From the IMG/VR virus record IMGVR_UViG_3300024999_000047: a stretch of 60,759 bases of DNA; one strand, given 5' to 3'. Both the position numbers and the translations under genes were made by a program. Below the pieces are notes generated by a model. That model made no database searches. It saw only the letters and a list, made by a program, of their open reading frames with translations, and was not told the DNA's origin. Positions 1 through 60,759 of this stretch are shown here, piece by piece. The stretch comes from an uncultured virus (IMG/VR IMGVR_UViG_3300024999_000047) (Duplodnaviria > Heunggongvirae > Uroviricota > Caudoviricetes). Position 1 is the first letter of the stretch, and each line of letters begins with the position of its first letter.

Positions 1-410
1 TATCACATCTATTTATCACATCAAATCCCAACTGATAAAATAATAAATAAACCAATTCTTTTTCATTAGAGAAAGTATAACTAGTTTTTTCTATTCTATT
101 ATCTGCATGTATAATATCATCATTAATAAAAATTAAATAATCTTCTTTATTTTCTAATATTTCATTGAATAATTCTTTATCGTTCATAATATTTTACTCC
201 TTTTCTATTCTAATTATTTCAATAATTAGTTCTTCAAATTCTTCTCTTATGTCAGAATCCATTTGAATTCTCACAAAAATTTCACATAATATTTTTTTAA
301 TTTTCGTAATATCGTTTGCATTGGATAATTCTGTGGTTATTTTATTTATGTAGTTTATGTTGACACCTCCTTTCATAGAATATTTATAATATTATTTATG
401 TATTTTAAAT

Positions 411-1847
411 TTATGCACTTTTATTTTGTTGTTTTATGTATTTATCATAATCTTCTTTATACATCCATTTAAATCTTCCTGCTGAGTTCTTTTTACCTCT
501 ACAGCAGTTATTAATATTTCTATCTCCTATATTTAATTGTCTTCCTGCTTCTGCTGCACTTTCAAATTCCGCTATGTATTTCCCTGTAAGTGATAACTGA
601 ATTATAGGGATACTTCTTATTTTACTAACTTTTATACCATTATTTTTCATAATTTCTTTTCCATTATAATTACACCATTTTAATTTTGTACCTTGATTGA
701 GATATTTTATAACTGTATTTTTAGCTATTTTTATAATATTGCTTATTTCTTTTATATCTTTAATTCCATCCATCCATAATATACTAACTTTTTCAACCAA
801 ATTACTACAAGCATATTTTTCTATTTCATCCCACTCAATACTGTTTAAATCAAATAAATCAACTAATTTACTAGTTAAAATATTTTTCTTTATGTATTTT
901 AAATTACTTTTCAAACAATCAATTCTTATCACTTCAATATTATGTTCTTTTGCTAATTTATCCTTATAATCATCTATTGCTTTAGAATCTTCTGCTGTTT
1001 GACCATTTAACGGATTATCATTCCCATGCCCTAAACTACCATCCATTTCTAATATGTATTGTTTATTATTAACTTCAAAATAAAAATCATATCTCCTTGG
1101 TTTAATCCAATCAGGGTTATATTCATATTCAAAATCAATATTTAACTGTTCTAATAAATTAAATGCAAATTTATTAGGATAACTAATTCCGTCTCCACAT
1201 TTAGGGCATGAAAAATTATGTTTTATAATAGAACGTATATCAAAAGATTTTTTATATTCACATTTAGGACAAATAAAAATGATTTTTTGGGACATTCCAT
1301 GACTTACTTTATAACCTATTTCTGTATTATCTAATAATTTAGCAATATGTGGATGAGTAGTCCATAAATCATTATAACCAATTAATATTTTCTTTGATGG
1401 AACACAACAAACATTACAACCTACATTTTTATTTAAATCATATTCATTTATTTAATCTTCATTTCCGCATTTTAAACATTTATATTTATATCCTTTTTGT
1501 GTATATTTCCCCTGGGGCATCCTAATTTGCTCTATTATTTGTATTTGACTAAAATTATTAGTAAAATTTTCTCCAATTTTATATTTAAAATTACGATTAA
1601 TCATATTTAATAATTCACCTAAAGCACATTTTAAAAAATTATCTGTATATATTCGATGACTTTTATTATTGTAATATATATAGATAGAAGGATGTTGATT
1701 TTCTTTAATATAATCAATAATTTCAACTTCTCCTTCAATATCATCATAAATAAATTTAACTTTATATCCAATGCTATTTTCCCAATCTATACGTTGTTTA
1801 TTTCCATATTTATTTTTTGGCAATTCATCTAAAAACACTTTTCTCAA
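411..1847 (-). pseudogene. PD-(D/E)xK/Vsr-like homing endonuclease with zinc ribbons and NUMOD1-type C-terminus, interrupted by one in-frame TAA at 1452-1454
   Basis: ORFs 1452..1847 and 411..1295 are in the same frame. The 52 intervening codons read INEYDLNKNVGCNVCCVPSKKILIGYNDLWTTHPHIAKLL..., colinear with paralog 20862..22280. Nuclease motif YDFYF...LEMDG.LGH is present. Confidence 0.8.
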
Positions 1848-1856
1848 TTCTAATTA

Positions 1857-1904
1857 TCCTCCTCGTCAGGAGGCGTAGCTACACCATAAACTTGCAAGTT
1901 CTCC
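1857..1904 (-). promoter_or_regulatory. Conserved leader, copy 1, with RBS-sequestering hairpin upstream of homing endonuclease
   Basis: Minus strand reads GGAGAACTTGCAAGTTTAT..GTAGCTACGCCTCCTGACGAGGAGGA. CCTCCT pairs with AGGAGG. A TATAAT lies just upstream. Near-identical copy at 6714..6772. Confidence 0.75.
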
Positions 1905-1986
1905 TATTATATTTATAATTTAATCATGTGAATTTCAATATTAATCATTGTATTTAATATAGGGGAATTTCATCCCACTATTTTAG

Positions 1987-2421
1987 TTAAACAATATCAT
2001 CTTCCTCTTCTTCATCATTTTCTTTATCTTCATCTTCTACTATATACCATTTACTTTCTGCAATATCTTCTGGGGAAAAACTATAGTTTTTATGTTTATT
2101 TCCATATCGTAACATTGATGTATCTATACAATCACAACAAATAGTTTTATTATTAAAATACCATTCATTAAATGCATTCATAAAAGGAATATATTGATTT
2201 ACAATTTTAAATTTGCGTTCAAGCATCTCACTATGTATTGGAACAATATCTCCATACATTTTACCTTCTCGATCATCTTGTTCACTTATTTCATATCTTA
2301 ATATTCCATCTTCATCAGTATATACTAACCTATCAAATATATCTCCTAAATCTAATTCCACCATTTTAAATGCTCTATTTTCGTCATATGGCATATCTAA
2401 TATTTCTTTTAGTGTAAGCAT
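1987..2421 (-). CDS. hypothetical protein
   Basis: 144-aa ORF with SD (AGGAG) and acidic tail. Confidence 0.6.
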   Translation of the reverse strand: MLTLKEILDMPYDENRAFKMVELDLGDIFDRLVYTDEDGILRYEISEQDDREGKMYGDIVPIHSEMLERKFKIVNQYIPFMNAFNEWYFNNKTICCDCIDTSMLRYGNKHKNYSFSPEDIAESKWYIVEDEDKENDEEEEDDIV

Positions 2422-2725
2422 AAAATTTACTCCTTTATTATTTATTTTATTTTATTTGTCTGTTTCAACAATTTTAATTTACATATTTAATCATCCTCCT
2501 TTCTTTTAAAATTTGATATGTTTTAATCATATTTGTATTCATCTAATTTATATAATAAAAATAAATCGTATCCAATAAGTGGTATCATTTTATATCCATT
2601 AATATAGTCATTCAATGTAAAATGAATTAATGAATACGTTACTTTTGTTAACATACTACAAACAATTAAATTGTATAAAATATAGTTGATGTTCATTATT
2701 TGTTAATTATTTATTCTCCTTTATA

Positions 2726-3277
2726 TTATAATCCCTTAACAACATCATAAAACTCATCCCAATCCTTAACTCTGAAATCAACATCTACACCAACAATCAA
2801 TTCCTTATTATATTCTCTATCCATAACAATTCTAATCCCATTGAATTCCCTCAAATAAGCAGGACAATCATCAAACAACACACTATTCTCACCATCAATT
2901 CTACTTAACAATTCACTTTTATTTCCTACTAAGATTAAATTTCTAATATCAAAGAATGGCAAATATTGTTTACACCATAAATATTTCTCAAATACAGAAT
3001 GTTCATTCATTGGTGAAGAAATAATAAATACCATATGACCATCTAATATTAATTTCTCTATTGTTTCTATTGAGTTTTTGATTGGTTTTAACGACATGAA
3101 GAATCCTGGTTTATGGAATATTTTCATACCATCTTCATTTAAATAATTAGATAATGAGTATGTTTTAATATCATTTGGTTTAAGATTTTTATTATATTGT
3201 TCGTTGTATTTAAAACATAGTTGATCTAGGAATGCACAAATTACTTCATCAAGATCAAGATAGATTGTTTTACTCAT
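2726..3277 (-). CDS. 5'(3')-deoxyribonucleotidase, NT5C/HAD family
   Basis: IYLDLDEV HAD motif I, EKYLW, LFDD motif. Confidence 0.85.
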   Translation of the reverse strand: MSKTIYLDLDEVICAFLDQLCFKYNEQYNKNLKPNDIKTYSLSNYLNEDGMKIFHKPGFFMSLKPIKNSIETIEKLILDGHMVFIISSPMNEHSVFEKYLWCKQYLPFFDIRNLILVGNKSELLSRIDGENSVLFDDCPAYLREFNGIRIVMDREYNKELIVGVDVDFRVKDWDEFYDVVKGL

Positions 3278-3849
3278 AAATTTTCTCCTTTAATCACATC
3301 AATAATCTTACTAATACACTTATTAAAATCATAATTTTCTATCACATAATCTACTTCTCTATTAATAACATCATCCGTAAATTTTTTCTTGTCATCTAAA
3401 TATCTTCTATTCCATTCTGTTTCATCAAAATCATTTCTATCAATACATCTACTTCTTCTTGTTTGTTCATCTACATCAATAAAAAATGATGTAATATATT
3501 CTTTATAATGTTTTTTAAATTCCATTAATCCAGATATATCTAATACAACAACATAATTATTTTTTGATAAATCAATACTATTTTTATGCACCCCATAATA
3601 CCAAATATCAGAAACATTATTTACCAATGTATTATATGTACGACATTCAATAAATTCATTATTATTAATCATTTTTTCAAATTTTTCTCTAGTAATAAAA
3701 TGATATGGATTACATTCTGATTCGTTTGGTCGTATTGGTCTGGATGTATGTGAGATTATCATATTATAGTTGTGGTTGTCTGATATGTATTTTGATATTC
3801 TATCTTTACCTGATGAAGAAAATCCACAGATGACTATTAGTTTGTTTAT
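3274..3849 (-). CDS. gmk: guanylate kinase-like nucleotide kinase (ATA start)
   Basis: In-frame upstream extension INKLIVICGFSSSGKD supplies the P-loop. ISHTSRPIRPNE..YHF and YYG motifs present. AGGAGG lies 10 nt before ATA at 3849. Confidence 0.85.
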   Translation of the reverse strand: MNKLIVICGFSSSGKDRISKYISDNHNYNMIISHTSRPIRPNESECNPYHFITREKFEKMINNNEFIECRTYNTLVNNVSDIWYYGVHKNSIDLSKNNYVVVLDISGLMEFKKHYKEYITSFFIDVDEQTRRSRCIDRNDFDETEWNRRYLDDKKKFTDDVINREVDYVIENYDFNKCISKIIDVIKGENL

Positions 3850-3886
3850 GTAAATCAGTCCTCCTTTCTAATATTATATTTATCAT

Positions 3887-4531
3887 CTATTCATCTTTCT
3901 TAGGATATAATCCACAAGAATGTTGCTCTTCACAATAGCCTTTTATCTCGCATTTTATTTTTGCATAACTAATAATCTTTTCCCATTCACTGTCTAAAAT
4001 TTTTATTACATTTATAAATTCTTTCATAAACATTCTAAATTCCCAATATGCACGATTACATAATCTAACTTCTGCCATATGTAAAATTGCCCTTGCGTTA
4101 ATTTTAAGTACCATTTTTGATTCCATCCCTAAAGGAAGAATATTAGCAATATCTTCTTTTGGAATTTTTAAATCTTCTAATTGTTTATATGCATTTTGAA
4201 TAGTTGTCATAGCATCATAATAAACAATAAGTGCTTTATTATTTTTAGCAATAGATTCAGGAACAATGTAATCAAATTCACCATATTTAATATAACGTGT
4301 AGATGATTGTAAACGAGTAGTACCGACAATATGTGTATAAATTTCTCTTATAACTCTTGCAGAATAATTATCAATTAAAACCGTAACTTCTGGATATTCA
4401 AGAACACGATGATGCCCTGATTCAATACAATCAATTCCTATTTGTGGAGATGGTTTACTTCCCCAACATTCTGAAGCACAAATTCCCATTAAAGTTAATG
4501 GAGTTTTTGTATAGTCTAATACTTTAATCAT
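3887..4531 (-). CDS. thyX: FAD-dependent thymidylate synthase
   Basis: GHHRVLE, QSSTRY, EDIANILPLG, RLCNRAYWEFR motifs. Confidence 0.9.
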   Translation of the reverse strand: MIKVLDYTKTPLTLMGICASECWGSKPSPQIGIDCIESGHHRVLEYPEVTVLIDNYSARVIREIYTHIVGTTRLQSSTRYIKYGEFDYIVPESIAKNNKALIVYYDAMTTIQNAYKQLEDLKIPKEDIANILPLGMESKMVLKINARAILHMAEVRLCNRAYWEFRMFMKEFINVIKILDSEWEKIISYAKIKCEIKGYCEEQHSCGLYPKKDE

Positions 4532-4611
4532 ATATAATATTCATTCTCCTTTTTATATTTAATTATATTTATATTTTTATACTACTTAACTTACATCCTA
4601 CATCTTAAATC

Positions 4612-5187
4612 CTAAAACTCAATCTCATCAACACTCTCAAAATAAAAATCTCTCCAATTATCTTTCGGTAATCCACAGAATATCATTAAATTCAATGGAT
4701 ATTCACCTGAATCAGTGCATCTTCTAAAATCATCTCTAAACAAATATATCTTCTTATTTAAAGCAATTGCAATACCTAACTCAATCATTACACCTTCATC
4801 AGGAGGATTGCCATTTACAATAGCAAATATAATATCACAATTTTCAACATCTGATTTATCTTTCTGTCCTATTTCATATGCCCAATTTTTGCTGTTGTCA
4901 GAAAAATCTATTTGGTTATTTCTTCTAAAAGGCTCATATACTTCATACCCCAATGATTCAATTTTGGATATAATCTCAGGTAGTAATTTCTCATTTTGTT
5001 GTTTAGAAAATCCATATGGGTTTGCTAAATATACGATTTCTTTTAATTTTTTATATTCACAATTAATACAATTTGATGGATTTATGTAATTTTCATAATA
5101 ATCACAATAGTAATCTACAATCCCAAGATCCATTCCTCTTTCACTTTCATTAGTTGATAAATGCTTGCATATGTTTGAATTTGACAT
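4612..5187 (-). CDS. nucleoside 2-deoxyribosyltransferase family protein with Cys-rich N-terminal extension
   Basis: VYLANPYGF, YEPF, D..G..PDEGVMIELGIAIAL, NLM motifs. Confidence 0.85.
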   Translation of the reverse strand: MSNSNICKHLSTNESERGMDLGIVDYYCDYYENYINPSNCINCEYKKLKEIVYLANPYGFSKQQNEKLLPEIISKIESLGYEVYEPFRRNNQIDFSDNSKNWAYEIGQKDKSDVENCDIIFAIVNGNPPDEGVMIELGIAIALNKKIYLFRDDFRRCTDSGEYPLNLMIFCGLPKDNWRDFYFESVDEIEF

Positions 5188-5492
5188 TTATTTATTATTA
5201 CTCCTTTCTTATTTTATTTATTATATTAAAATTACATTTACAACATTTCTATCTCTGTTTCATAAACAACACATGAATAATTATTATTTTCTATATGATA
5301 ATATCCATGTTTATAATCTTTTAAAATTTCAACTATATTACCTATTTTCATTATCCCACCATTATCTAATTCAATATCTATTAATAGTTTTGCTTTCTTA
5401 GGTATATAATTTGAAATAAATAATGACTTGATAAATTTTAATAATTTTATAAATTCCACCTCCTTTCATATTTAATTTATTATATGTATTTA

Positions 5493-6707
5493 TTAGAAAC
5501 TTTTATTTTGTTGTTCTATGTATTCATCATAATACATCCACTTTAAAGGTTCTCCTGTTTCTAAGTGTTTACCTGCTGATTTATATTTTCCTTTACAACA
5601 TCGAGAAATAGAACTATTATATATATTATATTTATTCTCTGCTTCTATCAAAGAATTAAATATTTCTCCAGTTGTTAAACATATTACTTTTATACATCGT
5701 TTTTTTTGCATTATAGTATTACTTTTTTTAATTTCTTCTTCTGAATTATAATTGCATAATCCTAATTTTGATCCTTGTTTTATATATGTTTTAACTGTAT
5801 TACGACATACATTTAATTTTTTGGAAATCTCAATTATAGTAGTTTTACCTTCATTCCATAAATCACAAGCAATTTTAATTAATCCTTTACAAGCAGACTC
5901 ATGGCATTTTAACCAATCAATATCATTTTCTTTAAAATTTAATAATGTTGGTAATTCACTATTCATAATATTATTTTTAATCCATTTTAAAGTAGAGTAT
6001 CTGCAATCTAAAACTATATAATTGTTTATATTATTTTCTTTTGCCAGTTGTTCTTTTATTTTATCTCTTTTTTGCGTTTCTTTTAAATTTACCCAATTAC
6101 CTTTTCCTTTATTTTGTTTATAATGCTGTAAACCATGTGTTTCAATTATTATATTAAATAACTGTATATAAAAATCATAATAATAATCATTACACCATTC
6201 AAATGTTGTTTTTGATAATTGTGTTGAAAATTTAATATTTAATTGTTCTAAGAAATTAATGAAAAATCTTTCTGGATAATAATTTTTTTTACATTTTGGA
6301 CAACCAAATCCTTGTTTCACTAAATTAGATACCATAGTTAATTTTTCAAATTTACAATCAGGACATTTCATAGGGATATTAGCATGTGACCCTTTTGAAT
6401 ATTTTTCTGAATCTTCTTTGTTAGTGAAATATTTTATTAAATATGGATGAGTAGTAGCAATCATATTACATTGATTACAATTTAAATTATTTTGTTTTCC
6501 ACTTGTAAAACTACTAATATTCTTTAACTCACTCTTATGTATTCCTTTTGGACATTTGAAATAATATTTTTTACTACTACTTCCAAATGAAATTTCACTT
6601 GGTTTACAATCATTTAATTCATAATCCCATCTATCTAATACATCCTGTCTATTGTTATCAATACACCATTGTTCAAATGATTTACTATTTTTATTTTTAT
6701 TTCTCAA
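5493..6707 (-). CDS. PD-(D/E)xK/Vsr-like homing endonuclease (zinc ribbons, NUMOD1-type C-terminus)
   Basis: WDYELN..P, CPKC, YDFYI..IIETHGLQHY, KVICLTTGEIF..ISRCCKGK..SAG. Confidence 0.8.
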   Translation of the reverse strand: MRNKNKNSKSFEQWCIDNNRQDVLDRWDYELNDCKPSEISFGSSSKKYYFKCPKGIHKSELKNISSFTSGKQNNLNCNQCNMIATTHPYLIKYFTNKEDSEKYSKGSHANIPMKCPDCKFEKLTMVSNLVKQGFGCPKCKKNYYPERFFINFLEQLNIKFSTQLSKTTFEWCNDYYYDFYIQLFNIIIETHGLQHYKQNKGKGNWVNLKETQKRDKIKEQLAKENNINNYIVLDCRYSTLKWIKNNIMNSELPTLLNFKENDIDWLKCHESACKGLIKIACDLWNEGKTTIIEISKKLNVCRNTVKTYIKQGSKLGLCNYNSEEEIKKSNTIMQKKRCIKVICLTTGEIFNSLIEAENKYNIYNSSISRCCKGKYKSAGKHLETGEPLKWMYYDEYIEQQNKSF

Positions 6708-6713
6708 CCTATT

Positions 6714-6772
6714 TCCTCCTCGTCAGGAGGCGTAGCTACGCATATATATATGTATAAACTTGCAAGTTCTCC
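6714..6772 (-). promoter_or_regulatory. Conserved leader, copy 2, with RBS-sequestering hairpin
   Basis: 26-nt and 19-nt blocks identical to 1857..1904, separated here by a CATATATATATG insert. Confidence 0.75.
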
Positions 6773-6821
6773 ATTATATTATAATATATTATTTTTCTAT
6801 TTTATTTTTCTATTATTCTAT

Positions 6822-7226
6822 TTAATCCTCTAAAAAATCATGAAACGCATACTCCATACATTCAAACATATAATCACTTTTTGGAATATTATTTTCTTTA
6901 ATATAATTCAAAACCATACTATGTCCATTTTTCATAAAATCTTCGTATAATTCTTCTCCTTGTGCCATTAACCAACTAGCAAAATCCATATAAAATCCAT
7001 CATCTCCACTAGTAATAATTCCACCATTGTCACGATGAAGTTTTTCAAATTCATCATTATTAGTCATTTTAAAAGATAAGTCTGACCAATCATCTCTTAA
7101 TTTACTTACTTCTTTTTGTGGTAATTTTGATAAGATACTATGTAAATTTTTATATTGTTTTTTACTTTCAGTATATTTATTTCCTTCTTTAGAATCTTTA
7201 ATTATTTGCCATAGTGTTTTATTCAT
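6822..7226 (-). CDS. DUF4240-like protein
   Basis: LWQII N-terminus and SGDDGFYMDFASWLMAQGEELY motif. Confidence 0.65.
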   Translation of the reverse strand: MNKTLWQIIKDSKEGNKYTESKKQYKNLHSILSKLPQKEVSKLRDDWSDLSFKMTNNDEFEKLHRDNGGIITSGDDGFYMDFASWLMAQGEELYEDFMKNGHSMVLNYIKENNIPKSDYMFECMEYAFHDFLED

Positions 7227-7267
7227 ATTAATTCTCCTTTTAATTTTAATTATTGTACTAATATTTT

Positions 7268-7310
7268 AATAAATATGGTTTGCTAAAATATATAACAAAC
7301 CATATTTATT
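7268..7310 (-). terminator. probable intrinsic terminator
   Basis: 15-bp inverted repeat AATAAATATGGTTTG / CAAACCATATTTATT just after gene 7326..8408. Confidence 0.55.
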
Positions 7311-7325
7311 TTATTATTCTATAAA

Positions 7326-8408
7326 CTACTCAACATTACATTTTAAATGTATTTCCTTTATAAATTCTTTGGCTGTATTCTTAAATTTTAATCCAAAAAT
7401 ATCTGTTAAATAATTATCTATATGTTCATCATTTGCTGTTTTTAGCCATTTAGCTAATAAAAATAAATATTTTTCTATTGATAAATCATTATACATTGCT
7501 TTATTTTCATATTCATTCATTGTATTTTCAACATTATAATCTTTAACAACTAATTTACCATCTTCATCAACTGGTATAAACATTGTCATCTTTTTAAATA
7601 CAGATAATTCTTCTAAATATTTTTCTGCTAATTCTTTACTAACAAATGGTACTATGTATTGTACTTTTGTGACAATATTAATTCCAAGAATTTCATTTGT
7701 ATTATCTGTATGATCTTCGCCATTAGCAATTAACACTTTTATTATTGCAACTGCATAGTTAAATTCCTTTCCTATGTCATAAGATTTTAATTCTTTTTGA
7801 AAATTTTCTATACCTTTCTTATCTAGTTTACAATCTACCATTACATTAATTTTGTCTGATACGTTTTCATTTTCAATCGCTTTAAGTTTATCATTTATTC
7901 TTTTTTCATATTTTTGTTTTTCAATTTCTAATTTATTTATAGATGAATCGTGCTTAATTTTTTCACATTTATTTGATTTTTGCTCATGTATTTCTTTATA
8001 TGATTTAATAAATGAATTGCAAATATCTTCTTTTATATTTTGTAATAATCTAGTCAATTTAATAAATGCATCATTAAGACTTTTGAATTGTTGATATCCT
8101 TCTTTATGCACTTCTATAATTTCATGAAGTTTTTTAATTTCATATTCAAGTTTATTTATAAAGTTACGAATAAATTCATTGTCAGTAGCAATTAAATGAT
8201 TGTTTATAAATTTATAATTATTAAATGTGTCAATAAGACAACTTGCCATACTTCTATATGGTTTAAAATCTAATTCTTTATTATCTGTCCAAGGCAATTC
8301 ATCAGTTCTAAGTTTTTCTAACTTGTTAAAAATGTGTTCAATATCTTTCTTAATTGTTTCTTTAATGTCCATATATACATTCTCCTTTTGCGTTTGGTAG
8401 CAACCCAT
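7326..8408 (-). CDS. hypothetical protein, coiled-coil rich
   Basis: 360-aa ORF; start probably the SD-preceded ATG of MDIKET. Confidence 0.65.
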   Translation of the reverse strand: MGCYQTQKENVYMDIKETIKKDIEHIFNKLEKLRTDELPWTDNKELDFKPYRSMASCLIDTFNNYKFINNHLIATDNEFIRNFINKLEYEIKKLHEIIEVHKEGYQQFKSLNDAFIKLTRLLQNIKEDICNSFIKSYKEIHEQKSNKCEKIKHDSSINKLEIEKQKYEKRINDKLKAIENENVSDKINVMVDCKLDKKGIENFQKELKSYDIGKEFNYAVAIIKVLIANGEDHTDNTNEILGINIVTKVQYIVPFVSKELAEKYLEELSVFKKMTMFIPVDEDGKLVVKDYNVENTMNEYENKAMYNDLSIEKYLFLLAKWLKTANDEHIDNYLTDIFGLKFKNTAKEFIKEIHLKCNVE

Positions 8409-8463
8409 ATTTTTATTTATATTATCTCTAACGAATAGAGTTAATATCTTGTTTATTAATATT

Positions 8464-8492
8464 ATTATATAATTATATTTCTAATCTGTCAA
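8464..8492 (-). promoter_or_regulatory. sigma-A-type promoter
   Basis: TTGACA-17 nt-TATAAT. Confidence 0.75.
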
Positions 8493-8566
8493 GTTTTTAT
8501 TTATCTTCTTTTATCTTTTTCCAATCATAATAATATGATTTATTTTAATTTCCCCTTACAATTATT

Positions 8567-8595
8567 ATTTTACCATTTTGTCTATGTGTTGTCAA
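8567..8595 (-). promoter_or_regulatory. sigma-A-type promoter, extended -10
   Basis: TTGACA-17 nt-(TGG)TAAAAT. Confidence 0.65.
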
Positions 8596-8840
8596 CAATT
8601 ATTTTTATAATTTGTTATATAATTTTAATAAATTAATATACATTTATTGCATCAAATCCAAAATAACGAAATAAAAATACTATCATTTCTTTACCATAAA
8701 TAGAAAAATTATAAGTAGTTTTATCTATTCTATCTTCAGCAAATATAGTATCTTCATACACCCAAATAAAATAATCATTTTTATTTAATAATATTTTATC
8801 TAGTAATTCTTTGTTATTCAAAGTTATCCTCCTTTCTAAA

Positions 8841-8905
8841 ATCATAACAAAAGATGTAATTCATGCAAACTTACGATCCTGTAAACCCTTATATTACAAT
8901 GGTTT
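8841..8905. repeat. dif/cer-like core site plus 23-bp accessory palindrome
   Basis: ATCATAACAAA agatgtaa TTCATGCAAAC, then AAACCCTTatattacAATGGTTT at 8883. Confidence 0.6.
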
Positions 8906-10357
8906 CGTCAATCGTCAATTTTGGTAAATTTGATATTTTCATGATTTTTGATTAATTTTTCTAAATTTATAAAATTCGTAAACATTTCATTGTATTGTTT
9001 ATGATTTTTACTTTGAAATTCATTATTATTCATATTAATAGGATTCATTTCACAATTCCATGCGTGATTGTTAATATCTTGTAAACAAAATTGACATATT
9101 AGATTATCATTCATTATTTATTATATTTCTCCTTTCTTTTATTATTTATTTTTACTTGTTATCTTTAATTATAATATAATTCCCACAATAACAAAATGTC
9201 ACAGGCTTACCATCATCCACTCTAATAATTACAGGATTAACAATTAATCTTCTACATTTCGGACAATATAATTTACCATTTGCACAAACACCATAATAAT
9301 TTTTTGAATCATTATTCATAATTATAATCTCCTTTTTATGTAATTTAAATTAAATTCAAGAGTCGAAAAAATTATTCCAACAAATTATACAATCATCTTG
9401 ACAATAAAATTTATTCATATCGCAACAATTCCCATTCTTAATTAATTTACTAATAATATTTTGTCTTTCTTTAATCCTTCCTTCTTCCATTTTAATTTCT
9501 ATGTATTTAGTTAGACAATCTTTTTGTTTCATTAGTATTTCATCTCTTGGCATAATTATTTTCCTCCTCCTTTCTATTTAATTTAATAATATCTAATATC
9601 AACATAACACTAATCCATACAATATTTATTAACATTAGAATTATGGTGTATAATTTCATCATTGCAATTCTTACAAATAAATGATGTAAATGCTTGAAGT
9701 GATATTTTATTACTCATATAATAGCAATATTTGCATTGTTGTAATTTGATTCTTGTTGTTTGTTTTGTGTCATTATCATAGTTATATAAATTTTTTCTTA
9801 TTGAATTTACTAATGATTTATTTCTATATGCGTAGTGTTTTGAATCGAATGGCATATTATATTTTCCTTCTCCTTTCTTGTTTATTCTTTAGATTTATTT
9901 TTAATTAAGTATTCAATAGTTTCAAATAAATCTTTAACTAAATAATAATAATCTTCTCTGAGAGATATAAGATAATATCTTAAGCACATTTTTTGGTATT
10001 CACATTTATTATTTTCTTCTGGATGTTCACATTCATAACAATACTCAGTAAAATAAGGGTGTGTTTCATTTATATCTTCTTCAAATATAAATTTTTTAAG
10101 TTTATTAAATTCAGTTAAATCAATTATCATATATTATTTATTCTCCTTTCTTAATCAGTTTGACAAATATGATCCTCTAATAAAACAGTAATCTCTTCTA
10201 ACCATTTACTACATTTTTCTAATTGTTGATTTCTATAATTAGTATCACGATTAGTTGCCATTCTTTTATAAGAATCTGCAATTAAACTAATATTCCTATT
10301 GAAAATTGTTTCTTGTGATTCAGATAGAATACTATTCATATGTTTACTTCTTTCTAA

Positions 10358-10422
10358 ATTAACATAAATGTTTGATTATATACTGTTTTTATGTATTACA
10401 AACCATTATAAATTAAGGATTT
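10358..10422. repeat. dif/cer-like core site plus 23-bp accessory palindrome
   Basis: ATTAACATAAA tgtttgat TATATACTGTT (left arm resembles the XerD arm ATTTAACATAA), then AAACCATTataaattAAGGATTT at 10400. Confidence 0.55.
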
Positions 10423-10646
10423 GTAATTTGATATTTTCTAAATTTACTTAGTTTCATCAAATCTATCTTGCCAACGATAAATAGTATAATTTTCACATCT
10501 TTTATTATTAATTCTAAATGGACAGCAACGCATCGTACAATTTTCACAAGTATCCATATAATTTTTCAGCTCCTTTTTGTTAAATTAAATATTTTATTTA
10601 TGTGTATTATATTTATTATATTACTAATCTATTATAATTGCAAGAA

Positions 10647-11150
10647 TTATTTTCTATTTTTCAAATAATCTTCTCTAAATATTTCATAATGTTTAACATC
10701 ATAATAAATCCCATCGTGAAGTCTTGTAGATTTGCTACTTATACCTATAATTTTACCACCATATTTATCTATGTATTTGTCATACATTTTTTCAATAGGA
10801 TTACCTATTACAACATTAAATTCTATTTTTCTAAAATTATATTTCTCAAATAATTCTTTTAAGAATTGATATAAATCTCTTGAGAATGTTAAATTTTTAT
10901 CATAGAAATTCACAATACCTAAAGATGATACTTTTTCTGATGTTCTTATTATACTTGCTCTGAAAAATCCAATTACATTATCTTGATTATCAACACTAAC
11001 TAATTCAATATCATTCCAAGAATCTTCACTTAGTTTTAAATTGCAATCCCAATAATTACTATAATTATAGAATTTAAATTTATTTTGGAATACTATATTT
11101 TGAAATGTTGATTGTAATTTGTCTTTGTATGTAAATGCTAATTTTAATAT
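10647..11150 (-). CDS. GNAT (RimJ/RimL-like) acetyltransferase, probable ATA start
   Basis: LFEKYNFRKIEFNVVIGNP..YGG....HDGIYYDVKHYEI. SD AGGAG lies 9 nt before ATA at 11150. Confidence 0.7.
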   Translation of the reverse strand: MLKLAFTYKDKLQSTFQNIVFQNKFKFYNYSNYWDCNLKLSEDSWNDIELVSVDNQDNVIGFFRASIIRTSEKVSSLGIVNFYDKNLTFSRDLYQFLKELFEKYNFRKIEFNVVIGNPIEKMYDKYIDKYGGKIIGISSKSTRLHDGIYYDVKHYEIFREDYLKNRK

Positions 11151-11199
11151 AGATGATTTCTCCTTTCTGTGTGAAGTATATTTATTTATATTATTTATT

Positions 11200-12156
11200 T
11201 TATAATTTACTTGCACCAAACATACTCATAATTAACCCTACTCTTACCCACATCCCGTTTTCAACCTGTTCCCAATACTTTGCTCTTTTATCTTTATCAA
11301 CTTCAACACTAATTTCATCTCTTCTAGGAAGTGGATGAAGTATAATTGCATCATTTTTCATTTTGTTTACATTACTACTATTAATACTATATTTACTTGT
11401 ATCTATAATTTCATTTTCATTAATAACTTCGTGTTTATATTCATCTTGCAATCTCACCATATAAACTACATCCATATCAGGCAATACCTTTTCAAAATCA
11501 TCTGTGATTTCATAATCTACATTTAATTGTTCTAATATATCAGATTTAATTTGAAATTGTTTAGGTGAAACAAAATATAATTTAGTACCATTAACTTTAT
11601 TTAATAGTAATGATAACGATCTAACTGTACGTCCTCTTAATAGATCACCTACAAAAGCAACTTTCTTATTTTCTAAACCGTATTTATAGATAGTATAGAA
11701 GTCTAATAATGCTTGTGTGGGATGTTGGTCAGATCCACTTCCTGCATTGATAATTCTTGTTTTATCAGATAGATTATTAGATATTTCATAAATAAAATCT
11801 GAAGATGGATGTCTCATAATAATTAAATCAGAATATTGTGAGAAAGTTTTAATTGCATCTAATTCACTTTCACCTTTAGTTTCTGATGATGTTGATGTAT
11901 CTCTAATTTCAGATGTAGATATTCCTAATATATGACATGCGTTTTGGAAGGATAAAAATGTTCTAGTGCTTGATTGCTTGAAATAAAGCATTGCCCTTTT
12001 ATCTGATAGAATTGTTTTTAGGTATTTTAATCCATCTGAAGTTGATGCAATTGATTTTACTTTATCAGTTGTATCGCATAGATTGAGTAGATTTTCTAGT
12101 GTGTATTGATTAGAGTTAATACATCTTGTTTGATTATTTATGTTGATAGTAAACAC
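11200..12156 (-). CDS. pyrB: aspartate carbamoyltransferase catalytic subunit
   Basis: SSTRT, KGES, MRH, INAGSG..QHPTQALLD, GDL..GRTVRSL, RLQ.E, HPLPR motifs. Confidence 0.92.
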   Translation of the reverse strand: MFTININNQTRCINSNQYTLENLLNLCDTTDKVKSIASTSDGLKYLKTILSDKRAMLYFKQSSTRTFLSFQNACHILGISTSEIRDTSTSSETKGESELDAIKTFSQYSDLIIMRHPSSDFIYEISNNLSDKTRIINAGSGSDQHPTQALLDFYTIYKYGLENKKVAFVGDLLRGRTVRSLSLLLNKVNGTKLYFVSPKQFQIKSDILEQLNVDYEITDDFEKVLPDMDVVYMVRLQDEYKHEVINENEIIDTSKYSINSSNVNKMKNDAIILHPLPRRDEISVEVDKDKRAKYWEQVENGMWVRVGLIMSMFGASKL

Positions 12157-12452
12157 TCTCCTTTCTTTTATATTAAATCTATTTCTTTATCATTTTTGTT
12201 TAATACTTTTATTGGCGTTTCTGAATATGCTTGTGATATTATTTTATATTCGTTGTTTATTATTTTATTGTATATCTCTTCTTTCATCCAAATAGATAGA
12301 CAGCCATTACTACCATAATCTTCCCATTCACCACATGATATATGTACTATTTCACAATTTTTATCAGTTTTTAATTTACCTTTATTTATTATTTTCCAAT
12401 TTTCTTTTTTATAAATATGACAAATACTACCCATTTATTTCTCCTTTAAATT

Positions 12453-12892
12453 TTATATTCTTATTTCATAAGGTGAAACATAAAATACTTCTGGTTTATA
12501 ATCTGCATATGTAACAGTTTTCTTTTGATAATAAATCTTTATATCCCTATCATTTTTAGCAGTTAGCCAATAGTATTTTACGTTGTCACTATATTTAGGA
12601 TCATTAATTCTATACTCTTGTCCTTGTTTAACTTTAATATTTTCTCTAATTATTTGAGTTTTATCAAATTCAACGAACGCACCATAATTACCTATAACAA
12701 TTCTATTGTAACCATTAGAGATTAAAGTGTTTGATAAGGAATATATTTTGAAGTTTATATCACCTTCAATATTTAATTGATTAGGTATATTATCTAAATA
12801 TTTCTGTTTTACTTCTAATAATAATTTTTTATTTAGTTTTTATATTTATATCTTGTTGCTAATAATTCTTGAAATTGTAATAGATTTTCTAT
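12453..12892 (-). pseudogene. Unlisted hypothetical gene with ATA start and an apparent 1-nt frameshift in an A-run at about 12837-12841
   Basis: AGGAGG-8 nt-ATA GAA AAT, then an open frame of about 129 codons (GYNRIVIGNYGAFVEF..YYWLT..VTYADYKP) with no ATG/GTG/TTG. Confidence 0.6.
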
Positions 12893-13756
12893 AGTTTTAT
12901 CCTCCTTTATTTTTTATTTAAATATTAATTTACTCACCTTTCACATATCCTAATTTATCTGCAATTTCAGTAAATAATTCTAAAATTTTATCAATTAACT
13001 CTGGTTGTTGATAAAAGTTATCATCTACTCTTTTATCTGTATTGAGACCTAGTTTAAATTGACATTCTTTACATATAAATAGATTTTTTATTGTTGATAT
13101 ACTAGAGGTATTTACATCACTAACATATTCGTCTTTTCCTATTTTGCCTATCAATAGTTTAATTACCCTAAATTCCGATTCTTCTGATTTATTATAAATT
13201 TTCTCAGTATTACATTTGTCACAAATATGGATTACCTTTTTCATAATTTAATCTCCTTTTATCCTATATTTTTATTTTAATTTAATATTTTAATAATCTA
13301 TATACACATATTTATCCCAACTATATTGTTTATAATTTCTTAATCTAAATTCATCTGCATCTTTAAATCTCATTTTTGCATATTTACAAAATATTTTGTA
13401 TAGTTTTTGTGCTTTGATTCTATTGCCGTTTTCAAATTCGTCTTCCATCCATTGAAGTAATTCAGATAGTTTTAACATATTATTCTCCTTATATAGATTT
13501 ATTTAAATATTTAGTTTATTATATTTGACATATTTATTAATTTCAAATAATAATATTTCTAAAATATCTTCTCTGCCTTTCTTATAATTGCTATCTTGAA
13601 ATAATTCATTTTCTTTGATTAATTTATTTACTATTGATTTTACTCTATTTTTTTCTACAATTCTACCTTCTTCAAATGCTTCTTTTCCATGTCTACTTAA
13701 CATACAACTTAATTCTCCATGACTAATTTCTGCCATACTATAATCTCCTTTCCTAT

Positions 13757-13788
13757 ATCAACACCAATATTTGAATTTTGATTATGAT
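13757..13788. repeat. core-site variant with 10-bp spacer
   Basis: ATCAACACCAA tatttgaatt TTGATTATGAT; arms match those of other sites. Confidence 0.45.
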
Positions 13789-15074
13789 TTTTGCACTAGA
13801 TGTATTTGTTTTGTTCCTTTACATATCCTTCATAATCTCATAGACGTATTCTTTTAATTCTTTATCATCTTCAATTATTGCTTTAAGATATTGTTGTAAG
13901 TCTTTAATTTTATATTTTTTATCATAAAAACATTCTAATATAAATGCTATAATATATGCTTCTCCCATTTTATAGTATCCATTAATTGATTCTTGAATAT
14001 TTTTATTTAGTTTATTGATTATCTTACTTGATTGATTATGGTTACTGTTTGCTCTTACTCTATCAAGCAATTCTAATAATTCTTTTGATTTAGTTTTCAT
14101 TAATTTATTATCAGAAATATAATTCTCTAATTCTGTCCTAGTTATTGAATCTAACACACTATAAACTTTTTGTTTTCTATTGTTGTTCATTATTCATATA
14201 CCCTTTCTAAATATTTAATAATATCATATAACATACTTTTCTTACCTGCAAGAAATACAGAATGTGTATTAATAGTAGAAGTATCATAATTATCATAGTA
14301 TTTTTTAACTCATTAATTATATCTTTAAGGTGATAATATTCTCCTTCTACATAATCAATATTAGTATTTAAATTTTCATAGTTTTTTGCATTATTAGATT
14401 GTTGCATAATATATTAATCTCCTTTCTTATCTATTAATTCTGGTGGTTTTCCAAATCCTATTTGTAAGAATAACCATCCATAATGTTTAGTATATTTTTC
14501 TTTTATATATTTAGGAAACCACCATATATTTTTAAAATCAAATTCCCATATAAAAGAATATTTTTTATTATTAAACCAAGTAAAGCAAAGAAAATTAATT
14601 CCATTTTTCTTAATTAATTTTATATTTTTCATATTAATAATTACCATCTTCCATATCTTCATCTGATATTTCTCTTTTTTCAACTTCATATCCTAATAAT
14701 TTTATTAATCTAATCCATTCACTTTCAGGTATTGAGTGTCCTTGACATTCAAAATCTTCACCTAAATTAACTCTTAGTACACTCCAATCACCTGCATCAA
14801 AAGTTATCAATTCTATGAGTGGTTTTGACATAGTTTATTTACCTTTCTCCCAATATATATTTAATTTATTAAAAATATCATGTGCAAGTTCAAGATTATC
14901 TTGATAAATAGCACTTCCGTAAAATTTCATTGCTTCTCTAGCACATGAATCAGTATCTAATCTTAATACAAAATAATCTGCATTAGGATCAATAGGTGTT
15001 CCGTCTGCTTTAGAAATTATGTATTTGTTGTATAAACCTTTCATAATTACATTTCCTCCATTTTATTTTATTTA

Positions 15075-15221
15075 TTATTTACTTAATCTCTCCATATCAT
15101 AGTTATCTCTAATATAATCTATTAAATTATTAAGTGATTCTACAATATATTTATCATTTTTTAATCCAGGATGAATTTTTGCTATACAAGAATTTTTTGC
15201 ACCGTTTTGTTTATATTTACT
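15075..15221 (-). pseudogene. Start-less C-terminal remnant of a small gene abutting the TnpB stop
   Basis: Open frame SKYKQNGAKNSCIAKIHPGLKNDKYIVESLNNLIDYIRDNYDMERLSK* with no SD. Confidence 0.5.
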
Positions 15222-16201
15222 TAATATTTACTTGCTTTATGTATGTAATCAGTTATTTTATTATTTCTTTTATTAGTTAATTGTTGAAGTTTATTACTCC
15301 AATTCTTATCATATTTTAATTTTAAATGACTTTGACTATTAGATTTTTCTTTATTATAAAATTGATTCATTGATTTAAGTGGTTTTCCGTTAATTACAAA
15401 TGGTTTTAATCCAATATTATTTCCTACTGTTGCTAAATTGTCTACTCCAATATCTATTCCAATTATATTTACATTATAACTCATTTGTTCAGGAATGTCA
15501 ATCTCATAAACAATTTCCATTACATATGTATCACCTTTTGGTATAAATCTTGTTTGCATTAATTTACCAATAATATTAGTTTTAAAAGTATTATTTAATG
15601 GTTTTAATGGATGAAATGAAAAGAATAAATATCCGTCAATTATTTTTGATTGTACGTTTGTTAAAATTAATTCTTTTCTGCCTTTTTCTTTATGTTTGTA
15701 TTTAGGCAATTTTGGTCTACCTAGATATTTTTCAGGATTTTTACTCCATCCTTTAATACCTGCAAAGAATGATTTCCAATTTTTATCTAATACTTTCAAA
15801 GTTTGTTGTGAACTACTTGAACCTAAATCTATAAATGGTTCACTATATTTTGTAATATAATCTAAAAAATCATATCTACATACTCTATTATTTTTATCAA
15901 AATATTCAAGTGATTTAAATACTTTATCTAAATTTCTTCCTTTGGATTGTTTTATATCTAGATTTTTCAGTTTATTTTTATTATATTCATCCACATTATC
16001 ATTTACCCATTTTAAAAAATCTGATTGTTCTTGTGTAATTTCTTTATTATCTTTCAATAAATTTGTAATAATAAATATTTGCCTTATTATATAATTAGCA
16101 TAATTATAAATATTTTTAGATTTAAAACATAGATTATCTACTATCTTCCAATGTGGATTATTCTTTTTTATTATATGTTGTTCTACTCTATTTGCTTTCA
16201 T
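15221..16201 (-). CDS. tnpB: TnpB/Cas12f-like RNA-guided nuclease family protein, C-terminally truncated
   Basis: Firmicutes TnpB N-terminus (VEQHII..LCFKSKNIYNYANY), NWKSFF, PKLPKY, RuvC-I IIGIDIGVDNLAT, INGKPLKSMNQFYNK and bridge helix DYIHKASK. RuvC-II, zinc finger and RuvC-III are absent. Confidence 0.88.
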   Translation of the reverse strand: MKANRVEQHIIKKNNPHWKIVDNLCFKSKNIYNYANYIIRQIFIITNLLKDNKEITQEQSDFLKWVNDNVDEYNKNKLKNLDIKQSKGRNLDKVFKSLEYFDKNNRVCRYDFLDYITKYSEPFIDLGSSSSQQTLKVLDKNWKSFFAGIKGWSKNPEKYLGRPKLPKYKHKEKGRKELILTNVQSKIIDGYLFFSFHPLKPLNNTFKTNIIGKLMQTRFIPKGDTYVMEIVYEIDIPEQMSYNVNIIGIDIGVDNLATVGNNIGLKPFVINGKPLKSMNQFYNKEKSNSQSHLKLKYDKNWSNKLQQLTNKRNNKITDYIHKASKY

Positions 16202-16237
16202 TTATACTCCTTTATTAATTTAATTTCTTATGAGACT

Positions 16238-16331
16238 GTCATATTTAAATATAGTTAGTTTAAAACGGTAAAAATACATCTTACTTCATAGGAATCTTCC
16301 AGGTCATATTTAAATATAGTTAGTTTAAAAC
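16238..16331 (-). CRISPR. CRISPR-like mini-array: two identical 29-nt repeats and one 36-nt spacer
   Basis: Repeats at 16238-16266 and 16303-16331 read GTTTTAAACTAACTATATTTAAATATGAC (minus). Spacer at 16267-16302 reads CTGGAAGATTCCTATGAAGTAAGATGTATTTTTACC. Confidence 0.8.
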
Positions 16332-16446
16332 TGCATATATAAATTTTAATAAAAGTTTAACTTTTACTGGGTAAGACCCATACCATCTATCTTCTCATGA
16401 ATTTATTCAATTGAAGACTACATTTTTATCGTCAATTATATGACGA

Positions 16447-16542
16447 TAATTTATAAAATGTTCGATTTATTCAAATATTTATTTATCTATATATATATAG
16501 ATATATAGTAGTTGAATAGTTATTACGATACTATATATAGTA
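16447..16542. repeat. core site plus paired TACTATATATAGTA-type boxes
   Basis: TAATTTATAAA atgttcga TTTATTCAAAT; boxes at 16497 and 16529 (32 bp apart). Confidence 0.55.
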
Positions 16543-16555
16543 TGTTTTTAATTAA

Positions 16556-17353
16556 TTAACTAACTTTTAAATCATCTTGATATGTATTAAAATCAATTAT
16601 GAATTTTTTATCTAAAACAACACCGTCTTTTTTATAATATACTTGTTTAATAATCTTTTGTTCATTTTCCCTTTTAGGGTATGTAGATTTTCCCAATAAT
16701 ATATTTATATTCTTATCTAATGTAAAAATGTAAATATGTTGTTTTGAATATATTTTGCTTACATTATTATATATTTCATATAATAATTGATTTGTAGTTT
16801 TTGGTGTATTCTTACCTTCTTTATACTTATGCCATATTTGCACAGCATGTAATACATTTCCATCTAATTCAAAAAAACTATCACTAACTCTATATCCATA
16901 ATATCCCCAATTAGTTGCTTGATATATTGTACCAACATTTCCTTCTTTACCATCGCTAAAAGATAATAGCCATTTTATATGTGGTTTAAATTTTTTTATG
17001 TATTTTATAGATAATCCAATTGCTTGACTTTCACAAAATTTAGGTGCTTCATCTAGCATTGCCATTCTATTTAATTCATACATTTCATTTTTATTACTAT
17101 CTTCTACTAATTTCTGTGGTGTTTTACTAGCATTCATAGGAGTTCCATACTGCAATGCACCAATTAATTCATTATTTGTTTTATCAAAAACTCCTAAATG
17201 TAATTTACTATTTGGAACAACTTTACCACTATAATGATATTTTTTAATTAATTCTTTAGCAATTTTTGCATCTATTTCAGTCATATAATAATTTTTATTT
17301 TCTGTCTTATTTATACTTGACTGCTCTCTCTTTATTATATGTAAATTTTCTAT
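16556..17353 (-). CDS. Mom-like adenine-modification enzyme, GNAT fold (ATA start)
   Basis: IKKYHYS, ELNRM, LLSFSD..GNVGTIYQATNWGYYG. In-frame ATA lies 8 nt after AGGAGG. Confidence 0.85.
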   Translation of the reverse strand: MENLHIIKREQSSINKTENKNYYMTEIDAKIAKELIKKYHYSGKVVPNSKLHLGVFDKTNNELIGALQYGTPMNASKTPQKLVEDSNKNEMYELNRMAMLDEAPKFCESQAIGLSIKYIKKFKPHIKWLLSFSDGKEGNVGTIYQATNWGYYGYRVSDSFFELDGNVLHAVQIWHKYKEGKNTPKTTNQLLYEIYNNVSKIYSKQHIYIFTLDKNINILLGKSTYPKRENEQKIIKQVYYKKDGVVLDKKFIIDFNTYQDDLKVS

Positions 17354-17400
17354 ATTTATTTCCTCCTAACAATTATATTTATATTTTGTTAAAATTTTAA

Positions 17401-17475
17401 AACATGACAAAACGTGGATTTGGTTATGATTTTTGAAAAATTAACACCCTCTAAACCCTTATAAATCAAGGGTTT
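17401..17475. repeat. dif/cer-like core site plus 23-bp accessory palindrome
   Basis: AACATGACAAA acgtggat TTGGTTATGAT, then AAACCCTTataaatcAAGGGTTT at 17453; linker nearly identical to 58415-58448. Confidence 0.7.
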
Positions 17476-17531
17476 AGAAAAATGGTAAATTGTGTAAATT
17501 TATAAATTTTGCTAATTATAAAATAATTTAA

Positions 17532-17568
17532 TTAGATATAATTGGATATTGTTAGATATTGTTAGATA
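17532..17568. repeat. four TTAGAT-like direct repeats at 10-bp period
   Basis: TTAGAT 17532, TTGGAT 17542, TTAGAT 17552, TTAGAT 17562. Confidence 0.6.
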
Positions 17569-17576
17569 ATTTATAT

Positions 17577-18131
17577 TTAACTTCTCCATGCAATACCTTG
17601 TTTTTGATATTCTAGCATGTTTTTAATTTGATTTGCAATTATTTCTGTACTTGCTTGTTCACCTTTAATATCTGTATACTTAATTCCATAATCATCTAAC
17701 ATTTTTCTCAATTTAATATCATCTTGTTTTGCTTCTTCTGCCGTCTGGAATCTTCCCACACTATTAAAAGGTTTAACTCTTTCAAGAAAATAGTTAAAAT
17801 TGTTAAATTTATTAAATTCAACTATTACATGTTGATTAAATGTTTCGTCAACTGGTTTATTGTAAAATGCAGATAATATAATTGGTGAATCTGTAACTAC
17901 TACATCTAATTTATTACAATCTACTAGTCGTTTTATATTATATTTTTGTTTTCCGAATATGTAATCTTGGTCTTTAAAAATAGCAGTTCTTTCTTCAAAT
18001 AATTGGTGTTTGACGTACTCCATAACGTATTCCACATTCACACCTAACCATTTTAATTCTGAAAATACACCACTTGCTAAACTACTTTTCCCTACTCCAC
18101 TTCCAGCAAAAAAGTTTACCACAATTGTCAT
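17577..18131 (-). CDS. P-loop ATPase/kinase, NadR-like AAA_28 family
   Basis: NFFAGSGVGKSS, EYVK, VTDSP, GRFQT motifs. Confidence 0.75.
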   Translation of the reverse strand: MTIVVNFFAGSGVGKSSLASGVFSELKWLGVNVEYVMEYVKHQLFEERTAIFKDQDYIFGKQKYNIKRLVDCNKLDVVVTDSPIILSAFYNKPVDETFNQHVIVEFNKFNNFNYFLERVKPFNSVGRFQTAEEAKQDDIKLRKMLDDYGIKYTDIKGEQASTEIIANQIKNMLEYQKQGIAWRS

Positions 18132-18553
18132 ATCAATTTACTCCCCTTATTTATTATTTTTATATTCATCTAACCAATTATAAATCCATTCTTTTAAATT
18201 CCTATGTCTATTTTCATTTGTAATACTAAATTTAAATTCTTCAGAATATGTTCTAATTGTTACGCAAAATATTCTTCCTGTTCTATTATCAAAACTACAA
18301 TCTACATATTTTATACGTTGATCTGATTTAAAAGGATTATAATTTTTATAAATATATTTTAATAATTCATTATAATCTCTTGGAGTCATATATTCACCAA
18401 ATGGCATTTCAATAATTTTATAATGTTCATCATTACTACATTTAGGACAACATTTATAATAAAATGATGAATCTTCATATCCACATATGTTACATATAAA
18501 TACATCTATTAATTCTTTAGACACTGTATTAATTTTCCTCCTTTCCGTTTATA

Positions 18554-19414
18554 TTAATAATTCGTAATCAAAACTTCCATTGTCGTACTATCATTCTTAT
18601 CTACTCTCTGATAATTTGCATTGCCATATTTAACATCTAAATTATGTACATTATATTTCTTATCCTTAACCCATTCTTTCAATATATCATTTGATTCACC
18701 TTTACTCTCTAATACATTTGATAATGCAAATCTAACACCATTATCATTTAGTTTATCAAGTAAATTTAATAAATCTTTTTCATCTTTTTCTTTCCATCCG
18801 CCTTTTTCATTATATGTAGCACATGTGATTAAATAAGGCGGATCAATATAGCAAAAATCTGAATCGGTTAAATAACTAATGTCTACTTCTCTAAAATCTA
18901 AATTTGTGAATTCCATATTTATATCTTGCAAATAATTTACAAACTTAATCAAATTATCTTTCATAGTAGAATTAAATGTTCGCTTACCAAATGGTAAATT
19001 AAATTCTCTTTTTGAATTGAATCTAATTTGATTACTAAATGAATGACATATTAATGTGTAGAAATATTCCCATTCTTTATTTACGTGATTATAATATTCT
19101 CTTAATTTAAGATAGTTTTCTTGATTATCTTTTGATAGATTAAATTTTTTTATTATTGATTCTATTTGATAAATAATATGTTCAGTACCTAATAAATAAA
19201 AATTATCATATAGATTGATCACTTCTTCAATGGTATCATTGCATATAATTTTATTTGCTTTAACGTTAACTGCAACATTACATCCACCACAAAACAAATC
19301 AATGAATGTATCTATATTGTCAGGGAATAGTGGTAGAATTTGAGGAAGTAATTTATATTTACCTCCGACATAGTTTAAAGGCGATTTTATTAAGTTTTGT
19401 TTTGTGAATTCTAT
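18554..19414 (-). CDS. dam: Dam-type (D12) DNA adenine methyltransferase (ATA start)
   Basis: In-frame extension KSPLNYVGGKYKLL..DLFCGG; FCYIDPPY; ALSN; EVLITNY. AGGAGG lies 9 nt before ATA at 19414. Confidence 0.9.
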   Translation of the reverse strand: MEFTKQNLIKSPLNYVGGKYKLLPQILPLFPDNIDTFIDLFCGGCNVAVNVKANKIICNDTIEEVINLYDNFYLLGTEHIIYQIESIIKKFNLSKDNQENYLKLREYYNHVNKEWEYFYTLICHSFSNQIRFNSKREFNLPFGKRTFNSTMKDNLIKFVNYLQDINMEFTNLDFREVDISYLTDSDFCYIDPPYLITCATYNEKGGWKEKDEKDLLNLLDKLNDNGVRFALSNVLESKGESNDILKEWVKDKKYNVHNLDVKYGNANYQRVDKNDSTTMEVLITNY

Positions 19415-19447
19415 CTTAGGTGTCCTCCTTTATTTATATTTTTTAAT

Positions 19448-19477
19448 ATTTGAATAAATCTTAAAATTGGTTACGAT
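19448..19477. repeat. dif/cer-like core site
   Basis: ATTTGAATAAA tcttaaaa TTGGTTACGAT; the stop codon of gene 19471..19887 lies within the right arm. Confidence 0.6.
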
Positions 19478-20069
19478 ATTATTTTTATAACTTCATTATA
19501 CATATCTGTACCTTTACAAATGTCATCACCAGTAAAACTACCACTTTTCTTTTGATTACATAAACTTTTATAATCATACATAGTTTCTTTTATGTTTGCT
19601 AATCCTTCCATTAATACAATTATAGGCAATATAATTGTATTAAATAATATTCCTTTCCAATTACAGAATTTATGTAGCAATATACAATTATCATTATAAT
19701 AATATTCATATTTATGATAAAATTTAATTTTACGTTGTTCAAATAATTTATTATGTTGCTTTTTAGTTAAATAAAATTGTTTATATCCTTGGTCTAATGG
19801 ATTTTTATAGATGTAGTTATTGCTATTCTTACTCAATATAACTACTCCTTTCTTCACTATCAACAATATCAATATCATCAATATCAATATTATTATATAA
19901 TTTAATTTTATTTTGTTGGATATTTATTGACAGCGATGTTTTTAAATTTCTAAGTTTTCTTTTATAATTTCTTACTATTGATTTGTCAGATTGGTTTATT
20001 AATTCTTCTTCTAAGATATTAATTTGTGTTTCTAATTGATTGATTGTATTAGTCAAATCCATATAATTA

Positions 20070-20822
20070 TTATTCCTTTCTATTCTTTAATTCTTTTAAT
20101 AATATTTTTAATTCTAATTTAATTTGCAATTCATAAATCTCAAAATCATCTATATCCATAATTTCTATTTCACCATTTCTTTCTACAAATAATTTACATT
20201 CGTAGCATTGAGATTGTGTTTGAGTATCGTCTACTCCAAATGGACATCTTGATTTAAGTACAATATAATTTTTATTTTCATTTTCGTAAATTACTTTTTT
20301 AACTTTATCACATATAGGAAATCTTTCATCATATGCTTTAATTTCATCTGGAGAAAAACAACCATATAATTTACACTTATCATGCGGTAAGATATCTAGG
20401 ACGTAATCAATCCAATCTTGACCACTCATAAGATCTGCATTTGCACCATTTCCGAATCTTGCATAAAATAATTCTCTACCTTCGATTGGCATTTGATTAA
20501 CAAAATCTAATATTTCTTTTTCATATTTATAACGTAATTGCATCATATTATTTTCTGAATATGTTTTAATAATTTCTAGTTTCCACCATTCAGGATTTGT
20601 AAGTTTGAAGCAATTATTGCAAAGTTGCAATATAGTAGAAAAGTTGGTAAATTTAGAATTATGATTAAGTGCAGGAATAAGTATTTCATATATTTGTAAG
20701 GATAATTGCAAACAATTAAAACAAGTGTTTTCTGAATTTTCTATTGCCATGTGGTGAAGATTGGTTGGATTGTTTGTTTCGATTATTTCTGTTAGTTTAA
20801 TTTGTTCAATAGATTGTAACAT
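20070..20822 (-). CDS. hypothetical Cys-rich protein
   Basis: 250-aa ORF with several CxxC motifs. Confidence 0.65.
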   Translation of the reverse strand: MLQSIEQIKLTEIIETNNPTNLHHMAIENSENTCFNCLQLSLQIYEILIPALNHNSKFTNFSTILQLCNNCFKLTNPEWWKLEIIKTYSENNMMQLRYKYEKEILDFVNQMPIEGRELFYARFGNGANADLMSGQDWIDYVLDILPHDKCKLYGCFSPDEIKAYDERFPICDKVKKVIYENENKNYIVLKSRCPFGVDDTQTQSQCYECKLFVERNGEIEIMDIDDFEIYELQIKLELKILLKELKNRKE

Positions 20823-20861
20823 AAATTTCTCCTTAGTATTTATATTATTAATTATCTTTTT

Positions 20862-22280
20862 TTATGTATTCATTGTAATCTTCTTTGTACATCCATCTAT
20901 AACCACCTGCTGTTTATGTCTTCCTTTACAACATGAAGTTATACCACTATTAAATATATTTAATTCTCTTTCTACTTCTCTTATACTATTCCAGTTTTTT
21001 ATAAAATTATTATTCAAATCTAATTGAACAACACTTATAGTCATACTTTCATATTTTTTCAAAGGTTTAATATTATTCATATTTTTATAATAATCTTCTT
21101 TAAACATCCATCTATAATTATTTGCTGTTTTTAATCTACTATTACAACAAGCAGAAATGCCTGTGTTTATGTTTTTTATTTTTAATATTTCTTCTGCTTC
21201 TATGGCTCCTTTATATTCTGCTATAAATTTACCGTCTAAAGATAATTGAACTACAGGTTTGAATCTTTTTTGACTCAAATTTTTACCATTCATTCTTTGT
21301 ATTTCTTCTGGATCATAATCGCACCAACCTAATTTAGCACCTTGTTTTAAATAACCACTTATAGTATTCAGACCTAATTTCATTATTTTACCAATTTCTT
21401 TTGTATTATCAATTCCATTACTCCATAATTCACATGCCTTTTTAACTAAACTACTACACGCAAATTCATGACATTTTAACCAATTAATATTTGATAAATC
21501 AAATAATTCACTTAATCTACTATGTAATATATTAATTTTTATATATTCTAAATTTGATTTTCTACAATCTATTCTAATAACTTCTATGCCATGTTCTCTT
21601 GCTAATTTATCTTTATAATCATCAATTGCTTGAGTTTCTTCTGCTGATTGACCGATAAATGGATTATAATTACCATGTCCTAATCCTCCGTCTATTTCTA
21701 AAATATAACCCTTATCATCTAATTCAAAATAAAAATCATATCTTTTAGGTTTGATCCAATTAGGATTATATTGATATTCAAAATTATTTACTATATATAT
21801 TTCTTCTAGTTGATTAAATAAAAATATACCAAATTTTTCTGGGTATGAAATACTATCACCACAATTTGGACATGGAAATTTTTCTTGTCTTATAAGAGAA
21901 TTTATATTTATAGATTTTTTATATCCGCAGTCAGGACAAATAAATATTTCTGGTTCTGTTTTACCATAACTTATTCCATGACCTATTTCTGGATATTTTA
22001 ATAATTGAGCAATTTCAGGATGTGTTGTCCATAAATCATTACAACCTTTTAAAACTTTATTATTTGAACATACATTACAACCTACGCCACGTTTTAAAGA
22101 AGATTCACTTATGTTATCAATATTTCCATCTATTAAGCATTTATATTTATATGCTTTTATATTAGATTTTCTAGTATCTATTATTGTTATTTGTTCTAGT
22201 ATTTCAATTTCACCATTTTTTGTTTTTATCGTATCTCCATTATTATATTTATAATTCCTTATTTTATTTTTAGTTCCCAA
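20862..22280 (-). CDS. PD-(D/E)xK/Vsr-like homing endonuclease with two NUMOD1-type repeats; C-terminal 1-nt frameshift
   Basis: Paralog of 411..1847; YDFYF..LEIDGGLGH. The expected tail TAGGYRWMYKE continues in another frame near 20915. Confidence 0.8.
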   Translation of the reverse strand: MGTKNKIRNYKYNNGDTIKTKNGEIEILEQITIIDTRKSNIKAYKYKCLIDGNIDNISESSLKRGVGCNVCSNNKVLKGCNDLWTTHPEIAQLLKYPEIGHGISYGKTEPEIFICPDCGYKKSININSLIRQEKFPCPNCGDSISYPEKFGIFLFNQLEEIYIVNNFEYQYNPNWIKPKRYDFYFELDDKGYILEIDGGLGHGNYNPFIGQSAEETQAIDDYKDKLAREHGIEVIRIDCRKSNLEYIKINILHSRLSELFDLSNINWLKCHEFACSSLVKKACELWSNGIDNTKEIGKIMKLGLNTISGYLKQGAKLGWCDYDPEEIQRMNGKNLSQKRFKPVVQLSLDGKFIAEYKGAIEAEEILKIKNINTGISACCNSRLKTANNYRWMFKEDYYKNMNNIKPLKKYESMTISVVQLDLNNNFIKNWNSIREVERELNIFNSGITSCCKGRHKQQVVIDGCTKKITMNT

Positions 22281-22400
22281 TATAATTTTATATCCTCCTT
22301 TTTAATATTGTTTTTCTTACAATTTATTTTACATTTCTATCTATTAATTTATTTTTCTTTTTGAATCTATTTTATCTCCTTTCTAAATATATTATATTAA

Positions 22401-23075
22401 TTATTTAATTAATTTTAAATTTCCGAACTCTTTATGTTTTTCTTCAAATTCTAATTTATCTAATTCTTTTTGTAAATCTTTAATTCTATCTTTTATATTT
22501 TGTTTCTTTTCTTCTATTTTAAACTTCTCAACATTTTCATTTTTATTTTGTTCATTTAATAAAAATTGTTCTTCAAATTTCCAATAATCTTTTTCTTGTC
22601 CTTTCCATGTACAATAACTTAAATTGGTAATCTTTTCTATTTTAAAAGATGGTGAATTCCAATCGCATCCATCACCACAACATTCATATTTTTCATTATA
22701 ACCTTTATCTTCAGGAGTACATTCACAATAACCCCAATGTCTTTCATCATATAAAAATTCTATACAATAATAATAGTTATAGTATGCATCTACCCAATGT
22801 TTTGATTTTTTTTCATCTTCTGTTTTTTCAATTAAAATTTTAATTTTACCATTTGTATAACCTTCAGAGTAGTCTTTGTCATAACCATTAATACAATATG
22901 TATGCTTAGTAATATCATCTAAGAATTCTTTACAATTTTCAATTTGTTGGTCAATTACTGAAATCATATAACATATGTCTAAAGGGTTTTTGCTATTATT
23001 AATCATGTGTTCATTTTCATTATTTAATTCTTTGATTAGGTTTTGGATAAATTGATTTTTAATTGAAATTGTCAT
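22401..23075 (-). CDS. hypothetical protein
   Basis: 224-aa ORF with SD and a CEC..CCGDGCDW cluster. Confidence 0.65.
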   Translation of the reverse strand: MTISIKNQFIQNLIKELNNENEHMINNSKNPLDICYMISVIDQQIENCKEFLDDITKHTYCINGYDKDYSEGYTNGKIKILIEKTEDEKKSKHWVDAYYNYYYCIEFLYDERHWGYCECTPEDKGYNEKYECCGDGCDWNSPSFKIEKITNLSYCTWKGQEKDYWKFEEQFLLNEQNKNENVEKFKIEEKKQNIKDRIKDLQKELDKLEFEEKHKEFGNLKLIK

Positions 23076-23749
23076 AAGTAATGTCTCTCCTTTTAATTTT
23101 ATAATTATAATGTATTTTTAATTTCTTCCCATAGAAAATCACATATTTCATCTACACCGTTTACTCTAATTAATGGTGCATTAAAATCATCTAACAATTC
23201 TATCATTTGACCAATGTTAGGAAGTGGATAATATTCGTAGTAAACTTTCGTACATTCATAAGATAATTCCTTACATGGTTTAGTGAAACAATTAATAAAT
23301 TCTGTTCCGTTAACATTTAGATAATAAATATCTCCCATTTTGATACCTTTGTTAATCCACCAATTAAATAGTTTTACTTTTTGTGTAGTTGATAATTCTT
23401 TGAGTTGTTCTTTAGTGATTATTTGTTTCATTTAATTTATTATCCCTTTCTTTTTATTATATTTACATTCTATGTTAATTTTTAAATTTGGTTACACATA
23501 ATTAATGTGTTAGTTTCTTCCAAGCAATCTAATTCGTTGATTAGTTTAGCAATTTTACAAATAATAATTTCTTTTTTATTAGGTATTTCTAATATTCCAC
23601 AACATTTATCTAGTAGTTTATATTTGCTGGTTAAGTAGCAAGTTTCTTGATATATGTTTGATTGATAGTAAAACGGACATTTTTCTTTTATACATTTTAA
23701 TTCTTTAACTTCCGCTTTCATATTCGACTTGTCCTTTCTTGTAATGATT

Positions 23750-23778
23750 ATTATACTATTATATTTATTATTTGTCAA
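23750..23778 (-). promoter_or_regulatory. sigma-A-type promoter
   Basis: TTGACA-17 nt-TATAAT. Confidence 0.75.
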
Positions 23779-23886
23779 CTGTTCATTACCATTTTAATTA
23801 GTTAAGTTTGGTAATTTATTTTTGTTTGTTTATTTGTTGATTGGTGTTTACTAGTATTAATTTTTTTAATTTGTTTTAATTTAGGG

Positions 23887-23915
23887 GAAAGTAGAGATTG
23901 TTAGTCTCTACTTTC
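23887..23915 (-). terminator. probable intrinsic terminator
   Basis: GAAAGTAGAGA / TCTCTACTTTC stem after dUTPase. Confidence 0.6.
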
Positions 23916-23936
23916 TGTTTGGTAATATTGATTATT

Positions 23937-24437
23937 TTATTTATTAGTGCTATCTAAACATCCTATTCCTCTTTCGGATTCAAATTTTTTCAATGTTTCA
24001 TAATCAATTTCTTCTATATTAACTTTAGGAACAGGCAATAATACTACTTGGCAAATTGCTTTAGAATATGGATAAACTATTGCCAAATCTTGTAGTAATT
24101 TTAATACATCTTCATTTTTTTCTTTAGTTATTATAATAGGTTTATTATTGTGATTTGTAATAGGTACGAACCATGTTCCTCTATATGAAGAATCTATAAC
24201 CCCACATCGTTGACCAATTCCTTTTGTTCCTGTTGAACTTCTTTCAAATAATTGAAAATAATAATCATCAGAACAAACACTAGCAATTCCAGTAGGAATC
24301 ATTTTTGTTTCATTGGATTGAATTATCATATAATCTTCATTAAAACATGGATATACGTCCATCCCTGCATTCTCTTCTATTTTTGATGGAATAATTGCAT
24401 TTGGATTTGTTCTTGCAAAATGGATTGTTGTTTTCAT
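23937..24437 (-). CDS. dut: trimeric dUTPase
   Basis: AGMD, IPTG, ERSS, GVIDSSYRG, ICQ, ERG..G motifs. Confidence 0.92.
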   Translation of the reverse strand: MKTTIHFARTNPNAIIPSKIEENAGMDVYPCFNEDYMIIQSNETKMIPTGIASVCSDDYYFQLFERSSTGTKGIGQRCGVIDSSYRGTWFVPITNHNNKPIIITKEKNEDVLKLLQDLAIVYPYSKAICQVVLLPVPKVNIEEIDYETLKKFESERGIGCLDSTNK

Positions 24438-24458
24438 ATGTATATTTATTCTCCTTTT

Positions 24459-24941
24459 TTATTTTAATATAATTATATTTCCACTTTCTAATGTTTTTTT
24501 AACATCAATAATTCTTTGATTTTTACTTCCTCTAAATGCTAATGTTAAATCTCTTAATTCATGTATGTATTTTCCATCAACTAAAACATCTATATACTGT
24601 AATAGTTCTTTTTGTTTGATAGTTAATTCTTCAAATCTTTCTCCACAATAACACCATATATTTTTAGCTAATAATTTTATTTCTTTTGCTAATTTAATAA
24701 TTTCATCTATATTGTTGCACATGGGGCAACCACCACTAAAAGTTACCCCATATGATAATGCATCATTTTTAATTATATTAAGTAGATATTGCATTGTAAC
24801 TAATTGACCATTTCCTATTTCCCAAGTATCAGGATTATGACATTCATAGCAATAATGAGTACATCCTTGAAAAAATATTACTGTTCTTACTCCTATTCCA
24901 TCTCCCAAACTTTCTGTTCTAATTCCTGCAATTTCAATCAT
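24459..24941 (-). CDS. nrdG: anaerobic ribonucleotide reductase activase
   Basis: DGIGVR..FFQGCTHYCYECHN, TFSGG, DVLVDG, FRGSKNQRII. Confidence 0.93.
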   Translation of the reverse strand: MIEIAGIRTESLGDGIGVRTVIFFQGCTHYCYECHNPDTWEIGNGQLVTMQYLLNIIKNDALSYGVTFSGGCPMCNNIDEIIKLAKEIKLLAKNIWCYCGERFEELTIKQKELLQYIDVLVDGKYIHELRDLTLAFRGSKNQRIIDVKKTLESGNIIILK

Positions 24942-24943
24942 AA

Positions 24944-27004
24944 TTAACTACCTATTGTATCATGCTTTAATCTTTCATCAATTTCTTTCTTTTTACTACT
25001 ATTAATTCTATCTTCAAATCCCAAATATCCAGATATTCTTCTAATTTTTCTTATATTTGTATTTCCACATTTAGGACAACAATTATCAAATACACCACTA
25101 TTTCTACATTCGCCATTTAAACATTCATCTTTAGGATAATTAATACCACAATATCCAATATCTGAATTTTTCATGTGTTTTAAAATATGTTCAACACCAT
25201 CAATATTATGAATTGGTGCATCTGTTAATTCAATATAACTAATGTGTCCTGCATTATTGAATCTATGAAATTGTCCTTCAATAGTAATTTTTCTAGCAAT
25301 TGATATAGGAAAATATACAGGAATATGGAAAGAGTTTGTGTAATATTCTTTATCTGTTACTCCATTAATAACACCAAATTCTTCTTTATCTTTTATTACT
25401 TTATTACATGTAGACTCTGCTGGTGTAGCATAACACGACCAATTTAATTTAGTTTCTTCACACATTTCATCACAGAATTGTCTAAATCTATTATTAATTT
25501 CTAATGCTAAACTTAATCCTTTTTCATTTTCTCCATGATGAACACCAATTAAATCTTTAACACACTCTGCAATACCAATAAATCCTACTGCAATAGTTCC
25601 ATGTTTTAATGATTCTCCAACAGTATCTTCAGGAGATAATTCACCTGAATTATAATATATATCCTCTCCAAATACAAAAGGCATATCTTTTACTTTAAGA
25701 TTTTTAAGAATATTCCATCTATGTAATGATAATTCTTTTACATCATCAAGCATTTTATTTAATTTTTTCCAAAAATCTTTTAAATCTTTATTATAATGAT
25801 TACCTTTTGCCCTTAAAGCAATTTTAGGTAAATTAATAGTTGTTGGAAATATATTTCCTCTTTTTTCTGAACAAGAATCTCCATGTTGATTTGCAACAAT
25901 TCTACTTCTGCATCCCATAGGATTAATTTCTTTTGCTGGAAATATTTCATTACCTGCGTTATTCATAAATGCAAATGTAGGATTCATTCTATTACAAGAT
26001 ACTTTTATTGCATATTTATATAAATCATAATTTCTATCTTCTGGATTAAAATTAACTCCTTCTTTAACTTTAAATACTATATTAGGGAAAATAAATGTTT
26101 CACCTTTTCCCATGCCTTTTTCAAATTGACTTAACATTGCAAAAGATGTTTTTCTACCCCAATCTCCAGTTTCTAATCCAAAGGTTAAGGAAGAAAATGG
26201 TATTTGATTTCCAGCTCTAGTAGGCATAGTAGCAAGATTATAAAGTAAACTTTGACATCCTTGTTCTAATTCTTCAATAGTAGGTTCTTCAATAACTTTG
26301 TCTTTAATTAAGTTTTCAATTGTCATATCAATGTTTGGTAAAAGTGTTCCACCAAAAATATCATTAGAACATCTTTGAAGAATATTTGCTGCTAAATCCA
26401 TTGCACTTTTGATTCTTTTAGGAGAATTTACAAATCCATATTCTCCATTGTATCCAGTTCGTAATAATTGCTCTAAAGGAATTGATAAGCAATTGGGACT
26501 CTTGGAATAGTAGTCAAGATCGTGAATATGTATGTCTCCATTTTTATGTAATTTACTAAGATGTTTAGGAATTAATCTATTAAGATAATAATATTTACTT
26601 GTTTCAGAAGCAATCTGATACATTTTACTTGCAGTAGAGTGACCAATATTGGCATTATCTCTACTAGTTTCTTTGTCAATTTTTGCAATTCTTTTCATAA
26701 AATCAGATTCAAAATTTCTTTGTTTTGCTCTATCTTCACGATATAAAATATATTTTTTTGCTGTTTGAAGAAATCCTTCTGTCATTAAAACTTCTTCTAC
26801 AATATCTTGGATTTCTTCTACTTTAAATTTATCTCTACCATTTATTTTTAATACTACTTTATCTGATAACATTTGTGCAGTTTCATAATTTCCTTCTTTT
26901 GTTTCATTTAGTGCTGATAAAATTGCAATGGTGATTTTATATGTATCAAAGTTAACCATTACACCATTTCTTTTAATAATTTGTTTCAAAAATAATTCCT
27001 CCAT
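24944..27004 (-). CDS. nrdD: anaerobic (class III) ribonucleotide reductase with ATP cone
   Basis: IIKRNG ATP cone, HIHDLDYY, FPN, MGCRS, YATPAES, YYTNS, CPKCG..RRISGYLG. Confidence 0.95.
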   Translation of the reverse strand: MEELFLKQIIKRNGVMVNFDTYKITIAILSALNETKEGNYETAQMLSDKVVLKINGRDKFKVEEIQDIVEEVLMTEGFLQTAKKYILYREDRAKQRNFESDFMKRIAKIDKETSRDNANIGHSTASKMYQIASETSKYYYLNRLIPKHLSKLHKNGDIHIHDLDYYSKSPNCLSIPLEQLLRTGYNGEYGFVNSPKRIKSAMDLAANILQRCSNDIFGGTLLPNIDMTIENLIKDKVIEEPTIEELEQGCQSLLYNLATMPTRAGNQIPFSSLTFGLETGDWGRKTSFAMLSQFEKGMGKGETFIFPNIVFKVKEGVNFNPEDRNYDLYKYAIKVSCNRMNPTFAFMNNAGNEIFPAKEINPMGCRSRIVANQHGDSCSEKRGNIFPTTINLPKIALRAKGNHYNKDLKDFWKKLNKMLDDVKELSLHRWNILKNLKVKDMPFVFGEDIYYNSGELSPEDTVGESLKHGTIAVGFIGIAECVKDLIGVHHGENEKGLSLALEINNRFRQFCDEMCEETKLNWSCYATPAESTCNKVIKDKEEFGVINGVTDKEYYTNSFHIPVYFPISIARKITIEGQFHRFNNAGHISYIELTDAPIHNIDGVEHILKHMKNSDIGYCGINYPKDECLNGECRNSGVFDNCCPKCGNTNIRKIRRISGYLGFEDRINSSKKKEIDERLKHDTIGS

Positions 27005-27029
27005 TTATTTTATTATTTTATTTATTAAT

Positions 27030-27278
27030 TTAATCTCCTACTACATAACTAGAAATTCTTTTTGGTTTAAATAATTCAAATCTAAACTTTTGTTTAGTAG
27101 GATTTTCTTTTTCTTTAGGTGCTTCTTCTTGAAAAATACTTAATGGTCTAACCCATACCTTTCCTGATTCATATAATGATTTATATACAACATGTTCTTC
27201 TCCTGTTTCTGTATGTGTGCAAATATTTAATATCAAATATAAATCACCTTTAAAATGTCTTACTATTTTACCTTCCAA
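27030..27278 (-). CDS. DUF1653 family protein
   Basis: RHFKGDLY..HTETGE..VVY..LY...WVRP..F. Confidence 0.85.
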   Translation of the reverse strand: MEGKIVRHFKGDLYLILNICTHTETGEEHVVYKSLYESGKVWVRPLSIFQEEAPKEKENPTKQKFRFELFKPKRISSYVVGD

Positions 27279-27896
27279 AAATAATTCCTCCTTTTTATTT
27301 TAACCCACCTTCAACCTCTTCACTTCAATAAAACATTCATACCCATTTACTTCTCCACATTCATCCATATTACAATATGTTTGACTAACATCTTCTTTAC
27401 TCAAAAACCTTAAACAATTCTGAGATTTTTTACAATCATCATTTCTACAAAGATTAAATTCAGACAAAAATTCACCTCCCTCACTATCTACTATTATATT
27501 AACATTCTGTAGTGAACTTGTCAAGTATTAATTTCCATTTTAAATACAAGTGTCAATTGCTAATTCTGCCATATTTCTTAATTCTTGTTCGGTATTTATA
27601 TCAGTTGTCTCATCTGCTAATTCTAATAATTTATTAGCAAAAGCAGTTAAGAATTCATTGTCAGCATACATAATTAATTTTCTCCTTTCTTATATTTAAT
27701 TTACTTACACCTATCACAATATCCTTCAATTTTCTCACTCTCAAAATAATCCCTACAGAGACCACAATTAGTACCACATAATACCTTATGCCTATCTCCG
27801 TCGTATGTAATATAAATACCAAACTCACTAGATTTAATTGCTAATTCTATTGACATATTATTCATATGTAATATTAATCTCCTTTAATGTTTTTAT

Positions 27897-28496
27897 TTAA
27901 TAACTACCAATAGATACATCTCTTTTATGGTAATAATTATATGGTTGACTTGAGCCAGCAGCTCTAGCATTATTAACTCTATCCATTGCTTCGGCATGAT
28001 ATTTTTTCATTTCTCTTTCTTCTTTTCTTCGTGCGTTTGCATATTCTATAGATTTTTTATCATCATAAATTTTTCTATCAAGTTTTTCTTCTAAGTCAAT
28101 TAATAAATTGATCAGTCTAGAATTTTCGTTTGTTAAATACTCAATAATATTTTCTATTTCTATAAATCTTATAGTTTCATCTTCTTTTGTCATATGAGGA
28201 ATTATCCATTTATTAAAACATTCTTCTGACATATTGACTGTTTCATCAAATTTTATTGAAATATTTTTAAAATCTTTATATGTTGTTGGTGTTTCAGATT
28301 TTAATAATTTAGTATATTTAACTAAAAATATACCTTTGCTAATATTTACTACTTTCCCAAATAATATTTCATTTTCATTTATTATAATACTATTAAAATC
28401 TCTTGGATAATTTTTATAACTAGTAATATAATTATTATATATATTTTTAATAGATTTATTGCTAATAACATAATCTCCAATAAATATTTTACTCAT
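27897..28496 (-). CDS. hypothetical protein
   Basis: 199-aa ORF with SD. Confidence 0.6.
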   Translation of the reverse strand: MSKIFIGDYVISNKSIKNIYNNYITSYKNYPRDFNSIIINENEILFGKVVNISKGIFLVKYTKLLKSETPTTYKDFKNISIKFDETVNMSEECFNKWIIPHMTKEDETIRFIEIENIIEYLTNENSRLINLLIDLEEKLDRKIYDDKKSIEYANARRKEEREMKKYHAEAMDRVNNARAAGSSQPYNYYHKRDVSIGSY

Positions 28497-28703
28497 ATTA
28501 TTGCTCTCCTTTACTTTAGTCCTTTAATTTCAATTTCATTTTTCTTGAATATGTCATTAACTGTATTACGATATGCTATTTTTCTAAGAGTGTTTAAAGT
28601 GTCTACTAAATAAATATCATTTCTCTTGTAAATTTCTTTTCTTCTACTAGCACATTGCTTAACTGTTTCAATACCTTTAAATTCAAATTTACCTATTCTA
28701 TTT

Positions 28704-30077
28704 CTAATTATATTTATTCAATTCTTTATCCAATATTTCTTCAATCCTATCAAAATCCCAATACCATATTACAAGTAAATTTATATTATTATTCTGTGCA
28801 TATTCACATTTTCTTTTATCATGTTCAACTTGCCTTTCAAAATCTTTCTTTGATTTATGAAACCCTTTACAATATTTTTCATGTTGCATACCATGATACT
28901 CTATAAGAAGATTATATATTGGCAAATAAAAGTCATAAGAGAGTAAACCATTTCTTAAACCTACTAATTCATCAAATTCTTTTTGAGGAATGTAATATAT
29001 TATTTTATTATATTTATCTTTATTAATTAATTTATTATATTCCTCTTGACATATTTTTATAAAATTTTTATGTATAAAATAATTGCTTATTGATTCTTCA
29101 CCTTTAGAATAACTACATTCAGGACAACGAAAATCAAGTTGATTAGATGTACTTATAATTCTAGGATAATCTTTATGTTTACCATCTGGACATTTCCAAT
29201 AAACTTCTTGACTACTATGTGGTGAATATTCATATGGAGATTTTTTATTTTTATTTGACCAAACTTCTAATGATTTAGGATATAAAGTACCTAAAGAATC
29301 TAAAGGATGTATTTTATATCTATTACTACAGTATGAACATCTTTGATTTTGATTTGTAAATTCAGGACATCCTATAGAATAGCTACCATGATATTTCTTC
29401 TCCTGACATTTTATCCATATTTTACTTTTTTTAGAACCATAACTTATTCCCCAAGGATCAATTATATTCTTATCCCAATCCCAATATCTATCTAAAAAGT
29501 CTCCACATATATTGTCTATACACCATTGAGCAAATGAATTACATTTATTACATTCTATTGATCCTTTTTGCCCTTCAACAAATCCATGTATATTTTTCAA
29601 TTCACTTTCATGTAAATTTCTTGGACATTTAAAATAATATTTTTTATGTGTGCTGTAACATATTTCATTTGGTTTAATATTATTATTTAATTCATAATCC
29701 CATCTATTAATTATATTATCTGCTTCTTCTTTAGATAAATTTTCATAACACCAATTATAAAAAGATTTTTTTAATTTTGTTTTAGATAATTTAACTGCAC
29801 ATTTTTGACAATAATATTTTCCATCTTCTTTAACACTTTGTTTATATGTACTCCATTGAATATACAATGGTGTGTCGCAATTATCACAAATTACATCAAC
29901 TCTAATTTCACTTTTATTTAACAAATCTTCTACTTTAACTAATATTTTTGTTCCTTGTATTACTCTTATATCACCTTTTTTATCTTGCTCTCTTGGTATT
30001 GGATATCCTAAATTTTCATAATATTTTATTAATTTATTATATAAAGGTGTTTCTACTTCTTTTGTTATTAATCCCAT
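28704..30077 (-). CDS. PD-(D/E)xK/Vsr-like homing endonuclease with repeated zinc-ribbon modules
   Basis: Repeated W..KN..P....S....W.C modules; SKGE; YDFYLP..LIEYHGMQH; D..K..YA; IWYWD. Confidence 0.8.
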   Translation of the reverse strand: MGLITKEVETPLYNKLIKYYENLGYPIPREQDKKGDIRVIQGTKILVKVEDLLNKSEIRVDVICDNCDTPLYIQWSTYKQSVKEDGKYYCQKCAVKLSKTKLKKSFYNWCYENLSKEEADNIINRWDYELNNNIKPNEICYSTHKKYYFKCPRNLHESELKNIHGFVEGQKGSIECNKCNSFAQWCIDNICGDFLDRYWDWDKNIIDPWGISYGSKKSKIWIKCQEKKYHGSYSIGCPEFTNQNQRCSYCSNRYKIHPLDSLGTLYPKSLEVWSNKNKKSPYEYSPHSSQEVYWKCPDGKHKDYPRIISTSNQLDFRCPECSYSKGEESISNYFIHKNFIKICQEEYNKLINKDKYNKIIYYIPQKEFDELVGLRNGLLSYDFYLPIYNLLIEYHGMQHEKYCKGFHKSKKDFERQVEHDKRKCEYAQNNNINLLVIWYWDFDRIEEILDKELNKYN

Positions 30078-31827
30078 ATTATCTCCTTTCTTAATAGTTA
30101 TAATTTTAATTCATAATGTTCTCTTGACTCGTTTTTATTATAATTTTCATTAAGTAATATTAAATATCACCTCCAATTATTCCATTGCTTTTTTAATTAC
30201 TATCTTACAATCAGGACATCTCCAAATTTCTTTAAATACTCCATCTTCTCTTATTATATACATTGTATTAATTAAATTTTTATGTTCACAATCCAATTCA
30301 ATTGCTTTATTAACATCTTTATTTATTTTACATATTTGATTATGTATTTTTTCTTGTTCCTTGGTTAATTGTTTAATCTCTTTATCACCATACTCCTTAG
30401 CACAATTACCACATAAGAATCCTAATTGTCTTACAAAATATGTTGATTTTGTTTGTTTATCACAATTTGCACAATAATTCATATTAATATTATTTCTGCT
30501 CCTTTAACTTAGATTTTAAATAATATTTAATCTTCATAAGTTTACTTAATAAAACTTTATACTCGTCAATATCTTTCCATAATAAATCTAAATCCTCATA
30601 TCCATTAAATTTATTTTTATTTATTATATTTGCTATGGTTTTATCATTCCATGTATGTAGATTTTTACTGTTATTTATATCCAAAGGTATTTTTTCACCT
30701 AACACATTTAATTTATAGCAATATAAAAATATTTCTGATAATAAATCAATTAATCTAGTTTGATATGATTGAATTTCTGATTTTTCATATGTATAATATA
30801 TTTCTGTAACTTGCCAATAAATAGTATCCCAACTAATTAACATATGTATATTAGGACAAATATCATGATTATAAAATAATATTTCTTTTTGCTTATAATA
30901 TTCAAATAAGTAATTAATAATATAACTATATTTATTATCTTTGTTAAATTCATCAATACAAGTTAATACCGCAGAATCAATATCATTTTTATCTCTCTTA
31001 TCATTTAGTTTTTTATTAAGTATTTGTGCTATATTATTATATTTATATTCTATTTTATTACTCATATATTACACCTCATATTCTTTCCACTCAATAGATT
31101 GTTTTTTCCAACCTAATTCATCATAATCTATTTTATTATTTTTAATAAACTTTTTAAGATTATTAATCATTCTTGGCAATTCATTTTTTATTAATTTAAT
31201 TTGTTTATTGTGATCGCTTGGTATGATTTCTAACCCTTGTTTAATTACATCTTCATAATTATATGATGTATATTTATAACCTTCATATAATGCAAATTTT
31301 AAATATTCATTTAATGTAGCAATCATTTTTGTATTATAATTGAGTAACATTATTTGCTTATAAAATTCTAATATTTTATTATGTAAAGCATAATCATCAT
31401 ATTTATACAATTCATATTTGTATTTTATTTTTAATTCATTATATTTAGAAATAAGTATTTTTTCTTTAGTATTATCATCTATTTTATACCAACTATCTTT
31501 ACTTATTCCAACTTCTATAATAGCATTATGCTTTCCTATAGACTCAAATATTAAAAATGGTTTTCTATAATACAATGATTTATCTATTATATATTCATTA
31601 TAAATAAATATCGTATCTTCAATTTCAGCATCATTTAATACTTTAATAATACGATTTTTTAATTCTTCATAAGATTCTATTTTTCCAGATGAATAACTAT
31701 CAGGATTAACTTTAACATTTTTATTGATAAAATCATCTACTTTATAGTAGAAATTTTGTTTATCTTTTTTACTGATTAATAATTTTTGCATATTACACCT
31801 CGTTTTTTTGTTCCTTTATTTTTTATC

Positions 31828-32028
31828 TTACAAAATCTTAATATCCTTCCAAGCAAAATTTCTTTCTGCATTTTTATCAACATCAAAAGCACGTAATAAG
31901 TATTGTTCTTTTTTATGAAACTCCGTACTTCCATACCATACTTCATATGGGATTACCGTTCTTTTGCTTACTTTGCCCAACCAATTTTTGTACTCAAATT
32001 GTAGTGTAGGTGCGTATTCTGTAGACAT
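31828..32028 (-). CDS. stand-alone WYL-domain protein
   Basis: FEYKNW.G..SKRTVIP....YLLRAFD....RNF. Confidence 0.7.
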   Translation of the reverse strand: MSTEYAPTLQFEYKNWLGKVSKRTVIPYEVWYGSTEFHKKEQYLLRAFDVDKNAERNFAWKDIKIL

Positions 32029-32902
32029 GATAGTTTATTCTCCTTTTCTTCTTATATCTTTAATAAATCATCAATACTTGTTCTTGTAAATCCTTTTCGA
32101 TCTTCATTTAAAATAAATATCTTACCTTCTTCACAAAAACGACAACTAGGTATGATAATATTTGTAATAACTTCTTTCGGTAATATCATATCTATAAAAA
32201 CAGCATCGAATCTTTGCCCTCTTCCGTCACAAAATGGTGTTCCATCATACCATGTTGTAAATTGTTTTACAGCATTTCTATCTTTAGTAAATGAAGCAAT
32301 GTTCATACACATATTTATTCTCCTTTATTATTTATTTCTTTTAAGTATTCTACAGTCTTTTGAATATCTATTGATTCTTGATTATGCATTTTTTCATATA
32401 AATTTATTACTTCTCCTTCCTCAATTCCATCATTCCCACAAGGAATATTTATATCAAAACTTTCCTTTAAAAATACTCTACCAACAGGACTATTTAACCA
32501 TCCTATAAGTGTGTCTGCAACAATTTCAGCACATTCAGGATTATTGTTAACTATATTAACATATTCTTCATTTGATGAATCATAACGATAATGCCTAAAT
32601 ATTACATGTTCTAATGTTTGTTGTTTATATTTACTTAACCATGTTTGAACAACTTTACTAGATGTTCTATTTGCTCTGTATTGAGACATATCTTTGTTCA
32701 TTTTTATTCTCCTTTCTCAGATTCTATGAATTCCCTTCCATCTTCATATCCTTCAATTAATAAATCAAAAACACTATCAAATGCTTTCGATATATGTGTA
32801 TCTCCTGTCTCACTATCACATTCATTAAGAATTTGTTGTGCTATAAATTCAGCAAACAAATGTTTGGTGCAAATTTACAACTTTCTTACACTATTCTATA
32901 TA

Positions 32903-33946
32903 TTAAGACACATTGCATAATTTAGCATATAAATATTTATTATATTCTTCTTCGTATATATTGCTAAAATCAATTACTTCATAACAATTGTCGTTCGTAG
33001 GAATACTATTTACAGTTACATAACAATATTTTATTACATATGACGAATAGAATTTATTATATATTTTATCTTTAGTACAATTAATTTTATCTAAAACAAA
33101 TTTTAATCTAATATTTTTATATTGTATTTTTTCATTTTCTTTTTTTTCTAGTACACATGAAAATATGTAATTATCATCATCTATCTTTTTTATATTTGTT
33201 TTATTATTAAATAATATTTTATATTGTTTAATAACACCATGTTTTAATAATTCTTTTCTTTTTTGTTCTTCTTCTTCCTGTTTTTCTTTTTTAAGTTTTG
33301 CTCTTTCTTTTTTTCTTTCTTCTTTTAATCGTTCTTTTTCTTTATATCTTTCATATTCTTCTAATTTTTGTTTTCTTTCGTTTTCTTGTTTTTGTTTTTC
33401 AATTTTTTTAATTTCTTCATCTTCTCCTAGATAAAACCATTCTAATTTTGTATTAATATTTTTATCTACTAATACTTCATAAACTCTTAATAAATTTAAT
33501 TCATCATAATATTGTTTCAATTTATCCCAATCTTTATGATTTTTATAATTTATTTCTACAACCACATCACCTTTTTCTGTAACCAATAATACGTCAACAA
33601 TAATTTCTATATCCCAGTTTTTTAAATATCTTTTATTAAGAGAAACTTCATTTAATACATCTAGTATTTCTATATTATTGGGTTCACTCATTTTATTAGC
33701 TATATTTATAAACATTCCAGCTTTAAATAAATTTTCTTTCCAGTGCTTATGAAATATAGATTCTCCTGTTCCACCACAATTTTCAGTATTTTTATGTGCC
33801 AAATGTTTTATTTTTATATTCCCATCTTTACAAATTAACTCTGCACCACAGTCTATACAAAAATATTTTTTACCCTTAATTGTTTTTGAATAATGTATAG
33901 CATTTTTATTTTCATCATAACAATATATAATTTTTACTTCTTTCAT
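32903..33946 (-). CDS. CoiA-like nuclease/zinc-finger protein
   Basis: YFCIDCG.EL..K.G....HLAH..C..ESIFH..K; VDV...VVEI. Confidence 0.65.
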   Translation of the reverse strand: MKEVKIIYCYDENKNAIHYSKTIKGKKYFCIDCGAELICKDGNIKIKHLAHKNTENCGGTGESIFHKHWKENLFKAGMFINIANKMSEPNNIEILDVLNEVSLNKRYLKNWDIEIIVDVLLVTEKGDVVVEINYKNHKDWDKLKQYYDELNLLRVYEVLVDKNINTKLEWFYLGEDEEIKKIEKQKQENERKQKLEEYERYKEKERLKEERKKERAKLKKEKQEEEEQKRKELLKHGVIKQYKILFNNKTNIKKIDDDNYIFSCVLEKKENEKIQYKNIRLKFVLDKINCTKDKIYNKFYSSYVIKYCYVTVNSIPTNDNCYEVIDFSNIYEEEYNKYLYAKLCNVS

Positions 33947-34604
33947 TTATACAACCTCACATTTATATTAATAATTTTAAAACTAAATTAAATTTTAATT
34001 ATGATTATAAGGACATTTATTTAATTTACATCCCATAATATCATGAGATAAACAAGTTTCATATATAAAAGGATATTCAGAATGATATTTTTTCAAATCA
34101 TTTAACACTGTTTCATTACACTTTGAATAAACTTTTATTCCACAATCAGAACAGTAGTATCCTGCATTACCATTTCCTTCTCCTTCTAAATTATACTTAG
34201 TAAATTCATGACAATTTAAACAATAATAATCATCCATATATTATTTCTCCTTTTATTTATATACCTAATACTCATCCTCTTCATATGTACCAATAATATG
34301 TAATTCTTTATGTCTTTTATTATATGTTAATTCTTCAATTTTACCATAGATTCCTGCATCATTATTTGTACATTCTAAATAAATTATAATAGGTGTATCA
34401 AGAGAAGAATTGTCTTTTTGTAATATATTTATTAATTCTCCTTTAGTCATAATCTTTTACTCCTTTCATTTTATTTAATTTCTGTATATGTATATTTTAA
34501 ACTGCCTTTGGTTATTTTACTATTAGAGAAGTTGATGAGATCAAGATAATAATCCGTCGGAAGATAATTATGTAATAATGTCAACTTCTCTTTTTTATCA
34601 TAAT

Positions 34605-34982
34605 TTAAAATTCTCTCCACTCAATCCCTTTACTTTCTAAATACTTAGCAATCAAATATCTATGACAATGTTTATAATCTTTTTCATAGCATATTAAAGC
34701 ATAATCATTACCTTGTGATAACTTTAAATATAACTTATCTAAATATATTGCCATAATATGATCTCTTTCCATTTGACGATTGAATCTTTCTACATATTTA
34801 TCCCAATCATTGTCTTTTTTATAATCTAATAATATTTCTGCATAAGGTGCTAATTCCTTAACAATAAATGTATTATGATATTTATTTACATCAAATGATT
34901 TAGGTGGAAAACGTGTGATAACTAATTTGATGATGTTGTCAGGTAGTTTATTCATTTTTGATAGATATGTTGTATATAACAT
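34605..34982 (-). CDS. DUF488-like protein
   Basis: ELAP..LL..YK...W..Y...F, LICYE....CHR. Confidence 0.8.
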   Translation of the reverse strand: MLYTTYLSKMNKLPDNIIKLVITRFPPKSFDVNKYHNTFIVKELAPYAEILLDYKKDNDWDKYVERFNRQMERDHIMAIYLDKLYLKLSQGNDYALICYEKDYKHCHRYLIAKYLESKGIEWREF

Positions 34983-34998
34983 TTATTTTATTTCTCCT

Positions 34999-35373
34999 TT
35001 ACTTAAATCTCTTCTTCATTTCCATACCTACTAATTCACCTACAATATCTTTTAATCCATTCTTAATCTCTGTGTCAGATTTAATATCAAATTGTTCCTT
35101 GACTTCTTTGTATTGTTTTGTCTCTACATACTTCTTACTCAAATCATCCACTAAACTATTTTTAACTTCTTCTTTAAAATCTGTATCCATAACATCTAAT
35201 AACATATCTTTAACTTCATTTATTAATTTATCTCTAAATGTTTTACCTGATTTTTCATATCTATTGTTTAAAACTTCGTTAATCATTTACCTTGCTGCTG
35301 ATTCAACTATTTTATCTTCTATAGTTAAAGGACTATCATAATCAGATAATTCTACTGTGAAAGTTAGTTTCAT
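34999..35373 (-). pseudogene. hypothetical gene with in-frame TAA at 35287-35289
   Basis: SD-preceded ATG at 35373 reads MKLTFTVELSDY..ESAAR*MINEVL in one frame. Confidence 0.55.
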
Positions 35374-36356
35374 TGATAATTATTCTCCTTTATCATTTTT
35401 AATTGTCTTTTAAATATTTAACTAAAAATATGTCAGATTCTTTCGTTTCATCTTCTAAATCTTCAACTCGCATATCAAAAATACTTACAAATCCATTCAT
35501 ATTATTATATGAATCTTGAAAATAAAATTCCATATATAAATTTTGATTTTTATCTAAATGGTATCTTTCTTTTAAATCTTCTTTTTTAGTTATGTAGTTT
35601 ATATGTTCTTCTTCTAAATGGCCATACATATCTAATATTTCATAAAAACCATCTAAATCTTTTAGTTCGTTTACAAAACTACTATACATAATTTCAATTA
35701 TATTTTCTACGTTAAATTCTTTATATTTTATAATTTCATTTACTTGTTCTCTGGTTAGTGGAATTGTATTTTTAAATACAAAATATCTACCAGCAGATTC
35801 ATATAAAGTTTCACCTCTAACATAAACTTCTATCACTGGCATATATTCATTAGATTTTATTAATAAATTATTAACAAATATATATCCTTCTTGTTTTGCT
35901 TTGTTGATAATTTCTTGTTTTTCAGATTCTATTTTTTCTATTTCTTTTATGTAATCCATATTTATTCTCCTTCCTCTCTTGCCAACATACCTTCGTACTT
36001 TGTTAAAATACTATTTAATTCATTACTCAAATAAATTTTATTATACCATTCTGATTTTTCTAATATATTTTCTACTTTTTCTATTAATGAATCAACATCA
36101 AGAATTGCATCTGCATAATTAGAGTTTTCTTCATTGCCATATTTACCATTTGAAGTTTCTCTTAATGGACAATCAGGATGTTTCCAATAATTATCGTAAT
36201 ATTCTTTTTCATCTATATCGTATTTTTGAGTATTCAATGGTACAGTATGATTCCATTCTACTAAACTACAAACCCAATTATTTTTACTTCTTAATTCACA
36301 TTCTTGACAAGATAATGGGAGATTATTTATTTTTGATTTATCAAAGTATATCAATT

Positions 36357-36764
36357 TTATTCTCCTTCTTCTTTCTTCTGTTTTCTCTGACTATTTTTAA
36401 TCTTCTCTATCTCTAATGCAATTTTACCATCATTTTTTTCTTCGCTTTTCTTATTTTCTTTATTTTTAATCTTATCACACCATTTTAATACTCCACAACA
36501 TCCAACATAAGTTATTGTCTTACCTTTATCTATTATTTCTTTACAAGTATATCTAGGATATTCCATATACATTTTACTTCCATCTTCATAATGATATTCT
36601 TTTTTAACAATTTCTCTAATTAGATTAGGACAATTATTTTTATTTGTTGAGACAGATTCTTCATTGATATCATCATTATCGTCATCTATGTATTGATTTT
36701 CTAATTCTATTTCTTCATCGTCTTTATGTTTATTTTCTAATTGAGTATTTTTAGGTTTGCGTAT
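36357..36764 (-). CDS. hypothetical protein, probable ATA start
   Basis: 64-codon in-frame extension of ORF 36357..36572 to an ATA preceded by GAAGGA. Confidence 0.5.
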   Translation of the reverse strand: MRKPKNTQLENKHKDDEEIELENQYIDDDNDDINEESVSTNKNNCPNLIREIVKKEYHYEDGSKMYMEYPRYTCKEIIDKGKTITYVGCCGVLKWCDKIKNKENKKSEEKNDGKIALEIEKIKNSQRKQKKEEGE

Positions 36765-36878
36765 GATTTATTCCTTCTTTCTATATTGTTTATATGTTTA
36801 TGTTTTAATTTATATTTACTTTCTATATATGTAGTATACAATTATTTTTATGTTCTGTCAAGATAAATTTTACCTAAT

Positions 36879-37058
36879 ATTGTGACCAAATTCAGATTTT
36901 ATCATGATATCTATATTGATAGTTTAAATTTTGGTAAATTAGTGCTTGTAAAGTATTGAATTATAAGGGTTTACAAGCACTAATTATGGAAATATTGAAA
37001 AATCTATATTTTTAGGTATTTTTGCCATGTTTGAATGAAACAGGCATTTTATCATGTT
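36879..37058. repeat. 180-bp twin-core element 1 (core - palindrome - core)
   Basis: ATTGTGACCAA attcagat TTTATCATGAT; 23-bp palindrome at 36950-36972; GTTTGAATGAA acaggcat TTTATCATGTT. Confidence 0.7.
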
Positions 37059-37064
37059 TTTATT

Positions 37065-37819
37065 TTATGTATTTTTGTTAATTAATTGATTAATTCTTTC
37101 ATTTGCGATGTTAAAATATTTTTCTTCTTTTTCAATTCCTATATATTGTCTATTTGTGTTAATACAAGCAATGGCAGTAGTACCAGAACCAATACAATTG
37201 TCTAAAACTATGTCATTTTCATTGCTATATGTTTTAATTAGATATTCAAATAATTCTACAGATTTTTGAGTAGGATGAATAGTTAAACTAGGATGCATTT
37301 TTTTAATGTAATTATAGAAGTAGGAAATTTCATATCTCCATGTTCATTAGATTTATCAATCATATTTGCTTTACTATAATTACTTCCACTAATATCATCT
37401 CTTATTTTATCACCTTTTGAATGACTTTTCTTTTCTCCTTTGAATTTTTGTGGATTGTATGTAGGTTGTTTCTTATAAAATACTAATACATCTTCATGTT
37501 TTCTTAACGGCATTCTATTAGCATTTAAAAATCCAGTAGTCATAATTTTATCCCAAATTAAATTATATTTCCACATTTTTCTATTGCTTATCATTAAATC
37601 TGCTGTAAACATTCCATTAGCAAATAGACAAATCACCCCATTATCTTTTACTATTTTTTCATAATGCATCCATAATTCATTAAATGGTATTACTGTATCC
37701 CATTTATTTCTTGCAGTTTGACCATAAGGTAAATCACATAAAATCATATCTATACTTTTATCATCAATATCCTTCATTAATTCTAAGCAATCACCTAAAT
37801 ATATTTTGTTTAATTCTAT
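37065..37819 (-). CDS. beta-class N4/N6 DNA methyltransferase split by a -1 frameshift at an A7 run (ATA start)
   Basis: NKIYLGDCLE, ILCDLPYG, HE in the 5' ORF; HPTQKS and VLDNCIGSGTTAIA in the 3' ORF; junction TTA AAA AAA TGC. Confidence 0.85.
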
Positions 37820-38710
37820 ATTTAATTCCTCCTAATTATTATATTTTTAATATAAATAATATTTTCAATAAAAATTAATTATCTAATACCAAATATTACA
37901 GAAATAATAATAAATAAAATACTTCCAATTAAACAAGATATATAAAGTTTTTCTATATATCCTACTTTCTCATTAGAATTAGAACTTTTGTTATTACTTT
38001 TCCTATTACGGGAATTATTTACATAATCAATCCATTCTTTATCATTATTATTATATTCATAATGATTTCTACCATCATGCCATCCATATACACGGTTTGA
38101 CACATTCATAAGGAATTCCCAATCTTCTGAATTCATATGTTTTTCTCCTTTTTAAAATTTACTAATATATTATATTGTTATTATATTCAATAATTATTTA
38201 AAATCTATTTTATTATAAAGTTTATTAACATAAATAATAAAATTATCTAGTGATGCAATATTTTCAAATAAAAACTTTTCACCAAAACCACCAATTACAG
38301 GATTTCCTTTATCATTGCATACTCTTATCCTTACACCTTCTGAATAAAAAATTACTGTAGTAATTATAATATCAGACATAATATAATCTGAATTTTTATA
38401 CCTATATGATTTAATAAATGTTTTATCTTTATATTCAAAACCATGATGTAATAAATACTCGTCAATTTCTTTAGATATAACATAGTTTGATCTTTCTATA
38501 GGATTCATTATATTAAACATTCCTGACATATAAATCATTATCTCCTTTAAATTATTATTTTTATTTTTATATTTTAATTATTTATTTAAATGAACATATT
38601 CCATATTATTATAATAACAATAAATACTAATGATGCAAAAATACATCCTGTAAAAAAATATTCAGTGTTTTCTTTTGATGATTCATTACTACTCCATTTA
38701 CTCAAAAATC

Positions 38711-39142
38711 TCACTTCCTTAATATTATGTTATAAATATCTTCTGGAAAATACTCGCCTTTATTTATACCTTTATTATTAGATAAACCAATAACTCTTGC
38801 AACAAATTCATCACAACATGTACCAGAAAAAATATTATCATATATTTTCCATGTATTTATATTTTTTATTGGTATGTATATGGGGTTTAATTCTGATAAT
38901 CTTTTAATTCTTTTATTGGCATTTTGTATGATTGTATTTTCATAATTAAAACATTCATAAAAAGTGTCTTCAACATATACCCCTACATGTTGAAATTCAC
39001 CTTTTAAATATGGCGTTCTGTCTTCTTCTCTTTGTAAAGGAATAAAAAATATATATCCATTTTTATATCTTTGTTTAGTATATTTTTTAATATTGAACTC
39101 TAATAATTTTATTTGTTTACTTATATCCAAACATTCTAACAT
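38711..39142 (-). CDS. possible permuted papain-like (NlpC/P60) protein
   Basis: HVGVYV followed by C.EFVARV, His before Cys. Confidence 0.45.
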   Translation of the reverse strand: MLECLDISKQIKLLEFNIKKYTKQRYKNGYIFFIPLQREEDRTPYLKGEFQHVGVYVEDTFYECFNYENTIIQNANKRIKRLSELNPIYIPIKNINTWKIYDNIFSGTCCDEFVARVIGLSNNKGINKGEYFPEDIYNIILRK

Positions 39143-39452
39143 TTGATAATATTATCTTCCTTTCTTTAATATTTTATTTGACAATCATAATTTTTATTAA
39201 ATTAATACTTCAACAAACTCATCATTTTTATCTTTATAAATTTTAGATACTAAAATATTTTTTATAGTAAATCCTATTTCTTCTCCATTATTTATTATTT
39301 CTTCTGCTTGTTTACATTTTAATTCATCTATAGCAAATACATTACCATTATCATTAAATAATAAAATACCTTTAATATAAGAAATAAAATGTTCTCTATC
39401 TACAATTAACATGTAATCCTCCTTTTATAAATATATTTATAATTTCTATAAA

Positions 39453-39542
39453 ATCATGATAAAACCAAAATTTGGTGTCGATTTTTAATAAATTTTATCT
39501 ATATATGGTATGTATTTAGTTGAATAACTACTATATGTAGTA
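39453..39542. repeat. core site plus paired TACTATATATAGTA-type boxes
   Basis: ATCATGATAAA accaaaat TTGGTGTCGAT; boxes at 39497 and 39529 (32 bp apart). Confidence 0.7.
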
Positions 39543-39550
39543 TATAGTTA

Positions 39551-40381
39551 TCAATTTATTTCTGGTATTTGCTCTTTTATGTATTTGTAAATATGCCATA
39601 AACTAATATGTGGAGTACCAATCATTGGATATACTTCAGTCCAATTTGTATTTATTAATAATTTCATTATATTATTTTTATATTTGTCGTTTTTTATTTT
39701 AATACACATTTCTGTTGAATACTGCCCCTCATAATCACATAGTTTACCTATAGAAGAACCCCATGCACATATTCTTATATCATAATCAAAAATATCTTTA
39801 GTTAAAAAATGTGTTTTTGGTGGATTCGCTTTTCTATGAGAAGTTTTAATTTCAACATCTTTAAGTTTATAATTTGGTTTTTTATTTAAATTATTTTTAG
39901 GTCTTTTATAAATGTTAAAACAACAATAAATCTTTTTACTTGAATATTCTTTTATATTTAAATCTTTACTATATATTAAATCAAAATCAAATAATTTAAT
40001 TTTATTATTTAATTGACTTACAGGGAGAATAAATGATATATAATCACTTAATTTTATGGATTTCTTATAAAATTGCTCTGCTAATTTCATCATATTTCCA
40101 TATGGTGGATTACCAATCACGCATCTACCTTTTTTATATTCTAGATCTAAACTAAGGAAATCTTGTTTTATAATTCTACCTTTATCATCTTCTGGTTCGA
40201 TATCATATGCTGAATATGGTAAATTTAATTCATCTAAATAATCAAGAAATACTCCACTCCCTGCTGATGGTTCAAGATATTCAGTAATATTTTCTTCGCC
40301 TATTATTTCTCTAGTTTTATCTACTATATATTTTGCTAAATCTGGAGGCGTGTAGTATTTGTCTAAATGTATTTTTGCCAA
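39551..40381 (-). CDS. gamma-class N6-adenine DNA methyltransferase
   Basis: KYYTP, LEPSAGSGVF, IGNPPYG. Confidence 0.85.
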   Translation of the reverse strand: MAKIHLDKYYTPPDLAKYIVDKTREIIGEENITEYLEPSAGSGVFLDYLDELNLPYSAYDIEPEDDKGRIIKQDFLSLDLEYKKGRCVIGNPPYGNMMKLAEQFYKKSIKLSDYISFILPVSQLNNKIKLFDFDLIYSKDLNIKEYSSKKIYCCFNIYKRPKNNLNKKPNYKLKDVEIKTSHRKANPPKTHFLTKDIFDYDIRICAWGSSIGKLCDYEGQYSTEMCIKIKNDKYKNNIMKLLINTNWTEVYPMIGTPHISLWHIYKYIKEQIPEIN

Positions 40382-40410
40382 TAATTTTATTCTCCTTTTA
40401 TTATTTTATT

Positions 40411-41019
40411 TTATTTTTTATTTGCTTGATTAACCATTATATTAAAAAAATCTACTTCTTCATCTACATTATTTAATTTTAAATAATCATCCCATGTAAC
40501 TAAACTGCAATAACATCCTGAATCAATAAATCCTAAAATAAACTCTACATTACATCTAGTTTTAGTAGATAAATTCATTTTGTGCCTATTGTTTTTATAA
40601 AACAATTGTGGAGTATCACCAAATTTTCTACTCATTGCTTTCCAATCACAAATCATTTGATTAATATATTTTAATGGCATATCAATTGCATTTTCATTAT
40701 TATCTATCCAATAATTCCAATGATGAAGATTATTTTTATAATGATGTTCCCATGCTTTGTTAAAATTATTTTTACTTTCTAAATAATTCCTACTTACATT
40801 AGACATTCCATTATTTAATTGTTCATAGTTATAATCTTTTTCAAGTTTTACACCATGATACCCATAAAACCATTCTGCATATGGGATAAATTCTGTAGGT
40901 AAAAATTTACTTAAATCATGTGTAAATGCATGTATGTATTGTTTATCTTTCCAACATTCAATAAATACATTTTTTTTGTGTTCTAAGATGTATTTTAGGT
41001 AATTGATGTGTTTCTTCAT
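40411..41019 (-). CDS. HD-superfamily phosphohydrolase (DUF5662-like)
   Basis: HK, HDLSK..E, AW.HH..N.HHW.YW, MICDW. Confidence 0.75.
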   Translation of the reverse strand: MKKHINYLKYILEHKKNVFIECWKDKQYIHAFTHDLSKFLPTEFIPYAEWFYGYHGVKLEKDYNYEQLNNGMSNVSRNYLESKNNFNKAWEHHYKNNLHHWNYWIDNNENAIDMPLKYINQMICDWKAMSRKFGDTPQLFYKNNRHKMNLSTKTRCNVEFILGFIDSGCYCSLVTWDDYLKLNNVDEEVDFFNIMVNQANKK

Positions 41020-41056
41020 ATGGTATATTATTCTCCTTTTAATTTTATTTGTAAAT

Positions 41057-41292
41057 ATTGACATAAAAGCGATGTTTGGTCACGATATTATTTTATATTA
41101 TTAAATTCTCATTTTAAAGTGTCTCTAAACACTTGTATTATAAGGGTTTATAAGCACTTTATTAATAAATAACAATAAGATTACGATATTACGTAATAAT
41201 TCCCATATTGTGATAAAACGAATCTTTCGTTCAAACTTAATTTTACTACCATATATAGTGGTTAATTAGTTTTCTCGCTACTATATATGGTA
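41057..41292. repeat. 180-bp twin-core element 2 (41057-41236) followed by paired TACTATATATAGTA-type boxes
   Basis: ATTGACATAAA agcgatgt TTGGTCACGAT; palindrome 41127-41149; ATTGTGATAAA acgaatct TTCGTTCAAAC; boxes at 41247 and 41279. Confidence 0.7.
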
Positions 41293-41311
41293 TTTTTATC
41301 TGAAATATTTT

Positions 41312-42787
41312 CTATTTTGAAACCCTTTCTCTAATTTCTGATAAACTTTCATCTCTTAAAAGTTTCCCATCAACAAATACATTTTCTAGTAAATCAATAT
41401 CTTTATAATTTTCACGTTGTTCTAATGTTAAATTATCAATATAAATTATATTACCATTTTCTTTATAAACAACAACTAATCCTTTTTGTGATTTCTTAAT
41501 TCCATTATCAGTTACAGGGTCTTTGAATAAGAATTTTTCTTCTTCGTTAATTAATGCATAAGTTGATTTTAAAGCAAATCCAAAGGTATCTCTAGTATTA
41601 TATTGATAAGTGAAACTTCCAATTCCATAAACCATATTAGTAGATGCAAATCCTTTTTTCATCAATTGTTCACAAATTTCTTTACATCTTTCAAGAGTAA
41701 TTGCATCGCCATAAATACAGCCAATATGTGAATCTAATACTTTATAATTTTTATCTGTGATTGTACCACCAAAAATATCCCAAAGTATTTCTATTACACC
41801 TTTTCGTTCATTTTCATTATCAGATTTTAAATCTCCACAAATAATTTTAACTGGATCACCAGAATCAGGACGAATTACAATCTTACCATCCCTATTCATA
41901 ATTTCACTTTTTAATGGTTTAATAACATTATTTAATACTGACCACAAATCCCACGTATCACTTACAATAGATACAAAACCATTTGGATAAACTTCAGTTA
42001 TAATTCTTTTATAAGATTCTAATTCATCTTGTCCGTATGCACACATTACACTATGCTCCGTTGCAGGGATCGATGTTCCTACTAATTCATTTTCAATGTT
42101 TGCATTATAGAATTCTTCAAGATATAAAATTGATGGAATTGTATCTGTCCCTACAAATGAAAGTAAATGTCCTGCACCACTAGATTTAGCAGAATCAAGT
42201 GAATCTTTCCCTCTAAAACTAAAATCATGTCCTTGGAATTGGACAAACGACATATCTCCACCAGTTTTTTCTGCATATTCATCAAGAATTTTTCTATACT
42301 CTTTTGCTAATGTTGCATTTGTAGAAGGTTGCCACAAACAACAACTCATTAAAGTTTCAATATAATTAGTTAACCAGAAGAATTTAGGGCTAGTATTTTC
42401 TACTGTTAACATAGGTACTCTAATAGGAATTAATGTTCCTTCTTTAACTGCCTTAATTTTTAAAGGTAAGTATCCCAATTTATGTAATTCAATAATATGT
42501 GATACATTAGGATTTTGAACACCAAGAGTATATTTAATTACTCTTTTATATTCATTAGCAACATCATCTATATTTCTATTAAAGAAATTCTCATTAAAAT
42601 AATTAATTAAATATTCTTTAATAAATGCTTGAAAACCAAATGCAACTACTTTATCAATTCCTTCTACTCTACTTGTTCTTGGTGTCCAAGTTGAATAAAT
42701 CTTATCCGTATCTTTTGGATATTGTTCTTTATGACTTACTTTATAAAAATCACATAGCAATGTTGCTGGATAGATATATTTACTCAT
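41312..42787 (-). CDS. nicotinamide phosphoribosyltransferase-family enzyme (Namat-like, NARP1)
   Basis: CDFYKVSH..QYP, HDFSFRG, GTDT, PATEHSV, SIVSDTWD, VIRPDSGDP, IYGDAIT, TRDT, KDP.TD. Confidence 0.92.
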   Translation of the reverse strand: MSKYIYPATLLCDFYKVSHKEQYPKDTDKIYSTWTPRTSRVEGIDKVVAFGFQAFIKEYLINYFNENFFNRNIDDVANEYKRVIKYTLGVQNPNVSHIIELHKLGYLPLKIKAVKEGTLIPIRVPMLTVENTSPKFFWLTNYIETLMSCCLWQPSTNATLAKEYRKILDEYAEKTGGDMSFVQFQGHDFSFRGKDSLDSAKSSGAGHLLSFVGTDTIPSILYLEEFYNANIENELVGTSIPATEHSVMCAYGQDELESYKRIITEVYPNGFVSIVSDTWDLWSVLNNVIKPLKSEIMNRDGKIVIRPDSGDPVKIICGDLKSDNENERKGVIEILWDIFGGTITDKNYKVLDSHIGCIYGDAITLERCKEICEQLMKKGFASTNMVYGIGSFTYQYNTRDTFGFALKSTYALINEEEKFLFKDPVTDNGIKKSQKGLVVVYKENGNIIYIDNLTLEQRENYKDIDLLENVFVDGKLLRDESLSEIRERVSK

Positions 42788-42815
42788 ATTAATTATTCTC
42801 CTTTTTATATTAATA

Positions 42816-43685
42816 TTATATTAAATCATTAATTTCATAAATACTGATTCTATTTTCTTGAATCCATTTTTCTCTTAACCATTTAGTTTTATCAGTAAAC
42901 ATACTATTTGTGGTAAATACTTTATTAATTAAATCTGTATTAAATATTTTACCTTCAAATATATTATCTTCGCAATGTCCTATAACAAGATATATTTCTT
43001 TTGCTCCCATTTCTTTTAATCTTTCTGAACCTAAAATAAAAGTACCACCGAAACTCGATAAATCATCCAATATAATTACTTTACAATCTTTGTTTATCAT
43101 ATCTCCAATAACTTGTAAATGTGTTATTGTACCAGTCTTAAAATCTCTTTTCTTAAATCCAATTAATGTATTAAATCCACTATCTATCATTTTACTATAT
43201 CTTTTTTCTGCTCCACCATCTGCAAAATATACATAGTCTTTTTCTTTATTAAAATTAACAATATTTAATACATTATTAAATATTTTAATAGAAGGGAAAT
43301 TAGAAATTGATTTATTTACTAACGCAGAAGTAACATCTGAATGTGGTTCAATTATTTTAATACTTGTAAAATTTAATGAATTAATAAAGTCACTAATATA
43401 TTTTAATGTAAATAGTGCTTCTCCTTCATCTCTATCCATTCTACTATATGGCATATAATAAATTAATAAATCTATTTTAACATTGCTATAATTTATACTA
43501 TCCAAATACTTTTTAACAAACATTAACTTAATTAAATCACTATCATTTTCATACTTAAATTCAACTAAATTATCACACCTAACATTATATGTATCTTCTA
43601 AATGTTTTAATTGATTATTTTTTATTAATGTCTCATTATTTGGTAATGAATCGAACTTAATTTCTTGCCCATTTAATTTAATCAT
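42816..43685 (-). CDS. ribose-phosphate pyrophosphokinase-family enzyme (Adps-like, NARP1)
   Basis: YMPYSRMDR, EPHS, ADGGAEKRY, KKRD..TG, IILDDL..GGTF. Confidence 0.9.
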   Translation of the reverse strand: MIKLNGQEIKFDSLPNNETLIKNNQLKHLEDTYNVRCDNLVEFKYENDSDLIKLMFVKKYLDSINYSNVKIDLLIYYMPYSRMDRDEGEALFTLKYISDFINSLNFTSIKIIEPHSDVTSALVNKSISNFPSIKIFNNVLNIVNFNKEKDYVYFADGGAEKRYSKMIDSGFNTLIGFKKRDFKTGTITHLQVIGDMINKDCKVIILDDLSSFGGTFILGSERLKEMGAKEIYLVIGHCEDNIFEGKIFNTDLINKVFTTNSMFTDKTKWLREKWIQENRISIYEINDLI

Positions 43686-43717
43686 ATAATAAATCTCCTT
43701 TTTTATTTTTTTATTTA

Positions 43718-43993
43718 TTATAATTTTTCAATTGCATCTAAAACTGTTTTTACAGTTACCCTGTCATACTCTTGAATATTATCTGCCAATTCATCATATG
43801 GATACATATCAGCATGGCATTTATCACAATGTTTGGTGAATTTTTCTTCTGTACCATTAAGTTTAGAATAAAACATGCATTCATTAGGTGCATGAAATCC
43901 TTGTTTTTTCTTTTCTTCCCACCATGAATTGTGTACTTGTTCTGCTAAAAATTCTAGTTTACTTCTTAAAAGATCAATATTCATATTACTCAT
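43718..43993 (-). CDS. RyR-domain-like small protein
   Basis: LAEQVHNSW...K..QG...H.DM.PYDEL....EYDR. Confidence 0.65.
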   Translation of the reverse strand: MSNMNIDLLRSKLEFLAEQVHNSWWEEKKKQGFHAPNECMFYSKLNGTEEKFTKHCDKCHADMYPYDELADNIQEYDRVTVKTVLDAIEKL

Positions 43994-44095
43994 AATTAAT
44001 TTCTCCTTTTTAATTTATTTTTTTATCTACAATTATATTACCATTTTGTTATTAGTATGTCAAGGTTTATTTTCATCAATTTATTAAAATTAAAA

Positions 44096-44125
44096 GTTTG
44101 AATAAAAGACATAATTTATTAAATT
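44096..44125. repeat. dif/cer-like core site (weaker)
   Basis: GTTTGAATAAA agacataa TTTATTAAATT, abutting the stop of gene 44125..44643. Confidence 0.45.
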
Positions 44126-45319
44126 TAATCCATAGCATAGCTTTTACTATAATGATAAATATTTTTATGTGTTCTTAACACTTCTGATTTACATTTCATT
44201 ATTGTCACATTTCCCATCATATGATCATTATATGAAAATCTAAAAGTAATAATATTTTCATAATCTTTATAAACACTTCTTTCTGTATCACAGTAAAACC
44301 AATTAGATAATTCTACTTGTTCAAATACATTACATCTTATAAAGTCTTTGTCCCAATCTTTTATATATAATACATTATCCATAAAATCAGATAGATTATT
44401 AATTTTTGATGAATTTAATGCAAACTGTTCATCTATTTGAAATACTTTATCATATATTTCAAATTTTCCTAAATCTTCTCCTCCACCAATTGTATTAATT
44501 GCTATGTGGATAATGTAGATTTGTTCGTCTTGTTTAATGAATTTTTTGTTTAAAGAGTCATAAGTGAATCCATCAATTTCTGCTTGTTGGTGGAGTTGTT
44601 GTTCTTTTAATCTTAGTTTTATTAATTCATTGTTGTAATTCATATTATTCTCCTTTACTCTTCAAAATATGGGCAATCTGATCTAATCTCTGTTTTTAAG
44701 CATAACGCACAAACATCGCATCCACCCATAGTACATTGTAATGAACATTTACTACATTGGCAATCTTTACAAATAGGATTTTGATTGTTATTTGAATTGT
44801 TTTTTGTTTTCTTAAAATAATTGGTTAACCATTTAAACATTATATTAATCTCCTTTTTATTTAATCTGCACAACTATTACATTTTCCTGATCCTGTATAA
44901 TCAGCAAATAATTCTCCACATACAGAACATGTATTTAAGCAATCATCACAGAAATAATCATTATGTTCTTCATATTTATTATGTGGTTTTAAATCTGATA
45001 ATTTTAAAAGTTTACCACAATCAGAACATTGTTTGTATTCATCTAAATCTTCTATTTCAATTTTTACTTTAACTTTATTGCCTTTAAAAATATCAATAGG
45101 ATATAATCTAACCTTATCTCCTATTGGTTTGATATTATCAAAATCAGAATCATCTATTTCAGCATAATCAAATTCATCTGGTTCTTTACCTTTTATTCTT
45201 TTAAATGTTTCTATATCAACATCCCAACAAAAACATTCATAATCACCAGAATTAATACCTTCAAATTCAATTATTTTAGTTTCCATATTTTTTATTCTCC
45301 TTTTATTGATAATTTCCAT

Positions 45320-45446
45320 TTCATGACCAAACCTTTTGATTTTGTGTTGATTTTTTGGATTTTTGGTTTGATTATCTTCTGTTTTCGAGTGTATACTTCC
45401 ATTTTCATGTTAAGGATTGTTAAGATTATGTTAAGATAGTGTTAAG
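45320..45446. repeat. core-site variant (10-bp spacer) plus four phased TGTTAAG repeats
   Basis: TTCATGACCAA accttttgat TTTGTGTTGAT; TGTTAAG at 45408, 45418, 45429, 45440. Confidence 0.55.
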
Positions 45447-45916
45447 GTGATTAGGAAGAGATAATCATTATTGGTGTGAGTGTGATGTATAAATTATGAT
45501 GAATGATTATCTCTCCTATTGATTATAGTATAATTGATTATTTGGTGATTGTCAACAATTATTTTTATGTTTTGTTAAGCAAAATTCTCTAATAATTTAG
45601 CATGAGATTCAAATTTACAAACATTACTATCAAAATGTTTATCATTAAGGACAGATCCACAGACAGGTAAATTCAGAGTGTTAATACTTTCTTTTATATT
45701 ATATATTCCATAATATTCGTCTTTTTCTAAATCTACAATTATGTTTATTATAGGTATTCTTTTACGTATTGATGTATTTTCTTTATAATGAATATCATAC
45801 ATATGTGAAGAAATAAATTGTATTTTTGTTTTCCCTATATTTGCATATACAGTAAATCCACGTTCTTTCATTTTCTCTATTACTAATTCTTTATTTAACA
45901 TTTTATACTCCTTTAT

Positions 45917-46453
45917 TTAATATTTTAAGATATTTCTTAAATGATAATAAAATGTTGCCCAAATATATAATCCGCTATATTGATTATTAGGCATAAACAT
46001 AATATTAATATTATAACGATTAGCAAAACTATGAAGACTTCCTAAATATGATTTTTTATTATATTCAGTTTTATAATTACCATTACAAATATCTTCATAA
46101 TTTGCATTTTCAATTAAAAGATACATTTTACCTTTATGAAGAATAAATTCTTTCTCAAATCTATCTCTTTGTTGAGAAAAGTTTCCACTTAATTCTTCTA
46201 AAGACATTTTTCTTTCTATAACTATTTCCTTATCAAAATATAAATCTCTATTAATTGATAATTCATCATTTTTAGGTAGAAAAAAACTATAATCTCCTTT
46301 ATCTAATCCTTTTATAATATATTTAATTTTCTTTTTATCAAAATATTCAATAATATGTTCACATGATTTTTCTCTTGTATCTATAATTATTGTGATTGAT
46401 GATAATAATTCTTGTTGTTGTTTATCTGTATATTTATAATTACTTATATTTAT
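45917..46453 (-). CDS. ERCC4/XPF-domain nuclease, probable ATA start
   Basis: In-frame extension IIIDTREK..LDKGDYS..VIERKMSLEELSGN; ATA lies 7 nt after GGAGG at the dnaE stop. Confidence 0.8.
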   Translation of the reverse strand: MNISNYKYTDKQQQELLSSITIIIDTREKSCEHIIEYFDKKKIKYIIKGLDKGDYSFFLPKNDELSINRDLYFDKEIVIERKMSLEELSGNFSQQRDRFEKEFILHKGKMYLLIENANYEDICNGNYKTEYNKKSYLGSLHSFANRYNINIMFMPNNQYSGLYIWATFYYHLRNILKY

Positions 46454-49400
46454 TACATTTCCTCCTCTTTTGACTTAACTATTGTCCATGATGATAATAT
46501 ATTTTCTTTTTCATTAATCATTTCAAAACCGTCTTCTGTTTTCTTCCATTTATTTTCTCTTTTTCTTTCTTTAGTCTTAATAACGTCATAAAGTTTAAAA
46601 GGATTTGAATCAAATTGTTTTTTCTTAACTTTAATAATTTCTGTATTACCATTATTTATTTCATATAAAGTTATTACTGGATTTTTATATTTAGTATTAA
46701 TATTTATTACCATAGCATATTCTTCTAAAATTGCATTAGATTTTGTTTCTGGATATCCTAAATATTCTACTTCTGTTTGTATTCTTTCTTTAATATTAAT
46801 ATTTTTATTTGGTATTTCTTCCCATAATTCTTCAAGTATTTTTATATTATCAGATAATATAAATTTCTTTTCAGTTTGCCTAGAATACTTAGTTATTATT
46901 TCAGTATTAATATTAAATTTAGTAACTTTATCTTTAGATAATTGTTTAGCTGAACTAATTATATTATATAACTCAATAAATCTTAATATCTTTTTGGATT
47001 TAGCAAACTCACTAAAGAAATCTAATTTAACAAGTATATCTAATTGTTTAGAATTAATACCTGTAGATAAAATATCTTTCATTGCATCATAAAAACTATT
47101 ATATTGATTACCTCTTAATTCGTATAATTTACTTCCATTATTATCATTACAAAATTTAATACTACCTATTCCTTTGTAAATAGTATTTGTTTCTTTATCG
47201 GGAAAATACTTTGCTTTTGAATATCTAAACTTAATAGGACTAATTTTAATATTTTTTAATTTTGCTAATTCTGTTCCATCTCTAATATCATCCTCATTAT
47301 TAGCATTATTTAAATACGCAGTGATAAATTCTAATGGGTGATAATATCTATAATATCCACATAAATAACCTATCATACTGTAACCAGTTGAATGATTATA
47401 TCCAAACATATAAGAACTTGCCGATTCAATAATATCTAAAAATTCTTTTGCTTCTAATTCAGATTCATTTCTTGGTTTATCAGATTTACCACAATAACCT
47501 TCAAGTATTTTAGGTAATGCTTCATCAATTCTATCTTTTTGCTTACGTCCAATTGCTCTTCTAACATTATCTGCTTCGCTACCACTTAATCCGCATATCT
47601 GTTGAAGAAAAGCGATAACATCTTCTTGGAATACTAAAAATCCATTATTATCTTTTAAAAGATTATCAATTAATATAGATGGATTTTTATTAAATTCTCT
47701 TGCTATTAATCTATCTCTGTAACTAGCACCAGATGGCCTTAAACATGCGTTCACTAAAGATAAATCATTAATCTTAAGGGGAATGTACTTCTTTAATAAA
47801 TCAAAAGCAAAACTTCCTTCAAATTGAAATATTGCAACAGGAGAAGTAATAATGTCATCCCAAACATTTTTATCATCCCAATTTATTTCATGAGATAATG
47901 GATACGGAGTACCAATAAGTTCACAAGTATCTTTAATAATTTCAATATTTTTTAGTCCTAAAATATCATATTTTACTAAAGATACTTCATGAACTTCTTC
48001 CATATTGATACATAATATTCTTTTGTTATCTTTCCATATTGTTCCATAGTAATCAGTTAATAATATTGGACTAGCGATTATTCCTGCTGGATGCATTGAT
48101 TGGGATTCGGCAGTATTAACTAATCCTTCAAAATAATAAAATATATCTGGATATTTTAATTTTGTTTCTTCAGGATTTTTTTCATACTCTTCTTTTATTT
48201 TTGCTACAAATGGTATAGGTAAATTTAATGCTCTACCTATATTATCTATAGTCCTTTTTTCTGCCATAGTACCTATTGCTAATATATAAGATGTGTAGTC
48301 AATACCAAATCTTTCTATAATATAATTATAAACTAATTCTCTTTGAGAAGGAGAAAAATCTACATCTATATCTCCAATTTCAATCCTGTCTTCATTTACA
48401 AATCTCGAAAATACTGTTTTCCATTTGACTGGGTCTAAATCAATAATATCAAGTATATATGCAACTGTACTTCCTCCAACAGATCCTCTACAGTTACCAA
48501 AAGGAATATTATTATCTCTACACCATGTCATTAATTCGGACATAAATAACATAAATCCAATCATACCAATTTTCTTAAATACTCTGAATTCTTCTAAAAT
48601 ATTATTTTTATAAATATTGTTTTGTGGTATAATTTTTTGAGATACTTTATATTTATATTTTTTATTAATAAGTTTTTTAAGCACTTCTTCTTCATTATCA
48701 TATAATTTTGGATACTTAAAAGATAAATCTAAATCATATTCATTTATAGAATTAGACATTATGTTAGTATTATTAATTGCTTCTAAATATACATGTTCAG
48801 GTAAAGCGTTTTGTTGTTTAAACATTTCTACTAATTCTTCATAACTCTTATAAGTTAAATCATATTTATCTTCATCACCATATTCTATTTTTTTTGATTT
48901 TTGTAAAATACTTCTACATTCTTCTTTATAAGTATTTAATGCATGTGTATCTGTACCACAAATTAATGGTTTGCAATATTTAATTGATAATTCATATAAT
49001 TTTTTATTATATTTTTTTTGATCTTCTGAGTTAATATGTGGTTGAATTTCATAATAATCATATTTATTTAAAAGTTTTTCATAATAAGGATTGTTTTCAC
49101 TTAGTTTATTTATTGGAGATGCCAAACATGCAGAGATACAAATAATATTATTTGATATATTAAGAAATTCATCAAATGATATCCTGTTTTTATAATAAAA
49201 ATGGTCTTCTTGAGTAGAAATATCAATTAATCTATTTAACTCTTTTACTCCTTCAAAATTACGACTAATAAGAATAGTATGATAATTATCTCTTATTTTT
49301 TCATTAAATGTTTCCGTTAAATATATTTCTACACCATGAATATATTTAATATTATTTTTTTCACAATACATTTTCTTTTCTATATTATTATATATATTGC

Positions 49401-49530
49401 CATGTTCAGAAAAACATATTGCTTTTTGACCTAATTCTACTGCTTTATCTACATATAATTTAAAATTAGTGCATGAATCTAGTAAACTTAATTCTGTATG
49501 TAAATGATAGACTACATAATTTTTTTTCAT
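46453..49530 (-). CDS. dnaE: DNA polymerase III alpha subunit
   Basis: PHP domain HLHTELSLLD/EHG, RGSVGGS, FSRF, DIDVD, HPAG, KYDILGL, QE, NHSTGY. Confidence 0.96.
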   Translation of the reverse strand: MKKNYVVYHLHTELSLLDSCTNFKLYVDKAVELGQKAICFSEHGNIYNNIEKKMYCEKNNIKYIHGVEIYLTETFNEKIRDNYHTILISRNFEGVKELNRLIDISTQEDHFYYKNRISFDEFLNISNNIICISACLASPINKLSENNPYYEKLLNKYDYYEIQPHINSEDQKKYNKKLYELSIKYCKPLICGTDTHALNTYKEECRSILQKSKKIEYGDEDKYDLTYKSYEELVEMFKQQNALPEHVYLEAINNTNIMSNSINEYDLDLSFKYPKLYDNEEEVLKKLINKKYKYKVSQKIIPQNNIYKNNILEEFRVFKKIGMIGFMLFMSELMTWCRDNNIPFGNCRGSVGGSTVAYILDIIDLDPVKWKTVFSRFVNEDRIEIGDIDVDFSPSQRELVYNYIIERFGIDYTSYILAIGTMAEKRTIDNIGRALNLPIPFVAKIKEEYEKNPEETKLKYPDIFYYFEGLVNTAESQSMHPAGIIASPILLTDYYGTIWKDNKRILCINMEEVHEVSLVKYDILGLKNIEIIKDTCELIGTPYPLSHEINWDDKNVWDDIITSPVAIFQFEGSFAFDLLKKYIPLKINDLSLVNACLRPSGASYRDRLIAREFNKNPSILIDNLLKDNNGFLVFQEDVIAFLQQICGLSGSEADNVRRAIGRKQKDRIDEALPKILEGYCGKSDKPRNESELEAKEFLDIIESASSYMFGYNHSTGYSMIGYLCGYYRYYHPLEFITAYLNNANNEDDIRDGTELAKLKNIKISPIKFRYSKAKYFPDKETNTIYKGIGSIKFCNDNNGSKLYELRGNQYNSFYDAMKDILSTGINSKQLDILVKLDFFSEFAKSKKILRFIELYNIISSAKQLSKDKVTKFNINTEIITKYSRQTEKKFILSDNIKILEELWEEIPNKNINIKERIQTEVEYLGYPETKSNAILEEYAMVININTKYKNPVITLYEINNGNTEIIKVKKKQFDSNPFKLYDVIKTKERKRENKWKKTEDGFEMINEKENILSSWTIVKSKEEEM

Positions 49531-50750
49531 AATCCAATCACTTTTTGTTTAATTATTTCTTCTATAGATCCACCTCTATTTAATTTTTGCCATATATATT
49601 TATAATTTAAATTTAAATTTTTACATAATTCATGCAATTTAATATATTCATTATTATATTTTACATATAAAATTTTTTGTTCTTTAGATATATTTTTTTC
49701 TATAATTTTATTTTTAATTATATCTAATTCATTAGGAATATTTCTTAATAATATATCATCTATTTTACGTGACGAATTTGCATCAAATAATAAATATCTT
49801 TTATCTTTCTTTTGTTTAGCAAACAAATCAAACTTATTTTTAAATATATCTAAAGCTAAATTTATATCTTCATCTGTGTATTCTGCAACACATAATTCCC
49901 AATTAGAATTACTTCTATATCCATCGTCTAATATCCAAATTGAAAATGAAAATTCATTCATTAAATTTAATAAATATGTATATGTTTTACCTCTATATTC
50001 TAATAAGCAATCATGAATTCTTGTGCATAATCTATATGTTGCTTGACATAAATATAATTTACCTTTAAATTCTTTGTATGCTGGTTCTTGTCTTGTTGGT
50101 GATATATTACAAAATTCTTTCAATAATTTATATTTATAATATAAATAATCTTTTTGATCTTCTGCATGACTTACAATAAATATGGGTTGAGTTTCTCGTT
50201 TATCAATATGTCCATCACCTAACATTGAACCAACAATTAAATCTTTTTGCTTTTCATTTAACTGTTTATTAACTTGTCTATATTCTTGAGTTAATCTATG
50301 TCTTTCAGTACACCATTTTTCAATTACTCTTTTCGTACAATTTGCTTCTTTTGCCATCTCATCATGACTTAATCCTTCATTTATGTATTTTTGATAACAC
50401 CAATCGTAATCTTGGTATATTGATTTATAATTCATACTGTTTTTATATTTAGTATTTAAATTCATTCTTTTAACTTTACTTGTGATCGCAGTAATAGTTT
50501 TATTTAATATATTTTTTATTTCTTTATATGGGGTTACTTTTTCTATTAATTCAATTAATATATCTTCCTCTTCAGATGACCAATATATTTTTTTATTAAT
50601 AACAATATTAGGTTGCGAGGAGTCAATTATTTTTCCATGATTTTTTAGTTGTAAATAATGTTTATTACAAAGATTATTACCATACTTACTATTTTTATTA
50701 AATCTTGAAGTGTCTAATTCTGAAATATTACATATACTACAATATTCCAT
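49527..50750 (-). CDS. free-standing LAGLIDADG homing endonuclease
   Basis: IVGSMLGDGHI and SIWILDDGY motifs; N-terminal CxxC..CxxH and HTH-like segments. Confidence 0.85.
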   Translation of the reverse strand: MEYCSICNISELDTSRFNKNSKYGNNLCNKHYLQLKNHGKIIDSSQPNIVINKKIYWSSEEEDILIELIEKVTPYKEIKNILNKTITAITSKVKRMNLNTKYKNSMNYKSIYQDYDWCYQKYINEGLSHDEMAKEANCTKRVIEKWCTERHRLTQEYRQVNKQLNEKQKDLIVGSMLGDGHIDKRETQPIFIVSHAEDQKDYLYYKYKLLKEFCNISPTRQEPAYKEFKGKLYLCQATYRLCTRIHDCLLEYRGKTYTYLLNLMNEFSFSIWILDDGYRSNSNWELCVAEYTDEDINLALDIFKNKFDLFAKQKKDKRYLLFDANSSRKIDDILLRNIPNELDIIKNKIIEKNISKEQKILYVKYNNEYIKLHELCKNLNLNYKYIWQKLNRGGSIEEIIKQKVIGL

Positions 50751-50779
50751 ATAATCTCTCCTTTTATTATATTTTATTT

Positions 50780-52429
50780 TTAATAAGTTTTTACATCTTT
50801 AACAAGAACTTGTTTTGATTTTATAACTTCTTTTTTACCAAAATTATACCATGAATTTACACTTAAACTACCTACTACATCTACAAACATTGCATCTTCA
50901 ATATTTTTTATCTCTTCTTCCGTCACATTAAATTTGACACATTCTAAATCTTCTGCATTAAATTTTAAATGAATATCTTTCATTATTTTAATATCTCCAA
51001 CAGTTAAATCTTCAATAATAAATGTTGGTTCTTTAAATCCTTCTCCTGCAATAAATGATAACCTTTGTATTTCATACAATAAATCCCATGTAATATCTTC
51101 TACATTTATTTTTATATCTACTTCTATTATATATTCTTGTTTAATATGTTCTAATTCTTCATCAGTAATTGTATATATTTTTTCTATATTTTCTTTTTTA
51201 AATTCTACTCCAAAAGCTGAACTATGGCCTTCTACACTTTCAAATAATCCTGTATCAGATAATACTTGTTTAAAATCAAATTTATTTCCGTATCCTCTAC
51301 CACTTCCACTAAAAATATTTGTTTCTGAATATAAATTTACAACTAGAGTTGGTTTTTGATATTTTTGTGCGATATTATTTGCTATCAATCCATTTAATGT
51401 TGATGTTGCTTTTAATTTTGTTGCATCAATAATTATTATTTTATGAGTTAAATCAATAATTTTATCTATTTGTTCTACAATGTCACTTTGCAATAATTTT
51501 CTTTTATCATTCATTCCACCACATAATTTAATCATTTCTTTTAACTTCTTAACATCTTCTGTAATTAAAATATTTATTATATCTTCAATTTTTCCAAGTC
51601 TAATAATTGAATTTATAAATGGAACTAAATAAAATGCAATTGTTGTAGCATTTGGTTTATATTCTTTTTTCAAATATTTAAGTATTGCAAGTAATGATGG
51701 GTCACAATTATTATGTATTTTTAATAATCCTTTTTGAATTAAAAATCTTGTTTCTGGTTGTGTTACATTCATCATATCTCCAATTAAACCTACTGCACAA
51801 ATATCAATATAATCTTCAGCATAAAAATTCATTGTAATTTCATCAATTGCTTTACAAGTTTGATATACTACTCCAACTCCACTTAAATATTTATTACTGT
51901 AATTATTATATTGAGGATTAACTATTATTGCATATGGATTATCTCTTTCAAAATGATGGTGATCTAAAATTATTATATTCATATTTTCTTTTAATTCTAA
52001 ACATTCATTAACTGAATTACTACTACTGTCAACTACAATTAATAAATCTAAATCCTTTGGTACATTATTTACTTTTATTCCATGTCCATATTTCCTTTGA
52101 TGACATAGTATTTGTGGTTCAATGTTATAATTTTTTAAATATTTATACATAAATACTAATGAAGTTACTCCATCAGTATCTATATCACCATATATTCCGA
52201 TTTTCAAATTATTTTCTATTGCATTTATAATTATTTCTACTGCTTCTTTCATATTAGATAATTTCCAAGGACTATTAATATCTTCTTCTTTTGGTTCTAA
52301 AAATTTATTCTTATCTTTGATTCCTCTTATTTTTAATATTTTATTAGTAATTGAATCATATGTATCATAAATTTCTTTAGGTTCTAATACATTCCATTTT
52401 TTACCCAAAAAGTCACATCCATTCGACAT
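50780..52429 (-). CDS. recJ: RecJ-like ssDNA exonuclease, DHH family
   Basis: YGDIDTDGVTS, VVD, ILDHH, LSGVGV, GSGR, GH..AFG. Confidence 0.93.
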   Translation of the reverse strand: MSNGCDFLGKKWNVLEPKEIYDTYDSITNKILKIRGIKDKNKFLEPKEEDINSPWKLSNMKEAVEIIINAIENNLKIGIYGDIDTDGVTSLVFMYKYLKNYNIEPQILCHQRKYGHGIKVNNVPKDLDLLIVVDSSSNSVNECLELKENMNIIILDHHHFERDNPYAIIVNPQYNNYSNKYLSGVGVVYQTCKAIDEITMNFYAEDYIDICAVGLIGDMMNVTQPETRFLIQKGLLKIHNNCDPSLLAILKYLKKEYKPNATTIAFYLVPFINSIIRLGKIEDIINILITEDVKKLKEMIKLCGGMNDKRKLLQSDIVEQIDKIIDLTHKIIIIDATKLKATSTLNGLIANNIAQKYQKPTLVVNLYSETNIFSGSGRGYGNKFDFKQVLSDTGLFESVEGHSSAFGVEFKKENIEKIYTITDEELEHIKQEYIIEVDIKINVEDITWDLLYEIQRLSFIAGEGFKEPTFIIEDLTVGDIKIMKDIHLKFNAEDLECVKFNVTEEEIKNIEDAMFVDVVGSLSVNSWYNFGKKEVIKSKQVLVKDVKTY

Positions 52430-53435
52430 ATTTATTTTTTAATTCTATAAAATTATTTTTACCTAAATCAGTTGGACTCATTTTTGAACCATTTTCTAAT
52501 ATTTTATTTTTTCTATCTATTATATATCCTATTTTAATATCAAAAAATTTAATCATTGTTTTAAATTTTTTAACTTGTATCATAATAATATCTTCATCTA
52601 ATCCTTCATCATAACAAAAATACACTGATTTTGGATTAAGATTAATTATATTTATAATTTGTGGTGTATGAATTGAATTTCCTCCTAATGCTACTCCTGT
52701 ATATATACCCATTGTATCTAATTGTAAAGAAAACTTTTCTGATTCACCAATATATAATTCATCACATCCTTGTAAATGTTGATAATTTTCAGTATACCCA
52801 TATAATGTTTGTGATTTTGGATGTGGTATAATTGGAAACCATTTTAATGTATTATCTTCTTCATAATCACCATTATATCTCCCTGTAATTCCAACCAATC
52901 TTCCGTCAAAACTCCACCAAGGACATGTAATTCTTTGTGTTGATATATCAAATCCTATATTAAATTTTTTTTGTGTATCAATAGATATTCCGTCTTTCAT
53001 AAATTTTACATTAAATTTATTTATGTATGGTGTTAAGATATCTTCATCATAATATTTTAATTCTACAATTGATGATTTTTTAATTTTAATCTTATCATAA
53101 AACCCACCAAATATTGGTGTTACTTTTTTAATATGATAAAAATTATCCATTCCTATTTCTTTTTTTATTATGTTAATAACATCTTTAAATTTGATATTTT
53201 TGCTTTTTATAATAAAACTGATAAAATCGCAATTTATCCCTCTGCCATAATCAGAAACATATAAATAATTATTATTATGTAATTTAATTCTTATTGATGT
53301 TTTATTAGTATCTTCTGCAATACCACAACGAATTTCTTGTGATTTGACATCAATATTATAAAACTCATAATATTCTAATATATTATTAATATGTATAGGA
53401 TTATTAATGAGTTTTTGTTTGATTTCATTTATCAC
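52413..53435 (-). CDS. DNA primase (TOPRIM)
   Basis: RITCPW..GRLVGI.GR, LYG, IGESEK, YDEG; located between helicase and RecJ. Confidence 0.85.
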   Translation of the reverse strand: MINEIKQKLINNPIHINNILEYYEFYNIDVKSQEIRCGIAEDTNKTSIRIKLHNNNYLYVSDYGRGINCDFISFIIKSKNIKFKDVINIIKKEIGMDNFYHIKKVTPIFGGFYDKIKIKKSSIVELKYYDEDILTPYINKFNVKFMKDGISIDTQKKFNIGFDISTQRITCPWWSFDGRLVGITGRYNGDYEEDNTLKWFPIIPHPKSQTLYGYTENYQHLQGCDELYIGESEKFSLQLDTMGIYTGVALGGNSIHTPQIINIINLNPKSVYFCYDEGLDEDIIMIQVKKFKTMIKFFDIKIGYIIDRKNKILENGSKMSPTDLGKNNFIELKNKYVEWM

Positions 53436-53460
53436 AAATTATTCGCTCCATTCTTATAAA

Positions 53461-55017
53461 TTATATTCCAATCTTACCATGTTTCGGTCTGCAATATGCA
53501 GATTCAGAAAATACACCTGTATTACCATTAAACTTTAATAACATAGCAACTCCTGTATCACTTGAATTTTCTCCATTCCTATTCTTTTCAAAAAACAACA
53601 TTCTGTATACACCAGTTTCATCAACAACATATTCTTCTTCGCACCATTTTCCATCAATTAATTTTCTTCTAAATGGTCTACAATAAAACCTTTTATTTTC
53701 TTTATCTAATTCATCTGAAAATACAGGTCTTATTAATAATAATGTTTCAAGTATTTCTTTTATTTGTTTTGATTGTGATAAAACAGATGCATCTAAAAAT
53801 AATGTTCCAAATAATGATTGTGCTAATTGAACACTTGCTAATCCTATTAAATTATATTTTTTTGCAACCTTATCTAATTCTCTAGAATCTTTAATTAAAT
53901 TTAACCAATTATTATCTCCTCTATCATTACTAATTTCTGCTTTGAATGTATCATATAAAAATGTATCAAATCCATAACTTAAAGCATATTGACGTATTTT
54001 TTTCTTTACTAAATTTATATCTGCATCAGCAATTTGAATAAATTTAAAATATTTTTTATATTCTTCATTCCATAATTTTTGTGCTTTTTTTATGTATTCT
54101 TTATCTTGTTCTGTTAACTCATCTTTATTTTTTATTTTCTTTTTAGTAACTTTATAATATTTAAATTTTTTAGCAAGTAACCAAGTTATTAATTGTATTT
54201 TAAAAACAGAACTTTTTTGTTCATTTGTAATAATTATTATCTTTCTTTCGTAATTAACTAATCCCATTAATATTGTAATCCACATTGTAGACTTCCCACT
54301 TGAAGAAAAACCACCTAACATATTTAATGTTCCATCTAAAAATCCACCAATTTGATTAGAAGTATAAGGGAAACAAGTTACATCATTTTCATTAATATCT
54401 TTTCCACATATATCAAAAGGTACTCCACTTTCTAAACCTTCTTGTAAGTCATTAATAAATTGGTCACTTATCTCTAAATCTCCTTCTTCTAAGATTTTAC
54501 TACTATTTCCTGTGGCAAAAGATGATAATTTATTTTCATAATATTCTAATACACTTTCACTGTCCATTTTTCTAAATAATTCAATTGGTATAATTTTTTT
54601 GCCATTTTCTTCAATTAATTTTAATAAATTAAAACCATTTTCATGAAGATTTAATAAAATATTTTCTCTATAAAGAATATCTAAATATGTATCCCAATTT
54701 TTTTCATTAATAATATTTATGAGATTTTGAATTGAATTCCATCCACCTCTATCTTGAAAACCAGATTCAATTTTTTCAGATATACTAGACAATACAGTAA
54801 TTTCATCAATTGAATTAAAACCCTTATCTCTAATATTTTTTGCTAATGCAAAATAAAAACGTCCGTCAATAGATAAGAAATCTTTTACTTCTAATTTTGT
54901 TTCATCTAATAATAATAAATCTTTATAAATACAAGCAATAACATTACCTTCTACTGATTTCCTTCCTTGTAATAATTCTTTAAGATATTTTTCTGAGCCA
55001 CTAATAAAATCTTTCAA
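53461..55017 (-). CDS. DnaB-like replicative helicase
   Basis: GGFSSSGKST Walker A, NEQ, YDT, SVQL, KNRNG. Confidence 0.9.
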   Translation of the reverse strand: MKDFISGSEKYLKELLQGRKSVEGNVIACIYKDLLLLDETKLEVKDFLSIDGRFYFALAKNIRDKGFNSIDEITVLSSISEKIESGFQDRGGWNSIQNLINIINEKNWDTYLDILYRENILLNLHENGFNLLKLIEENGKKIIPIELFRKMDSESVLEYYENKLSSFATGNSSKILEEGDLEISDQFINDLQEGLESGVPFDICGKDINENDVTCFPYTSNQIGGFLDGTLNMLGGFSSSGKSTMWITILMGLVNYERKIIIITNEQKSSVFKIQLITWLLAKKFKYYKVTKKKIKNKDELTEQDKEYIKKAQKLWNEEYKKYFKFIQIADADINLVKKKIRQYALSYGFDTFLYDTFKAEISNDRGDNNWLNLIKDSRELDKVAKKYNLIGLASVQLAQSLFGTLFLDASVLSQSKQIKEILETLLLIRPVFSDELDKENKRFYCRPFRRKLIDGKWCEEEYVVDETGVYRMLFFEKNRNGENSSDTGVAMLLKFNGNTGVFSESAYCRPKHGKIGI

Positions 55018-55508
55018 TTAACCACCTCAAATTCATCCAAATATTCATTAAGATTCTTTTTTCTATTTTTAGAAGTATATTTAACACTAATTATTTCTAC
55101 ATTTATTTCTTTGTCCTTTTCTTTCTTAGGAATTTTATAATCAACAAGATTATTTTTTAATATAGTAGAAAAATATCTTATCTTACCATATTCAGTGTCA
55201 AAATCTTTTTTCATAAATTTTTCTAATTGTGATTTATTATCTTGTATATAGGAGTTAATTTTACCATATGAATGAATATTTGATATTTCACTTAATTCTT
55301 TAAATATAGCAGTATTAATTACCTTATATCCAAATATATCATTTATCATATTAAAAACTATTATTTTACTTTCTTTTTCTTCTTGTATTTTAATATAATC
55401 TTGTTCACTACAATAATAATTATTTTTACCATTTATAACTACTTTGTATAAAGTATTTCTCTCTTTTTTAATTCCATGACATTTACATATTACAAGCATA
55501 AAATACAC
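55014..55508 (-). CDS. putative helicase loader / Zn-binding replication protein
   Basis: CKCH..YYC, KIRYF..ILKN; position just upstream of the helicase. Confidence 0.5.
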   Translation of the reverse strand: MYFMLVICKCHGIKKERNTLYKVVINGKNNYYCSEQDYIKIQEEKESKIIVFNMINDIFGYKVINTAIFKELSEISNIHSYGKINSYIQDNKSQLEKFMKKDFDTEYGKIRYFSTILKNNLVDYKIPKKEKDKEINVEIISVKYTSKNRKKNLNEYLDEFEVVN

Positions 55509-55518
55509 CTCTTTAATA

Positions 55519-55546
55519 ATAAAAGAGGGAATATTCCCTCTTTTAT
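55519..55546 (-). terminator. intrinsic terminator
   Basis: Palindrome ATAAAAGAGGGAATATTCCCTCTTTTAT. Confidence 0.75.
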
Positions 55547-55553
55547 TTAATTA

Positions 55554-56672
55554 TTATTCAAATAATGATAAAATATTTTCAAATGCTTTTGTTGGTAAAG
55601 CAATATCAAATTTTGATGTGCCATAACTAGAAAGTATTTCTTTAACTTTTATTTTTTGTTCTGGAGTAGATGTTTTATATTTAGTAGTGATTGATTTAAT
55701 TAATTCTTTGTTTTTTTCTTCATCAATTACATCTGTTTCTATTGTATCAATCTTATTTTCAATTTCTTTTTTAGGGTTTTCTTCAATAATATTATCCTCA
55801 GAAGTATTTACTTCAAAATTATATCTTTCTTTTTGTTTTTTGATTGCAGTTAGAATAGCATTAATAAATTCATCTGCACCAAAATCAATTTTAGGTTCAA
55901 TATCAATAAAATGTGATTTAACATCTATTGCATATTCTTCATCTCTAAATACTACAACTCTGCGTTCTGAAGATATTCTTCCTACTTGTTTATCTTTTTT
56001 ATTGAAAGCATCTTTAACAGTTTCTAAATCATTCATTTCTCTTTCTATGTATGCACATGCAACGATATTAACTTTATCCTTGATAGCATTATAATATTTA
56101 GCATCTAAGTTTGAAGTGAGTTGTTCAAATTCAATATCTGTCATTAAATCTTTTTTATTTTTAACTTTTGTATGTCCAATAAAGAAAATACCGTAACCTG
56201 CATTTCTTAATTTAAATATTGTTGTAATAGCCAAATCTACAACTTTATTTTCACCTTTTTGAAATCCTCCAAATGCTTGAGAAATAGATTTTACTCTTTT
56301 TTCTGGAATAACACTTGCATTATAGATAGAAACTGCTTCTTCTTCCCCTAATCTAAATAATTCATCTACAGTATCAATACCAATTAATTTTAAATTTTTA
56401 TAATCTGTATTTCTATATTCAACTAATTCATCTACTATTTGTTCTAATTCTGCCCAATCATTTGCTCTATCATTGAGTATTCCACCTAAATGTTCAGGCA
56501 GTGGTTCTTGACCTATAGTTAGAAGTAAAAATCCATCTTCTCCATAAAGTTTTCTACCGATTTCATATGCCATAGTCGTTTTCCCAATTCCGGCGATCCC
56601 ATCTAACAAATAACTAAAATTTGCAAAATCAACTTTAATTTCTTTTCTTACTCCTACTTTTCTTCTACTCAT
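55554..56672 (-). CDS. AAA_24/Sak4-like ATPase
   Basis: GIAGIGKTT Walker A, IGIDTVD Walker B, FIGH, KS. Confidence 0.85.
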   Translation of the reverse strand: MSRRKVGVRKEIKVDFANFSYLLDGIAGIGKTTMAYEIGRKLYGEDGFLLLTIGQEPLPEHLGGILNDRANDWAELEQIVDELVEYRNTDYKNLKLIGIDTVDELFRLGEEEAVSIYNASVIPEKRVKSISQAFGGFQKGENKVVDLAITTIFKLRNAGYGIFFIGHTKVKNKKDLMTDIEFEQLTSNLDAKYYNAIKDKVNIVACAYIEREMNDLETVKDAFNKKDKQVGRISSERRVVVFRDEEYAIDVKSHFIDIEPKIDFGADEFINAILTAIKKQKERYNFEVNTSEDNIIEENPKKEIENKIDTIETDVIDEEKNKELIKSITTKYKTSTPEQKIKVKEILSSYGTSKFDIALPTKAFENILSLFE

Positions 56673-56714
56673 AAGTAATCTCCTTTTATTTAATATTTAT
56701 TATTTTATTAAATC

Positions 56715-56733
56715 AAGGGGAATTTCACCCCTT
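56715..56733 (-). terminator. probable intrinsic terminator
   Basis: AAGGGG / CCCCTT stem. Confidence 0.6.
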
Positions 56734-56737
56734 AATT

Positions 56738-57955
56738 TTATTCTAAATCTAAATCCATATCAGCAAAAATGTCTTCATCATTATTATCATTGGATTTATT
56801 ATCTTTCTTAATTTCTAATGGTTTAACAATAAAATCATCTGTATTATACAATGTATCTTTACGTCCTTTTGTATATCCTTTTGCTACATTTACTATTACC
56901 ATTTCTGAAATTCTATCTCCGTATAAGGGTGTGTCTCCCATTTCTTTTCTAATATCATCAAGAGTAATAGCACCTAATTCAAGAAGTTCTTTTTGTGTTT
57001 CATCAAGCATATCAGGAGTAATTTCAACTTTTTGTGAACCATCTAAAATCTTAATCTTAACACCAATTTCTTTCCATGTTTTATCTTTAACAGTGAATTG
57101 TTTTTCAAATAAATTATTTAATTTTTTATTTGCTTCATTAGTTTCATCTTTTGATGTATCTAAAACTAATGTTACAGGGCAACCAATAGTTTCTTTTCTA
57201 GTATTATCATATTCCCTAATATATGTATTGATATTTATTTTATTAGTTTTACTGAGTAAGCTTTTATCAACACTATCTTTATTAAAAAATACTGTCAATT
57301 GTCCTGTAGATGTAGGGATAGCATCTTTTTCAACAAGATAAATCCTTGATGGTACATATTTTCTATAATATTTGCCTGTTTTATCTGAATATTGATAAAC
57401 TATATTGCCTAATACTTTAAATAATCTATTGTCTACTTTACCAGAAGAAATAACTTTATATAAATATTCAGTATAATCAGATTCAGCAATAAATTCTTTT
57501 CTTTTCTTTCTGCTATTTTCAATTTCTGTATTTATATCTTCAACATTTAATTCTTCTATGTCTTTTTCTGATGCAGTACCATCTAATATTCTTTCTAATT
57601 TATATCTTCTTCCATATTCTTCTAAATCAATAACAAATTTTTTAAACTCTGCAACTTTTTCTACTTCTTTTGGATTGAATCTATTCTTCCATAATATTTC
57701 TAGTTTTTCACCTTTTATTTGATTGCCTTCTGCATCTTTGCCACCTTTTGAAAAAGTATATATTTTACCTTCTCCGTTAGCAAAATAACCACCTTTAGAT
57801 TCAAGCATGTGACGATTATCTCCTGCAACAACATTAAAAAGTAATTTATTATTAGTCCATCCACTAGGGTAACTTTCTGTAGTATAAGGTTTAAATTTTT
57901 CAGATTCTTTACCTATTGATAATTTACCAACAAATTCAAATGTATTATTTGCCAT
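56738..57955 (-). CDS. putative single-stranded DNA-binding protein
   Basis: NTFEFVGKL OB-like start, acidic C-terminal tail, heads the replication operon. Confidence 0.6.
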   Translation of the reverse strand: MANNTFEFVGKLSIGKESEKFKPYTTESYPSGWTNNKLLFNVVAGDNRHMLESKGGYFANGEGKIYTFSKGGKDAEGNQIKGEKLEILWKNRFNPKEVEKVAEFKKFVIDLEEYGRRYKLERILDGTASEKDIEELNVEDINTEIENSRKKRKEFIAESDYTEYLYKVISSGKVDNRLFKVLGNIVYQYSDKTGKYYRKYVPSRIYLVEKDAIPTSTGQLTVFFNKDSVDKSLLSKTNKININTYIREYDNTRKETIGCPVTLVLDTSKDETNEANKKLNNLFEKQFTVKDKTWKEIGVKIKILDGSQKVEITPDMLDETQKELLELGAITLDDIRKEMGDTPLYGDRISEMVIVNVAKGYTKGRKDTLYNTDDFIVKPLEIKKDNKSNDNNDEDIFADMDLDLE

Positions 57956-58043
57956 ATGTATAATCTAATCTCCTTTTAATTTATATTTTTATTTTTACAA
58001 TCTGTATATTTATTTAATAGTTAACTATTAAACTCACTAAATT

Positions 58044-58328
58044 CTATTCTTCATCCTCATTATCACCTTCATCATCTTCAATAAGCCTTAAACTTCCTTC
58101 TTGCATTTCAACCACAGACCAAGTTTCTTTATGTTTGCCATCACTAGGAATAAATTCAATTTCTACTTTTTCAGGTTTAGCACCTTTCAATTTAGTTATA
58201 TTACCTTTTTTTAACTCTCCATTCTCGGTAATAAATCTAATTCTATCTCCTTCAGAAATAGTTTGTAATTCATCTGTACTAGTTTTTACTTCAATAGATT
58301 CATACGGTACTTTTATAATTTCTACCAT
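58044..58328 (-). CDS. hypothetical protein
   Basis: 94-aa ORF with SD. Confidence 0.6.
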   Translation of the reverse strand: MVEIIKVPYESIEVKTSTDELQTISEGDRIRFITENGELKKGNITKLKGAKPEKVEIEFIPSDGKHKETWSVVEMQEGSLRLIEDDEGDNEDEE

Positions 58329-58387
58329 AAATAAATCATTTCTCCTTTTCTTTTTAAATTTTATCTTAAATTTAATTTAAAACCCAA

Positions 58388-58462
58388 GCTTGAATAAAAT
58401 ATTCCATTGATGCTGATTTTTAGAAAATTAACACCCTCTAAACCCTTAATTTATAGAGGTTT
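58388..58462. repeat. dif/cer-like core site plus 23-bp accessory palindrome
   Basis: GCTTGAATAAA atattcca TTGATGCTGAT, then AAACCCTTaatttatAGAGGTTT at 58440. Confidence 0.7.
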
Positions 58463-58655
58463 TATAATTGGTATATTTTGTAAATCACCCTTTCTACTTA
58501 GTTTTTTCTTACTTTTTAAATTTTTGATGAAATTTTCTTAATTCATTCCTACTTTCATAATTATAATTACATTCTGTATAGTTGTCAAGAGAGAATTTAA
58601 ATATTTTTTTGTTTTTGGTAAGTATAAATTCTCCCTTGAATAATAAACTTGATAA

Positions 58656-59566
58656 TTAAATATCACAAATAAACTCTTTGTGATATTGTTTTTCTGCTAT
58701 TTCACGGGCATTAACTGCTTCATCAAAACTATTAAACCTACCTAAATAAATTTGTTTTTTATTATATGTAATTGATGCCATCCATTTATCTCTTGAATTA
58801 TCCCAAGATACACCTTTTCTTCCAGATGTATTATTACTATATGTTTTACTATTTATATGATTTTCAAAACATTCACAAATTCTAAGATTTATTTTTCTAT
58901 TATCATGCACAACATGATTAATATGATCGACATGTTTTGTTCCATCTGAATTCATAATTAACATATGCATTCTTACATATTCACCAAATGGATTTGAAAA
59001 TACATATCCTTCTGGATTATACGACCAAGTATATCCTTTAATTAAATCATAGTCTTCTAAATCAAAATAAAATTCCTCACCTTTTGATGTATAACCAATT
59101 CCATAATCACCTGATAAGTCATATTCATTTAATAATCTATTATTCTCGCCCATAATTTTCATAGATTCTGCATGTAGACAACCACATGATTTAGTGTTAC
59201 CTGATTTTAAAGAAGGTGTAGAAACATAGATAATAGTTTTATTTTCACAATTACATTGGTTTTAATTCATATGAATTCTTAATTACATAATTACCACATT
59301 CACATTTGCATTTCCATACAGCATTTTTATTTTCAGTTCTTATTAATTCTTCTACTACTAATCTATCAAATTTCTGTCCAATTAAATTAATTATTTTACT
59401 TTTAGAAGAACATAGTTTACATCTAGTAGTATTACCTGAAGTTAAATTGTTTCCTTGCACTAAAAATTCTGTTTGGAATTCACAATCACATTTACATAGC
59501 CAATATAGTTAAATTACCAAATTTTTTACCAGTTAAATCTTTTATTCTATTTATTCTTTCCTCCAA
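58656..59566 (-). pseudogene. HNH/AP2 homing endonuclease with frame-disrupted N-terminal Cys repeats
   Basis: VDHINH..DNR..NLR HNH and NNTSG.KGV AP2 domains are intact in 58656..59162. Upstream DLTGKKFG / WLCKCDC / SGNTKSCGC modules lie in three frames. Confidence 0.75.
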
Positions 59567-59579
59567 TAGCAATCTCCTT

Positions 59580-60759
59580 TCATCTTATTTCTACTAAATA
59601 TTTAATAGTAGTTTGACTTTCATTGTATATAACTATTTCATCTCTTTTAAGCATACCAGTACCACCATGAGCATGTAATACATTCGCATTAGGACACATT
59701 TTTTGTAAATTTTTATAATCTAAATTATGAAATTTATTATCAAATGAATATACATCATATGGCTTACCATAAGCAACCGAATTTAATGACATAAAGGCTG
59801 AATTAGAAGTACCTTTACTCCAATAACTTCCATTGATAGATGTATATCCTTTACTCTTATCTGCGGAATTACTGAAATAACAACCATCACCAAACATCGA
59901 ACCTGTGTACAAAGCATTTGCAGGTCTTATTTTTAATCCTGAATTGATAATACTCCACCAATTCTCATTTCTACTCCCATGCCATAATAGTTTTTTAGCT
60001 TTTATATTTTCTTTTTGTATGAATTCATCATATCTTTCTTGTGTCTTTAAATTAATAACTTTCCATGCAGAATAAAACTTATTACTAATTTCACCTAATT
60101 CTTTCTTAATCATTTTCAATTCTTCTTGTGTGACTTCTTTAAATTGTAATCCCATTGCATCTAATATTGTTTTATTATTTTCTACTTCTGTTTTAGTATT
60201 TTCATTTTCATTATCATCTTTTTCTTCAATGGAGTGTTGAATGACCTGACCTTTCATTATATCAAGTAAATCTTGTTCTCTTTGAATTATTTCAGAATAA
60301 TCTTTATTTGTTTTTGCAAGATAATCTTTAACTTTTCCCATTTTTCTAGGGATAGTTTTAAATAAGTCAACTAATATCTTATTAAATAATTCAATATCAT
60401 CAGTGTTAATTAAATTATTCAATATTAATTGTGCTTCAGTGATCATAACCTGCGTTACATTATTTGAACTAATCGTATAGTTATCTTTAATTGCTTGTCG
60501 TGCCATTGCTTGTAATCTTGCTACAATTTGTGCTATAGAAGGATTATTAATATCAAGATATTCTTTCTTCTTGTTTGGTGTAATAGTAGTTTCTGCAACA
60601 AGTCTAGAATTATCTACATATCCCTTCTTTATCTTACTTTTATATGTAGATTCCCATTTAGATATTGGATAAGTTTTTGTTTGATAGCCAGAAGTTCCTA
60701 TTCTTCCATATTTACTAACAAAATTTCCATCTCCACTATCCAACATCTGGTAATACTTG
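59580..60759 (-). CDS. PARP-family ADP-ribosyltransferase (WGR-like, regulatory and catalytic domains); 5' end outside the window
   Basis: KYYQM..KYGRIG..KIKKGY WGR-like; IPRKM; LLWHGSR, GSMFGDGCYF, KSKGY, DEIVIY (H-Y-E triad). Confidence 0.9.
   Translation of the reverse strand, partial: KYYQMLDSGDGNFVSKYGRIGTSGYQTKTYPISKWESTYKSKIKKGYVDNSRLVAETTITPNKKKEYLDINNPSIAQIVARLQAMARQAIKDNYTISSNNVTQVMITEAQLILNNLINTDDIELFNKILVDLFKTIPRKMGKVKDYLAKTNKDYSEIIQREQDLLDIMKGQVIQHSIEEKDDNENENTKTEVENNKTILDAMGLQFKEVTQEELKMIKKELGEISNKFYSAWKVINLKTQERYDEFIQKENIKAKKLLWHGSRNENWWSIINSGLKIRPANALYTGSMFGDGCYFSNSADKSKGYTSINGSYWSKGTSNSAFMSLNSVAYGKPYDVYSFDNKFHNLDYKNLQKMCPNANVLHAHGGTGMLKRDEIVIYNESQTTIKYLVEIR

What the first reader, a model, noticed from the sequence alone, without database searches (positions are those of the whole stretch)
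8841..58462. Dispersed family of dif/cer-like recombination sites partitioning the accessory region
Seen: about 13 sites, intergenic or at gene ends, with the layout 11-bp arm ending AA(A), variable 8-bp core (10 bp in two), 11-bp arm starting TT. Starts: 8841, 10358, 13757, 16447, 17401, 19448, 36879, 37029, 39453, 41057, 41207, 44096, 45320, 58388 (10358, 16447 and 44096 are weaker). Arms come from two or three recurring types (ATCRTGAYMAA, TTTGAATRAA, ATYRACAYMAA) in mixed pairings, and every core differs. Known: this is the geometry of tyrosine-recombinase sites (dif, cer, loxP); one arm type resembles the XerD arm ATTTAACATAA. Inference: a phage gene-cassette capture/shuffling system analogous to integrons or pdif modules. 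No recombinase gene is visible in this window.
Basis: partly seen in the sequence, partly recalled or inferred. Interest (0 to 1): 0.9.

Follow-up and report, generated by a model that had tools for sequence, protein, structure and literature searches.

The report
Barcoded dyad sites at phage module junctions
A large groundwater phage and its relatives carry dozens of 30-bp mirror-image DNA sites, each with its own central "barcode", between gene modules; they look like docking sites for a recombination enzyme that swaps gene cassettes between related phages, though a purely regulatory role is not excluded.

Summary
With a matrix trained on relatives, 9 of the 14 listed sites rank in the window's top 10 at an 8-bp core. 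Two more (13757, 45320) are the two best at a 10-bp core. 44096 is borderline; 10358 and 16447 fail. A window-trained matrix finds the family in five related phage contigs only at core = 8 (for example 19 found against 3.0 expected). It is absent from a Clostridioides phage with the same replication-gene order.

The motif is really 12-6-12: AATCRTGAYMAAA-N6-TTTKRTCAYGATT. Sites are intergenic and follow conserved hairpins. They lie a median of 17 nt before the next ribosome-binding site.

Central spacers are unique within each genome. They are GC-enriched and better conserved between orthologous sites than the arms. In a close relative, five sites recur in the window's order (three with identical spacers, two diverged), with different genes in three of the four intervals. 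One spacer (ACGAATCT) joins four different downstream modules in four lineages.

One relative that carries 25 sites encodes a Xer-like tyrosine recombinase; the window does not.

My best reading (about 0.42) is recombinase core sites with site-specific spacers, resembling dif modules. The main rival (about 0.30) is operators inside terminator-promoter cassettes.

The parts
8841..8870 (.). dyad site, 11-8-11, core AGATGTAA
   Evidence: rank 6 in the window with the relative-trained matrix, 17.7 bits; ribosome-binding site follows on the minus strand
13757..13788 (.). dyad site with a 10-bp core (ATCAACACCAA / TATTTGAATT / TTGATTATGAT)
   Evidence: 24.3 bits, rank 2 among core-10 positions; fails at core 8
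17401..17430 (.). dyad site, core ACGTGGAT, upstream of the Mom-like gene
   Evidence: rank 3, 24.7 bits; class-1 hairpin at about 17451-17477 on its sense-upstream side
19448..19477 (.). dyad site (B-type left arm ATTTGAATAAA), upstream of the Dam methylase gene
   Evidence: rank 5, 19.7 bits; a similar arm accompanies the Dam gene at another location in G012
36879..36908 (.). dyad site, core ATTCAGAT; 17 nt upstream (sense) of a TTGACA-17-TATACT promoter at 36861-36833
   Evidence: rank 1, 25.2 bits; promoter; G012 counterpart at 459
36941..36981 (-). class-1 hairpin (contains AAACCCTTATAA) between sites 37029 and 36879
   Evidence: repeat D15 with 41101-41158; sequence
37029..37058 (.). dyad site (B-type left arm), core ACAGGCAT
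   Evidence: rank 8, 13.6 bits; in G012 the left arm and core are replaced while the flanking sequence is near-identical
39453..39482 (.). dyad site, core ACCAAAAT, with a long AT-rich class-2 hairpin on its sense-upstream side (about 39497-39548)
   Evidence: rank 2, 25.0 bits; conserved island in G012 1471-1605 with unrelated genes on both sides
41057..41086 (.). dyad site, core AGCGATGT, upstream of the DUF5662 gene
   Evidence: rank 4, 22.9 bits; same spacer once in G012 at 4433 and in no other of 111 loci
41207..41236 (.). dyad site, core ACGAATCT, next to a class-2 hairpin (about 41248-41291) and the NAMPT gene
   Evidence: rank 7, 16.6 bits; the same core occurs in 4 lineages with 4 different modules on its other side
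44096..44125 (.). borderline dyad site
   Evidence: 7.9 bits, rank 15; TTGACA promoter about 40 nt downstream in sense
45320..45351 (.). dyad site with a 10-bp core (TTCATGACCAA / ACCTTTTGAT / TTTGTGTTGAT)
   Evidence: 24.7 bits, rank 1 among core-10 positions
58388..58417 (.). dyad site (B-type left arm), core ATATTCCA, with a class-1 hairpin at about 58435-58462
   Evidence: rank 10, 12.0 bits; in 7 other distinct relative sequences that carry the site the core is kept (one variable end position) while both arms change
   Evidence: 4.0 bits, right arm -2.9
   Evidence: 0.1 bits; lies upstream of a TnpB-like gene

Best explanation
The sites are core recombination sites of the dif/cer/lox kind. 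Each has two 12-bp imperfect inverted arms (AATCRTGAYMAAA, with a GTTTGAATAAA variant) that would bind a tyrosine recombinase. The arms flank a 6-8-bp central spacer where strands would be exchanged.

Each site has its own spacer. Sites within one genome therefore cannot recombine with each other, but a site can recombine with the same-spacer site of a co-infecting relative. Two such exchanges at neighbouring sites would replace the module between them, as proposed for dif modules of Acinetobacter plasmids. A module would be [arm - ribosome-binding site or promoter - gene(s) - hairpin].

The likely enzyme is the Xer-like recombinase encoded by this phage clade, or the host's Xer.

Shown: the family, its strict geometry, spacer behaviour, junction position, and presence of the recombinase in one relative.

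Inferred: binding, cleavage at the spacer edges, and exchange.
For: 1. Geometry. Enrichment is far strongest at core = 8 in the window and in five relatives. The conserved motif extends to 12-6-12, with invariant AA and TT next to the centre.

2. Spacer behaviour.
- No two spacers match within any of the site lists of the window and G002-G005.
- The central 6 bp is 39% GC, against 20% in the flanks and 26% in the arms.
- In the 7 non-identical site pairs with both flanks homologous, the core is 53/56 identical and the arms 125/154.

3. Site 58388. Seven other distinct relative sequences carry the site; they keep the core and change both arms, including swaps between A-type and B-type arms.

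4. Relative G012. Five counterpart sites lie at 459, 609, 1513, 4424 and about 5371, in the order of the window's 36879, 37029, 39453, 41057 and 41207.
- Three spacers are identical. With their inner arm bases, two were found in no other of 111 loci and the third in no other of 241.
- Three of the four intervals hold different DNA.
- A Dam gene lies between AGCGATGT and ACGAATCT, where the window has a 120-nt hairpin spacer.

5. The ACGAATCT site in four lineages (window, a metagenome variant, G012, L134). The core and the hairpin side are constant. There are four different opposite arms and four different downstream modules. The break falls at the arm/core edge.

6. Other breaks at arm/core edges: win 58388 vs G003, G002 58837 vs L024, win 41207 vs G005 39741.

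7. Homology ends in intergenic DNA: 37 within site +/-10 nt against 17.4 expected from distance to ORFs. Controls: TTGACA promoters 21 vs 16.1; hairpin 1, 1 vs 1.9.

8. Recombinase. G003 carries 25 sites and a 282-aa tyrosine recombinase. Its sequence shows motifs that I read by eye as the R..HxxR..H..Y catalytic residues.
- Pfam Phage_integrase, 105 bits.
- NCBIfam XerA/XerC/XerD-like at 1e-41 to 1e-43, below the curated cut-offs.
- Nearest solved chains are XerA, XerD and XerH.
- 18 further viral contigs carry homologues.

9. Literature.
- difH half-sites are printed as AGTTATGAAAA and AAAAGTTTGA, and difSL repeats as TTTCCGAAAA and TTTTCTTGAAA (review PMC5357621, passages). They share ATGA.AAA and GTTTGA with the two arm types here.
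- pdif sites have AT-rich arms and GC-rich 6-bp spacers. In the cases the authors examined, the rearranging pdif sites had identical or near-identical spacers (PMC13141974, passages).
Against: - No recombinase in the window, nor in G002, G004, G005, G006 or ten more fragments. All of these are incomplete.
- No site lies next to the recombinase gene. Contigs covering that part of the genome have sites at background: G007 1 vs 1.5, G008 3 vs 2.1, G009 0 vs 1.3, G010 3 vs 1.7.
- Position looks regulatory. A hairpin motif lies upstream in 37/75 sites. A ribosome-binding site lies downstream in 57/75, with median gap 17 nt and lower quartile 6 nt. Seven sites sit exactly 7-8 nt before a TTGACA box; two of the seven are orthologues.
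- 426 of 463 intergenic homology ends are not at sites.
- The 4.3-kb indel seen in metagenome contigs is not a simple product of two window sites. The second junction has another arm and flank, and the two window sites have different cores.
- Some changes are arm-only or arm-plus-core patches between conserved flanks (win 37029 vs G012 609; right arm of the ACGAATCT site). A single crossover does not explain these.
- Two sites have 10-bp cores.
- No same-spacer pair occurs within a genome, and no inversion is seen.
- The statistics on orthologues rest on few independent families: 7 pairs from 4 families.
Confidence: 0.42

Rival explanations
1. The sites are operators of a phage-encoded dimeric DNA-binding regulator. 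They form part of composite intergenic cassettes (hairpin/terminator - dyad - promoter or ribosome-binding site) that control early and accessory genes. Modules break at them only because such cassettes are the conserved islands between genes, where homologous or microhomology recombination joins unrelated modules, as proposed for PeSL cassettes of T4-like phages.
For: - All supported sites are intergenic and lie on the 5' side of genes.
- The 65 nt upstream in sense fold more stably than the 65 nt downstream: -8.67 vs -4.78 kcal/mol, Wilcoxon p = 4e-5. Hairpin motifs lie upstream in 37/75 sites and downstream in 8/75.
- About 16 of 98 sites have a strong TTGACA promoter 0-45 nt downstream, 7 of them at +7/+8. 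None is oriented antisense outside the site.
- Sites are confined to the one-strand early/replication arm and are missing from the late and recombinase region.
- Arms are symmetric in 57/75 sites.
- Joints at promoters occur in metagenome contigs (44021->36832, 45303->36810).
- PeSLs are described as composite terminator/promoter motifs that mediate shuffling by homologous recombination (PMC4122927, abstract).
Against: - An operator's spacer should not be unique, GC-enriched and better conserved than its arms between orthologues.
- Arms change type (A to B) while the spacer stays.
- Most sites (about 82 of 98) have no strong promoter nearby, and a quarter abut the ribosome-binding site within 6 nt.
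- No HTH-type regulator was found among the 98 window ORFs at E <= 0.01.
- TTGACA promoters and hairpin 1, the longer conserved repeats, are not enriched for homology ends (21 vs 16.1; 1 vs 1.9), whereas the dyads are.
Confidence: 0.3
2. The sites are promoters of a phage-specific class (middle genes). The right arm would act as an extended -10 element (TRT-YAYRAT) and a B or TTGACA-like left arm as the -35 element. They would be read by host RNA polymerase with a phage factor.
For: - Site 8841 on the gene strand reads TTTGCA-17-TATGAT with TG upstream.
- The A-type arm ends in YAYGAT, with A at position 2 and T at position 6.
- Position 15-60 nt before start codons fits.
- In paired cassettes the first site is followed directly by ATGG... 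and two hairpins, like a small RNA gene.
Against: - B arms lie on either side relative to gene direction (10 BA, 8 AB), so half of the -35/-10-like pairs would fire antisense into a one-strand gene array.
- Only one sense-strand promoter call lies entirely within a site (offset -29; 3 on the antisense strand) among 98 sites.
- Several sites abut the ribosome-binding site so closely that a start 7 nt after the arm would remove it.
- A conserved spacer is not expected in a promoter.
Confidence: 0.07
3. The sites serve another DNA transaction. Examples are targets of one of the phage's many homing or nicking endonucleases, nucleoid- or partition-type protein arrays, or replication-related sites. 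Under this reading the junction pattern is a by-product of breakage and repair there.
For: - The window encodes at least 8 HNH, LAGLIDADG or NUMOD endonuclease-like proteins.
- Patchy replacement of arm plus core between conserved flanks resembles repair from an ectopic template.
Against: - Homing endonucleases have single long asymmetric targets inside conserved genes, not about 25 dyads per 100 kb in spacers.
- No origin-like clustering is seen.
- Nothing ties any of these proteins to the motif.
Confidence: 0.1
4. The pattern is a chance product of AT-rich intergenic DNA.
For: The window is 23.8% GC, and degenerate AT-rich consensus sequences match often. Two of the 14 listed sites do fail.
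Against: - Strongest enrichment by far at core = 8 in six separate sequences.
- 0 of 100 shuffles reach the observed count.
- Orthologous conservation.
Confidence: 0.01

Closest known systems
dif modules bounded by pdif (XerC/XerD) sites in Acinetobacter plasmids
   Same: - Many dif-like sites lie in the accessory region.
- AT-rich 11-bp arms flank short, GC-richer spacers that differ from site to site.
- Modules are replaced between sites whose spacers match on the left and on the right (PMC13141974, passages; PMC6449649, search listing only).
- Here the same spacers recur in the same order in the window and G012 with different cargo between them.
   Different: - A phage, not a plasmid.
- Arms are mostly symmetric (57/75 A-A), so there is no XerC-side/XerD-side alternation and no C or D modules.
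- The spacing is 8 (or 12-6-12), not 11-6-11.
- No two identical spacers occur within a genome, and there are no inversions.
- The enzyme would be a phage-encoded single Xer-like protein (unproven) rather than host XerCD.
- Sites sit tightly in front of ribosome-binding sites and behind conserved hairpins.
Single-recombinase Xer sites (difH/XerH, difSL/XerS, archaeal dif/XerA) and cer (11-8-11)
   Same: - Two imperfect inverted arms of 10-11 bp with A/T runs next to a 6-11-bp centre.
- The printed half-sites share ATGA.AAA and GTTTGA with the A and B arms: difH AGTTATGAAAA and AAAAGTTTGA; difSL TTTCCGAAAA and TTTTCTTGAAA.
- cer has an 8-bp centre (review PMC5357621, passages).
- The clade recombinase is nearest to XerA, XerD and XerH among solved chains.
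   Different: - Those systems have one site per replicon. For XerS and XerH it lies next to the recombinase gene, and the system resolves dimers.
- Here there are about 20-25 sites per 100 kb, none lies next to the gene, and every site has a different centre.
PeSL (promoter-early stem-loop) cassettes of T4-like phages
   Same: Small composite intergenic cassettes with a stem-loop, repeated through the plastic regions of a large phage, at which unrelated genes are joined (PMC4122927, abstract; PMC2839356, search listing and start of abstract).
   Different: - A PeSL is a sigma-70 promoter plus terminator, and exchange is by homologous recombination over the conserved cassette.
- Here the repeated unit is a degenerate dyad that is not itself a sigma-70 promoter, with a unique conserved spacer.
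- Breaks fall at the arm/spacer edge.
- The TTGACA promoters themselves are not enriched for breakpoints.
Integron cassettes (attI/attC with IntI)
   Same: Compact modules with the ORF start close to the 5' boundary and a structured element at the 3' end of the preceding module; a tyrosine recombinase of the wider Xer-like group.
   Different: - No attC-type long imperfect hairpin carries the crossover.
- The arms do not pair with each other and do not co-vary.
- No integron-type integrase was found: the G003 recombinase matches integron-integrase models only weakly and below their cut-offs.
- There is no single attI and no common promoter.

Membership tests
Xer/dif-type tyrosine-recombinase core site | two about 11-bp imperfectly inverted binding arms | tested here: met
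   Half-site counts from 60 sites of relatives (120 half-sites): A83 T106 C75 A70 T73 G43/A41 A117 C69/T50 A57/C47 A120 A120.
Xer/dif-type tyrosine-recombinase core site | fixed 6-8-bp central region between the arms | tested here: met
   Enrichment is far strongest at core = 8 in six sequences. A at +11 and T at +18 allow a 12-6-12 reading. Two exceptions have 10 bp.
Xer/dif-type tyrosine-recombinase core site | a cognate tyrosine recombinase in the same replicon or host | tested here: inconclusive
   Present in G003, which has 25 sites. Absent from the window and 14 other fragments. The host is unknown.
Xer/dif-type tyrosine-recombinase core site | strand exchange at the edges of the central region | not testable with these tools
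   Only indirect evidence: comparative breakpoints at arm/core edges in several pairs.
Xer/dif-type tyrosine-recombinase core site | one site per replicon, next to the gene in XerS/XerH systems, acting in dimer resolution | tested here: not met
   About 20-25 sites per 100 kb. No site at 12 bits or more at core 8 within about 3.5 kb of the recombinase gene.
dif modules (pdif) | several dif-like sites partitioning the accessory region | tested here: met
   junction cases.
dif modules (pdif) | distinct XerC and XerD arms, with sites alternating in orientation (C and D modules) | tested here: not met
   57/75 sites have two A-type arms. B arms lie on either side with no alternation.
dif modules (pdif) | rearrangement between sites with identical or near-identical spacers | tested here: inconclusive
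   The same spacers flank different cargo in the window and G012. No identical spacers occur within a genome. No event was observed directly.
PeSL cassette | a strong sigma-70 early promoter fused to a stem-loop terminator | tested here: not met
   The dyad itself is not a sigma-70 promoter. A strong promoter follows only about 16 of 98 sites. The hairpins lack a T-run, judged by inspection of the sequences.
Integron | attC hairpin sites and an IntI-type integrase | tested here: not met
   The arms do not co-vary as a stem. The G003 recombinase scores 58 bits on the integron-integrase model against a cut-off of 265.
Operator array of a global regulator | dyad sites at fixed positions relative to promoters | tested here: inconclusive
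   7 of 98 sites lie at +7/+8 from a -35 box; most have no strong promoter.

The most novel reading that the evidence does not exclude
This would be a natural version of recombinase-mediated cassette exchange in a virus. Each module junction of the phage's accessory arm carries a lox/dif-like site whose unique spacer acts as an address. A phage Xer-like enzyme could then swap modules between co-infecting relatives only at matching junctions, reshuffling cargo while keeping gene order and preventing self-deletion.
Probability: 0.35. Interest if true: 0.9.

Novelty: new variant of a known kind. Interest (0 to 1): 0.72.

Why it matters
Phage genomes are mosaics, but the joints are usually put down to rare illegitimate or homologous recombination followed by selection. 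A dedicated, addressable site-specific system would be a new mechanism of phage evolution. It would parallel dif modules and integrons in plasmids and chromosomes.

It would also supply a ready-made set of mutually incompatible recombination sites with a small recombinase, which is useful for genome engineering.

If the sites turn out to be operators, they still define a large regulon and an unusual cassette grammar (hairpin - dyad - promoter or ribosome-binding site) in an uncultured clade of roughly 190-kb groundwater phages. The size is inferred from completeness estimates of 57-71% for contigs of 106-143 kb.

The spacer-conservation result is directly testable at the bench.

Tried and rejected
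- Nucleotide search of phage records with the polymerase region: no match.
- The window's own assembly is not held, so relatives were used instead.
- Rfam and tRNA scans of the window: nothing.
- Arms as an RNA or DNA stem: the arms do not co-vary in the orthologues of 58388. Rejected.
- A dif-like sequence seen beside the G003 recombinase gene is only the upstream part of a TTGACA promoter and is not conserved in other contigs. Rejected.
- Clostridioides phage LIBA6276 has the same dnaE-recJ-primase-helicase order. Only 100 of its 134 kb were scanned: 3 vs 0.7 in the first 50 kb (two of the three inside annotated genes, by my check against the table) and 0 vs 1.5 in the next 50 kb. Its XerC/XerD-family protein is only 24% identical to the G003 recombinase.
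- Distant contig G011 (recombinase 53% identical): weak signal only, 6 vs 1.9 and 2 vs 0.28.
- Aligning the 45320 intergenic region with G005: not alignable.
- Sequencing runs: no RNA holder is listed; only contigs of groundwater and soil metagenome DNA runs could be laid. These cannot show circles, transcript ends or expression. Only 15 of 103 joints were shown.
- A 15-letter probe for the ACGAATCT site in viral contigs gave mostly chance hits; one relevant contig (L134) was used. The probe for AGCGATGT found only G012 among relatives.
- Spacer probes for 17401 and 8841 found only the near-identical record G001 (plus one chance in-gene match); the probe for 45320 found nothing.
- Earlier findings of this scan: three look-ups, all empty.

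Full report
**What the window is.** The window is 23.8% GC with strong strand skew. Essentially all genes lie on the minus strand. It encodes a replication block and many other functions:
- DnaE-type polymerase (46453-49530), RecJ, primase, DnaB-like helicase and Sak4-like protein.
- Anaerobic ribonucleotide reductase, dUTPase, ThyX, and NAMPT plus ribose-phosphate pyrophosphokinase.
- Several DNA methylases and a Mom-like protein.
- Many HNH, LAGLIDADG or NUMOD endonuclease-like proteins and a TnpB-like ORF.

By polymerase similarity (about 45% amino-acid identity) and gene order, its nearest cultured relatives are large Clostridioides difficile phages such as LIBA6276. The DNA is held by groundwater metagenome runs.

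The relatives used are IMG/VR contigs:
- G001: the same phage, 99.85% identical over window 4306-28832.
- G002: 106 kb, mosaic, 75-90% nucleotide identity in patches.
- G003 (143 kb) and G004 (97 kb): more distant.
- G005: 42 kb, collinear with the window but lacking window 36.8-44.9 kb.
- G012: 27 kb, a close relative.
- Smaller fragments.

- In the window, 10 positions reach 12 bits at core = 8 against 1.5 expected from 20 dinucleotide shuffles.
- In G002, which was not used for training, the count is 19 against 3.0 (14 vs 1.0 at 14 bits; 8 vs 0.3 at 16 bits).
- All other spacings are much lower, although a few exceed expectation about twofold (core 4: window 7 vs 2.6, G002 8 vs 3.1).
- G003 (25 vs 4.5), G004 (15 vs 2.5) and G005 (8 vs 1.1) behave the same way; there I tested cores 6-10.
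- The tool's own consensus scan of the window gives 8 matches against 1.19 expected, and no shuffle of 100 reaches 8. Four of the 8 are listed sites; the other four are 3-mismatch hits.

I then built a matrix from 60 sites of relatives, leaving out the window and G012.
- Nine listed sites rank 1-8 and 10 of all window positions.
- 44096 is borderline; 10358 and 16447 fail.
- 13757 and 45320 fail at core 8 but are the two best positions in the window at core 10, at 24.3 and 24.7 bits.

The second matrix derives from sites found with the first one, so it is not fully independent. The enrichment in untrained genomes is the independent control.

**Anatomy.**
- A at -2 in 68/75 sites.
- AA at positions 9-10 in 75/75.
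- A at position 11 in 61/75 and T at position 18 in 63/75.
- TT at positions 19-20 in 75/75.
- T at position 31 in 70/75.

It therefore reads as 12-6-12, AATCRTGAYMAAA-N6-TTTKRTCAYGATT.

A second arm type (R)TTTGAAYRAA makes up 18 of 150 arms. It lies on either side relative to gene direction (10 and 8 sites) and never on both sides. With 12% B arms, about one B-B site would be expected, so zero says little.

On the gene strand the sites follow conserved hairpins.
- One class contains AAACCCTTGATTTATAAGGGTTT.
- The other is a long AT-rich palindrome around TACTACATATAGTA.
- A hairpin motif lies within 100 nt upstream in 37/75 sites and downstream in 8/75.
- The upstream 65 nt fold more stably than the downstream 65 nt: -8.67 vs -4.78 kcal/mol, p = 4e-5.

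Downstream, 57/75 sites have a ribosome-binding site plus start codon within 150 nt. The gap from site to ribosome-binding site has a median of 17 nt and a lower quartile of 6 nt.

About 16 of 98 unique intergenic sites are followed within 45 nt by a strong TTGACA-type promoter. Seven of these lie at exactly +7 or +8 nt; two of the seven are orthologues.

Some sites come in pairs about 150 nt apart, with two hairpins between them: 37029/36879, 41207/41057, and counterparts in G002, G003, G005 and G012.

Sites are missing from the plus-strand late region of G002 and from contigs covering the recombinase region: G007 1 vs 1.5, G008 3 vs 2.1, G009 0 vs 1.3, G010 3 vs 1.7. In the 100 of 134 kb of LIBA6276 that I scanned there is no enrichment in the syntenic replication half (0 vs 1.5). 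The three hits in the late half (vs 0.7) lie at record positions of which two fall inside annotated genes.

**The spacer is the odd part.**
- Within each listed genome, every spacer is different.
- The central 6 bp is 39% GC, against 26% in the arms and 20% in the flanks.
- Between orthologous sites the spacer is kept better than the arms.

For site 58388, seven other distinct relative sequences carry the site. Together with the window they share W-GGAATAT on the gene strand, while both arms change at most degenerate positions and even switch between A and B type. The arms do not co-vary as a stem. Five further distinct sequences have no site there.

Among all non-identical site pairs from different contigs with both 60-nt flanks homologous, there are 7 pairs from 4 families. 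In these the core is 53/56 identical and the arms 125/154, and all three core differences are at an end position. Pairs with one homologous flank mostly agree: G003 87452/G004 37779 8/8, G003 133196/G018 12000 8/8, G002 82079/G003 128565 7/8, G002 95446/G004 59886 7/8.

There are exceptions. Window 36879 vs G012 459 is 5/8. Window 37029 vs G012 609 is 4-5/8, and there the left arm and core are replaced between near-identical flanks. The sample of independent families is small.

**Junction behaviour.**

*G012.* G012 has counterparts of window sites 36879, 37029, 39453, 41057 and 41207, in that order and on the same strand, at 459, 609, 1513, 4424 and about 5371.
- The three spacers ACCAAAAT, AGCGATGT and ACGAATCT, taken with their inner arm bases, each occur once in G012. 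The last two were found in no other of 111 loci and the first in no other of 241.
- The DNA between the sites differs in three of four intervals.
- Between AGCGATGT and ACGAATCT the window has 120 nt of hairpins, whereas G012 has a Dam methylase gene.
- That gene's window homologue lies at 18.5-19.5 kb behind site 19448. Its upstream arm in G012 (TTTTGAATAAA) resembles that of 19448 (ATTTGAATAAA), so the arm seems to travel with the gene.

*The ACGAATCT site* is now seen in four lineages: the window; contigs of two groundwater runs (joint 36867->41215, skipping 4347 bases with 27 other letters between; depth 43 and 104); G012; and contig L134.
- The spacer and the hairpin side are constant.
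- The opposite arm has four versions.
- Four different things follow it: a hairpin spacer, a promoter, the Dam gene, or another gene.

*Other pairs* break at an arm/spacer edge: win 58388 vs G003 137806, G002 58837 vs L024, win 41207 vs G005 39741, G003 137806 vs L018.

*Genome-wide*, I compared 15 contigs all against all, keeping alignments of at least 150 nt and below 99% identity. This gave 1095 collapsed alignment ends, of which 463 are intergenic.
- 37 fall within a site +/-10 nt, against 16.7 expected from length and 17.4 after correcting for distance to the nearest ORF.
- Beyond 40 nt from an ORF the figures are 20 against about 4.5.
- The same test gives 21 vs 16.1 for TTGACA promoters and 1 vs 1.9 for hairpin 1.
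- The ends are not independent, because one event is seen in several genome pairs.
- 426 of 463 intergenic ends are elsewhere.

**A recombinase.** None of the 98 window ORFs scanned matches a recombinase family.

Pfam Phage_integrase finds one gene in 5 records: G003, at 105 bits. It finds none in 10 further fragments.
- The protein is 282 aa. Its sequence shows motifs that I read by eye as the catalytic R, HxxR, H and Y.
- It scores 1e-41 to 1e-43 on XerA, XerC and XerD models, below their curated cut-offs.
- It is nearest to XerA, XerD and XerH among solved structures.
- Eighteen further viral contigs carry homologues at 53-88% identity.

G003 thus holds both the enzyme and 25 sites. However, no site lies near the gene, and a dif-like string beside it proved to be an unconserved promoter flank. 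All contigs are fragments (CheckV estimates of 8-71% complete), so absence elsewhere says little.

**Weighing the readings.**

*A directional promoter* is unlikely. The arm types lie in both orientations in a one-strand gene array. Few sites score as promoters. Several abut the ribosome-binding site.

*An operator of a dimeric regulator* explains the position (hairpin - dyad - promoter or ribosome-binding site) and the restriction to the early arm. With PeSL-type homologous exchange (PMC4122927, abstract) it could also explain junctions. It does not explain:
- a unique, GC-enriched spacer that outlasts its arms;
- breaks at spacer edges;
- why the longer conserved repeats (promoters, hairpin 1) are not breakpoint-enriched.

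*A tyrosine-recombinase core site* explains:
- the strict spacing;
- the long half-sites with A/T runs next to a 6-8-bp centre;
- the spacer behaviour;
- the junction pattern.

The close packing of ribosome-binding sites or -35 boxes 5-8 nt beyond the arm fits compact modules equally well.

The printed difH and difSL half-sites share ATGA.AAA and GTTTGA with the two arm types (PMC5357621, passages). The dif-module literature describes what is seen here between the window and G012: modules replaced between sites whose spacers match on each side, and GC-rich spacers between AT-rich arms (PMC13141974, passages).

Against the recombinase reading:
- The enzyme-site link is unproven.
- No same-spacer pair or circle is seen.
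- The 4.3-kb indel is not a simple two-site product.
- Arm-only patches need another process.
- Two sites have 10-bp spacers.

I put the recombination-site reading at about 0.42, the operator/PeSL-like reading at about 0.30, a promoter at 0.07, another DNA transaction at 0.10, and chance at 0.01. The rest is unassigned. The readings are not exclusive.

**Novelty.** I searched papers for PeSL and phage, for phage plus dif-like plus tyrosine recombinase plus intergenic plus mosaic, for difH/XerH, and for pdif/dif modules. None listed a dispersed dif-like site family in a phage genome. These are four word searches of open-access text, not proof of absence.

If the best reading holds, this is a new variant of the dif-module and integron idea:
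- viral;
- with symmetric arms;
- with one unique spacer per junction;
- probably using a phage-encoded single Xer-like enzyme.

**Limits.**
- ORFs were called by simple rules.
- Relatives are fragments from a few related samples.
- Shuffles were 10-20 per test.
- Orthologue counts rest on few families.
- Read laying gave contigs only and showed 15 of 103 joints.

Noticed in passing
window 19412-19414; 17285-17370; 37778-37830; 12880-12929: Several DNA-modification genes (Dam, Mom-like, N6/N4 methylase) and one other ORF seem to begin at ATA a few bases after a strong AGGAGG box (the recurring string is AGGAGG-N7-ATAGAA). The conserved N-terminal residues lie upstream of the first ATG/GTG/TTG. 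This may be a weak start codon used to throttle these enzymes.
   Followed up: no
window 15221-16555: A TnpB-like ORF (OrfB_IS605, E = 3.6e-15). The 354-nt region upstream holds two direct copies of TTTTAAACTAACTATATTTAAATATGAC. The gene is 75.7% identical in nucleotides to one in the otherwise distant contig G011, so it is probably a mobile IS200/IS605-type element.
   Followed up: partly
window 37065-37777: An N6/N4 DNA methylase is split into two overlapping ORFs: 37283-37777 matches the N-terminal part of PF01555 and 37065-37298 the C-terminal part. This is a frameshift, or a programmed one.
   Followed up: no
window 36909-37028, 41087-41206; G003 133226-133344; G002 78589-78707: Between paired dyad sites lie two conserved hairpins. 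One is ATGGGTAAAAT...ATTTTACCCAT, directly after the first site; the other is the AAACCCTT hairpin. The layout resembles a small RNA gene of about 110 nt. There is no Rfam match.
   Followed up: partly
window 59580-60746: A 388-aa protein with a poly(ADP-ribose) polymerase catalytic domain (PF00644, E = 4e-25) lies at the head of the replication arm.
   Followed up: no
window 41312-43685: NAMPT and ribose-phosphate pyrophosphokinase lie side by side (an NAD salvage pair). Nucleotide comparison finds no counterpart of this region in the close relative G012.
   Followed up: partly
window 411-1847, 5493-6707, 20862-22280, 28704-30077, 49527-50750, 58656-59162: There are at least eight homing-endonuclease-like genes (HNH, NUMOD, LAGLIDADG, AP2). 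One sits between the polymerase and RecJ genes. Paralogues are 62-78% identical in nucleotides within the window.
   Followed up: no
window 8373-8632, 27468-27539, 36833-36861, 44035-44063, 45527-45555, 58329-58655: Canonical strong promoters (TTGACA-17-TATAAT, often after AAAAATAATTG) are a separate repeated element. In metagenome contigs some joints fall just downstream of them (44021->36832, 45303->36810).
   Followed up: partly
window 11200-12156: An aspartate/ornithine carbamoyltransferase-like gene (both Pfam domains, E about 1e-31), unusual for a phage.
   Followed up: no
whole window: Strong strand asymmetry on the plus strand (T 26909 vs A 19411; C 9264 vs G 5175), matching the one-strand gene array.
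   Followed up: no
G003 (L040 2571-2864, plus strand): A 97-aa ORF is transcribed divergently from the Xer-like recombinase gene. Its N-terminus (MMISFRLNRKNDNELISLL...MSEFIRNVLRN) looks like a ribbon-helix-helix DNA-binding protein, so it is a candidate regulator. It was not scanned against any family library.
   Followed up: no

Follow-up and report, generated by a model that had tools for sequence, protein, structure and literature searches.

Between the genes of a groundwater phage, a dyad-symmetric core site of ~30 bp, ATYRTGAYMAAA-N6-TTTKRTCAYRAT, is repeated at the heads of core operons and of short accessory units, and a close relative keeps the same sites around different genes. The DNA analyzed here, hereafter ‘the window’, is a 60,759-nucleotide stretch from an uncultured virus (IMG/VR record IMGVR_UViG_3300024999_000047). 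Our preferred explanation, to which we give a probability of roughly one-half, is that the core site is a regulator-binding site embedded in a composite linker, and that the linkers also serve as homology patches for the exchange of cargo. (i) Binding: the core site would be bound by a dimeric dsDNA-binding protein, most probably a transcription regulator encoded by the phage. (ii) Organization: the linker would run from the upstream gene’s stop codon through, often, a hairpin, then a 30–34-bp palindrome, sometimes a sigma-A-type promoter, and a ribosome-binding site, and such linkers would head a dozen early-region units in a large phage, some being long core operons (replication, nucleotide metabolism) and others very short units with DNA-modification and anti-defence genes. 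(iii) Exchange: because linkers are mutually similar and conserved among related phages, they could act as short homology patches, where ordinary homologous or microhomology-driven recombination may replace, insert, or delete the intervening ORFs. On an evolutionary timescale, the short units would then act as exchangeable cassettes, with no dedicated integron-type recombinase.

A repeated palindrome in intergenic DNA

A position weight matrix (PWM) trained on 128 oriented copies from relatives alone, with the window and its closest relative, G006, excluded, found 10 matches above 15 bits in the window (8841, 17401, 19448, 36879, 37029, 39453, 39779, 41057, 41207, and 58388), against a shuffle mean of 0.07 and a shuffle maximum of 1. 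All are intergenic except 39779, which lies inside an ORF. The overall tally was likewise 10 window copies above 15 bits, all of them intergenic, with 0.12 expected from shuffles. A half-site scan added two copies with an 8-nt spacer, an intergenic one at 13757..13788 (25.4 bits) and another at 45320..45351. Six relatives (G005–G010) carry 7, 8, 12, 21, 10, and 25 copies above 15 bits, respectively, with shuffle means of 0.03–0.46 across the window and these genomes. The copies above this threshold are mostly intergenic (82 of 95), against a coding fraction of 78–89% of the DNA. When the 82 sites were oriented by gene direction, both halves proved equally conserved, with symmetry reaching the flanking AA/T, while the 6-nt spacer between the two 12-bp arms is unconserved. 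Such an element, dyad-symmetric and repeated in intergenic regions, is in keeping with a dispersed operator regulon; the C1 operators scattered over phage P1 and the mycobacteriophage L5 stoperators are similar repeated elements.

The sites do not form hairpins as single strands: RNA folds of 10 sites gave 0 to −5.5 kcal/mol, with z-scores from −1.15 to +0.87. Searches of the window returned no Rfam family and, with ARAGORN, no tRNA. The idea of a partition site was set aside, as ParB_N gave just one sub-threshold match across five relatives.

The first-pass annotation of this DNA had bounded its counter-defence genes by eight core sites. Seven of these are upheld (17401, 19448, 37029, 39453, 41057, 41207, and 44096), the last, at 44096..44125, being weaker (12.9 bits) with a near-identical orthologue in G006. 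The eighth, at 16447..16476 downstream of the Mom-like gene, is weak and degenerate, scores below 9 bits, and was not recovered by the independent PWM. Neither of the two 8-nt-spacer copies appeared in that annotation.

Linkers and the units that they head

The site at 17401..17430 (33.8 bits) stands at the head of the Mom unit and is directly preceded by a G+C-rich hairpin (17447..17481, minus strand), similar to the one found before the site at 58388..58417. The Mom-like DNA modification gene (16556..17284, minus strand, with an in-frame ATA upstream near 17353–17359) matches PF25680 over its full length (178.6 bits, cut-off 27.1; profile positions 5–202 of 202). With the site at 16447 scoring below 9 bits, the earlier claim of a Mom gene alone between two sites is upheld only upstream of the gene. 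The neighboring Dam unit (17577..19414, minus strand) is headed by the site at 19448..19477 and comprises a D12 Dam (18554–19297, true start ATA at 19414), a hypothetical ORF (18147–18524), and an AAA_28 ATPase (17577–18131).

The second group of accessory genes, also on the minus strand, begins with the site at 44096, which is followed by TTGACA-17-TAATAT at 44063–44035. The interval 41312..43993 contains a RyR-domain gene (43718–43993, a weak match), a PRPP-synthetase-like gene (42816–43685), and a NAMPT-like gene (41312–42787). Sites at 41207..41236 and 41057..41086 form a pair at 150 bp, and the latter stands at the head of a unit (39551..41064) with a DUF5662 gene (40411–41064, probable start 41019; a putative HD protein) and a gamma-MTase-like gene (39551–40381). 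After the site at 39453..39482, the interval 37065..39412 contains a beta-class N6_N4 MTase, broken into two overlapping ORFs (37283–37819 and 37065–37298; the match spans 37065–37777), along with four small ORFs. This interval is closed by the site at 37029..37058, paired at 150 bp with one at 36879..36908 that was absent from the first-pass annotation and is followed by TTGACA-17-TATACT at 36861–36833. Pfam and PHROGs agree with the gene contents reported earlier for all five intervals. The stop codons described as lying in or against an arm are likewise there, that of ORF 19471–19887 within site 19448, in its upstream arm, and that of ORF 44125–44643 abutting site 44096.

The PRPP-synthetase-like and NAMPT-like genes match phrog_619 (5.1e-65) and phrog_448 (3.4e-199), as well as Pfam NAPRTase and NAMPT_N. 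Two such adjoining genes make up NARP1 (Adps and Namat), described as an NAD+-reconstitution pathway. The pair is thus NARP1-like by sequence, its substrate (ADPR/ADPR-PP versus PRPP) being putative.

Sites head core operons too. The one at 58388 stands before the replication operon (45917–58328), which, as noted previously, contains no site of its own, the best score being 10.0, inside an ORF. The 8-nt-spacer copy at 45320 heads the conserved ORFs 44861–44125 (44861–45319, 44655–44873, and 44125–44643), and its orthologues in G006 and in another close relative, G002, have 6-nt spacers. The 6-nt-spacer site at 8841..8870 has an orthologue at the same junction in G002 (25459).

Around the palindromes, folding is one-sided: the 52 nt upstream have a mean fold z-score of −1.98, with 41% below −2, versus −0.10 and 5% for the 52 nt downstream. 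A strong TTGACA-type promoter lies between site and Shine–Dalgarno sequence in 13 of 82 cases, at variable distance; a promoter in fixed register with the site was looked for and could not be placed. A search for RNA sequencing runs containing the 36.5–45.6 kb region gave none. Consensus scans for promoters (107 versus 107.0 in shuffles) were no better than chance and those for terminators (136 versus 130.7) were near it, and both served merely to locate individual sites.

The sites could also be read as promoters in themselves, recognized by a sigma factor or an RNA polymerase specific to the phage, with the intervals as transcription units of one temporal class. The arms look like weak −35 and −10 elements, the upstream hairpins could terminate preceding transcripts, and a Shine–Dalgarno sequence follows within 20 nt of 32 of the 82 sites, which leaves no room for a separate promoter there. 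We nonetheless find a promoter very unlikely: the dyad symmetry is full, and sites show no preferred orientation with respect to the genes; in the relative L002 and in the window, either of the ACCAAA-type and ATAAAA-type arms may come first; the −35-like and −10-like elements are spaced by 12–15 nt, too short for sigma-70-type promoters; and the 13 sites mentioned above have a strong sigma-A-type promoter of their own downstream.

Conserved linkers and exchanged cargo among relatives

G006 retains, in unchanged order, orthologues of sites 44096, 41207, 41057, 39453, 37029, and 36879; the spacers of the first four are identical to the window’s. The linkers are 74–85% identical between the two phages, while the cargo between them is different. 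For instance, the 130-bp linker surrounding site 39453 is 83% identical despite different flanking genes. G006 has a 76-aa ORF in place of RyR and the NARP1-like pair, and five other ORFs in place of DUF5662 and the MTase-like gene; a Dam (67% to window 19489–18548) occupies the slot between its orthologues of sites 41057 and 41207, empty in the window; and one of its junctions is chimeric within a site. Similarly, the close relative G002 (NrdD 95%) lacks the entire 36.6–44.1 kb region and the Mom/ATPase/Dam block, and its homology to the window stops at 44115, inside site 44096. Homology to the relative L040 (NAMPT-like, 80%) stops at 41240, 4 nt from site 41207. Along the same lines, contigs from the same groundwater runs link 36867 to 41215 via a hybrid site, at depths of 43 and 103 in two runs; these joints lie in short contigs matched at 85% likeness, with only 20–36 nt on the shorter side, and could stem from related phages or be produced at repeats.

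Homologues of the modules carry flanking sites in other contexts within the lineage, but not outside it. Inside the lineage, in a sample biased towards site-bearing contigs because several relatives were picked up by the motif search itself, sites flank Mom in L002, Dam and beta-MTase in G006, L002, and G010, and the NAMPT-like gene in L040, and are found on one side only of the gamma-MTase-like homologue in G010. The Mom homologue in L003, outside the lineage, has no such sites; nucleotide similarity of the window’s Mom to those of L002 (80%) and L003 (76%) is restricted to the ORF. Among 30 non-self loci with NAMPT-like homologues, 29 lack sites of this kind, the exception being L080, which is on the same contig as L040. 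Three of these loci (L070, L074, and L075) have one match each, at 15.7–16.1 bits and 42–46% GC, which we take as chance.

Do exchanges concentrate at the sites? Of 218 intergenic BLAST-match ends, which are non-independent events, 27 lie no more than 15 nt from a site where 11.6 would be expected, a pooled excess of ~2.3-fold. A gene-order test in four relatives found no enrichment of sites among broken junctions (Fisher p 0.6 to 1). The proposal of exchangeable anti-defence cassettes therefore survives in part: the intervals are accessory and differ in G002 and G006, the latter with sites kept and cargo swapped, but ~88% of the breakpoints (191 of 218) are away from sites, and broken junctions are not richer in them.

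These figures give weight to a purely regulatory role, in which the palindromes would be dispersed operators under a repressor, of prophage or early-phase type, as SPBRE elements are under MrpR in SPbeta, and would take no part in gene exchange. The variable cargo would then be ordinary mosaicism, with breaks at nearly every gene boundary. Synteny with every relative is disrupted at most junctions, site present or absent; in G002, a site occurs at 3 of the 33 broken junctions and at none of the 6 conserved ones. Core operons are headed by sites too, and an integrase gene is present in four of the five long relatives, making a temperate lifestyle probable for the lineage. A purely regulatory role is possible, and we regard it as somewhat doubtful, since six consecutive linkers are kept in G006 around wholly different cargo, a junction there is chimeric inside a site, the L040 and G002 homologies stop at or within sites, and match ends are in excess near sites.

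Recombinases, candidate regulators, and known analogues

Sites of this layout could instead be the core sites of site-specific recombination, in an integron-like or cassette-exchange system run by an as-yet unrecognised recombinase or nuclease. Two 12-bp arms around an unconserved 6-nt spacer match the sites of tyrosine recombinases, orthologous G006 sites have the same spacers, and both the chimeric G006 junction and the contig joint map to where spacer meets arm in site 41207. Slot-specific spacers would, on this hypothesis, which we consider equally improbable in that detail, block exchange within a genome and permit it between orthologous slots of co-infecting relatives. However, common descent alone predicts the same spacers in orthologous sites, which also occur with 6- and 8-nt spacers, and breakpoints are found at either edge of a site and inside it, with no single fixed position. 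The enzyme is wanting as well. Phage_integrase matched 0 of 97 window ORFs; G008 and G010 have tyrosine integrases, not beside the arrays; large ones of the serine type occur in G007 and G002; and the G009 contig has no integrase. The site-bearing relatives thus share no recombinase, be it tyrosine or serine. Together with the adjoining ribosome-binding sites, the core operons, and the absence of attC-type hairpins, this makes site-specific recombination very unlikely. If it did operate, a natural cassette-exchange system would be circulating anti-defence genes among phages, a prospect that we rate as remote.

The first-pass annotation had compared the arrangement to integron cassettes. There, a promoterless ORF has attC, an imperfect inverted repeat that forms a single-stranded hairpin, at its 3′ end, and attI, Pc, and a tyrosine recombinase of the IntI type stand next to the array. 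Both arrangements consist of short units, with one to five genes each, that are bounded by imperfect inverted repeats and vary in content among relatives. The likeness ends there: sites in the window precede genes on the 5′ side, next to ribosome-binding sites, are in some cases followed by their own promoters, adjoin no IntI/attI/Pc platform, and also head core operons. With no folding, no common recombinase, a position before ribosome-binding sites, and a copy at the head of the replication operon, the element is operator-like rather than attC-like, and the integron analogy is abandoned.

A protein that would bind the operator-like site was sought among the phage genes. No helix-turn-helix match was found in the window, which is part of a genome, and an Xre-type gene beside the G008 integrase has no site nearby. 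A 193-aa gene after G010 site 62012 gave a weak winged-helix match (E 0.004). One candidate, w_58044 (94 aa), was dropped as a regulator: its AlphaFold model (pLDDT 66.5) is all-beta with an acidic tail, and Foldseek returned no PDB match for it at E ≤ 0.001. The gene directly follows a site in G006, G007, G008, and G010, has no site near it in G009, and is missing from G003 and G004, which lack sites; as a guess, it may be SSB-like.

The closest known analogues appear to be the PeSL cassettes of T4-like phages and dispersed operator regulons such as SPBRE/MrpR. PeSLs (promoter-early stem-loops) are described as mobile regulatory cassettes (PMC2839356; PMC4122927). Both systems have a small composite intergenic motif of stem-loop and regulatory element, repeated in hyperplastic regions rich in accessory ORFs. 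PeSLs lie at points where close relatives exchange otherwise unrelated genes by homologous recombination, and the window’s linkers may do so too. In the window lineage, the composite is indeed repeated intergenically in variable regions, and sites coincide with homology ends or swaps in G006, L040, and G002, with the modest pooled excess and non-significant gene-order tests given above. The conserved element differs, being a 30-bp dyad-symmetric site here and an early promoter in PeSLs; a hairpin accompanies just ~40% of sites; and the lineage is low-GC, DnaE-encoding, probably temperate, from groundwater, and unrelated to T4. SPBRE, of the Bacillus prophage SPbeta, is a 15-bp motif located in intergenic promoter regions and bound by a known protein, the master repressor MrpR (PMC10516654). 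Like SPBRE, the window motif is a short conserved element that recurs between genes or at promoters throughout a large, in this case putatively temperate, phage, where it may control separate early units. Unlike it, the motif is a 30–34-bp palindrome with a putative binding protein.

If the composite-linker model is correct, an uncultivated lineage of large low-GC phages keeps DNA-modification and anti-defence genes (Mom, several methyltransferases, an NAD+-reconstitution pair, and, in one relative, a NADAR gene) as short, reshuffled, linker-headed units. The linker would then be a sequence tag for counter-defence candidates among the many unannotated small ORFs that follow sites, and the lineage would add to the T4 PeSLs a second, independent case in which regulatory repeats serve as the joints where accessory genes are exchanged. 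Megablast of the 36–46 kb region against a collection of named phages yielded just a 124-bp match; by DnaE, the nearest named relative is Clostridioides phage LIBA6276 (45%). A 655-aa protein common to G006–G010 is an NAD-dependent DNA ligase.

A palindromic site in the intergenic DNA

The window has a G+C content of 21–27% and a GC skew that is negative throughout, with essentially all long ORFs on the minus strand. Its genes include a DnaE-type replication operon, anaerobic NrdD/NrdG, nucleotide metabolism, and numerous homing-endonuclease-like genes; judged by DnaE, the closest named relative is Clostridioides phage LIBA6276 (45% identity). Window DNA is present in groundwater metagenome runs, and the IMG/VR contig L001 matches window 6559–27319 at 99.8% identity.

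The sequences marked as core sites in the first-pass annotation share a ~30-bp imperfect palindrome of two arms and a 6-nt spacer, named here by its start coordinate. A symmetric position weight matrix (PWM) was built from ten copies and used to scan the window, with 17 and 15 bits as score levels. The sites at 8841, 17401, 19448, 36879, 37029, 39453, 41057, 41207, 44096, and 58388 all exceeded 17 bits, the next best match reached 13.9, and ten matches lay above 15 bits vs. 0.12 in shuffles. To guard against circularity, an independent 34-column PWM was trained on relatives alone, leaving out the window and its closest relative, G006; it gave ten window matches above 15 bits (shuffle mean 0.07). 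On this matrix, site 44096 scored 12.9 bits, and the core site proposed at 16447 fell below 9 bits and is not retained. A half-site scan with free spacing found two more intergenic sites, 13757–13788 and 45320–45351, both with an 8-nt spacer; the latter aligns with 6-nt-spacer sites of G006 and of the relative G002, so spacer length varies within orthologous sites. A motif copy at 39779–39808 (15.9 bits, independent PWM) lies within the MTase-like ORF 39551–40381 and could reflect either chance similarity or the decay of a former site.

Seven other viral contigs have 7–25 copies each, against 0.03–0.46 expected from shuffles; G002 has two, and none were found in the related contigs G003 (DnaE 87%) and G004. 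Most copies (82 of 95) are mostly intergenic. When these 82 were oriented by the direction of neighboring genes, the halves were equally conserved and mutual reverse complements, with dyad symmetry extending two bases past the 30-mer and a 6-nt spacer almost devoid of information. ACCAAA-type and ATAAAA-type arms occur in both orders relative to the genes, and the sites do not fold into hairpins (0 to −5.5 kcal/mol, z −1.15 to +0.87). We infer from these features as a whole that the site carries the signature of a predicted dimeric protein binding double-stranded DNA, rather than that of an RNA element, an attC-like hairpin, or a directional promoter.

The likeness to integron cassettes drawn earlier did not hold up: no window ORF matched an integrase or resolvase, and the integrases of five long relatives are of mixed type or missing (tyrosine integrases in two, large serine integrases in two, neither in one). 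In a profile search of the relatives, ParB was essentially absent. The sole protein found in all site-bearing contigs yet absent from G003 and G004 is w_58044, the 94-aa product of the first gene of the replication operon (58044–58328). This protein is small and all-beta, with an acidic tail and no recognizable fold, and is not regarded as the site-binding protein. Site-less G003 lacks the w_58044 gene at the corresponding place. Window 57948–58650, spanning this gene, its upstream site, and a hairpin, is 72–89% identical at the nucleotide level in G006, G007, G008, and G009; beyond it, G008 and the window have only four proteins in common.

Units headed by the sites and the anatomy of their linkers

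The intervals between sites are real units, each headed by a lineage-wide palindromic site predicted to bind protein. In transcription order, site 58388 precedes the replication operon; 45320, three conserved unknown ORFs; 44096, the RyR, PRPP-synthetase-like, and NAMPT-like genes; 41207, an empty 150-bp slot; 41057, DUF5662 and the MTase-like gene; 39453, four small ORFs and the beta-class methyltransferase; and 37029, a second empty 150-bp slot. Site 36879 is followed by 17 kb in which nucleotide-metabolism and unknown genes predominate, 19448 by Dam, a hypothetical gene, and an ATPase, 17401 by Mom, TnpB, and small ORFs, and 13757 by further ORFs; 8841 comes last. The gene assignments of the first-pass annotation were upheld, sequence and ORF coordinates bear out its remarks that stop codons fall in or against an arm at 19471 and 44125, and the PWM scan agrees that the replication operon (45917–58328) is free of sites. 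Its proposal that counter-defense genes occupy site-bounded intervals stands in part: the short intervals do hold such genes, though sites are not confined to them.

In the relatives, 67 site–gene pairs came down to 56 different genes lying first after a site, once duplicates, two genes spanning chunk borders, and four w_58044 homologs were dropped. Pfam matched 18 of the 56, ten of them DNA methyltransferases, Dam or Mom; the other eight were NADAR, two PAPS-reductase-domain genes, a radical SAM gene, an exonuclease, two HNH genes, and a ligase. The NADAR-domain gene (6.6e-26; L046:3934–4389) comes first after the G006 ortholog of site 41057 and is likely another counter-defense gene in a site-headed slot.

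The linkers, i.e., the intergenic DNA holding the sites, have a recurrent layout. The 52 nt upstream of sites are hairpin-rich (mean z −1.98, 41% below −2), compared with a mean z of −0.10 and 5% below −2 for the 52 nt downstream; the clearest hairpin upstream of a window site lies at 17447–17481, and a similar sequence precedes site 58388. A Shine–Dalgarno sequence follows within 20 nt in 32 of 82 sites, most commonly at 5–10 nt. At thirteen sites, a strong TTGACA-type promoter intervenes before the Shine–Dalgarno sequence, at distances that vary (36861–36833 and 44063–44035 in the window), and no promoter could be placed at a fixed register relative to the site. The sites may accordingly repress, activate, or block read-through.

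Some sites are paired at 149–151 bp: 36879/37029 and 41057/41207 in the window, 459/609 in G006, 87303/87452 and 133196/133345 in G008, 30292/30443 in G009, and 9519/9668 in G005. This spacing makes up 7 of 114 adjacent-site distances, 14 of which are under 400 bp. The ~120 bp within such pairs contain a hairpin and no ORF, and one such slot carries Dam in G006; possible explanations for the pairs are unoccupied cassette slots, operators that act by looping, or a small RNA.

Exchange of cargo around conserved linkers

Relatives keep the linkers but differ in cargo, i.e., the genes between sites, which has been swapped. In G002, a close relative (NrdD 95%), a homolog of 44125–44643 is followed by one unrelated 89-aa ORF and then by homologs of 35962–36572; window 36.6–44.1 kb is therefore wholly absent. 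Unrelated ORFs also replace the Mom/ATPase/Dam block, and the nucleotide match between window and G002 stops at 44115, within site 44096. The most telling case is G006, which keeps orthologs of sites 44096, 41207, 41057, 39453, 37029, and 36879 in order, the first four with identical spacers; linkers are 74–85% identical to those of the window, and the cargo differs in every slot. One slot that has no gene in the window is occupied in G006 by Dam, 67% identical to window 19489–18548; the site there is chimeric, its left flank and spacer matching the 41207 context and the sequence from its right arm onward matching the Dam context.

The NAMPT-like gene of locus L040 (80% aa) matches the window up to 41240, 4 nt short of the site, with unrelated genes beyond. 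At locus L002, Mom (82% aa) is flanked by a site at either end and lies among other methyltransferases, and its match to the window is restricted to the ORF; the DUF5662 homolog of G007 (83%), at a quite different location, has no adjoining site above 15 bits. Among contigs from the same groundwater runs is a form in which a hybrid site connects 36867 to 41215 (depths of 43 and 103), and further joints at or near sites link 37749 to 39423, 41007 to 41240, and 44019 to 41065; because these contigs are short and were aligned at 85% likeness, the joints are taken as hints of related variants.

Several results argue against the sites having a special part in exchange. The region is mosaic throughout, broken gene junctions far exceed conserved ones, and site-bearing junctions are not enriched among the broken (3/33 broken vs. 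0/6 conserved in G002; 5/34 vs. 0/3 in G007; Fisher p 0.6 to 1). We also counted the ends of BLAST matches of at least 150 bp in intergenic DNA, taking those within 15 nt of a site as near. The window has 7 of 61 near a site, against 5.9% expected (p = 0.07), and G008, G010, G007, and G009 have 3/41, 4/19, 7/68, and 6/29, respectively. Pooled, 27 of 218 ends lie near a site vs. 11.6 expected, a roughly two-fold excess of events that are not independent, and 88% lie away from sites. Evidence for promotion of exchange by the sites is suggestive rather than strong. The exchangeable anti-defense cassettes proposed earlier survive insofar as linkers are conserved while the cargo between them is swapped; the sites most likely serve as regulatory heads of units in general rather than as dedicated cassette recombination sites.

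Viewed as regulatory elements, the sites are reminiscent of sets of dispersed operators, among them SPBRE of SPbeta; P1 C1 operators and L5 stoperators are other examples. SPBRE occupies intergenic promoter regions of SPbeta and is bound by the master repressor MrpR (PMC10516654). Closest in both architecture and behavior are the PeSL elements of T4-like phages (PMC4122927; see also PMC2839356), small motifs of hyperplastic regions that combine terminator and promoter and at which unrelated sequences are exchanged through homologous recombination. The novelty lies in the phage lineage and in a site of this sequence and dyad symmetry; the principle is already known.

Start codons and mobile genes

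In Dam, conserved N-terminal sequence precedes the first ATG/GTG/TTG. If translation is taken to begin at an ATA (19414) located 9 nt downstream of AGGAGG, the Pfam D12 score rises from 108 to 146 bits and the match covers profile positions 1–251; G006 Dam has ATC in place of this ATA. The same SD–ATA–GAA layout occurs at Mom (17353–17359) and the beta-class methyltransferase (37819), with Pfam not discriminating for either. This N6_N4 methyltransferase (37065–37819) is split into two ORFs with a 16-nt overlap, which looks like a frameshift; its homologs are single ORFs of 255 aa (L002) and 272 aa (G006).

A TnpB-like gene (OrfB_IS605, 15221–16201) lies downstream of Mom, and a separate inverted repeat, TTATCGTCA...TGACGATAA (16400–16450), lies upstream of it, beside the weak 16447 site; TnpB homologs of G002 and G007 likewise adjoin palindromic sites. 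Homing-endonuclease-like genes (NUMOD1, DUF4379, HNH, HNH-AP2, LAGLIDADG) occur at 411–1295, 5493–6707, 12930–13244, 20862–22280, 28704–30077, 49527–50750, and 58656–59460; the LAGLIDADG gene of the window sits between the RecJ-like and DnaE genes. NrdD is 1153 aa long in G002 (8573–12034) vs. 686 in the window, a difference suggestive of an insertion. The ORF at 59580–60746, on the upstream edge of the window, encodes a PARP catalytic domain (PF00644, 4.2e-25) and has a 74% identical homolog in G009.
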